From assembly GCA_002256025.1 (NCBI GenBank), contig NKIB01014012.1:1-48447 (forward strand): a stretch of DNA of 48,447 bases, in the 5' to 3' direction. This document shows positions 1 to 48,447 of this stretch, piece after piece; the first letter of the stretch is position 1, and every line of letters starts with the position of its first letter. The stretch is from Asterionella formosa (lineage: Eukaryota). The notes beneath the pieces are model-generated. The model saw only the letters and a list, made by a program, of their open reading frames with translations, made no database searches and was not told the DNA's origin. The translations under genes and the position numbers were made by a program.

Positions 1-659
1 CTTCTACTCATGTCTATTGACTAACGAATGGTCAACGAAAAAGGGAGGGGGTCCAGAGCAAACATTCCAATCGGAGCGCGACTCTAAACAAATTGAGGTC
101 AGGTTCACAGAAATTCTAGACTACTTAGAACATATATTATGTACACCATGCGGTTCGGAAGTATGTAATAGTAGGAAGGGCTGTTAGCCGGATAATCATT
201 GGAGCTTGCGCTTCATGAAAGGCGGTGACCTAAAGTTTGGTTGCAACTATACATGAACAGAGGGAGCACCAGGGTACCAGTAACTGCATACAACGTGATA
301 TACCTAGTACCTGGTAATATCTGTTTCCTCGTGCCGAATCAGCATTTTGAGCCGCAACCATCATTCTTCATTTGGTTCGCTCATCATTACTTAGCATTTA
401 TTACCAGTATATAAGGAGTACTGTACCTGGTACCCTGGTACCTGGTACTTGCCAAGTGTGGACCACCATTACTTTATACCTACGCTGGTAACTTTTAAGT
501 GCCGGTATGCTTTATCATAACGGTGTTATGATTTGTATTTGCTAAAATGATTCACAGGATGACGGATTGAAATTCAGTGCAGTCGTTGTAGAATATTGCT
601 GGACTCTTTTGTTATTATCACTCCTCGCTCGTCTCATCATCGCCAACACCGTGACCGTC

Positions 660-2093
660 ATGTCATCAAGCAGCGAGCCACAAGCTGCATGTACTCCAAA
701 TGACGGCGTCTCGCTCGTTGCCAAATTTATTGGAGTGTACGAAGCATTTGTTCAAGAATGCAGTGAATCGGCACTCATGGAAGCCATTGTTGGCTCCTTG
801 CATCGCTCATTGACTGAACTGGGAGTACCTTCGCATCATCTACCAACATCTGTTGCAGTGTGCCGTGCATTGGCAGCTACTGGAGTTACACTCGTCGCCT
901 ACTACCTATTGTTTGGTGTCTTCCACGTGCGACGGCGCCAACGATTGGCACAAGAGCTACAATTGGCCCAACAACAGCTTCGCTATTTGCAAGAAAAGCT
1001 GCGTCGATCAGATGATGATTCCGTTCCTTCTAACAAGCAAGTTAGAATCTTTATGGATGGAGCCTTTGATCTGATGCATTATGGGCATATGAATGCCTTT
1101 AGACTTGGTCGTTCTCTTGGGACTCATTTGGTGGTTGGTGTCAATTCAGATGAGAGCATCATCCAGTGCAAGGGTCCTCCCCTGATGAGGGATCATGAAA
1201 GATTGACGATGGTAGAGTCTTGCAAGTTTGTTGATGAAGTCGTTCCAGGGTGTCCTTATATCATGAGTCGAGAGTACCTGGACTACGTCATTGAAAAGTA
1301 TAACATTGACTATGTCATTCATGGCGATGATCCTTGTATTGTAGATGGCAAGGACGTGTACGCAGCGGCGAAGGAGGCTGGAAAGTTTAGATCCATACCC
1401 AGAACCGAAGGCGTATCGACTACAGATATTGTTGGCCGCATGCTTTTGATGACGAAGGAACATCACTATCAAGGAGCAGATGATGCTTCCTATTTGCTCG
1501 GTCGACAGTCTAAGTTCCTGACCACGTCGCATATGCTGCGACTCTTTAGTGCCGGCATCAAGGCACCAAATAAGGGTATGAAAGTTGTTTACATGGATGG
1601 AGCATGGGACATGTTTCACTGTGGACACGCTGCCATATTGAAGGCTGCAAAGGACAGAGGTGACTATCTCATTGTTGGTATTCACGGTGATGCTGTTGTC
1701 AATAAGTTGCGCGGTCACAACTTGCCACTTATGAACCTTCATGAGCGAGTCTTGAGTGTACTAGGATGTCGATTTGTTGACGATGTCTTGATTGATGCGC
1801 CATACGAAGTATCCCCCGACATGGTGGCCTCGCTCAACATTACGGAAGTCGTGCACGGAACCCGAAGTGACGATATTGGCATTTCTCGTGACAATGAAGG
1901 CGAACGATATCGATACCCCAAAGCGGCAGGAATTCTCGCTGTTATTGATAGTCCAAGCGATTTCAATCTCGGACACATTGTGCAACGGATCTCAATTAAC
2001 CAGGAGACCTTCCAAGCCAAATTTGATCGAAAGATGAAAGCGGAACAAGACTACTACAATGGAAAGTATGGCAGAGCAAACAAGTCTCAGTGA
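660..2093 (+). CDS. PCYT2: Ethanolamine-phosphate cytidylyltransferase (CDP-ethanolamine Kennedy pathway), two CT domains, N-terminal membrane anchor
   Basis: Two HxGH motifs (FDLMHYGH, WDMFHCGH) and RTEGVSTT signature. The ORF-track start at 567 is TTG; the first in-frame ATG is 660. Hydrophobic segment LAATGVTLVAYYLLFGVFHV followed by RRRQR and a coiled coil. Confidence 0.93.
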   Translation: MSSSSEPQAACTPNDGVSLVAKFIGVYEAFVQECSESALMEAIVGSLHRSLTELGVPSHHLPTSVAVCRALAATGVTLVAYYLLFGVFHVRRRQRLAQELQLAQQQLRYLQEKLRRSDDDSVPSNKQVRIFMDGAFDLMHYGHMNAFRLGRSLGTHLVVGVNSDESIIQCKGPPLMRDHERLTMVESCKFVDEVVPGCPYIMSREYLDYVIEKYNIDYVIHGDDPCIVDGKDVYAAAKEAGKFRSIPRTEGVSTTDIVGRMLLMTKEHHYQGADDASYLLGRQSKFLTTSHMLRLFSAGIKAPNKGMKVVYMDGAWDMFHCGHAAILKAAKDRGDYLIVGIHGDAVVNKLRGHNLPLMNLHERVLSVLGCRFVDDVLIDAPYEVSPDMVASLNITEVVHGTRSDDIGISRDNEGERYRYPKAAGILAVIDSPSDFNLGHIVQRISINQETFQAKFDRKMKAEQDYYNGKYGRANKSQ

Positions 2094-2294
2094 AAGAATT
2101 CAACGTAGACTTTGTGACGCGACGCTTTCAAAATGGGATCTGATTACCAAGGCTTCCATTAAATTCTGAATCTAGAAAAGCTTCCTTACAACCTACATCA
2201 TAGTCACTCCCGTAACTAGAACCAATCCTGACAGTTCAATTACCAATCATACTTCCAGCAAAATGTACATAAATAGATCTTATCCACTTACTTA

Positions 2295-4336
2295 TTAATT
2301 TCGCTGATCGGAGGCATCTGGCCGTCCTTGCATTTGTTGCTTGTACCCATTCTGGTTCCCGTGTAAAGCTGTCATTGCTCGGTTGTGCATCGCCACATTC
2401 TGACTGGTAAAATCGCTGATCTTATGCATCTTGATGCGTTTTCGAGGTGGTCCACGTAGAAGATTTTTCGTTGTGTCCTTATCCGAATCGTCACTTGAGG
2501 ACACTTCTTCCTTGCCTTTGTCGGATCCTGAGTCTTCCAACGAGCTCTCTGCTGGATGAGATGTAGAACCAGACGAAATGTCTGTGGATGCAAGCTCACT
2601 CAAAGAGCTGCCTTTCGAGGGAGCTGTACGTTTGTTAGGGTGCTTCCTGTTGTCTTCCTCCTTGTCCTTCTGGCTAATGGCTTCCATATAGCCCTCTCGG
2701 AGTGAACTGAGAAATCCCATTAGCATAGTACCAGCATCCTCGTCTTCCTTTGTCCTTCCCTCCCGAGTTGGTGACTCTGGGTGTTTACCTGTTCTGGGCT
2801 TTGCATCGACAACTGGCAGTGAAGGCGTCACTAGATGTGTATTCCATGCTCCAGCACTTGGAAGAATAGTGGAATGAACGGCTTCTCCGATAGGGGTAGA
2901 CCTAACATTAATTTGTAGAACGTGTGGAGGAGGTGCCATTGTGGATGGCGCAGGTAGAGGGGGAGCAGCTTCTGGAACAGTAACGACTTGAGAAGAAAAC
3001 ACTTGCATTTGGGCTTGGTATGCCTTTTGTAGTTGCTGCTGATGCTGCTGAAAATTAGCAGCAGCTAACTGTGATAGAGCGGGCTGCAATGCTGCTGCTG
3101 CTTGAGCCCATGCCCATGATGTTATGGCGTCGTTGGCAGCACTGCTCATCATACTAGTAGGATTCTGAGAAAAACTATAATAAAACGAAAGGCAATGGCC
3201 AAGTGTTAGATAATTGGCGTTTGCATTTATTGGAACGCAGTGAGATAAAATTGACTTACGGCACGCTAGAAACTGGTTGCGAAGGATTTCCTGTATGGGA
3301 AGCGGGGTTAGCCGAAGTTTGCATCTGAGGGGGTGCAAATGAAAATTGTATTGGGGCATGGGGAAGTGGAATAGTCCATACTTGTGAAGCTGCAGGCTGC
3401 GGTTGAGGGAAATTCGGAACAAGTGGTGCGACCCCAGGTTGCACGGCAGTAATCCAGTTTGGAATCGGAGGCGCAATCGGTGGCGAGCTGAATAACATGC
3501 CACTAACAGGAGGTACAACAGTGGACACGGGAGGTGCCGTGATACTGTTTGGAGGAGGAACTCCACTTTGGCCATGCTCCGCACGAAGGCGAAACCGATG
3601 TTCCAAGTGGCTTAGTTCGTGTTTAGACATCTCAATTTCTGCAGCAGTAGCCTGTGATTTGTCGCACAGATGATAGACACGTTTTCCAAGGCAAGACGCA
3701 CCAGCGAATTTCTTTGTAATTCGCATTGGATCACAATTGAGCTTTTCAGCAAGGTATGAACGTAGCGTGGTTCCCTCTGGCAGCGTCAGTACTCCCGTGG
3801 TGAAGTGATGTATTATCCTTGTCGTGTATTCTTCCTCTTCGACCTGTTGGGAGTTTTTGAGAAAGTATGTTAGAGTGTCCGCGAATTGATGCACAAACAT
3901 GGAACCATTTTGTACGTCAGAGACATACCGTCCATTTCCCCTTTCGCAGATTAGTTCTGACTTTTTTCGGTTTTACTTCTTTCTTTGTAGCCCCTGTATT
4001 GTTGTCAGCCTGGCTCACACATGCGGCCGGTGGTGGACATGATGGTACCTGTATTAATCGAGGCATGATCAATGCAGTCGTCGAAGCAGCACTCTGATCT
4101 GTAGGCTGTGCTGCTGTACTCCCTTGGAAAGCCTCAACTCTATGAATCCTTTGAGTGGTTGACATCAACAATTCTGGTTTACATTGAATAAAATTTGGGT
4201 GGACTTGAGGGCAGCGATGACTGTTCTGCTGGGAAGTGTTGCACGAATCATTCGGTGTCCCTCGCTCGCTACGATAACTTGCGAAAGGATTTGCGCAGTT
4301 CTTTGGGGAATCGTCGTTTTCTCCTAATGCAGTCAT
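2295..4336 (-). CDS. Stramenopile Myb-like domain protein (putative transcription factor), 3 exons
   Basis: Exons about 4336-3929, 3843-3260, 3174-2295; introns 3928-3844 (GTATGT..CAG) and 3259-3175 (GTAAGT..CTAAC..TAG), both 85 nt. Splicing gives LRKGKWT|VEEEEYTTRIIHHFTTGVLTLPEGTTLRSYLAEKLNCDPMRITKKF, a recurrent diatom/oomycete domain, followed by P/Q/S-rich low-complexity sequence. Start codon uncertain. Confidence 0.8.
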
Positions 4337-4475
4337 GCTGATGGCGCCTGGGGACAATTGTCGCGGTAATGATCTTGTTTTCCTGTTCGGTTTGTTGCAG
4401 TTACCAAATGATTTATAATAAGCAATCAACGGTGGATGTGCATGTCAGCAAAAGAATCAACATTTCGTGCGCTAA

Positions 4476-4893
4476 TACGTAATTACATTTATAGAAAAGG
4501 AACGCACGTCCACATCGAGAGGTGTGATTCTTAGCCGTAAATGAGAACGCATGATGTCACCATAATTAATATAGCCAATCAACATTCGAGAAAAATCGAA
4601 GTCAAGTGACGTAATTATGGTGAAAGCCAACTCACTTCCTATTACAACATTTTGATTGGATATTCAAATGGTTAGTTGAAGCGCACTTCAAACGACTACT
4701 GGCTTGTCCTAGCATTGTATATATTTAGAAGTCAAAATACCAACACAGGCGCACCTTCTGCTGCAACCTGATGCGAATTAGAGTACCAGGGTACCCTAGT
4801 TAATGAACCCATGATCCGAATTATCCACGTCAATATGAAAATTATAGCTAGGCCAATCAAATCTGCGTATTACTTGATTGTTAGTGTACGTCA
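4476..4893. promoter_or_regulatory. Cluster of ACGT-core bZIP sites and CCAAT boxes upstream of the Myb-like gene
   Basis: TGACGT at 4607-4612 (+), ACGTCA at 4827-4832 and 4888-4893, TACGTA 4476-4481, CACGTC 4505-4510; CCAAT 4575 and 4853, ATTGG 4655. Confidence 0.4.
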
Positions 4894-5669
4894 GAGAACC
4901 AAGGCTGACATGGAACAGACCAAGCAATCTGCCTGCTGCTCGTTTCAAACTCCTCACTGCTTGTTTGCCAAGTACACAACGTTAACACCGGTACATAAAC
5001 AAAACAGTGGCAGAACGAAGGCATAAACCGGTACCAGGTAGTATTGCGGAATACGATTACGGACCAGGTACCCGGGTACTTGGGCCAATACTAGCTACCG
5101 GTAACCGTGAACCAAAACCGTAAGCCCAAAAATCAAAAATATAATTTTCGTTTGGTTTTGGTTTCGGTTCAATCACCAGTCGGAAAAACCATGCTAACGG
5201 TTTTGGGTAAAACGTAAACACTGTCAGCCACCCATTGACTGTGATGTCGGAGAACAAAAAGATTATTAAAAAAACTACAAAAATAATTCAGACCGTGGTT
5301 ACAGATGAAATGGTATAATTCCAATTCAGGAATTAGTTAGTTTTTACTGCAATTGAGGACTCATCATGGTCAACAATTAAAAATGTGCCTGTGACTGGAG
5401 GTAACAACGTAATGACCATGATGATACAATGATTCCAAACAGATATACAATGAGATATATGTCAATCATTGTTTTCGGGTCTAATCCCTTGTAGAAGATG
5501 ATATACCATAGAATGGTGCAGATGTGTGAATAAGGCGCATTTGAATGTAACAACGAGGCAGAGCGATATTGTCTGTGGAGTCGAGCCCCATTGTGGTTCT
5601 ATCCGATTTTAGTCTACCTGCTATATCTACTATTGGTAGACAATCATGTTCAACACATGCATGTGCTTA

Positions 5670-5840
5670 CTTGCTGGGCGCGCTTCAATATCATTTGCTT
5701 CATTATGATGAGAATGATGGAGAAAGAAAACTATTCGTCCAAATGATTGTTTACTATGCAATTTTCATGCCAGTTAAGTCTGTCAGAATCAAATTGATTC
5801 GGTTTACATGCCTTATTTGCATAGAAATTCTAACAAGTAG
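5670..5840 (+). pseudogene. Harbinger-type (DDE_Tnp_4-like) transposase C-terminal remnant
   Basis: YDENDGERKLFVQMIV, a frameshift at about 5750, then LLCNFHAS*VCQNQIDSVYMPYL. Resembles the stramenopile Harbinger C-terminal pattern YEExGERR...LLYNxRARxVGxNQIxxxYMPxL (recalled, not searched). Confidence 0.65.
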
Positions 5841-5849
5841 CTAGTATGC

Positions 5850-6291
5850 ATTCTAAGTTTTAGATTCACTTTATTTATTGAAACTAATTCATCTTCATTA
5901 GTCCTACTTTCATTTTCACCATCATTGGTGGTTGTTGGAGGTGCCCCACAGTTCAACATGGATGACATGATCAACATCATCATCATGTTCTGTTGCTGTT
6001 GAATTTGCTGTTGTTGTGGTTGTTGTGGCCAGTTGTGTTTATTACTAGATTTGCTAAACTATGCATAGGGACAACATTAAAAAATTAAATCGATTTGTTA
6101 TATAGAAATCAAACCGAATATATGCTAAGTTTTTGAAACAATACATGTAGGTGGATTGAAGTAGAATTACTATAGGCCAATATCATCTTGGTGTGTGCAT
6201 GTGCATATTGAATCAACATCATAATCATCATCAGGATAGGTTCCGGTGTCATGTGGTAAAAGGAAAGAGGAAGGCACTCTCTCAGGCAGTT

Positions 6292-6360
<69 letters not shown>

Positions 6361-6935
6361 CCTGCCCGCTTTTGAAGTTACTTTGTGTCGAAACTAGAGC
6401 CAATCATGTTGTGTCTAGATTGTTCAACACAGGTTTATCCCTAAGCTGGGGGATATCATAGGTCGAGAAAATCTTGCACCAGCTGATCTTGCAGAAGTTG
6501 CTCCAGAAAAAACAGTAGGAGTAGCTCTGATGGAATCAGAAGAAAATGCAGTACAAGTTTCTGAAGTATTTGCCACTTCATCATAGGCTTGACTGTACCA
6601 TGAATTCATCATCAACATTTTTGTCATCTTCTATTTCAAAGTCTGTAGAATCAACTTCACCACTAGCATCTCCACTTTTCTCTATTTTTCGGAATACTTG
6701 CTTAGCATATCAGACCTTGGCAGGACATGTTGGGTCACCAGTTGGTTTTTTCACTTTCTGTAATAGTTGTAAAATGTTTGCTGAATTGAAGCAAGTTCCT
6801 GTTCATTCCTTGTCTGGAAAAATTTCTTTTTGTTAGGATGCTACACATTCCCACTCATGTGATCCAATTGGTAGATGAGGCAGAACACTGTCCAACAATA
6901 ACATGATCTCATCGATCCCAAATTGCTGGTTTACC
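5850..6935 (-). pseudogene. DUF6818-like (Myb/SANT-like) pseudogene
   Basis: One frame reads QFGIDEIMLLLDSVLPHLPIGSHEWECVAS*QKEIFPDKE*TG...KVKKPTGDPTCPAKV*YAKQVFRKIE (LPxG..W and PTGDPxCP motifs; PTGDP at 6745-6731), followed by an acidic and Q/M-rich tail. Three in-frame stops within the domain. Confidence 0.7.
6293..6360. repeat. (TTG)n / (CAA)n microsatellite, about 22 units
   Basis: Perfect trinucleotide run inside the DUF6818-like pseudogene. Confidence 0.98.
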
Positions 6936-7220
6936 AATATATATATCATATACCGGTTAGCTCCCCTTAAAGTTCTAGCTATTTTTATTTCATACTGCAT
7001 ACTGACGGTAAAATCATGTTAGTATAAACCATTTAACGTACGGTACCTGTTACCAGGTAACGCCACCATTATATTGTTAGCATGAAGAATATGGCCCCTC
7101 GTTCGTAATCACGATGTGCGTGCATTACATGTTATATCGCTCTACAGCCATAGAGCTAGCTGATTATGATCCAAAGGGACGACTTTTGATTCTCATCCAT
7201 ATTAGATATATGTATCTAAT

Positions 7221-8210
7221 ATGGGTCCTACCAGAAATCAAGATGACAATGAGCACGTGGAAGTGGAAGGGGAAGGCACAAAGGGAAGACAGGAGGATCA
7301 TGACTGTACTTCTTATTGCACCAAAGGTAAACCAAAATCGCAAAGTATCTCCATTGGTACTAACGGTAGCATGAAACGACCGCCACCGATTGTACAGCCA
7401 TCGGAAATTTCACAAACGAAACAAGAACAACGTTCGCACCCTGCATCATACATCAGTGAGACACAACAAAATATATTGCAGTGGACACGTAGATGCTACA
7501 TTGCCACCCGATCCGAGGAAGAAATGATTCAATTTGTGATTCTATATGGCAAACGTGAGCGTGGTATGATGCGGACACAGCACCGCAAGCGCATCCACTT
7601 TATACAACGAAAGTGTGCTCAGCATGGTATGCAACTCCTAACGGCTCTGTCGCTGCGACGGCATTACATGAAGTGTTTGAATCCTAACCTAAACCACGAA
7701 CTACTTGGATTAGGAACAATCAAGCAGATTCGTCATGCTGCCGAGATCTTCGAACAAGCAATTCAAGGCTATCTCGAATTACACAATATTCAGTTTGAAG
7801 ACGAGAGGGCTCAAAAAGAGCGATGTCTCAGATCCAATCAGGCATTAATTGCTACACCAGACTTTTTATTTTGTCAACCCTTGAATCTTCAAGTGAATGT
7901 GCCAAACGGTGGTGGCATAGTGACGAGAACAATTCACTGGCTTGAAGTGAAAATGTTTTATGGTGCTGATACAATAGAACCGGATGGAAAATCGGCGGTT
8001 GGCAGTATTCTCCCCAAATCTCAAACGTATTGCAAATTGTTTGGGCCTGGAGCTATAGTCTTTCTGCAAGGATGTGGTGAGAGACTGGCTCGAGCTTTGA
8101 GCCAAATTGGAGTCATGGCATTGGATCCGGATCCACAAGTTGACCTGGAACCACTTTGGGCTCAAATGAGGACGTGGTGCGCCGATGCCGATGGGAACAT
8201 ACTGCCGTAA
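7221..8210 (+). CDS. CDIN1 (C15orf41)-like TPD-motif PD-(D/E)xK nuclease-fold protein
   Basis: ATPDFLF ... IHWLEVKMFYG ... YCKLFGPGAIVF parallels CDIN1 KTPDF..IHWIESKASFG..YWNRFGPGLVIY. Single 329-aa ORF. Confidence 0.75.
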   Translation: MGPTRNQDDNEHVEVEGEGTKGRQEDHDCTSYCTKGKPKSQSISIGTNGSMKRPPPIVQPSEISQTKQEQRSHPASYISETQQNILQWTRRCYIATRSEEEMIQFVILYGKRERGMMRTQHRKRIHFIQRKCAQHGMQLLTALSLRRHYMKCLNPNLNHELLGLGTIKQIRHAAEIFEQAIQGYLELHNIQFEDERAQKERCLRSNQALIATPDFLFCQPLNLQVNVPNGGGIVTRTIHWLEVKMFYGADTIEPDGKSAVGSILPKSQTYCKLFGPGAIVFLQGCGERLARALSQIGVMALDPDPQVDLEPLWAQMRTWCADADGNILP

Positions 8211-8884
8211 TGGGTCGATATTAAGGACCTGCAAGAAACAGGTTTGTTGCACACAAAATCATCAACCCTACACACCTAAAACATTAGATGGAAACAATGT
8301 AGGTGCTGGACTCTTTTATTGTAAATACGTACAAGATACCTGTAGCAGAATAGCGGTACTGGTACCGGGTACCTATGGCTTGTACTCGGGCTCAGTGCAA
8401 AAGACGCTACGCACAGCTCATAGTACCTGGTACGGTAGTCTTAAATATTTATGGTTGAAGAATAAAAAACATAGACATGTCTGCCGGTATGCAAATGTGT
8501 ACGGTAGGATATAGTGTCAGCACGTCAATTTTTTGGCGCGCCAAAATATGACCGCAAACTTGCTCTACAAATACCGGTATGTGAGGATTCGACACAGCCA
8601 AAAATGAATAAGAAAACCGGTACGCATGATGTACATAGAATTGAAATGAAATGCCTCATTGCAGCTATACCTGTTAGGTACCCCTGGTACCTGGTAAATT
8701 ATAAGATATTTCTGGTATCAGCATACCGGTACCGGAATGCACAATCGGGAAGCTGCAATTTTCATCTCGACAAGAACAAATACTCCAGTGTGTGACAAAC
8801 AATTCAATAGACTACCGGTAGTTTGGCCCAATCTAGTATATTTTAGTCCAGTGAAGCGAACAAATACAGAAGGAGCGAAGCAAC

Positions 8885-11800
8885 ATGGGAGACTACTTCG
8901 ACGAAGATGACCTTATCAATGATTGCATGGAGGAAGTGGAAGGCCCTCCTGAAGATGACGACATCTATTTCATGGGTGAACAAGAAGAGCAATGCTTAGA
9001 TGAAGTCGAACGGCCAAGGACAGGAATGGCACAGCCTCAAGAGGACGACGTCGTCATGTCCCTACCGGAAGTTCCTTCCAACAGTATCGCCACAGCTAGG
9101 CGACCTTTGACAGATGTTTATACCTTTGAACGGTACGTTGCATTGGATTCCATGACTGACATTGACTGTTTTCGTGACTTGGGATACTACGCCTCTGGGC
9201 ATGTTTGCTTGTGTTTATTGCTCATCCACGCGCTGTCTTCCTTCTCTCCAGCTACGGTGGAAGCATCAAAATGGAATGGCGAAAGAAACAGAAACTAACG
9301 AATGACGACGACACCTTCGCCGCCACGAAGTGGAAAAGCCACGGTACGGAAGTCATCGCACAGCCCTCAACTGCAGCGCGAAGGAAAAAGCCAACGGAGC
9401 TGGTGGATTTTTGGAATCATGCTTGGACAGCGCAGAAGGAAATACAGATTGTCCCAAACAGCTCGTCGGTCAGTTTGGTTCCAACCAAAGGCAGCGAGTC
9501 CATTACGTTGCAAGAAGGGACACGAATTCATGTACGACCTATCGACGATGACGCAATATCACGAAGCCCACTACATCAGGGAGGAAACATACTTGGGATT
9601 AGCATGACTGCGCTCATGGCCAAGTCGGATGAGATCTTGCGCAAGGCGGATCGATCCAATAGCCTTCGGAAGGTCCACTCGGATGACAAAGGAGAGAATG
9701 TTGCACCGACGAATTGTCGGACGAAAGCGGTCGAGCAACAACTGTGGGTGGATAAACATGCACCAAACGCCTTTTCACACTTATTGTCGGATGAACGAAC
9801 CAACCGAGAAGTTCTTCGAGCTATACGAGCATGGGATCCGTACGTCTTCCACAAGAATGCTCCGAAGCGAGTTGCAAAGTCAAAGGACCCACTCACGTCT
9901 GCGCAAGGTGACAGCAAACACGACAATCGACCCGATCAACGCAATCGCGTTCTTCTTCTCTCTGGCCCACCCGGTGTGGGAAAGACAACTTTAGCTCACA
10001 TTATTGCCCGTCACGCGGGGTACCGACCACTGGAAGTCAACGCGTCTGACGAGCGATCGGCGTCAATACTAAAAGAGCGAGTCGTTCGTGCCATGGAATC
10101 TTCCACTCTGAATCTGCCCCGCAAGGACGGAGAAACCGACGAATTAGCGGGACGACCAAATTGTCTGATTTTAGACGAGATTGATGGGGCAGACGCAAAG
10201 GCCTCGATTGCTGCGCTGGTCGAAATCATTCGAGCGGAACTTCCAATCAAGCAATCCAAAAAGAGCAGTGTCTATTTGCGTCGACCCATTATATTTATTT
10301 GTAACCACAAGTACGCTTCCGCTTTGCGACCGTTGCTTCCTTACGCTATACAGTTTGACGTTACGTCGCCATCAGAACATCGCCTTGTGGCACGCCTTCG
10401 GGCGGTATTGGCCGAGGAACGCCTCTCTATCTTTGCAGGATCTTCAATGTTACACCAACTGGTGACCGGAACAGGAGGCGACATTCGGTCTTGCCTCTAC
10501 ACGCTGCAGTTTGCTTCTGCGAGGGCCCGTGAGTTGGCGGCTAGGACGACGGAGAGCATCGTCGATATTTCGTCGACCCTCAAGAGTGCTCTGAAGGGAG
10601 ATGGGATGAAGGATACCAGAAACGACGTGGCGGGAACTATCTCTATGATCTTTCGAAAGGTAAAGGGAAAGCAAGGTGCCCCAAGACCTGAAACGATGAC
10701 TAATGTCCTTCGAATGGTGGAGGTAAGTTTTGTACTTTCAGGATAAGAACTTTGTAATTTTGATTATGCAAGATTTACACTAACTATTATTCTATACAGG
10801 GGTTCGGTGAGAATTCGAAAACCATAGATTGCCTATTTACAAATCTCAATCAGATTTCGTTCGTCGATCCAACTCTGGATCGCAGCGTCGTCGCCCACGA
10901 GTGGCTATCAGGAGCTGATATTTATCGCTCACAAAAGATTTCAGTTGCGTCTCTCAACCACGCGGAACATAATGCTATGCAGCGCTACCACCTTCCATCA
11001 ACAGCAGCTGCCATTCACTTGCTCTGTCGTGTCGAGACTCGAGTGGGATTGACTTTCTCCAATAAGGCTATGTTTGAAAACTTCTATAACCGGGAAGCTA
11101 ATTCTAGCCTTGTCAACAAGTTTGTTGAAGGACTTTCACCAATGGCAAGATCAAATCTTAGTTCTGAAAATGCAGCGTCCGAAATAATTCCATATGCACT
11201 CTGGCTGCTTGCTGCAGGAACCACTAGCAGCTCATTCTTTCGACCAGTTTCTTCCATTGCCATTTTGAATCGTGAGGAGCGATTAGCTTTTGCCTCCCAT
11301 GTGACGACTCTCCGGGCATTCGGTATCACCTATGTTGCAGAATCTAATCCAGACAGCCTTATCCCGGACGCCATCAGTGTGGAAATGAGGATGGAACCAG
11401 CCATTGATTCTCTTTCGAAGTATAGCGGCTTAAAGGTTCCAGAGGACCAGAAACGACGAAAGGTTCCTTCTATCATGAAGGAGCTCCTTGCTCATTATGC
11501 GCATTTGGAAGGCATGCTTGTTCGAGAACAGAAGTCACCAGAAAAGGCACGTAGTGCTATTATCAGGTCACCACCACCAAAGGACACGAGACAGCCGTCA
11601 CTATTTTCCTCTGCAGCAAAGGTAATGAAGCGTGCAACAAGCGCAGATAAACCTCCCTCTCTCCAAAATAATCAAAAAGTATTGTCACAGCCACCAGCAA
11701 GTGCAGCGAAGAACTTTTTAGTACTGGGTGCCACCAAGGCAAAGACGGCGAAGTCAAAACGTAAGGCGGCCATTGTCGGCTTTGATCGATCCAAAAGGTT

Positions 11801-11915
11801 CAAGAAGAGCAACAGTGGTAGCGGAGTATCATTCAATGAGATTGTCAGATTCAAGTATCAAAAGGGATTTACGCAAGCTGTCCGCACATGTTGCCGCATC
11901 CAGGATTTAATGTAG
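8885..11915 (+). CDS. CTF18: Chromosome transmission fidelity protein 18 (RFC-like clamp loader large subunit), 3 exons
   Basis: Exons 8885-9132, 9252-10722, 10800-11915 (introns 119 and 77 nt, GT-AG, phases consistent). LWVDK, Walker [29 protein letters not shown], and the C-terminal [13 protein letters not shown]tf8/Dcc1-binding motif. Confidence 0.93.
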
Positions 11916-12854
11916 AGATGCTCCCGTCACTTGATTCTCCTCGAGTACTACGCCAAATGTATTTCGAAACTTCGTCCCACGATTAATAACTGTCAGCTTA
12001 GCCCATTTTGGGTTAAATTTTGTCTTCGTCTCATTGTGTGTTGGTCGTTTTAGAATATAGAAGGAAATTTTAGGAGAGTTTTTTATCTCCACAATATCAA
12101 ATCCGACCCCGTCCTTCAATAAATCTTGAAAGTTTGCTGTAGACGTGTACGGAGACTGATTCAAACATAATCTTGGAAGTGTAAAAAAGCAAAGCCCTCC
12201 GGGACAAAGCTGATGATATAATCTAGTAAGCATAACCCCTCGCTGCTCCGGCGTTGTGACACAGTTAATCACCATGGAGCACACAATAACATCATACCTC
12301 TGAGTTGGATCTTCGTGTTTGAGCGGGAAGTGATTGAAATCAGCTTCTTCAATTCCAGCATGAGATGACTTGAGGTCAATGGCCTTGACGCATAAGCGGT
12401 ATTTGGGTGCATCTATGAATGTCGATTCACCATTTTCGCTCTCCTGCTCCACTCGCTTCGTGAGCTTGGCGGCATCCAGGAGTTCAGTGTTGATGGCGCC
12501 AACTTCCAGCACGTTAGCCTGTCGGCGTCCCTTTTTTCTACCTCTCTCGGTCGAAGCTTCGTCATTTTCAATCCCATACAGCCAGCCGTTGCGAGACAAA
12601 TGACCCAATACCCATTTGCTTGTCGAGTGGAAACTTGTGCTTAATTGCGACGCGCGTTGATAGGCGTCCCTCCCGCCAATCTCCATGATCTTCGCTTCCA
12701 TTTCCTGCACCTTGAATGGATCACCCTTGACCTCGGCTAAGTCTCGCGCTTTCGTGTACTTGTGAAAGAGGGTTGTGACTAATCGAGCCTTCTTTCTGGA
12801 CCGCATGGCTGGCGGTGGAGCCAAGGGCATTGCCTTTCTTTTGCGTTTTGCCAT
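11907..12854 (-). CDS. BMT2: 25S rRNA adenine-N1 methyltransferase Bmt2-like
   Basis: GGRDAYQRAS...TSKWV, SAM motif LEVGA, IDL, DVIVCSMVINCV...RGVML; basic N-terminus. Confidence 0.85.
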   Translation of the reverse strand: MAKRKRKAMPLAPPPAMRSRKKARLVTTLFHKYTKARDLAEVKGDPFKVQEMEAKIMEIGGRDAYQRASQLSTSFHSTSKWVLGHLSRNGWLYGIENDEASTERGRKKGRRQANVLEVGAINTELLDAAKLTKRVEQESENGESTFIDAPKYRLCVKAIDLKSSHAGIEEADFNHFPLKHEDPTQRYDVIVCSMVINCVTTPEQRGVMLTRLYHQLCPGGLCFFTLPRLCLNQSPYTSTANFQDLLKDGVGFDIVEIKNSPKISFYILKRPTHNETKTKFNPKWAKLTVINRGTKFRNTFGVVLEENQVTGASLH

Positions 12855-13094
12855 GGTCGTCGACTCTCGTTTGTGTAGACTGCAGACATACTACTAGTCA
12901 CCCGAATCCCGAAAGAGTACCTGGAGCTGGGAGTATTTTACTGGGGCCAAGTACCCCAACAACCTGCTTGTGTCCAACTGGTACAAGCAAGTTGCGGTAA
13001 ACTAAAACTTTAGCTATTTTTATCCTAAATAGAATTAATTATTTAAGCCAATTGACCGCAACTTGCAGATATCTGGACCAGAACCTGGTACCCT

Positions 13095-13291
13095 NNNNNN
13101 NNNNNNNNNNNNNNNNNNNNNNNNNNNNNNNNNNNNNNNNNNNNNNNNNNNNNNNNNNNNNNNNNNNNNNNNNNNNNNNNNNNNNNNNNNNNNNNNNNNN
13201 NNNNNNNNNNNNNNNNNNNNNNNNNNNNNNNNNNNNNNNNNNNNNNNNNNNNNNNNNNNNNNNNNNNNNNNNNNNNNNNNNNNNNNNNNNN
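13095..13291. other. Assembly gap (N run)
   Basis: Run of N flanked by GGTACC/CCGGTA-rich DNA. Confidence 1.
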
Positions 13292-14292
13292 TGCTTGCCG
13301 GTAATTCCCGTGAGTACTGGTCCCTCTACTAGTTTTTTTTTAGAATCTCAGTTCCTCTGGCACCCGTTGCAAGCGTTTCTCCCTCTCAACACACACACCA
13401 GGTACGACTCCAGCTTGTACCAGGTACCCCGTTACATACGTAGGGTTCAATAGAGAATAATTCGACGACACAGTATCACATACAAACGATACAATAGCGC
13501 CAATGTAATATCAAGGCAGAAGCAAACTGAGGAGCAGCAGGTGCACTGATGACGTACTTACACACAAAATATAGCTACATAGGTGTACCGGTACCTGGTA
13601 CCATGTACTAACTTACTACAGTATACCTGGTACCGAGGAATCTGGATGCTCACCATGTACAATACTTACTGGCACAGTATCAGTAACAAGCAGATTGGGG
13701 CAATTGGATCGAATCATCCTCCAAAACCTACTGACAATGTAGTGCACGTAGCAGCTCATACCGGGAGTTATGTTTCCTTGCTTCTCAAAAGACTCATGTA
13801 AAACCAACCAAAAGCAAAATTGATTACCTGGTGCTACCTGGTACCAGGCCGAACAGCAATTCAGAATGATGCCAGGTAAAACTCTGCACTCCGCCAGCTG
13901 CTCGCTGCCTCACACCCAGCAGGACCAAAAGAGTGAAGGCTAAGTAAACTTAAGTGTGCGGAGGGCTTTCGTCGTATCATAGCGGCTAAAATATCTGTGC
14001 CAACCAACCACTTTTCGAAATGACCATATTCGGCTTGCTTGTTTCGTTATACCGGTACATAAATCTTTCACTGTGCTCCAGTAACAAGCATAACGGTACA
14101 TGGATGTTTGCGTATGATTATATAATGCACTACAGCAAAATACAGTATTTTGTTCATCGAAACGCTTCTATTTGTATATTATGTGTTGAATCTTAGACTC
14201 TTATTTGAAATAAGGAGTCCCAACAAAGAAAATGCAACATCCACATAATAGTATTTCCTCTTTCGTGAAATGCACAAGCTAATCTGATTTTC

Positions 14293-15396
14293 ATGCTTTC
14301 CCTAATTCGTCACAAACCAATGGAAGTCAGTGATAAAAGGATAGTCTTCGTGCGCCGAGTCACGTCCTTGCTATTGGCGTCGACAGCCCTTCTGTGGCTC
14401 ACCTTGGTCGATCGCAGAAATGGCTCCTCTGCCACCAGCAACGTCCTTTTCATGAGAGGTCTTTCCATAACTCCTCTCAAACCTACCATTTACACGTTCC
14501 AGGAAGAACTGCCATTGCCGAACCAAGTCAACGAGGGACTTAAACTCTGGCAACTTAGTTGGAAACAAGCTGGATGGGACGCAAAAGTTGTCACGTTTAA
14601 CGATGCCCTCAAGCATCCTAACTTTGACGTCTTTGAACGTGCTCTGGGAGAAATCATGCCCTTTGGTCGCCGACCTGAGAAAATGGGATACTACAGATTC
14701 CTTGCCATGGCTGTCACGGGCGGGGGATTTCTTGCCGATGTCGACGTTCTCCCTCTTTGGCACCTTTCTCCATCGCAACGCGAGACCCTTACGGAAGACA
14801 AGTTTACCGTTCGCTGTGGATCCACTAAGATTGCACCATGTCTGATGAGTGGTTCTGGGGACGAATGGAATCGCATATCCATTGAACTCTTGAGTAGCAT
14901 CCAACGAAACCACATATCTGTCTACCAAGATCTGGCACGTCAAGACAACCCGGATGCCAAGATTCCTGTTTGGCTGAGCATCTATGCCCTTCAAGAAGTC
15001 GTAGGCTTTGGTAATGCACATGGTCGTCCCATGGCAAGCAAGAAGTCACAAGTATTGAGTTCTCGCCAAGCGTACAGTATGCGCAAATATAATAGTTTTT
15101 CGCAACAACAGTGCAACGAGGTTAAAGAACTTTTGGCTGTGCAACTTTCTGCAGGACTCACTGAAGACTCGGAAGGCTCTCTTAATGCAGCCACCAATTG
15201 GTGTGAGCAATGGAAACGAGACTGTATGCGTGATTCAAGGCCTCTAGTTGGTACGCATTCAGGGGATATGTTGCCCATATCTGATTCAGTCGTACCAACC
15301 AATCACTTGGAGAAGACAGCAACACCTTTGGAGGAAGCTGCTTCTGCTGTATTGTCACCATCGTATGTATCCAGGCTGCTAGTCAGAAACAAATAG
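14293..15396 (+). CDS. Type II membrane protein, putative DxD glycosyltransferase-like (diatom-expanded family)
   Basis: N-terminal TM segment (VTSLLLASTALLWLTLV), W..SW..AGW motif, and YYRFLAMAVTGGGFLADVDVLPL (GG..DxD, as in GT32-like sugar-binding regions). Confidence 0.6.
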   Translation: MLSLIRHKPMEVSDKRIVFVRRVTSLLLASTALLWLTLVDRRNGSSATSNVLFMRGLSITPLKPTIYTFQEELPLPNQVNEGLKLWQLSWKQAGWDAKVVTFNDALKHPNFDVFERALGEIMPFGRRPEKMGYYRFLAMAVTGGGFLADVDVLPLWHLSPSQRETLTEDKFTVRCGSTKIAPCLMSGSGDEWNRISIELLSSIQRNHISVYQDLARQDNPDAKIPVWLSIYALQEVVGFGNAHGRPMASKKSQVLSSRQAYSMRKYNSFSQQQCNEVKELLAVQLSAGLTEDSEGSLNAATNWCEQWKRDCMRDSRPLVGTHSGDMLPISDSVVPTNHLEKTATPLEEAASAVLSPSYVSRLLVRNK

Positions 15397-15776
15397 ACGA
15401 AAGAATATTTAGGATCTTCAAATATTGTTAATACTTCACTCCTGTTAATACTCCTTGTCTTACTCAAACCGACTTCGGGAAATCATCTGACAACTATGGG
15501 ATTCCCTCAACATTGGTCAGTTCCGGTAGTCTAGCCCGTTCGTTTGTAATAAATTAATTACCTTTTACACCTTGTGCAAAGTGTTCGATAGAGTAATTGC
15601 GGCTCTCACTGGCTGTACTGGGATCTGCAGGTTTTTCCCTAGGGATTCTAAACGTGGACAAGAGAATTTCATGCAGCACGTGGACGCTGATAACAACTAT
15701 TTGAAAGGCAATGGTTCAAAATTCAAGCTTAATAAGAGGATTAGAAAAAAATAAAACTTGGTACATAAGACACATC

Positions 15777-16583
15777 TCATCCCTTGGGGTTGAAGGCCAC
15801 CTTTCGAGAGTAGTCGAGGAGTGCTCCCATCAGTTCATTGCGATTGCCTTTGGTGATCAATATCTCACCAGGATGCGTAAAACAAAGGGATCCTGGAGTT
15901 GAGGCGAGGGGATGATGGGGCATCCAGCAATCTTTGTTCGTGTTCATGAAGCTATAAAGCGATGTTAGATCAACAGAAGGAAGTGTGTTTCCTAAAGTAT
16001 CATAGTGGCTGTCAACTTGTGTGCGGCGAAACTTGGGTGGCACATGAAGCACACCCTTCGTTGCGTTTCCCTTCTTTTCATCATCGACAATTAGTTTGCG
16101 GCGCATTTTCATTTGTCGTAAGGCTTGGGTTGTCTTGTCGATTGCACCCTTTTCACCAATATCGAACCAGAATCCATTGTCACCTTCATTCTGTTTAAGG
16201 AAACGACCGCCCTTGGCGTGAATGCTGGCAACGATAGACTTGGCAATTGCCCTGCGCTCTAGCCATTTCGTGTTAAGGTATGTTCGACGATTCTCGTCTA
16301 TAAGAAGTCGGAAGTGAATGTTTCCTGGGTGGACGTTAATGGCACTGCCGCGGCCGGAGAGAACATCATCATCAGTGTATGATTCGGTCATACCAGTATC
16401 CAAAGATACAGAAACAACTTCGTTGCGAGAAACGGGAGGTTTGTTCATTTCAAGATCGTTATAACCAGCTGCTGGTCCTTGTGTGTGGTCATACATAAAA
16501 TTGCGAAGGTTCGTATTGGCGTTTTGACTGAGAGTGTCCTCCACCATGAATAATTCGGTTTGTTGACGATTCAATGCAAACAT
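15777..16583 (-). CDS. DUF6824 domain protein (diatom-expanded, putative regulator)
   Basis: DDVLSGRG..N.HPGN..FR...Y......ERRAIAKSIV..I...GGRFLK....W.......A..KT.QALR motif. Confidence 0.85.
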   Translation of the reverse strand: MFALNRQQTELFMVEDTLSQNANTNLRNFMYDHTQGPAAGYNDLEMNKPPVSRNEVVSVSLDTGMTESYTDDDVLSGRGSAINVHPGNIHFRLLIDENRRTYLNTKWLERRAIAKSIVASIHAKGGRFLKQNEGDNGFWFDIGEKGAIDKTTQALRQMKMRRKLIVDDEKKGNATKGVLHVPPKFRRTQVDSHYDTLGNTLPSVDLTSLYSFMNTNKDCWMPHHPLASTPGSLCFTHPGEILITKGNRNELMGALLDYSRKVAFNPKG

Positions 16584-18399
16584 TTGTTAAAATTTTGCAA
16601 CTTCTTGATTTCGTTGCTGTACTTAACTGATATTATGACGTTACGAAGTGGTGAAGGTAAATGTTGGTTGACCAGGTCACAATAGACAGGCATAATTACT
16701 CCGAATACGAGAGATGATTGGTAGAATGCTGTTCCAGCATATATTCCTTATCTCGAACTACCGGTAGTGCACCGGCATCAATTTATACGCAAGCATTTTT
16801 GGTGAATCTCCTCGACATCACGTTCTCCTCCAGACACTATGATATTAGCGGATGCCGACCATTATACTTAAGAACATTAGTGGTTAATATCCTAACAATG
16901 GTTAGCTCTCTTTCGTGACAAGCTAAAATGTCACAATTTTAGAAGGGAGGGGGTCCTTGATTTGGCCGAAACATTAGGATTAAAGATATAATTAATGATT
17001 TCTATCGTAAAACAACTACTATGCATTTTTGAATGGATAAATGTCCCCAGAGGTTTGAAATGCCAGTTTGGTGACTGTCTGTGCGTACAGTACGAACCAG
17101 CGAGTTGTGGTCTTTTGTTGAAATTGACAAAGGGGCGCAAAAATAGACACTCGGATTCAACTCCAGCCGTAAAATTAAATCGATGCAAAAATATTTATAG
17201 GTTTCACACTGCCAAGTAATGTCTAATATCGCTATCCAAATCAAAAGTGTAACCAATGATTCTCTGAAATGACCAATTTCCCGAACCTTGCTAAGGGTTC
17301 CCTCAATCGAAATACTCATGAAGAGTATGTACTGGTAAATGCTCTTTTTTCCAGAAATCTTTATGTTTAGATGCGTATTTCATATATACATACATACGAG
17401 TGCAAACGGCTGTTGAAATTAGTACTTGGTACCCTGGAACTCCCTCTGGTTGAAAATAGTCGCGTCGATTCTTAAATTTTCTCAGGGGGCATTTTGGCTA
17501 TCAAGACTTTCTCCAGTTCGATTGTCCTGATATCCGCAATCACACAAGCTAAAGATCTATGTATAATATTTATCTAGGACATTTAAAATTGGCAACTACG
17601 TTTCAAAACAACGTTTTTCGGGGTTTTCGATTTTCGCTATGGCCAGCTGGAAGCACGCAGTGATGCATGACCCCATTTATTTTTCGAACCATCTATTCTC
17701 AACATACGTACCAGGAAGTTTACAAAAGTACCGTAGAACAACGGCAACTTGCCTTCGATAAGGGATTTGCACGACTGCGAAAGTGGGGATGACGGGAAGA
17801 AAGAAAACAAAGGTACCCGGAACACTCGTTTTGGTGTTTGGTTTCGTTATATCAAACAACTGAATGGTCGATGTAAATGTAACTACCGGAATACGTTCCG
17901 TAGAATGTATTTGTAGCGTATGTTATGGTCTTTCGGTAATAATTATGATATGGCTGGGTGCAATATCTGGGGTCATGAGGTACCAGGGTTGCCCCCCGTG
18001 GGCCTTGTATAAGCAAAAACCATCACGCTACTGTACATAATATTTTTGGCCTAAAAACCCTTGTTAAAATCACATTGACCATGTTGATATTATTCTGTTG
18101 GTTTACTCAATTTTACAACCTCCTGCAGTGCTTTATTTATCAACATAGCCGTCATGAGCAGCGATAATAGTAAACGCATCAAGCGGCACGGGAGCACACG
18201 ATTTGGTTCATATATGCCCTATTTAGTGTTGAATATGGCAAATCCATGCCTACATGACCAACCAATTCATGTGCAAAGCTCTTGAGCTTGACAGTGAACT
18301 CTCTGGGGTTGAAACTGTAAAGTAATGCCTCAAATACAGTCCTGTAGTAGTTACAATGAAGCAACTACAGCAATTTCACAACCATCGCTGTGCAATGGA

Positions 18400-20390
18400 C
18401 TTCGATTTCATGTTCATCCTGAATGAACTCAACCATGACAACAACAAGATTGGATGGCATAGGAATGTTCTTCATGTACAAAATACTTATGCAAAAATTA
18501 TGTTGTACTGGGAGCTACAGTGGCTACCAAATGTAGTTTCAGGATGCACCCTGCCAGAGTGAAATGTGCATTCGTTCTCCTGGAAATATTTGACTGGCCA
18601 CCAGCTGATGTGAACCAGCATCTGGCAATATGCACATATTAGCAATGTATACATGAATTTTAAATTGGATTTGATTAATTTATTTAGATGATAACTATTT
18701 CATTATGGAAACACAGTTTATACTCACATCTATGTAACTCATAAAAACGGTTTTTCCGAGTAAGCCGACCCTCACATAGAAAATTGATACGTTTTTATAC
18801 CTCATACAACATCTACCTCAATCACTACTGCTCTTGAATATGCCGCTCTTCTCCAAGGTAGTGAGACTCTCATGCACGTCAATACAGGAGCAAATGGCGA
18901 TGTCAAATGTGTCAGTAATGAGCAAGCTACATAATGTCATCAGGTCTAACGTGGTCTGCCAAACATTGTAGCAAGAGCTACTACTGAAGATATCCTTGTT
19001 GGCACATGTTCTCTTGCCACCAACAACCACATTGTCACCACTTTAGAATCTCACTGGAAGGATCATAACTTGGGAATTGTTTCACATTTCTTTCTGTTTT
19101 GTTTCTCCTTTAGTCCAAATTGTATGACTATTGATCAAACACATATGATTTTGGAGGTTTAAACATATGTTTATGGTACCACAGGGAATTATCAAGCACT
19201 TTCCATCACTAATCAACATAAAGAAGCCCTGGTAAGTTGAGTTACATAGTATTCCAGACTCAAAATGAAAACAACCATCAAATCATATGGATTTGAATAT
19301 CACACACTGTTCAGGACGTTGTCTAGCAATTGACTAGACTTGATATTCAAACTGCAGTTCAATGTCTTGTTCAATATAAAAATGCTCCTGGAGCGCTAAA
19401 CTTCAAGAGACTTGTCCATCAAATTGCGAAATAGCATATTCATCAGTACTCCAATACTTCCCTTGCTTTCAATCGAAAAATCCCATGTGGTTGTTCAGTT
19501 ATTTCTGTTATCCATATCAGCCAAGCAGTACCATGGTTAGAAGAACCCACTGTCATCAGTGTTGAAGCCCATCAATTTGACAAAGAATTGTTTTGGCATC
19601 TTCCTGTAAGATCACTATTGGAGTTACTGAAACGCATCATGTATTCATCATGCCTCTCAACTTTTGCAAGAACAGAAGCATTTTTCGGGTGCGAAGTATA
19701 GCAAAGGTTTAGCTCCTATAACCAAAGGTTTTGCCAAAGCAAATCTTGGAGGGGCGGTTTTTGATTATCTTGCCTATTCTGGCGGAGTGGTTATAATCAA
19801 TGGTACAGCTGTTATGACATTATATCGCAAGCAAAGGACTACTGTTTATAATGCAACAGAAGCCAAACTAGATGCTGCTGCTAAATTATCTGATCTTGTG
19901 TTTTGGCTACGGATTTACATGGAAGACATGTCTTTACCTTACCACACTCCTGTCCCTATTGGTGAAGATAACTCAGCTGCACAAATCATAGATCATGCTG
20001 GCAAGATGTTTGTCATATATCCACTAAGATGTAAGCTCTTCAGGAACACATTCACCATCATGGTCAAGTATCTTTCCACCATGTGTCTTCTGCTCACTAT
20101 TATGCAGACCACTTCACAAAAGCTTTACCCCTTGCTACCCATAGTGCCCATTGCATGACCATAATGGGTTATTCTTTTCTTGATGCCAGTCACTGGGGGG
20201 GGCCCTTGCTCATCCTCTTTCCCCTGTCCTCTGACAACTATTGATTTCCTTTCCTTCAAGAGATGGGGGGATGTTATAAATCACTATTCTGTCCTGCAGA
20301 TCTATCTGTTTGTCTGACACCTATAATCTCATGTACTCATGTTTCTAGTTATTCTATTCTGGTTATACTATTCTAATCACTCTTTTAACA
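18400..20390 (+). mobile_element. Ty1/copia (CoDi-like) LTR retrotransposon remnant: degenerate RT, RNase H, PPT and probable 3' LTR
   Basis: RT-like fragments MTIDQTH (about 19125) and TRLDIQTAVQCLVQYKNAP (about 19333); RNase H-like RKQRTTVYNATEA...PIGEDNSAA...ADHFTKALP (19700-20130); polypurine tract AAGAGATGGGGGGA 20258-20271 followed directly by TGTTA (20272), with a possible end TAACA at 20390. Many stops and frameshifts; 5' boundary approximate. Confidence 0.8.
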
Positions 20391-21104
20391 TATCCACCCT
20401 CCAATCTCCTTTTGAGCTTGTCAGGTCAGTTAATAGACTCACATTGGTTGTCCATCATCTCCTTGTTCATCGGCATTGTCAATCAACCACTTCCAGTCTT
20501 TCATATCATAGCAGAGCGCAGTCAGTGTTACATGTACTTGAAGAGTAGCTCCCTTGAGTTTCACAAAGTACGAGAAGCTGGCTTTAAACATTGACGATCT
20601 TGGTCATTTGGAAATAATAAATTTTGGAAAGTTGCCAGGATGCTACCAACACAATGTCAAGTTTCCAGAGAGTGTCCAACAAATCTAATGAAGAAAGGAT
20701 AACAAGCGGAGAAGATGTGAGAAATGCATTTGAAAGCAGCAGCAACTCGTGTATTGAATTAAACAGGTATATTAAGTGCTTTCGAGAGGCTTCCGATCTC
20801 AAAGATTATGCTTCCACAGTCGGTAAGAACGTAAAGAAAAATCGGTTTTTTCGTCATTGCCATGCACATATACGCATTTATTCGAAATGTAAAGTCTCTC
20901 AACAAAAACATAGAATACATCAGAACCACAGAGGATACAGTCGTCACTTCACGATGTGAATCCGACAAAATTTAGAAAAGTAATGTATACAGTTCATCAC
21001 ATGTTTTCTTGTTTCTGTTGAGCGAGGAATTGTACGAAACAATTCCATTAGAAACACACATACCTTGCATGGCATGGAATAACATAACAGTAATCCCAAT
21101 CTCT

Positions 21105-22014
21105 TCACTTTGACGTGTTGTCAACATGCATGGAAAACACGTGCTCAAGCGTTGCTTGCCCAGATCTCGAAGCCAGCAACGAGGTTGCGTTTTCCCGAAT
21201 AGCAGCTTGCAATATGTCAAAGACGGCTCTACAACCGTCCATGGCAGCTTCCATGACTTTGTCCAGTGTATCAAGCGATGGGAGTCTTGCTTCACATTGA
21301 GCCAACACAACAGTCCCACGCTGCGGTAGCATGGCACAAGGCAAATAAACAGCAGGCTGTCCTCCTTGGGAGGACTCCTCCCGTCGATTCAAGTCAACAA
21401 GAGTTGTTTCCGAGCTTCCCAATCCAGCAGAGCAGGCGCATACCAAGTCTTTGAGTGGCACGCCAGCGTCTACAAGGGCCAAGCTTGCGGCGTTTATGGC
21501 AGCGCATAAACGGCCTCCGTCGTCAGCAAGTATCCAAACAACGATCTCAATCTTGGATTTAGGGTATAGATGGAGGAGAATAGCAGCTTCCATTGCGCGC
21601 TTCAATTGGTGTGATTGCTCCACGAGTCTGCGGTCTGTGTTGGGGTTGGTGACGCGGCGGTCGGCCGACGGCGCAAAGGGGGCGGCCTTTACTGTCACGT
21701 CCAAGATGCAACTGACGGAGTAAGGATTGATGGGGAGAAAAGTTGAGAGAGATTTCATTCCATGTAAAATACATAAAGCAAAAGATCATCATTGCTCACC
21801 GATCAGATAACTCATCTGCGCGCCTTGTACATTCCAAAGGGCCTCGAACAGTTGCTAAAACCACAGTGAGACCCATCTCAACCACAGCCGAGCCTCCGAC
21901 GGAATCTCCCAAGGGTCCCATTTGAATTCTCATTCGACGAATCTCTTCTGCCTTTCGACCATCATTGCGAAGGTTGGAAAGCGCTAACAAATCGGTGCGT
22001 CGAATAGAAGTCAT
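21105..22014 (-). CDS. RRP41: Exosome complex component RRP41 (RNase PH fold), 2 exons
   Basis: Exons 22014-21800 and 21711-21105 (intron 21799-21712, 88 nt). RNDGRKAEEIR, GSAVVEMGLT.V...V.GP, YPKSKIEI...L.DDGG..CAAINAA.LALVDAG. Confidence 0.92.
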
Positions 22015-22049
22015 GATACAGCTCCAACCGTCATGGTGGCAAAGACTGG

Positions 22050-22705
22050 NNNNNNNNNNNNNNNNNNNNNNNNNNNNNNNNNNNNNNNNNNNNNNNNNNN
22101 NNNNNNNNNNNNNNNNNNNNNNNNNNNNNNNNNNNNNNNNNNNNNNNNNNNNNNNNNNNNNNNNNNNNNNNNNNNNNNNNNNNNNNNNNNNNNNNNNNNN
22201 NNNNNNNNNNNNNNNNNNNNNNNNNNNNNNNNNNNNNNNNNNNNNNNNNNNNNNNNNNNNNNNNNNNNNNNNNNNNNNNNNNNNNNNNNNNNNNNNNNNN
22301 NNNNNNNNNNNNNNNNNNNNNNNNNNNNNNNNNNNNNNNNNNNNNNNNNNNNNNNNNNNNNNNNNNNNNNNNNNNNNNNNNNNNNNNNNNNNNNNNNNNN
22401 NNNNNNNNNNNNNNNNNNNNNNNNNNNNNNNNNNNNNNNNNNNNNNNNNNNNNNNNNNNNNNNNNNNNNNNNNNNNNNNNNNNNNNNNNNNNNNNNNNNN
22501 NNNNNNNNNNNNNNNNNNNNNNNNNNNNNNNNNNNNNNNNNNNNNNNNNNNNNNNNNNNNNNNNNNNNNNNNNNNNNNNNNNNNNNNNNNNNNNNNNNNN
22601 NNNNNNNNNNNNNNNNNNNNNNNNNNNNNNNNNNNNNNNNNNNNNNNNNNNNNNNNNNNNNNNNNNNNNNNNNNNNNNNNNNNNNNNNNNNNNNNNNNNN
22701 NNNNN
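22050..22705. other. Assembly gap (N run)
   Basis: Run of N. Confidence 1.
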
Positions 22706-22946
22706 GACATGAACATGAACTCTATTTTTGTGATTAAGGTTCCTGCATTTCAACCCTAGTTTCGAGGTAGGGTTTAAAAAATAATATTGAGTCAGAGTAC
22801 TCAAACACACACTTCTTACGAGTGAAACATAAATGTGTATCGCTAAACGGAGCTTTCACCAATATGCACCATTTCCATATGCTTAGATACAGTCATTGAC
22901 AAAAGTAGGGGTACAGGTCAAATCTATATATCGCCAGGATATAGGA

Positions 22947-23074
22947 TCTGGCGAGAAACTGCAGACAGGAACTTCGGTTTTTTAACAATGCCACAAAGAC
23001 CAGAAATTTCGGGGGAAATCACTTTATTTGGCATAGTAAAAAACCGAAGTTCTTTTCTGCAGTTTCTCACCAGA
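22947..23074. repeat. Imperfect inverted repeat (about 46-bp arms, about 35-nt loop)
   Basis: TCTGGCGAGAAACTGCAGACAGGAACTTCGGTTTTTTAACAATGCCA versus the reverse complement of 23029-23074, TCTGGTGAGAAACTGCAGAAAAGAACTTCGGTTTTTACTATGCCA. Confidence 0.9.
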
Positions 23075-25152
23075 AGTTATATACTGATTCTATTTGAAGG
23101 TTACCTATGTATCTAAATCGGCTTCAGACCCAGCCAACGTTGAGCTATCGATGTCCAAAAATTCGACAAAATCGGCCTTTTCTACTGTCTCCGAAATATT
23201 GGAATCAGAACCACTTAGCGCCGAAACGTCATCATTGGAATGGTAGTTTTGTGATGCAATTTTCAGTTGTAAAATTTCCAGTACCAAAAACTCCATTGTA
23301 AGTGCGCGCAGTATTATATATGTCATGATTGGTTATGGCAAAATACATGACTCCATTTGATTGTGAGAGGAATTGCAAACCCACACCGGTCATATTGGAT
23401 ACACATGTAACATTTTCCTTGGGTGTACCGGTAGGCCGGTTCTCTGCAAAAAAAGTGTCATGCCTGTAGGATCAAGGGTATCGTATGCTAAGTGGCACAG
23501 GATTTTCGAATATATAATAATTTTTGGATCAAAACTATGATCAAGGTATCCTATAACTATGTTGATTTAGTATTAATATTTTACCAACCTTGAAGTATAA
23601 TGAAAATAAGAACATTATCATCACACAATGTACATCAACTGATCAACAACATTTCTCATCAACATCATAAACCTTCTCATATTATTTTCAATTCTTGTGA
23701 TTGCCCGATGTAAAATATTATTACAACGCATCCTAAAATCAGCTCAACTCTATGCTATCATTTAAATTGTTTCATCGTAGCTAAATCTATGCATCCTAAA
23801 AATGATCATAATTCTAATCACAAGCATTGTTCAAAATAAATTGAAATGGATTGTAATTTAACTATCAAATTTAGCAATGCTATCCATTATTCTACATGCC
23901 AGCGACCCAACATTTCTCTCTACTCGGCTTTATGTATATTGTTCCTGTCTCGCCCTTTTCTTCCTCTTTTCTGAATCTCGTGCCAAGCAATGCCTTACTA
24001 ATGTTGCGTCTCTCTTCCTGCTGTTAGTGTCATTCTGAACTCGCCGACTGTTCCGTTGTTTGATCAGTTTTATTGTCCAATGCAGTTACAGTAACAAGGA
24101 GAAGGAATGACTTGTTAGCTAGACATGTTACACTGACACCACAACATCACGCCATTCCATCTTATCCTCTTGTTTGCTTCACTTACCACAGGCAAATCAA
24201 AGCAAGTGATGCATAAGTCTGTAATAGTAAATTGTCAGTAAATTGTTCATCAAGTAAGGTTCAGGTTTCCAATGTTGCCGAATAAAACTTACCGATTCAT
24301 TTTCGTAAGCTTAACTTTGAGAGAAGGTAAACGTGGCGTGTCCGTCAGTTATGTTCCATCAGAAGTGAATAAGTCAAATGACAAGAGCACTTACCAATTT
24401 TCTTTTGTTTTACATCGGTGCTCCCCAACAAGCGAAACAAGCTGTTGAATCAACTGAGAAAAAAGGACGAAATGTGCATTTAGTATACAATTTGTTGTTG
24501 TCCTGCCTCCCAACGATTGTCATCGTCCAAGTACCACATTGATGGCTTCATTACCTTAAACATACTCCACCCTTCGAAGGCGCAAGGTGTCGAAGCCACA
24601 ATGTTTTTCGTTATTGCGTAAACTTCCCTTTCTTGTCTTGTGCTTTACGATATTTCTTTTCATAAAGCAGGCATTGTTTGTTAACATGACAGAGCGATAT
24701 CAAATATATTTGCCATGTATATAATTATAAAATTTGTAAATATATAAATATACCTAGTGTCGTACATTTATTGAAATCAAAGGCACTCTCAATATGGAAC
24801 GTCTGGTATTGTTGAGATGGTCATATTTGCATATAGATAATTCGAAAATATTCAATGCACAATGTGTCCATTGTTTTCCACGACTTCGCGTGTACCGGTA
24901 CTGTTTCTGAAATTTGTTTGCATCAATATTTTCTACGTCCGTTGGAACTAATTATTTAGACCATTCAATAGGTGAACTACGTCATAACCCATTTGTATTA
25001 TTATTTATATGCAAGGATTTTGGTAGCAAATTTTTCAAGCCCCTTTTTGGGCGGGAGTTCTTCATGTGTATCGGTACATCATACGACAATAACATTTTAT
25101 CATATATATACCACAGAGTACCAGTAGCAGGTAGGAAGTGATATGCTGCGAC

Positions 25153-25590
25153 CAACAGAACACCATATGTTCATGACTGTTGCTACTGCCGTGGGACAGT
25201 AAATCATCATAGTTTTAGGATCGTATGATCATAAAATTGAAAAAGGATAGTCGGAGTAGTAAGCGAGCAACAGAGCACCATATGTTCATGATTGCTGCTA
25301 TTTCAGCGGGATATTAAATCATCATAGTTTTCAGGACTGTATGATCATAAAATTGAAAAAAGATAGTCGGAGTAGTGAGCGAGCAACAGAGCACCATATG
25401 TTCATGACTGTTGCTACTGCAGCAGAACATTAAATCATCATAGTTTCAGGATTGTACGATCGTAAAATCGAAAGAGGGTAGTCAGAGTAGTAAGTGAGAA
25501 ACAGAACACCATATGTTCAAGACTGTCGCTACTACAGTGGGACAGTAAAGCATCATAGTTTCAGGATCGTATAATCGTCTAATTGAAAAC
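25153..25590. repeat. Minisatellite, about 115-bp unit, about 3.8 copies
   Basis: Units start at about 25153, 25268, 25384 and 25499 (CAACAGARCACCATATGTTCA..ATCATAGTTT..GATC.TAAAATTGAAAA..TAGTCRGAGTAGT). Confidence 0.95.
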
Positions 25591-26449
25591 AAGATATGCT
25601 ATTACTCAAACTCGGTTCTGATTTTGTATATGATAATGTAAAAAGCACTGTTGGTTTTATGGTATCATATCTAGACAGCGTAAAATAATATATGTAGTGG
25701 CTAATGATTCATTTCATTGTAGCTTGCAACACCTGATTTTAAGATCATTGAACTTTAGAAAACGACAACAGTTATCTAGTAGTACAAGCAATGTCTTCAA
25801 AAAACCATAAAGAGGTTCATGGAAACAAGCGACATGTGGCAAATACTGCCGGTATGGAACAAAGAAGCAAGTACCAAAATGAGTTAAACTACCAAAATGA
25901 GTTAAACAAAGAAAAAGCGAATAGACAATTATCCAAAGGAACCCAATCGGCAACAGGGGTTTAGTGGGGGTACTACCCCATCGTCGAGGGGGACACCATC
26001 AGCTACTAGTACAAAAGATCCCGTATTTGATACTGAAAGCGATGATGAGCGACGTTTCTTTTTCAGTTGTTGATACAAGAAAAATGGCTCCTGTCGATGA
26101 TACTACCATTAAAAACTCCCAGATGCAGATGGACGACATGGTACCATATCATAAATTTTCTAATCGCACGGACCAACAAGTACATGACAAACGGAGGGAA
26201 AAAAATTTGCACTTGCCAAAGGATATTATCAAATGGTCAATGAACTCAATCACTACAAAGGTCGTAATTCGGTTCAAAACTCGTCCATACAAGGTTGTGA
26301 AGAATCTTCAATTTCAGCAGCCTTATCAGAACTTCGTTCCCGCTTAGCTAAAATTGAACCGAACTATCAATTGTAACAAAGGTTGTGAGTTTTATTTGCT
26401 TTCAAGACCAAGAAGTTTTGCTGTGAACATGTAAGTTTTAGGTTATCGT

Positions 26450-28135
26450 TTGCGAATTGCAGGTACTGTAAAAAAGAATATCAATCTAATGTGCTTTTTT
26501 CTGGTCCCAAAAAACAAGGCAATTTAGATTATATTAAATCAACATTTGGTGGCATGTGCATTAAAAAGTTGAGCTAGAGAATGTCAGAATGTATTGAATA
26601 ATCAATTTAAAGGAATCTTAGGTAAGTTCTTGCAGGGCGGGAGATGCTCTGAAAGCATGATGTTTTGAGTCGGTGATTATATTCTTATCAAATATTTTTG
26701 AACTAAAAATGCTAACATAATTCATGACACACCAGCTGGTCTAACAGAATCTAACTTCCAGACTATGGATATTGATGACTTTATTTGGTGGGCGTTCACG
26801 ATTTATTTTTTTGCGCAGTCAAAGGACATTGACAGAAAAAGCCATGGATACCAAGTCTGGCGTGATGTTCTTGCTCCGGTGTATTTTATAAGCAGGACAA
26901 GCCGTGGAGAACCATGTTTAACAGGAGACAAATCTGGTGTGACCACGCCAAATTTCAACTAAGTCTTTGGGCACAGTGTGAATTGCAAACACGTTTTGTT
27001 GGTTCGCTGATCAATGCCAGTACAGAAGCATTTTGCTTCTTGGTGCTGAAAGGAAAACTCCGATTGCAACAAAAATATTTGGGTTTCAATCCAGATACGC
27101 AGGAAATTTCAGTGAAGCAACGATATTCGTCATTCTACTGATTTTGTGGACATTGGTGGGAAACCACTTATCAAAAAGTGTGAGCAAGGGAAGAAAGTTC
27201 AGTTTCAAATGGTCTCACTGATCAATGGACTGATGATTTACTCTGTTATTATAAGATAATCTGCCTACACTGGACTTTCACAAAAGAATCGATCTGAATA
27301 TAGAAGGAATCCTAGTGGAACTGCTGGTGATACAGAATAGCACAACAAAATTTGTGGTTTCAGGGGTGGTAATGGATTATATCGATGATATGTTTGTCGT
27401 GATTGCCTGGTTTCAATTGAAGATGCTGATAATCCAAATATTGGATGTGAACGTCGTAAAGTGTCAGATGTTAAAAAGTTTGTAAACAAATTTCTTGAAA
27501 AAATGCATATCCCGATGGAAAATTACCATGTATCCCAACTGAGTATTGTGTCTCCCAATCTAATGGCAAATACGCAACAGCAAATGAGTGGTGCCGTGTT
27601 ATATCGCATAATCTTATTATGCCTGCACTTCTAAATCATTTTTTGGTGGTGACTTAGAAGGATTATTTGGTGTAACTCCATTTGAGGTTCTTCATCAATT
27701 AATACTTGGAATATTTAAGGACTTTTTGGAATCATTGTACAATTATCGGACTATCCCTGAAGAATGGACATATTTTTTAAAGAAAGAAAATTTCTAGATA
27801 TTCCAGAGAACATCTCTGATCAGACACGTATCACTGAAACAACAGACACTGCTTTTCTTGATCAAGAGCAACCGAAGAAACGGGCAAAGACCAAAAAGAA
27901 CACACGCACCAGTTACCAAAAATATCGACTCTACACAGGCAAAAATCAAAACCCAACACTTGTACCAGCACCAGAAATGTATTTTCGAAACTACATTACT
28001 ATACTTCGAACAAAGTGCTAGATAGTATATCAATAGTCATTTGGAAAGGCAAAGCGATCGTGATATTCCAAAAGTGTCATAGAGATCTGGGGCGGATGAC
28101 AGCTTTGTCAAAAATGTCAGGGCAAGAAAGCGACA
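26450..28135 (+). pseudogene. Plavaka-like transposase pseudogene fragments
   Basis: VLAPVYFI (about 26867); GDTE*HNKICGFRGG..VCRDCLVSIEDADNP..GC (27326-27450); GLFGVTPFEVLHQLILGIFK (27660-27719); LERQSDRDIPKVS (28041-28079); KMSGQE. Multiple stops and frameshifts; family assignment from recalled motifs. Confidence 0.7.
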
Positions 28136-28390
28136 TGAAAAAGAACTTGTAATCTGAGTCATTCTATAACTATTGTAGCTATGTGGACAGTAGTCTATTA
28201 CATTTTCGTATCTCCTTCTATGCTGAATCTCAATAGTAGATGTAGGGTTGTATCATGTGAGAATTGAAAATGTCAACGAGAACAAGTAGAATGTGTGTGT
28301 TTACGGGTTGATTGGCGAGATTGTAATGCTGGTGGTTGAGGAAACGGATTTACAATGTGCGCTGTGTGCGGAACCATTACGAGTTTGAAT

Positions 28391-29590
28391 GATTTCTTCT
28401 CTGTAAACTCTTAATTGAATGATTATGAACAAAGGTTCACTGGACATGACGATTACTCAAAGATATAATGATCACTTGACCAAAAATTGAAGACGTCGTT
28501 ATTGCAAACAATCATTCCACTTGTCATCGTTAGTATTTCGTTGTTGTTACAAAAATCAGAGTGATGATGGATGGAAATTACAAGCCAAATTACATTACTT
28601 CAGCTGGTACATTATCCTACCAAGAAATTCGAATACAGGAATCTAATAGAAACAATAAATATAATAATAAAATATATGTAGTCAAAAGAGTTTCCATTTA
28701 AATTACAAGGGCATTTATCAAAATTATTAGATGATATAACGAAAAATTATGATCAGATGATCACAATACTATGATGCATCATGGAAATATGATAGTTTTT
28801 ATTTGCAGACGAACGCAAGAGCTGTTGTTTCCAGTTGGGCTTTCCCAACAAGCTCTTCAACAGCACAGAACTTTTCTTTGCATTGACCAGTAACCAATTG
28901 GAATCGGTAAGTTCATTGCAGAACAAATGATGTCTGCATCACCAAATCCCAATCCTGCCTCATGATAACAACCCAAAATATACTGTTTGTTGATTGAAAA
29001 GTTTTTGCTTCAATTTCCTTATTTGTTATCTCACCATTGTCTTTGGTGTTATCGCTTCTTGCAAATTCAAGTTTAGCTATCACTTTCTGACAGGTCAGAC
29101 AGATGCTTTGTATTTCGCTTGCCAACGCAAAGTTCTCAGAAGACACAACACTCAACGGTTGCGGGATACAAAGATTTCTTCTCTGTATACTCTTAATTGA
29201 ATGATTATGAACAAAGTTTCACTGCACATGACGATTACTCAAAGATATAATGATCACTTGACCAAAAATTGAAGACGTCGTTATTGCAAACAATCATTCC
29301 ACTTGTCATCGTTAGTATTTCGTTGTTGTTACAAAAATCAGAGTGATGACGGATGGAAATGACGAGCCAAATTACATAAATAGCTGATACATTATCCTAC
29401 CAAGAAATTCGAATACAGGAATCTAATAGAAACAATAAATATAATAATAAAATATATGTAGTCAAAAGAGTTTCCATTTAAATTACAAGGGCATTTATCA
29501 AAATTATTAGATGATATAACGAAATATTATGATGAGATGATCACAATCCTATGATGCATCATGGAAATATGATGGTTTTTATTTTCAGAC
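28391..29590. repeat. About 420-bp near-identical direct repeat (28391-28810 and 29173-29590): duplicated end of element B
   Basis: Both copies run from GATTTCTTCTCTGTA.ACTCTTAATTGAATG to ATGAT.GTTTTTATTT.CAGAC with few differences, and bracket the Kolobok transposase fragment. Confidence 0.95.
28811..29170 (-). pseudogene. Kolobok/Mutator-like transposase N-terminal fragment
   Basis: SSENFALASEIQSICLTCQK ... FSINKQYILGCYHEAGLGFGDADIICSAMNLPIP ... KFCAVEELVG (with frameshift); matches the LAS.L...CxxC...IN...V....G.G.....C..L.LP pattern of this transposase family. Confidence 0.7.
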
Positions 29591-30029
29591 GGTACCATAT
29601 CCAGTGCGGGTACCAGTTGATTATCATCATTGGACATCATACATGTGGTAACTGGTACCACTTGTTGATTGCACTTTCAAATATTTGCCAAGCCGCCGGG
29701 TCGTATATAAGAAAAATATTCGTTGGTACATATACATACAGTGTTGCACAATGTCTACATATATATTTAGCTATTTCAAAAAGGAATCTATGTATGTATG
29801 CGCAAATTTCCACTGATTTGAATATTTCAAACGGAATCATGTCATTCAAAAATAGCTCCTATAAATTCTTTGTTCCAGGGAATTTCGGTAACCCTAAGCA
29901 ATATTTTAATTTTTGCCTTAGGGTTGAAATGCAGGAACCTTAAGTAATAAGCATCTTAATAAAATAATCGAAACTAATTTAACATATTTTCATACATTGG
30001 GTAAATGTATATAGTCTATCGAAATATCG

Positions 30030-32570
30030 CTCATCTAATAATTTTAATAAATGCCCTCCTCATAATTTAAAAAGTAACTCTTTTGACTATGGAAATTTAA
30101 TTATTATATTTATTGTTTCTTTTAGGTTCCTTTATTTAAATTTCTTGGTAGGATAATGTACCAGTTAAAGCAATGTGGTTTGGCTCATCATCCTCGCCAG
30201 TCGTCCTCACTCTGATTCTTGCAACAACAACAAAGCAGCCATGTCGACAGGAACGAGTGTTTGTGATAAAATCTTCATTTGTCGTTCAAGTCATCATATG
30301 TCTTCGATGAATCATCATCTACATTGCACAGTATGTTTGTACTATGCAATCCGTTAAGAGCTTGAAAAGAAATCCAATGAAAACGAAATGGCTCATCACA
30401 CACGACGAATATTTTTCCGGCTGGTCTGTCACCAGATCATCAATCAGTGTTACAACCTCAATCATAGGAAAACAACATCCATTATAGAACAGCACAATCT
30501 ACTTCTCCGTAACATCGTCTCTCTAACAAGAACGTAATACATCTAGAATTGAAACGCAGCATAGCAGGCGATATGCACAAAGAAGCATGGCTGAGACTGT
30601 CTATTTATAGTAACAGAGTGATTCTGGTTTCGTAATTTTCATGTCTCATTAGATTGTCTTTGTCATCGTTCTAGTTCCTTACCTTTTAAGAGAGAAGCGT
30701 ATTCTTTGATGTATCTGGAATATTTCAATGGATGGCAGCAGTTGGTATTAGACACAAACCTCGACAAAAGCACTAGTACCTTGTAGATGTTCATGAAAAG
30801 CGAGACACTTTGCTTGGCCTATCGCCCACCAGCCAGTCTATACTGCAAAAATGCAAGAAGCAAGCACAAGTTGAATGCACATTTATGGATTCAAGTTTCA
30901 GTAGTGCAACAATGTAAAATATTAGAAACCGGAAGTCACATTTCATCTAATTACGGTTTTCATTAGCTATACTAGTAGTATTGATTGAGAGGAAGCAATG
31001 GTAGAATGGCTGCCAAACGGGCGGGGGAAAACACAGAGAATCCTACTAATTTTTCTCCCCAATGATCCCAGACCCTTTTTGAATGTCACTTGCCACAGAA
31101 AATGTAGAACAGCCGCCATGATCTGTTGATTGTTGCTTTATGGTGCCACTGACCGAGATCTCCAGAAATCTCAATGAGTTGCTTGTTTCTTGACTTGAAT
31201 GCAAAAGGGATCGAAACCAGTGGAAAAATCAAAAGGGAACTAAAAATGCTCTGCAAACATCAGGACAATTGTGAAAGAGAAATGAAGGTTCTTGGGAGGA
31301 GAAGTAAAGGGATAATTGCTTCTGGTCTTGCGGGAACAAGAATAGATTGACCCAAACAATGTTGAGAAGGGCGGAATCAATTGATGGTAAGTCAAGAGCA
31401 AATGACTTTCATGTTCCTTGTCATGCATCCACTTCCTGAAATGAAGGATCTCAAGCAACACATGATGCGAAAAGCTGAAGTGACAATACAGCACGATGAT
31501 ACACCATGCGGCTAAGAATGAGTGAATATGATGGAGAAGGGCGGAATCAACAAGCTGTGCATAGCATCACGGTTTGTCAAGAGCAAATGCCTAGATGATC
31601 AATTTCTGGGATATTACAAATACGGAATGACTTGTCCCCTTTCAGTGATTCAATAGCTCCATTTCGATTTGGTGGCTGGCCAACCATCAATGTGGACAAA
31701 ATAAATCGGTAAGTGCTATCAGCCATCATTGGATCAATCCACAACTGTTAGAAAAACTGACACATATGTGTTGCTTCTTTCAGGATAATTGTAGACAAAC
31801 AGTATTTGTACATTACAAAGAGCAGTGTTGGAGCCCATTTATTGATCGATACTTTCTCATTCAATCTTCAACTGACACATACTTTTACAGAAATATGCAT
31901 CAGTTGCTTCCTCAATTTGTGGTAAGTGAAGGCAGATAGAAGCAAAATGCATGTTGTTGTGTAAGCAAAACATGAACAGCTAACAATGAATTGCTTCTCT
32001 TTGTTAGTATGGCTGATTGGAACAACGAAACGGATTCAATAGTAATAGGAAAATGCGTGAATGCAAGATCAGATCCGTCAGGAGTAAATGGAACAAAGCA
32101 GGGGAACACCGGCAAGGCAACCAGTACAACAACCTTCAGAATTGGATTGGGGGGAAGGTGGAAGTGAAAGCTGAAGCACCAATCATTGCGATGAGAGCAT
32201 TGTAGAACATTCTGTAGCCTCTCAAGATATAGAAACATAAAACCATTCTTAAATATAGTTCTAAATTTCGATCATTTTCATCCTATATTAGACAATGATA
32301 TCGATGAGAATTACGATCATGCTAAGATAGATGTATGACAAAAGTATACACATCATATGACCATGTTTAACTAATTCTATGATGCAATGGTATTATAACT
32401 ATGATATTGTCATCATACTTCAAGCTCGGTAAAAGTTTACTGCATGATCATAATTATATGATACATTGATCATATTTTTGATCGAAAAACTATCATACAT
32501 GTAAAAATCCTGTGCCACTTAGCGCACAGTACCCTTGATCCTATATTCATGATAGTTTTTATTTACAGAC
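30030..32570 (+). mobile_element. Unclassified TIR element B, copy 2 (inverted, left end truncated), carrying a degraded intron-containing gene
   Basis: Ends in ATGATAGTTTTTATTTACAGAC (32549-32570). Internal GTAAGT donors (about 31709, about 31922) and a CxxC segment (TEICISCF) are conserved with copy 1 (TDLCITCF, about 24230-24190 on -). Confidence 0.7.
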
Positions 32571-32619
32571 AGCAATACCACCCAATCAAAAGCGTCCTTC
32601 CCCATGTGCAGTATATCAT

Positions 32620-33661
32620 AGTTGTTATCGCCATTCACCAAAATGATTTCCTCCATGCAACCCTGTAATGTTAAGAAAGAAAAATATAATAGTTTGGGGT
32701 CAAAAAATTGAATGCTGCCTGCACTGCCTCTATCAAACTGTCAAAATCATCGTTAGATTCCTCAACGGAGTCCCATTGACCTGGCTAAAATGCCCTGAAA
32801 AACGATAGATCATTGATATTTAAATCAGAACTGTTTGCTGATTGCTTTGTCAATTGAATATCGCAGCCTTCAGCTCTTGCTGTTCGTAAGCTAGAAAGGA
32901 GCGTAATCAGAACCAAAATGGGTGGAGGCATTGCTTGCCACGATGTAGATATATTCGTTTGTTGCTTGTATATGGGCTACTTCTTTTGATCACAGGTAAA
33001 CCATTTTTCATGATCATGTCAGCATATGTCTGCTTGGTACCTCCTGAAAAGGATTTTTCTCATTGTCCCTGCTTGTCGATAAGTGGAAGTCCTTTGGGCT
33101 GCCAGCCACTTGGTGGCTGAACAAATGGCCAAATGCCAGTTTTAACATCAAACACATACACTTTGTTGTCGTCGAAATGTAGACGAGTTACAGAAGAAAA
33201 GAACATTACCTTTTCGATATGATCTTTATGTCTTCTTTGCCTTGTGGGAGCCTCCTCTCCATGAGCCAGATATATCTTCAACTTTTCCTCTGCAACACAA
33301 AACCAATTTTGATCTATTTGGACCTGCTGGTCGTAGAAGCCATCGTGATATCCTCCAAGCAGTCCGGATTTGAAGTCAATGTTAGGCGAAGGATGTTCTT
33401 GATCAGGATGGTTTCATTGTAAATGGCTAACTCAATACATAAAACGACTAATCTTACTCTCCTCGTCCGAAAAAGTCAGCTTCAGCGCAATTGAGTGCGG
33501 TCGAAATACATCACCTCTATTATCAAAAACTGTTAACTTGGGAAAGGCAAGCGCAGCTGCTTTTTTACGATATGTACTACACTTGCGATACGGGATATCT
33601 GCAATCGCTGTAATTATTTCCTCACCATTATATTTGAGACGACGGCCAGCCAAGAAGAATC
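32620..33661 (-). pseudogene. IS630/Tc1/mariner DD39D-type (plant/oomycete mariner-like) transposase pseudogene
   Basis: IPYRKCSTYR..AAAL, VQIDQNWF, IYL..GEEAP.R..HK.HIEKVMF..V.R....FDVKTGIWPF, SNASTH, DIQLTKQSANSSDLNINDLSFF. Frameshifts and stops; truncated by the gap. Confidence 0.85.
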
Positions 33662-34180
33662 NNNNNNNNNNNNNNNNNNNNNNNNNNNNNNNNNNNNNNN
33701 NNNNNNNNNNNNNNNNNNNNNNNNNNNNNNNNNNNNNNNNNNNNNNNNNNNNNNNNNNNNNNNNNNNNNNNNNNNNNNNNNNNNNNNNNNNNNNNNNNNN
33801 NNNNNNNNNNNNNNNNNNNNNNNNNNNNNNNNNNNNNNNNNNNNNNNNNNNNNNNNNNNNNNNNNNNNNNNNNNNNNNNNNNNNNNNNNNNNNNNNNNNN
33901 NNNNNNNNNNNNNNNNNNNNNNNNNNNNNNNNNNNNNNNNNNNNNNNNNNNNNNNNNNNNNNNNNNNNNNNNNNNNNNNNNNNNNNNNNNNNNNNNNNNN
34001 NNNNNNNNNNNNNNNNNNNNNNNNNNNNNNNNNNNNNNNNNNNNNNNNNNNNNNNNNNNNNNNNNNNNNNNNNNNNNNNNNNNNNNNNNNNNNNNNNNNN
34101 NNNNNNNNNNNNNNNNNNNNNNNNNNNNNNNNNNNNNNNNNNNNNNNNNNNNNNNNNNNNNNNNNNNNNNNNNNNNNNNN
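33662..34180. other. Assembly gap (N run)
   Basis: Run of N. Confidence 1.
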
Positions 34181-34760
34181 ACTGTAGTAGTGACTTCTTT
34201 AATTCCATTCAAGACTAACATGTGTATGAAAGGAATACCAGTAAATTGAACTCCATTGTCATGTATACGACGTTCTGAATGGGGATACTACCAAGCTATC
34301 AAATCATTTTCGAATTTCATTTCTATATATTCTGATGTTTTATTGTTGATATGTGAATTTTCTGCTAAATTGGCTGGTGATTGTGTCAAAACAAGTCAGA
34401 GCACAAGATTCAATCACTTGTGCAGTCAATGTTATTTTCCATGGGCCAATTAAATCCGCTACAACTCCTGACCATGGTAATAACAATGCATTCCTAGGTG
34501 GAAGTTTACCATAAGCCACACCAGATAATTTGTAGTATGTTGACACACTTCAGATGTGCTTGCAATATGCTCCACTTGTGCTTTTAATGTTGGATGATAA
34601 AAATGCGGAGATATTGTAGCGTTTAATCTTGTCATACTACCCACAGGAGCGAAATTACATCTGATGATGATACCAGCAATTAGGTGTGCAGGACAATGAA
34701 GTTTACAGTACATAATAGTTTTAAATGGTATCATATGATAGCTAAGCAAGAATAGGGCCA
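34181..34760 (-). pseudogene. Ty3/gypsy retrotransposon integrase remnant
   Basis: TRLNATISPHFYHP..CQ (Zn-finger region), YGKLPPRNALLLPWSGVVADLIGPW..ALTCFDT, YPHSERRIHDNGVQFTGIPF. Confidence 0.8.
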
Positions 34761-35372
34761 GGACAACCCAATCGAAATCGAAATCGAAAGCACTGTTATT
34801 CTAGCCATCGTCATGCACCACCATCATGAAATGATTGAAGAAGGAGGGGAGGGCTTGCGCTTTCGAGAATACTAAAAAACCACCAGCCAGCATGGCTGTG
34901 CAGGACCCATCCAGGACTTGACTGCGATGACTGTGCGTGCCGCCGTCCCTCGAAGCAAATAGCTAATTAGCAAATACAAGTACAAGTACAAGTACATACC
35001 GGTACATGTCCTCAATTATATGGGGTACCTGGTACCCTGGTAGTAGAATTTGTACATAGACTATTTTATTAAGGGCACCTGGTCGTACCAGGAATATCTA
35101 AAATGATGGTAATGTACTCGTCCGTGTACCGGTACCGGTATGTGATATCATTTCATATTTTTTCATTGTTATAGCTACCAGTATTTCAGTATTGGGTGTA
35201 CATACCGGTACCTGGTACCTGGTAGTCTACTCCGATATATACCTGGTAGAGTCTGGTAGACCTCTACATAGACATAGACTTATAAATAGTTTGCCGGTAT
35301 GTGAGATTTGCCCGTCGATAGCAGTCACACAACCATTTAATACATCGCATCTGTTGGAATTGCTTTTCAAAC

Positions 35373-36285
35373 ATGAACATTGTAAGGAATCATTGGCTCA
35401 GTTGGACCATTTTGGTCGCTTCTATTTGTCTTGGAATCATATCCACTTCGTCTCTCCATCAGCGCGTGAACGGGCAGGCCCTGAACGATGATCATTCCAA
35501 TAATCCAAACGAAAATGAGCAATTACTTCCGCATCAGTTTCCAATGGAGAAACCTCGAATGATAACGGTGGAGGAGCTTGCCAAGTAAGTACGCTTGATC
35601 GCAACATCACAGGGATAAATTCATGAAGCTAACGATGACCTTGCGCGTTCTATTCTCATGGCTCAGAAACGACGGTCAGGGCAAAGACGGCGTCATTTGG
35701 CTCTCTATCCTTGGAGAAGTTTATGATGTTACCAAGGGAGCTGGCTACTATGCAAAAGGAGCGGGCTATGAAGTGTTTGCCGCTCGAGATGGATCCGTTC
35801 CATTCATTACTGGAAATTTCACAGCGGAAGAAGCGGAGAAACCTATTCTGGAAGTCCTAACGGACGCTCAATTGTTTCAGCTAGAGGATTGGAGAAAATT
35901 TTACATGAATGAGGAGCGATATCCTTTGATGGGTTTATTGCTTGGTTATTATTACGATGAGAACGGTGCACCGACTGAGGAAAGGAATCGGGTAACAGAA
36001 ATAGTGAACAACTTTGTGCCCCTTGGCGTACGACGACGAAAGGAACGAGAGGAGAAAAGAAGGAGGGAAGAGGAAGCTGCTGCCGCCGCCGCTGCCGATG
36101 AAGGTGCAGCATTGAATGCGGCCCTCGACGAAGGAGTCGATCCTGCTAAAAGTGCCGATAAAGGCGAGCCTAAGCGTGTCTACGCCAAGAAAGAATATGT
36201 ATCCGATGAAGCTGCTGTCAAGAAAGGTAGCTTGAAGCGTGGTGGCGTTAAGGGAGTAGTCACTCCTAATCAAGGCGAGTTGTAG
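35373..36285 (+). CDS. Cytochrome b5-like heme/steroid-binding (MAPR: PGRMC/neuferricin-like) protein, 2 exons
   Basis: Exons 35373-35584 and 35667-36285 (intron 82 nt, GTAAGT..CTAAC..CAG). Signal/TM N-terminus; ITVEELAK|NDG..IWLSILGEVYDVTKG..YY..G.GY..FAARDGS. Confidence 0.88.
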
Positions 36286-36372
36286 TGATGAGTACAGTCA
36301 GACTACATTCCTGTAGCGCAATATTAAGAGAATCAAAGAGTAGTTTATGGTACTACCACGAAAGTTAAGGAA

Positions 36373-37572
36373 TCATGCAATGGCAGTAGCCAACCTTTCG
36401 AGTACAAATTCAAGCGCCCGTTCGGTCGCTGATGTACCCTCGTTCGCTCCATTTATTCCACCAGTTATCGTTATTTTGTCAGGATTGCTCTCGGTCGCTA
36501 GCGCCATACTTTCTGAGCTGACACTAGGAACAAAGGCATGTTTGCAAGCCAGTGCCATTTCCAAGTCATTATCATCGTCGCATAGACAGAGTGCGGACGA
36601 AGCCATAAACGAGACATCGCCGTTGTTGCATAGTTCCTTGGCTAAATGAATGCAGCAGTTCTTTTTACCACTATCCCTTGGGTAAAAGTCCAAACAACCC
36701 AAGTTCATGCTGGTGGCAAGCTCAGGTGGGACATGATGGTCAGCAGTAAGCAAGGCATCGAAGGCCGCCATGTTAGTTTGCTGCTTGCGATTGACACGGA
36801 AGCACGTGGAATACCCCTCAGTATCAATGACTAGACCCTTGTCCATCAAGGTTCGAGCATACTCCCACAAAAGGCCCTTACGGTCTTTCACGGGAATGGG
36901 GTCTTGCGACGTCGCGAGCTCCGTGCCAACAAAGCCATCTGTACCACATGTTTGTTCCATGCATGTGCGCCACGCAACATCTTCTATCAACCCAAAAGGT
37001 TGCAAATCCCTCTCGCTGCATCCATCGTAGGTTTGTGGAACAACTACTAGACCGTGGTATCCTTCCATATTGGTTGTTGGATAAAAGATGCGCCCAGCCT
37101 CCGAGCAGTAGGCATCGGCTCGAGGCAAGAATGGCAATCGTTTCCACAGGGTGGAAGTTCTCATTCCACTGATCAAAACAAGCTTTCTTCGGTATTTCTG
37201 GCGTATTTGTTGGCATTGCACCAGCGTTTTGGCGGAAATGACTCCTTGCATTCCAGTGGAACTGGGCGGCAATTGGAGTATGCTCTCGGAATAGTCAACA
37301 TCGTCGGCGGGATAGTGAACCAAAGTCCCATCGACATCGCTAAAGATAATTTGAATCTCTTGACTGGTGGCTAGTGAGTGTGTATCGGCAGTTGCATCTT
37401 CGGTGTGGCGTGAGAGCGACGATGTTGGTTCGCCGTTGAGCAATCTGATTGGGTCAGTCGTGATCGCTGGGACAGGATTACCGGTAGGCAACGACGAGTT
37501 TCCAAGCTGGAATAGCGCTGACATCAATCCAACGACGAAGAAGATTGCGCGGGAGGGAAGCCACGATCGCAT
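36373..37572 (-). CDS. HAD-superfamily hydrolase (IIB/Cof-like) with predicted signal peptide
   Basis: Motif I IFSDVDGTL, motif II LISG, motif III SGK, motif IV CDDDNDLEM. First ATG at 37572 followed by hydrophobic AIFFVVGLMSALF. Confidence 0.8.
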   Translation of the reverse strand: MRSWLPSRAIFFVVGLMSALFQLGNSSLPTGNPVPAITTDPIRLLNGEPTSSLSRHTEDATADTHSLATSQEIQIIFSDVDGTLVHYPADDVDYSESILQLPPSSTGMQGVISAKTLVQCQQIRQKYRRKLVLISGMRTSTLWKRLPFLPRADAYCSEAGRIFYPTTNMEGYHGLVVVPQTYDGCSERDLQPFGLIEDVAWRTCMEQTCGTDGFVGTELATSQDPIPVKDRKGLLWEYARTLMDKGLVIDTEGYSTCFRVNRKQQTNMAAFDALLTADHHVPPELATSMNLGCLDFYPRDSGKKNCCIHLAKELCNNGDVSFMASSALCLCDDDNDLEMALACKHAFVPSVSSESMALATESNPDKITITGGINGANEGTSATERALEFVLERLATAIA

Positions 37573-37699
37573 CTCAATCAGGATGGATGTGTCATTGATG
37601 TCGGCAGCTCTCCCGAGAAACAAAAAAACGATTTATTGTGTTTGGTACAAAATGGAAGCGAAAAAGTCGAAGGCGGAACAGAACTCATCATATCGTCAG

Positions 37700-38115
37700 C
37701 CATCATGATACCAGGTACGGGTACTGGTACCATACCAGGTTCCGGTAATCCATGGTACCAGTACCCTGGTACCTGCTGGTATCTACATTCGCTCACCTGC
37801 ACACATACTGGTAAATACAGTACCTGGTACCAGGTACATAGCATGTATTCCGGTACGCACATTCTCCCGGTAAGGACAGGACAGACGGCAGCGTTGGACT
37901 CCAACCATCGAAATCGAATCATGATGAATGATTTAAAAAATGAAAGAAAAGCCAAGAACAAAGTAAGTATACCGGTATCTAGAGTTGCCAGCATGTAGTG
38001 GTAAACAAATAAATCAATGTACCAGTACCAGGTACCAGGTAGTCTCAGGTGCACTGGTACCTTCACACCGTTTCCTAGTCTACCGGTAATACTTTTAGGC
38101 TACCGGTACTGGCAG
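37700..38115. repeat. Dense cluster of interlocking GGTACC / ACC(W)GGT palindromes in the HAD/NOG1 divergent spacer
   Basis: For example TACCAGGTACGGGTACTGGTACCATACCAGG, GTACCTGGTACCAGGTAC, GTACCAGTACCAGGTACCAGGTA. Confidence 0.85.
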
Positions 38116-38390
38116 TCCACATACGCCACTAATATATGCATTATATATATAATATAACATGAATTACGGTAATATACTGGAAATGCAGTACCAACACCAT
38201 TCATGCACTTTTTCAAGCAAGCAGGAGCCTTGTTTTACGATTGTTCGTTGTGGTGGAATCATATTTTCCTTCGACTATTTGGCGGAAGCATTCGATTGGC
38301 TTGCCCTCCGTGACAGACTCATAATCATTGCTGCTATTGCTGCCACTGTCTAACCTGACTCTGAAGTAAGGAAGGAACCAGCCAGCCACC

Positions 38391-40573
38391 ATGCCAGTCT
38401 ACAACTTCAAGAAGATGCACCCCGTGCCAACGGCGCCAGAGTTGATTGACATTGTCCTCATGCGCACTCAACGTAAGACGCCAACAGTTGTTCATCCCGG
38501 ATACAAGATTACTCGAATTCGGAATTTCTAGTAAGTTTCTGGGATTGTCTCTCCAGACTGATGAAGGATTCACAGCTCACAATACTGTTTGCCCTTGCCT
38601 TGTCATGTAGCATGCGCAAAATCAAGTTCACGCAACAAACCATTTCAGAGCGCCTCGGCCACATTCTCACGGACTTTCCCCGCCTCAACGACATTCACCC
38701 ATTTTACGCTGATCTATGCAACACCCTCTATGATCGTGATCACTACAAGCTCGCTCTCGGTCAGATCAATACGGCTCGTTCCTTGGTGGATTCGATTGCT
38801 CGCGACATGCTCCGCATGGTCAAGTACGGCGACTCGCTTTACCGATGCAAGTGTTTGAAGCGCGCCGCCCTGGGTCGCATGTGTACTGTCTTGAAGCGAC
38901 AAAAATCGGCATTGGCCTACTTGGAAGAAGTTCGCAAGCACATGTCTCGTCTCCCCGCCCTAGACCCCAACACGCGTACACTCCTCATGTGCGGACTTCC
39001 AAATGTTGGAAAGTCCTCGTTTATGAACAAGATTACCCGGGCCAATGTTGACGTTCAACCGTATGCCTTCACGACCAAGTCGCTCTTTGTTGGACACTGC
39101 GATTACCGCTACTTGCGTTGGCAAGTGATTGATACTCCCGGGATTTTGGATCATCCTCTCGAAGAGAGAAACACAATTGAGATGCAAGCTATTACAGCGT
39201 TGGCTCACTTGACGTGCAGTGTACTGTACTTTGTTGACATTTCGGAGCAGTGTGGTTACACGATTGAGCAGCAGTGCTCATTGTTCCGTTCCATCCAACC
39301 GCTTTTTGCCAATAAACAACTCATTATTGTCGTGAACAAGGTCGACCAGCAACCTTGGGAGACTTTGAACGCCGAAAAGAAGGCCATGGTTCAGGCCTTA
39401 TCAGATGTAACCAACTGTTCACTAAAAACCATGTCCAACTTGTCCGAACATGGAGTTTCAGAAGTCAAGGCGCTTGCTTGTGACTTGTTGTTGGCCTCTC
39501 GCGTCGACTCTCGCGTCTCTGGAAACAAGGTGGATGGCGTCATGAATCGCCTTCAAGTTTTTCATCCTGCTCCCCGTGATAATTTGGAACGAGACACATG
39601 CATTCCAGAGACTGTCAAACAGGCAGTCGAAAATGGTACCTTTGGTAATACAGATGACGACCACAAGCCCAAGCGTTCAACGACAGGATATGCCCAGACA
39701 AAGGATGATGGTGACGTTGACATGATGGACAAGAAAAAGACAGCGCGTGATCTCATGTGGGAGAATGGCGGTCCAGGTGTCTGGGCCCCCGACTACCGTG
39801 AGCAATATGACCTTGCCGATCCAGAGTGGCGTTTCGATGCTATTCCCGAGATTATGGACGGCAAGAACATTGCAGACTACATTGATCCTGATATTGCTGC
39901 CAAACTCGATGCCTTGGAGCAAGAAGAAGAACAGTTATTGGCTGAGCTTGTAGCTGCTGGTATGGAAGAAGAAGTTGAATCTGATCTTGACGAAGAAGAG
40001 GAAGCTGCAGTGTCTGCCATTCGTGAGCGCAAGCGCACCACCCGGCTCATGTCCAATACTAACCTGACACAGAACAAGCCCATGATGCCCCGAACGGCTC
40101 GTGGACGGGGATACGACAAGCACAATTCTGGTGCTCTTGATGTCAATAACATTAAGAAGAAGATGGAAAGTTACGGAATCGATGCTTCTAAAATGTTGGA
40201 GCGCGGACGGGATATGGAGCGAGGGCGTAAGCGTGAACGTTCCCTTAGTCGCAAGCGTGAGGAGTCCCCAGCCGATGATGCTATGGAGGACGTGTCTGGA
40301 TTGAGTAAGAGTGCGATCAAAAAGGCCAAGAAGAGTAAAGTTGAAGACAAGAAGCGTGAGCTTAGCCAAACCCGAAGTCATTCGAAGGTTCGTGAACCTT
40401 CACAGGTGGGCCTCAAGGATGGCGAGGTTGCCAACGTGGCCGCTAAACTTGAGCGTGAAGGACGAAAGAACTGGATAGGTGGGGCTGGAGAGGGTGACCA
40501 ACGGAAGGCTGTCCATTTGGTCAAGTGGATGAACACTGGTAAGAAACGCAACGGTACCCACTATTGCCGTTAA
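38391..40573 (+). CDS. NOG1: Nucleolar GTP-binding protein 1 (60S biogenesis), 2 exons
   Basis: Exon 1 38391-38530 ([31 protein letters not shown]), intron 38531-38610, exon 2 38611-40573. [38 protein letters not shown]. Confidence 0.97.
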
Positions 40574-41189
40574 AGGGACTTACAGAACAAACTGTCAATA
40601 GTACTATTTTTATGGAAAATTAATTTACAGTGTTGGTATAGGTGGCTTGAATGCTGCTTTAGCTACCTGGTACTCCTAGCTTCCTTGCGGGATGTGTGTT
40701 CACTCAACAGTGACAGTAGAGCTCTATCATTTCCGCTTTTACCAGTTGTATATGATAATGATACTCATTGTAGTATTGAGTGGATTTTGTTTCCCCGAAT
40801 AGTTGAAGGGGTTCGTTTGTCACTAGGAACAAGGGAACTTTGATATTCCACAACTTACACCCTCATCTGGTATGTTTCGTCAAGGGTATTCGCAGGCAGA
40901 CTACATGTAGTTGGGATGAGCTGTACAGGTGGTCTCTACTCTATCAACGGCCTATTATAATGAAAATTTTTTATGATAGACTTCCTGGCTCCAGTAATAG
41001 ACTCATTCTTACGTGGTCTCAGGTTCATATTGTTGTATTCTGTTCAGGACCTGAGGATCACCATCCGCCCCAGCCGAAGCAACACAGCAAGCGTGCGTTA
41101 GCTAGCTAGTAATAAAATCCGTGGGACACACTTGACAAGATAGGGATTGTTATTTTACACGACCTATCATACATTCTTATTTTTACATA

Positions 41190-41440
41190 CCAGATACCCG
41201 GTATGTACCACCGGGTAGTACCGGTACCTGGTACCGGTACCTGGAACCGGCAGTCCTGGTCCCAGTATTTCTTACCGTTATGGGTACAGGAGTTGGTACC
41301 TGGTACCAGGTTCCGGTCTACTGTAGTCCATAATTTATACTGCCTGTAGGACAGTAGACGGTACCGGTACCGGTATATGAAAAAGACAAAAGAATTGCTG
41401 ACGCTGGTTAATACATGATGTGGTAAATACCAGTACCGAC
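41190..41440. repeat. Dense GGTACC / ACC(W)GGT palindrome cluster upstream of GFM2
   Basis: GTACCGGTACCTGGTACCGGTACCTGG (41218-41244), GGTACCTGGTACCAGG, CGGTACCGGTACCGGTA. Confidence 0.85.
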
Positions 41441-41832
41441 ATGTGTATCTACGACATGATATGATAATAAACCTCTCGGCCCAAAGCCAGCGCAATCTCA
41501 CAGCCATCAACTAAGATACGGGTAGACTACAGGTAGTACAGAATGCCATGGCTGCTGCAGCATGGAACGATTTCGTGTAAGAAAATGACGAAAAAGGACG
41601 ACGACGACAATAGCGACAACGACGAATCTTCCTCGATCGGCCACCACTAACAACAAACGATTTCATCTTCTAGATTTGTACTCCTGTTGTTCTTGCAACA
41701 TACACACTTTGTCCTCAGGCACCCCACAATCTGCCCTCGTATTTATCGAATATAGAGCTGCACCCCATCGTCGCAGCGAAGGGAAAGATCCAATCCTACT
41801 ACAATAATACACACTGCGCCACTCCACAAATA

Positions 41833-44532
41833 ATGCTTCGATTGGCGACTCGTCACGCGTCGACGAACCGATCCATCTTGAATAGGATACAGTGCCACCG
41901 TAGATTCGTCCGCTTGAATTCGTCGCTCCCTTCTTCTTCCGTTGACGACGACCACTCGGAAATCAAGGCGGAGATTCTGCGACTCCGACATTTACGAAAT
42001 GTTGGGATTCTGGCGCACGTTGATGCCGGCAAAACGACAGTGACAGAGCGTATGCTGGCACTGGCGGGTGTTGTCAGCGAAGCCGGATCGGTAGATGATG
42101 GAAATACAGTTACTGATTATTTGCCTGCCGAACGAGAACGAGGAATTACCATTCAGGCGGCGGCTATTTCATTTGAGTGGGGCTGGCACAATAGTACAAC
42201 TAATGATGACTATGAAGCGAACAGCAATGTACAAATACATTTGATCGATACTCCAGGTCATGTTGACTTTAGTGTTGAAGTCAATCGAGCTGTGGCAGTG
42301 CTGGACGGGGCAGTCCTTGTAGTGGATGCTGTAGCTGGAGCGCAGGCACAAACTGAAACTGTATGGAGAGCCATGACCAGACCCTCTCTCAACAATCACG
42401 ACCCCGCGATGAAAGGACTAGTGATACAACAAGATCATGCTCATGAACCACTGCCATGTCTGGCATTGATTAACAAGATGGACAAGGAGGGCTGTCATTT
42501 CGGGAATGCAATTGCATCCTTGCGACGGAAACTTCCTGGTGCCAATCCAATTCCAATGCAAGTGCCTCTCTTTCGAACGTTCAGCAAGAGTTCATTGGGG
42601 AGTCAATTGGTAGGTTCGAATATAGTTGCTATACCAGCTGATACCGAGACGATGATTACGGGTGATTTTGTTGGTGTAGTTGATTTGGTACACATGAGAG
42701 CTATTGTTTATCCTGACGTGTCGAGTTTCAATGTTGACGACTGTATACCCGATGTGATTAATTTGATTTGCTCAGAAACTCTTCAACCACTTGATAGCAA
42801 TTGTCATGTAACGAGAGAAGCTGTGACAGCGAGACAAGCACTGATAGAAAGTCTGGCTGACATTGACGAGGCAATGGAAGAATACTTTTTGTCTGAGCAG
42901 CAACCATCAAATGCTCAAGTGCGGGCCGCTTTGCGGCGGGCTACACTGGCACGTACAGCCCTTCCCGTACTAGCGGGGGCGGCTCTTCGTGGAAGAGGAG
43001 TAGAACCCCTGTTAGATTCCATTGCTGATTTGCTCCCATCGCCACTAGATCGAATGGCTCCGGCCTTGACCAAGCTTGATTCATCCACGTGGACCGACGG
43101 CAGAAGGAAAGCGAAAAAGGGTAAGAAAATAGTACGATCAATATCAGACGAAGAAGAATCGAAACGAAAGGTTAAGATTGGACATCCCCTTCACCCGACT
43201 CTACTCGCCTTGGCATTCAAAGTTGTTCACATGAAGGGTCGAGGTGGAAGTGGGGATGGTCGAGTTGTATTTGCCCGCGTATATTCAGGAGAACTCCATA
43301 CAGGTGATACTCTGCAGGTTATTTCACCACCAGCTCCCGGTGAAGCTGCCACCAAACCCAGAATTGAACGCATCGGAGGCATGTTGGAGCTGGCCGGGGG
43401 GAAATTCGATAACATTGAGGATGGAATGTGTGCCAGTGGTGATGTTTGTGCTTTGGTGGGTCTCAAGAGTGTTGTTACAGGCGATACAATCTTGTTGGAG
43501 CCGAAGGGAAAAGTAAAAAGCAAGAGAGCAGCTCCAGATGAACCAGTTTGTTTAGCAGGAGTATCATCGCCTAAACCAGTCCTAAAGGTCCGCCTTGAAG
43601 CAGAAAGTGCTGAAATGCAGAAAAGGTTGTCCGCCGCCTTGATACTACTTGCTGTGGAAGATCCTAGTTTGTTAGTTGAAGAGACCGAATCGGCCACCTT
43701 ATTATCTGGGTTAGGTGAATTGCACATTGAAGTTACGCTCGATCGACTTTACCGCGAGTATGGTTTGGATATCACGGTTGGAAAGCCGGCAGTGGCATAC
43801 CGAGAAAGTCTCTTGGCCGCTACATTAGAAACCGATGGACTGGTCGAGTATGATCGCACCATTGGTGCAAGTCGCATGCAAGCAGCCATCCACTTGAGAT
43901 TAGAGTCCAAGCCACATGAATGGGAGACATCACAGTCAGCATGTGTGTTCTTATCGGATCCAATTGTGACACTTGGTCAAGAAGCACGTGCCTTTCTGAA
44001 AGCCGATTCCGATGAGGATGAAGAGGAATTGATGGAATACAACAGTGTGGTCCGTGCATTAATTCTTGGTTGTAAAGGGGCCCTGAAGCGTGGTCCTTTG
44101 GGCTCTTATGCCATGGCCAACATGAGTTGTCACATTGAGAATATTGATGCAGAGGGGGGTTTACCGTATTTAGAAAGTATGCCGGGTGCATTACGAGCAG
44201 CAGCATCTCATGCAATATCAGGTATTTTTGCTGCCAACAAGCAGTCATGTTCGTTATTGGAGCCTACTATGAGTGTCGAAGTGACGGTACCTGGCAGCAT
44301 GGTGGGTATGGTCCTGTCTGATTTGACAGGTCGTCGAGGCCATGTTGGTGATGTGATATTTGGCGACGGTGATGACGTCAATTCAAAAGCATTGGTACGA
44401 GGAGAAGTGCCACTCGTGGAAATTCTTGGATATGCTAATAGCTTGCGGTCTTTGACCGGAGGTGAAGGTACCTTTACTGCTGAATACAAGGGACATTCGC
44501 CTTGCGATGATCCTTCCATGATGACGCGCTAG
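41833..44532 (+). CDS. GFM2: Mitochondrial EF-G2 / ribosome-releasing factor 2
   Basis: Arg/Ser-rich presequence; AHVDAGKTT, ERERGITIQAAA, DTPGHVDF, NKMD, GLGELHIEV, GYANSLRSLTGG. Domain IV lacks the QSGG-type loop of translocating EF-G1. Confidence 0.88.
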   Translation: MLRLATRHASTNRSILNRIQCHRRFVRLNSSLPSSSVDDDHSEIKAEILRLRHLRNVGILAHVDAGKTTVTERMLALAGVVSEAGSVDDGNTVTDYLPAERERGITIQAAAISFEWGWHNSTTNDDYEANSNVQIHLIDTPGHVDFSVEVNRAVAVLDGAVLVVDAVAGAQAQTETVWRAMTRPSLNNHDPAMKGLVIQQDHAHEPLPCLALINKMDKEGCHFGNAIASLRRKLPGANPIPMQVPLFRTFSKSSLGSQLVGSNIVAIPADTETMITGDFVGVVDLVHMRAIVYPDVSSFNVDDCIPDVINLICSETLQPLDSNCHVTREAVTARQALIESLADIDEAMEEYFLSEQQPSNAQVRAALRRATLARTALPVLAGAALRGRGVEPLLDSIADLLPSPLDRMAPALTKLDSSTWTDGRRKAKKGKKIVRSISDEEESKRKVKIGHPLHPTLLALAFKVVHMKGRGGSGDGRVVFARVYSGELHTGDTLQVISPPAPGEAATKPRIERIGGMLELAGGKFDNIEDGMCASGDVCALVGLKSVVTGDTILLEPKGKVKSKRAAPDEPVCLAGVSSPKPVLKVRLEAESAEMQKRLSAALILLAVEDPSLLVEETESATLLSGLGELHIEVTLDRLYREYGLDITVGKPAVAYRESLLAATLETDGLVEYDRTIGASRMQAAIHLRLESKPHEWETSQSACVFLSDPIVTLGQEARAFLKADSDEDEEELMEYNSVVRALILGCKGALKRGPLGSYAMANMSCHIENIDAEGGLPYLESMPGALRAAASHAISGIFAANKQSCSLLEPTMSVEVTVPGSMVGMVLSDLTGRRGHVGDVIFGDGDDVNSKALVRGEVPLVEILGYANSLRSLTGGEGTFTAEYKGHSPCDDPSMMTR

Positions 44533-44589
44533 ATTAGCAACCTGTCATGGTTTTGAAAGCAAATGTAATTTCGGTAATCTCATTCTTAG

Positions 44590-45168
44590 CTATTTTAATT
44601 GTGTAGCATCTTTTGAGTAATCTTGCAACAACAGCCTCACCTTCCGTTCCGCCAGTGCGGCTGCTCGCTGCGTAACTGCCGATTTCTCCAGTCCTGCCAT
44701 CCACTCCAGATTATCGGCGGCATTAAAGTGACAGGAGACAAATATGGGATATCCCAACGTTGTCGATAGCCGCGATGCCATCTGCGCTCCCAAAATTTGA
44801 TCCTCGCTGTCTCCCCCAACCAATTGCGACGTTGATGCACCGCCTTCATCCGAGAAGGCCCCCTTGTACTTGGTCCTCGGCATGGCAACGACCAATTGTC
44901 CCATGCTGGGCACGCCGGACATTTGAGGAGCTTGTGTGCAGTTCTGCTGAATCTTGCCCCATCCCATCCAAATCATTGTGGAATTTTTGAACAAGGTTAT
45001 GGTCCCGACAATCCCTACTGTATCGTCGTGCATTGTGCGAATGATGTGGGGTTCATCGAAGCCTTGTAGGACGCTGCTTGTCAGGCCCACAGCGAAGCAT
45101 TCGACGCGGATGTTTGCGGTTGGGAGTATTGTTACGCTAACTGATGATGATGATGTCTCTTCCGTCAT
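44590..45168 (-). CDS. PSMG4: Proteasome assembly chaperone 4 (PAC4)-like
   Basis: S.MIWMG..MGQLVVAMP....STSQLVG....MASRLS..LGYPIFVSC pattern. Confidence 0.75.
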   Translation of the reverse strand: MTEETSSSSVSVTILPTANIRVECFAVGLTSSVLQGFDEPHIIRTMHDDTVGIVGTITLFKNSTMIWMGWGKIQQNCTQAPQMSGVPSMGQLVVAMPRTKYKGAFSDEGGASTSQLVGGDSEDQILGAQMASRLSTTLGYPIFVSCHFNAADNLEWMAGLEKSAVTQRAAALAERKVRLLLQDYSKDATQLK

Positions 45169-45676
45169 GTTATAGAGGCGATGATGGTTGGTGCAGATGG
45201 ATACAGATGAAATGAGGATGTTACCGGTTTGCTAATGGATGTCAAATGGGTTGATTCGTCGTTTAGCTGCTGAAACTAAATGAATATCATATCCCGGTAT
45301 ATACATATAAATAAAAGAAAAAAATCAATGATAATAATGTGTATATACTCATGAATTATGTGTATACCGGTATGAATGTTGAGGCTAAATACAGTTCCGA
45401 AATGTGATGCCGCAATCCGTCATCCGGGAGATTTATTTTCATGCCACGTATTATCATTTATAGGGATCAAGAAGTACAGGTAAGTTTGTGGATATACCGA
45501 TACATTAATTCATGGGCATACCGGTATATGAGTCTAGGCGCCAGCATACCGGGGTATGATCAAAAAGTTAGCTACGGTAAACACAATCGCGCATCTATTT
45601 TCTACTGACGGAACAGTACATAGACACAATCACTACAAAAAGGAGGATAAAAGCTACAACTCTCGCATTAATCACG

Positions 45677-46465
45677 ATGTCAGAAACAGCCTCGTTTGTT
45701 GATCCCGTCTTTTTGGCCCGTTTCGGCCTCAGCCGACAAAATGTTGTCGAATACTTTCTGCATCCCCTCAACCCCTTCCGGACGTCTGCCAACACCTCCA
45801 ATGAAGTATTGGGCATGCAGGGCATCGACATTGGAAGACTGCAGCAATTCGGCACCAACGGCATCCCACTTCCGCCCCAGGCTGCCGAAGCGGAATTGGC
45901 TCAAGCCCTCGCACGATCCACAGGAGAGCAATACGAACTGCTCCCGCCTGCCACAACGGAAGGGTATGCTCAAATATCGCCTCTCTATACGATTCGACAT
46001 GTACTCAGGACGAACCCAAGCACCGTGAAGGTGCTTGGCATCTACTACGTCCTTGAAGGCGTCATTTATAAGGCCCCCAGTGTCCGGGCATTGATGAAGG
46101 CCAATGTCACTCGTACGGCGCAGGGATTATTAGACGCATGTGCTGCCATGTCCAAATGTGCAAGGTATCAACCATCAACGGGATACACGTGGATGTTTGA
46201 ACAATCGGAGGAGGAAGATCCAGTGGCGCTGCTGCACTTTATGAGGAAGCGGAAGCGACGCAAAATATTGGACCATCGAAGGCCGGGGGAACGGACTGAT
46301 GCGGAAGAGGAAGGAATTCGGGCTTCGGAAGCGATTGATCAAATTCTCGTGCGATTGAGTAAGAGTGCACTTTTAATGGGGGAAAAGAAACTCAAAGTGG
46401 TAGCGGAAACAATAAACTCAGCTCCAACTTTTGACAGCATTGCGAATGTCAGTTCAGCGCTGTGA
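45677..46465 (+). CDS. MED6: Mediator complex subunit 6
   Basis: SFVDP..L...NVVEYF....NPF...SNEVL.MQ, TGEQYEL, LYTIRH, YYVLEGVIYKAPSV. Confidence 0.88.
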   Translation: MSETASFVDPVFLARFGLSRQNVVEYFLHPLNPFRTSANTSNEVLGMQGIDIGRLQQFGTNGIPLPPQAAEAELAQALARSTGEQYELLPPATTEGYAQISPLYTIRHVLRTNPSTVKVLGIYYVLEGVIYKAPSVRALMKANVTRTAQGLLDACAAMSKCARYQPSTGYTWMFEQSEEEDPVALLHFMRKRKRRKILDHRRPGERTDAEEEGIRASEAIDQILVRLSKSALLMGEKKLKVVAETINSAPTFDSIANVSSAL

Positions 46466-46629
46466 CAACAATGCAACACTAATATTTGATAGAAACCACA
46501 TTTCGTTGACAAGAAATTAAGCATAGATGAAGAAGTAGAAATGTTTCGGTTGCTACTGTTTATTCTAACTTGGCTTGTTCACGCAGAAAACGTATCAAAC
46601 TCAAACAACGCTCAAATCTAAAAGGGCAG

Positions 46630-48289
46630 CTACGTTGAACTGTTTCCAGAATCATAGTCGTCCTCGTCCCCTTCCTTATTTAACAGCGGCAAGACTGAAT
46701 TCACCTTCTCTTCCAAAGCTGACGATCCAGACTCTGCCCGTACTTCACATTGTACACCGACCTGGCAAAGAAGGAGCAAGAGTCGGATTAGTTAAGAATA
46801 GCCATACAGGTGAAGATTTACCAGAAAGCGACTTACATAGTTGACGATACAATTGTCAGAATCACGAAGAGCAGCTACGAAGAACTGGTTCCAGAATGGT
46901 GAACCATCAGACTTGTAATTTAAGATACAGGTTGTCGCATCTGATCCATTTGCTACAGCTGTGCGTATAATATCGACAGATCTCGGATCAGTCCCCGGAC
47001 CCTGCAAGAATCGACAATTGCGTCCCAACACTTGTGCTTGAGTGTACCCCGTCAAAACATAAAACCCAGGGCTTGCATACACAATAGGATTGTCAGGGAG
47101 ACGAGGATCAGACAAAACAAAGTTCTGCTGGCCTGTTGTCAAACTCGCAATTAGACTAAAATCAGATTTTTCCAATCGTTCCTCTCGTCTCTTGCCCTTC
47201 GAATCGCCATCGATCGGACCAAGCAAATCTAGATCGGGGTCCGAGAATAGTGGGTTCTTGCTGCAACACTCAGCTAAAATCTGCTGCGCATCGTCTGGAA
47301 TCTTTTCTTGAATCAACATTCGCAAGTCAACGTTTTCCTTTTGAAGTCCTCTCACTTGCTCTTGAAGTGATTCCAGCATAAATTTCTTACGTACTCGGCT
47401 TCGCTTGGCGTGCTCCCGGTTTCTTTGACGTCGTTCGGCTACTGCTTGCTCTGACATGTTCACACCAGGTGGTTGACCACCCCACATCATATATTGCCCT
47501 GCCCCTGGGCGAACCGCAGACTGGGCCATGGCAGGTGCTACACCGCCGATACCTCCCAGTCGAATACCTACTCCAACTGGAAGAGCTACCCCTGTGATCG
47601 ACGTCGCTACGGGTGCCGCAACTTCTGAAGGCGCTTGCGGCGGAGCAACTGGTGCCATTCCTTGTCGCGGGAGTGCTAATTGGCCACCAACCATAGTAAA
47701 TCCCAAGCGACTAGAGAGTCCTTTGGTTCCAGGTCCATTTATAGGGACGACAGTTCCCGATTCTTTCATTTTCTTTGTCTCTGGCTCTCCTACTGTAACA
47801 GATTGCACTCTCCTTTGCCCCACTCCTGCGTGATAGGCTGTTTTAATTCCTCCGGTCGGTAAGGCAGTGGCGCGACCTCCCCGGTGAACTTCCTGGGCCA
47901 AATCAACTTGTTGTTGCTTCTGCGCCAGAGCAACTGCAGCGGCTGCCCCGCTGTAGTTTGCCATGGAACTAGTGTATGCATTAAGTGGGTCGTCAAATTC
48001 ACTTATGAAATAATCGGCAAAGATTTCGTTCAAATCAATGTCGTCACCAAGCATCTTGATCAATGGAAAAATCGGAATGGGTAAGTTTCAAAACTAAAAT
48101 ACAATCTATAAAGGTGTACAAAACTTCTACTCACATGCGCCTGGCTCGTTGGAGCAAAGAGGGGCTGTTGAATGCCATTTCGCAAAGCTGGAAGTCCAAA
48201 AGTCAATGTTAGCATGCCACATTCCGAAGGAACAGTCCCACGAGATATAAATTCAGAAAAAGAATTAAGTACTTACAATTCCCTGCCAT
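46630..48289 (-). CDS. AUREO: Aureochrome blue-light receptor/transcription factor (bZIP + LOV), probably AUREO1b-like
   Basis: Proposed exons 48289-48277, 48187-48135, 48054-46837, 46761-46630 (all GT-AG, phases consistent). bZIP ERRQRNREHAKRSRVRKK; LOV GRNCRFLQG, LNY, FWN, and VGVQ completed by the last exon. The paralog assignment is tentative. Confidence 0.95.
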
Positions 48290-48447
48290 TGTTCAACTGG
48301 CTTAAATACAACGCAGTCGTTGCCACGATGGATATTGGTGCGTGGATTGATGATTGTAACGTCGATATTGTGAGGCTTCCTTGAACGAGCCTTTTGACGC
48401 AGCGAGAAAATCTTGAGGTTTATATTCGAATCGTCTCGGCGATGATG

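Follow-up and report, generated by a model that had tools for sequence, protein, structure and literature searches.

Features of the analyzed region

The window examined here, a stretch of 48,447 nucleotides from the diatom Asterionella formosa (contig NKIB01014012.1 of assembly GCA_002256025.1), carries protein-coding genes with groups of short palindromes in front of them. A preliminary description of this DNA had listed ten such stretches, each on the 5' side of a gene. Most of the gene names given there were backed by Pfam, except that the frames called 'Myb-like' and 'GT' had no Pfam match; an RNase PH gene at 21105–22014 (Pfam) was missing from its list. The features are as follows:

181–266, minus strand: end of a Stowaway-like MITE with its terminus CTCCCTCTG at 266, reading leftwards, identified by homology to copies on C34 and C85 (left extent not fixed); it adjoins the first cluster
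270–450: cluster upstream of the cytidylyltransferase gene, with a four-unit chain (TA-CTG-TA-CCTGG-TA-CCCTGG-TA-CCTGG-TA) at 419–447
4780–5105: cluster preceding the minus-strand gene that ends at 4336
7040–7060: small cluster preceding the TPD-domain (CDIN1-like) gene
8350–8820: cluster upstream of the CTF18-like AAA gene
12984–13069: decayed, TA-flanked 86-b copy of a ~96-b MITE whose ends read CC(A/T)GCAAGTTGCGGT and whose family is the probable donor of TACCWGGTA
13070–13860: cluster in the divergent spacer that separates Bmt2 from the gene at 14293, including an N gap
16759–16766: lone TACCGGTA upstream of the DUF6824 gene
17440–17950, plus strand: old copy of a ~800-b Stowaway-like MITE with terminus CTCCCTCTG and GGTACCCTGG before it (43 matches, 70–76% identity)
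34980–35300: cluster in front of the cytochrome b5-like gene, with RNA contig cover from 35351
35127–35140: two joined units, TA-CCGG-TA-CCGG-TA; in run X18, 6 letters (equal to one unit) are missing at 35126
37479–37486: TACCGGTA within the coding sequence of the HAD-like gene, near its N-terminal end, a frame-keeping unit present in three near-identical cluster members (more distant relatives are unalignable there at the protein level)
37700–38115: two clusters in the divergent HAD/NOG1 spacer; run X18 cannot be aligned there, and the relative L061 lacks the cluster on the NOG1 side
41190–41380: cluster preceding the EF-G (GFM2-like) gene, in which units of 6 and 7 nt are mixed at 41219–41239; RNA contig cover from 41629
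45290–45560: weak cluster in the divergent PAC4/MED6 spacer, with 2 perfect TACCGGTA and one-mismatch forms

We counted TACCGGTA, TACCWGGTA and GGTACC as core motifs and found groups of them in all ten stretches (6, 5, 2, 10, 11, 3, 13, 14, 13 and 2, in order along the window). Two entries of the earlier list needed qualification: 17420–17990 is mostly a MITE copy with only three motifs, which sit 840–1400 b from the DUF6824 start, and 45290–45560 is weak as a cluster, having only 2 core motifs. Three clusters adjoin MITE ends (266, 12984–13069 and 17440). After masking of the motifs, nine window clusters showed no match to each other, and we thus rejected the idea that they are copies of one MITE, in agreement with the earlier statement that no single transposable element accounts for them. 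An assembly artefact could also be ruled out, since parts of two clusters are spanned by contigs (not raw reads) from independent runs (X18, 35081–36095; X16, 37581–37872). An Rfam search of the window gave no match at gathering score. The RNA contig ends at 35351, 38305, 41629 and 45639 come from one study and do not fix transcript starts.

Enrichment of the palindromes on the 5' side of genes

First, the clusters proved to be real and recurrent. Compared with an order-2 Markov expectation, the window contained 23 copies of TACCGGTA (0.46 expected), 23 of TACC(A/T)GGTA (0.4 expected) and 51 of GGTACC (9.6 expected). Genome-wide, 28,528 copies of TACCGGTA and 9,910 of GGTACCWGGTACC were present, versus 1,718 and 5 for the respective reversed control words. 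Adding an extrapolated remainder to the 28,528 counted TACCGGTA, we arrived at a total of ~50,000 footprint-like units per genome.

Second, their position on the 5' side of genes held in 569 kb outside the window, in which 130 genes were called by a purpose-built HMM. Among length-matched spacers of 300–1200 b, 12 of the 15 divergent ones contained a match (5.7 motifs/kb), as against 3 of the 12 convergent ones (0.64 motifs/kb; Mann-Whitney p=0.0015). Matches in the 32 tandem spacers lay more often next to a 5' end (75) than next to a 3' end (21; p=0.009). When the window was included, motif density was highest 100–800 b upstream of the ATG (4–9/kb), compared with 0.17/kb in CDS and 0.64/kb in introns. 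The reported scarcity of motifs elsewhere in the window was likewise borne out: the six convergent spacers (1,070 b) contained none, and the transposon region only one in 18100–21000 and seven in 22900–33600 (0.3–0.65/kb). A core site lay upstream of 70 of 100 genes, and recognisable units covered at least 2.8% of upstream bases. Footprint-like units therefore seem to be the strongest promoter sequence signal across the whole genome.

Structure of the units and their chains

The overlapping palindromes described earlier are indeed present, but the true repeat unit is TA-X-TA, where X is CCGG, CCWGG, CCAG or CCAGGG, and GGTACC is the junction between units (325 of 451 GGTACC adjoin a TA-X-TA unit). 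In non-coding DNA, X was CCGG in 224 cases, CCWGG in 201 and CCAG/CTGG in 157; CCAGGG/CCCTGG occurred 38 times versus 2 for CCTGGG/CCCAGG, and CCWGG was commoner than CCSGG (21 copies) by about 10 to 1. Only 6 copies of the related word TACATGTA were counted in 86 kb of promoter DNA. Each of the 24 words that differ from TACCGGTA by one mismatch exceeded its expected count, a pattern as under neutral decay. Within coding DNA, the 6-nt unit TACCGGTA, which keeps the reading frame, was found 6 times (0.79 expected, p=2e-4) and the 7-nt unit once (0.74 expected), while a second 6-nt unit, TACCAGTA, was not enriched (7 versus 4.9 expected). In addition, 17 of the 38 long arrays were pure in W, compared with 12.5% expected from independent events (p=9e-7), so slippage also acts on them.

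The preliminary description had offered a DNA-modifying enzyme as one explanation, and CCWGG, CCGG or GTAC sites might accordingly be methyltransferase targets that persist as an epigenetic mark of promoters. Such a mark would fit the strong excess of CCWGG over CCSGG and the presence of two full-length Dcm-like C5 methyltransferases among the diatom genes (232 and 200 bits). However, the same cores outside the TA context were at or below promoter expectation (CCWGG 72 versus 90, CCGG 90 versus 153 and GTAC 259 versus 316 expected). Moreover, methylation makes no sites, and the MITE ends described below account for the W bias. We consider this explanation to have hardly any chance of being correct.

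Empty sites and rapid turnover

Comparison of repeat copies bears on how the units arise. For 16 of the 34 alignable TACCGGTA sites a homologue with a bare TA was found, compared with 8 of 697 control TA-N4-TA sites (Fisher p=5e-18), and four TACCGGTA sites were polarised by several partners (10/11, 8/9, 6/6 and 3/4). One TA position occurred in three states (TA, TAGCTA and TACCGGTA), and so did another (TA, TACCGTA and TACCGGTACCAGGTA); in two cases TA was replaced by clean two-unit chains of 13 and 14 nt. Thus, the change from TA to TACCGGTA takes place in one step. Empty partners were also found for TAGCTA (16/64) and for C/G TA-duplicating insertions (63/358). By contrast, only 3 of 23 alignable CCAG sites and 1 of 16 alignable single TACCWGGTA sites had one, so that direct support of this kind is thin for CCWGG; CCWGG chains had a shorter partner in 5 of 21 cases, two of them clean. 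No locus in this repeat-copy comparison combined an empty site, a full element and a footprint.

Turnover was equally visible between relatives. The cluster in the NOG1 promoter is absent from the orthologous site in the close relative L061, and a population whose flanks are 96–99% identical (run X18) is unalignable across it. Among other NOG1 loci, TACCGGTA was present in 0 of 34 upstream stretches (of 80 loci, 46 were left out for too little upstream DNA). TACCGGTA is therefore not conserved in relatives, and promoter units turn over fast.

These data bear directly on the view that TACC(N)GGTA is the binding site of a lineage-specific factor, either a general transcription factor or one that displaces nucleosomes, and that selection builds and keeps many such sites in each promoter, as has been suggested for TACATGTA/TACCGGTA of Phytophthora. 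Such a factor would suit the promoter position, with a core site in front of 70 of 100 genes; furthermore, TACCGGTA is identical to the Phytophthora promoter motif M94, and the sister word TACATGTA is bound by PsMyb37 (PMC3597505; PMC11134190). On the other hand, the units appear at TA in one step within transposon copies, their centres are 0, 1 or 2 letters long with additional strand-asymmetric forms, and their position is broad (100–800 b). All 24 one-mismatch neighbours are in excess, as under neutral decay, and the cluster is missing in L061 and unalignable in X18. A factor-binding origin, as proposed in the preliminary description, is thus improbable, while secondary use of the units as a binding site may occur.

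Candidate donor elements

The genome was found to contain TA-flanked elements whose ends match the unit words. First, a DDE_1 (pogo) transposase family has copies that are >99% identical and end in CCGTA (113 ends); with 93 DDE_1 matches in the genome, a DDE transposase of the Tc1/mariner/pogo superfamily is present and recently active. Second, a CCAGT-ended MITE was TA-flanked at 20 of the 20 ends fetched (20 ends of 10 copies plus one long copy). Third, the ~96-b MITE showed 621 exact ends, and all 14 complete pairs among the matches listed had one CCTG and one CCAG end; its CCTG/CTGG ends collapse exactly to TACCTGGTA.

The flanks of units and elements were also compared. GG stood outside the TA in 61% of CCWGG units and 15% of CCGG units, against a promoter TA background of 12%; the corresponding shares were 75% (15/20) for the CCAGT family, 43% (266/621) for the ~96-b MITE, which is below that of CCWGG units, and ~20% (about 8/41) for pogo ends. 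The scar flanks thus match the target preference of the donor class, and CCWGG-type donors prefer GG-TA-CC. The ends of the ~96-b MITE were concentrated upstream of genes (19.4 per 100 kb, compared with 6.3 downstream, 3.9 far from genes and 0 in genes; n=30). No promoter bias was seen for Stowaway-like MITE ends (1/8) and pogo ends (0/3) in a small sample; pogo flanks had 7.3 motifs/kb, with 19 of 40 flanks lacking a motif.

A DDE_3 search of the genome gave no match at E<=0.001, and a 4-kb CCAGT-ended copy had no transposase-like frame by eye; with DDE_1, DDE_3 and this copy examined, the CCAG/CCTG-ended MITEs could not be linked to any transposase. Among resident element ends, no donor with GC-matching ends was found for TAGCTA. 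Stowaway-like CTCCCTC termini are present as well, but these MITEs were rejected as donors of the main words: their ends predict TA-CT..AG-TA, and TACTAGTA had only 17 copies in promoter and far DNA. They are users of the GG-TA-CC target and not its source, although 20 of the 29 ends came from a search with a GG-TA-CC-flanked query, so that this count is biased.

A different origin would be a host repair or nicking activity that adds fixed words at TA and is followed by slippage, with transposons merely targeting GGTACC. It could account for the occurrence of several TA-duplicating insertions with an empty partner (C/G and GC, above) and for long arrays that are purer than independent events predict. 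However, what is inserted is identical to the ends of elements resident in the genome, and the bias of the flanks tracks the donor class. In addition, flanks were complementary no more than their marginals predict: the first flank position gave 76 versus 67.3 (p=0.12) and 134 versus 135.7, and we therefore rejected a generic fold-back (template-switch) palindrome. No enzyme adding an invariant CCGG is known to us, and we regard such an activity as very unlikely.

Excision footprints as the probable origin

We propose that TA-targeting Tc1/mariner/pogo elements and their MITEs left these motifs behind as excision footprints, and assign this explanation a probability of roughly 0.78. An element would insert at TA and duplicate it; upon its being cut out, presumably by a transposase paired with it, a few terminal bases would remain and end joining would produce TA-X-TA. 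CCG-ended elements would yield TACCGGTA, with the CG of the two presumed overhangs pairing, and CCAG/CCTG-ended elements TACC(A/T)GGTA; the ~96-b MITE, TA[CCTG...CTGG]TA, could collapse over its CTG microhomology to exactly the 7-nt product noted above. Partial fill-in would give CCAG and CCAGGG. Published footprints likewise have 2–4 terminal bases between the TAs (PMC6943129; PMC1925063). Because CCWG-ended elements prefer GG-TA-CC and each scar offers it, scars would seed further scars and form chains, and long chains also lengthen by slippage. The 5' bias would result from landing in accessible promoter DNA and purging in coding DNA. The earlier suggestion of a mutational process in promoter DNA is thus supported and specified as TA-transposon insertion and excision; open chromatin may be the cause of the 5' bias. 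At steady state, rough arithmetic with an assumed point-mutation rate of ~5e-10 gives ~2e-4 new scars per genome per generation.

The 7-nt units could also be remnants of the ~96-b hairpin MITE lost without transposase, through slippage or microhomology repair at its CTG repeats. The terminal microhomology gives the exact product, and an instability of palindromic Stowaway elements is discussed in PMC1925063. However, such loss offers no route to TACCGGTA, CCAG, CCAGGG or the symmetric products of the CCAGT family, transposition would still be needed to place the element, and the product is the same in sequence as a transposase scar. This route has a low probability in our view.

Comparison with known systems

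The closest parallels are footprints of Tc1/mariner elements: Sleeping Beauty leaves TACAGTA/TACTGTA (PMC6943129), and the Tc1 footprint in C. elegans is TACATGTA, as cited in PMC3520976. As in our genome, TA is duplicated with the first or last 2–4 element bases kept, and the A/T-centre pair of Sleeping Beauty (PMC6943129) parallels the W centre of TACCWGGTA. In contrast, those footprints are single experimental or rare events, whereas we read ~50,000 fixed copies from sequence alone; here, unlike in Tc1/mariner systems, the copies dominate promoter words and chain through shared TAs. Stowaway MITE footprints in Triticeae, with repeated insertion at one TA (PMC1925063), and DNA-transposon excisions in rice (PMC4423477) similarly leave 1–4 terminal-repeat bases between TAs, with re-insertion beside an old footprint. 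Those plant footprints are varied and known per locus or in hundreds; the units described here are near uniform, and the donors' GG-TA-CC preference turns each scar into a new target.

Phytophthora, also a stramenopile, shares the promoter position, the word TACCGGTA and thousands of copies. The palindromes M93 (TACATGTA; 4,150 times in promoters) and M94 (TACCGGTA) reported by Roy 2013 (PMC3597505) were interpreted as transcription factor sites, with conservation between species and binding by PsMyb37 (PMC11134190); Seidl 2012 (PMC3520976) raised the idea of a Tc1 footprint and set it aside since the motif is abundant and conserved. Unlike in Phytophthora, TACATGTA is rare here, TACCGGTA is not conserved in relatives and a one-step origin is visible. 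Three other lineages among the 24 NOG1 loci tested had CAG, CTC or GC between TAs. Our literature search, mostly without subscription papers, found no paper describing these motifs, or footprints on a mass scale, in diatoms.

Implications for promoter evolution

Excision footprints are textbook knowledge, but as scattered single events. In this diatom, much of the promoter DNA appears to be shaped and reshaped by transposon traffic and not by a conserved regulator. Promoter motif discovery in such genomes can therefore return transposon scars that resemble ideal homodimer sites, and promoter turnover is far faster than gene turnover. The scars also provide a base-resolution map of earlier transposon traffic and, probably, of accessible chromatin. 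The argument that TACATGTA is too abundant in Phytophthora to be a footprint (PMC3520976) is weakened and has become testable by the empty-site comparison used here. Tentatively, and with considerable doubt, footprint build-up could be a general source of the commonest stramenopile promoter words, which would mirror the ends of resident TA-transposons and later be adopted by their hosts: TACATGTA and TACCGGTA of Phytophthora would be Tc1- and pogo-type scars later bound by PsMyb37, and the diatom would represent an earlier, self-feeding stage. If this is true, the self-feeding scar landscape may itself help keep promoters open.

Abundance and position of the palindromic words

In the window, TACCGGTA (6-nt class) occurred 23 times vs 0.46 expected, TACCWGGTA (7-nt class) 23 times vs 0.4, and GGTACC 51 times vs 9.6. 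The excess held for the whole genome, with 28,528 TACCGGTA vs 1,718 of the reversed word, 9,910 GGTACCWGGTACC vs 5 of its control, and 106 five-fold arrays vs none. Because contigs of independent runs spanned parts of two clusters, an assembly artefact is ruled out, and the clusters seen in the preliminary description are real.

Their proposed position on the 5' side of genes was also borne out. The ten cluster stretches first described held 2-14 core motifs each (both classes plus GGTACC), whereas the six convergent spacers held none. Outside the window, divergent spacers of 300-1200 b had 5.7 motifs/kb (12/15 with a match) vs 0.64 in convergent ones (3/12; p=0.0015), and in 32 tandem spacers the 5' side had 75 motifs vs 21 on the 3' side (p=0.009). 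Motif density was highest 100-800 b before the ATG, and low in CDSs (0.17/kb) and introns (0.64/kb); neither convergent spacers nor introns equalled the promoter side. This sample comprised 574 kb: 11 long contigs from the GGTACCWGGTACC hit list, 4 from the methylase search and 23 short ones, 20 of them chosen by number. Its genes came from a purpose-built HMM checked in the window, where it agreed with Pfam and three RNA introns.

The window is an entire contig (C14012) of the 68.4-Mb assembly. Labelled runs containing its DNA were for the most part lake or freshwater samples, and the named relatives of its NOG1 were diatom proteins (73-80% identity). Most of the earlier gene names had Pfam support, which covered cytidylyltransferase, TPD, AAA/Rad17, Bmt2, DUF6824, cytochrome b5, NOG1, EF-G, PAC4, Med6 and bZIP-PAS. 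Pfam matched none of the 'Myb-like', 'GT' and HAD frames; HAD was backed by the names of relatives. An RNase PH gene was added. In the RNA run X11, the alanine run of the cytochrome b5-like gene (36075) was longer in-frame by 6 nt.

Genes in the window
21105-22014, minus strand: RNase PH (exosome subunit) gene, Pfam; alone between repeat blocks, N gap beside its 5' side
46630-48447, minus strand: bZIP-PAS (aureochrome-like) gene, Pfam; introns backed by RNA

The window also contained a direct duplication of ~400 b (28390-28800 and 29170-29580), with an inverted copy of one part near 30090-30160 (30086-30160), and, in its repeat region, a degenerate tandem array with units of about 120 b (25140-25570). 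Decayed sequence at 18100-20300 carried one core motif only and, judged by eye, may be retroelement-like; its frame 19631-20158 had no Pfam match.

Structure of the units and insertion at TA

The cluster strings resolved into chains of TA-X-TA units with TAs in common, where X was CCGG (224), CCAGG/CCTGG (201), CCAG/CTGG (157) or CCAGGG/CCCTGG (38), vs 2 for CCTGGG/CCCAGG and 21 for CCCGG/CCGGG. GGTACC was the junction between units in 325/451 cases. Long arrays were uniform in W more often (17/38) than the 12.5% predicted under independent events, so slippage lengthens them as well. Single W switches in the 38 long-array loci were T-to-A 13 times and A-to-T 4 times, and end units tended to CCAG outward.

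Repeat copies within all fetched DNA were aligned, and partners with a bare two-letter site were scored. A bare-TA partner was found for 16 of the 34 alignable TACCGGTA sites vs 8/697 other TA-N4-TA sites (p=5e-18). Four of these sites were polarised by several partners (empty in 10/11, 8/9, 6/6 and 3/4); the remainder mostly had one partner each, and at two TAs the copies showed three states. For the 7-nt class, 1/16 single sites had an empty partner and 5/21 chains a shorter one, two of the five being clean two-unit gains (13 and 14 nt) at TA. Comparison of copies thus indicates that the units are inserted at TA, with thinner support for the 7-nt class. In coding DNA, frame-keeping TACCGGTA was enriched (6 vs 0.79 expected), and frame-breaking TACCWGGTA (1 vs 0.74) and TACCAGTA, likewise 6 nt (7 vs 4.9), were not.

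Judged from sequence, motif turnover is fast. In run X18 the flanks were 96-99% identical, yet 37713-38167 was not alignable, and one CCGGTA unit at 35126 was missing. From a ~40-b element to the NOG1 ATG, a relative's locus (L061) had 231 b without motif, and the window 480 b with the cluster; TACCGGTA was absent upstream of NOG1 in all 34 other loci having enough flank. The element had no Rfam match; as a candidate cis-element or small RNA it is more promising than the palindromes.

Conserved element in the window
37868-37911: ~40-b non-coding element, kept in L061 where the remaining spacer is not; near-palindrome at its end

In repeat copies across the sample (e.g. L189:1444 and C57:11330), empty partners were also found for TAGCTA (16/64 alignable sites) and TACTA/TAGTA (63/358), which behave like further footprint classes. 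A TAGCTA donor with G...C ends was looked for and not found.

Candidate donor elements

A pogo-like DDE_1 family had copies >99% identical, CCGTA ends with TA outside, 113 ends genome-wide and a weak flank preference; its two CCG overhangs may pair over CG to give TACCGGTA. At L195:1346-1783 (minus strand), this recently active family carried a second, convergent frame of 145 aa inside its right end, with no Pfam match.

Among CCWG-ended elements, a ~890-b MITE with CCAGT ends was flanked by TA at 20/20 fetched ends (CCAGT start in 17), the two letters beyond TA being GG 15, AG 2, AC 2 and GC 1. A ~96-b MITE had 621 exact ends genome-wide, 266 with GG outside, and one CCTG plus one CCAG end in 14/14 complete pairs among the matches listed. 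Its form TA[CCTG...CTGG]TA may collapse over CTG to TACCTGGTA, which would account for A/T instead of C/G at the unit centre. In the sample, 17/30 of its ends lay within 800 b before a gene (19.4 per 100 kb upstream vs 6.3 downstream and 3.9 far from genes). For the larger elements no such bias towards promoters was seen, on very small counts. Unit flanks followed those of the candidate donors: GG preceded 61% of CCWGG and 15% of CCGG units (promoter background 12%).

Relic of a candidate donor in the window
12984-13069: decayed ~96-b MITE copy

A Stowaway-like MITE was also located at GG|TA, including window copies at 266 and 17440; it was rejected as source of the main words, which its ends do not yield. 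A second DDE_1 family (L192:297-2628; CAGTG ends, TA flanks) would leave TA-CAG-TA or TACATGTA scars.

Origin of the clusters

We consider that mass, self-feeding transposon footprints are the best explanation of the clusters, with a probability of nearly 80%. An element would insert at TA and duplicate it; on excision a few terminal bases would stay, and end joining would fix TA-X-TA. Such a scar, starting TA-CC and ending GG-TA, would be a preferred target of CCWG-ended elements, hence chains mixing 6-, 7- and 8-nt units. Slippage would add to the length of long arrays. Presumed insertion into accessible promoter DNA, together with purging elsewhere, accounts best for the 5' bias. At an assumed mutation rate, the scar number would stay steady if each genome gained about 2e-4 new scars per generation.

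Mixed-length chain
41219-41239: chain of units of different lengths

The earlier interpretation was partly supported: of the origins offered before, the mutational process is backed by the data, now specified as probable footprints of TA-targeting transposons. Being the target of a CCWGG/CCGG or GTAC DNA-modifying enzyme was ruled out as origin, as CCWGG, CCGG and GTAC were not enriched outside the TA context. Two full-length Dcm-like (bacterial-type) enzymes are encoded among diatom genes. Generic fold-back copying was excluded because unit flanks had no site-by-site complementarity.

DNA methyltransferase genes
L141:505-1935 (C15123): Dcm-like C5 methyltransferase
L142:3550-5015 (C868): Dcm-like C5 methyltransferase
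C12973 and C13066: two weaker DNA_methylase matches

Relation to known systems

Tc1/mariner footprints, in the consulted portions of PMC6943129 and PMC1925063, are a few terminal bases between TAs. At sequence level the 6-nt class behaves like them; the 7-nt class does so in donor and flanks, and less clearly in empty sites (an empty partner for 1/16 single sites, a shorter partner for 5/21 chains). In the portions of the literature consulted, no description of these motifs in diatoms was found, nor such a word in the main text of PMC11267843. The nearest promoter motifs there were TACATGTA and TACCGGTA of Phytophthora (PMC3597505), the former bound by PsMyb37 (PMC11134190). According to the part consulted, Seidl 2012 recognised in TACATGTA the footprint that Tc1 leaves in C. 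elegans, and dropped the idea given the motif's abundance and conservation (PMC3520976).

In 5/24 NOG1 loci tested (about three lineages), TA-CAG-TA, TA-CTC-TA or TA-GC-TA exceeded all 100 simulations, possibly a hint of the same process with other donors.

NOG1 loci with their own TA-X-TA excess
L102/L103, L075 and L113/L114: other organisms, 67-85% identity

It is conceivable, if rather unlikely, that stramenopile promoter words, oomycete ones included, originate as scars that host factors afterwards take into use.
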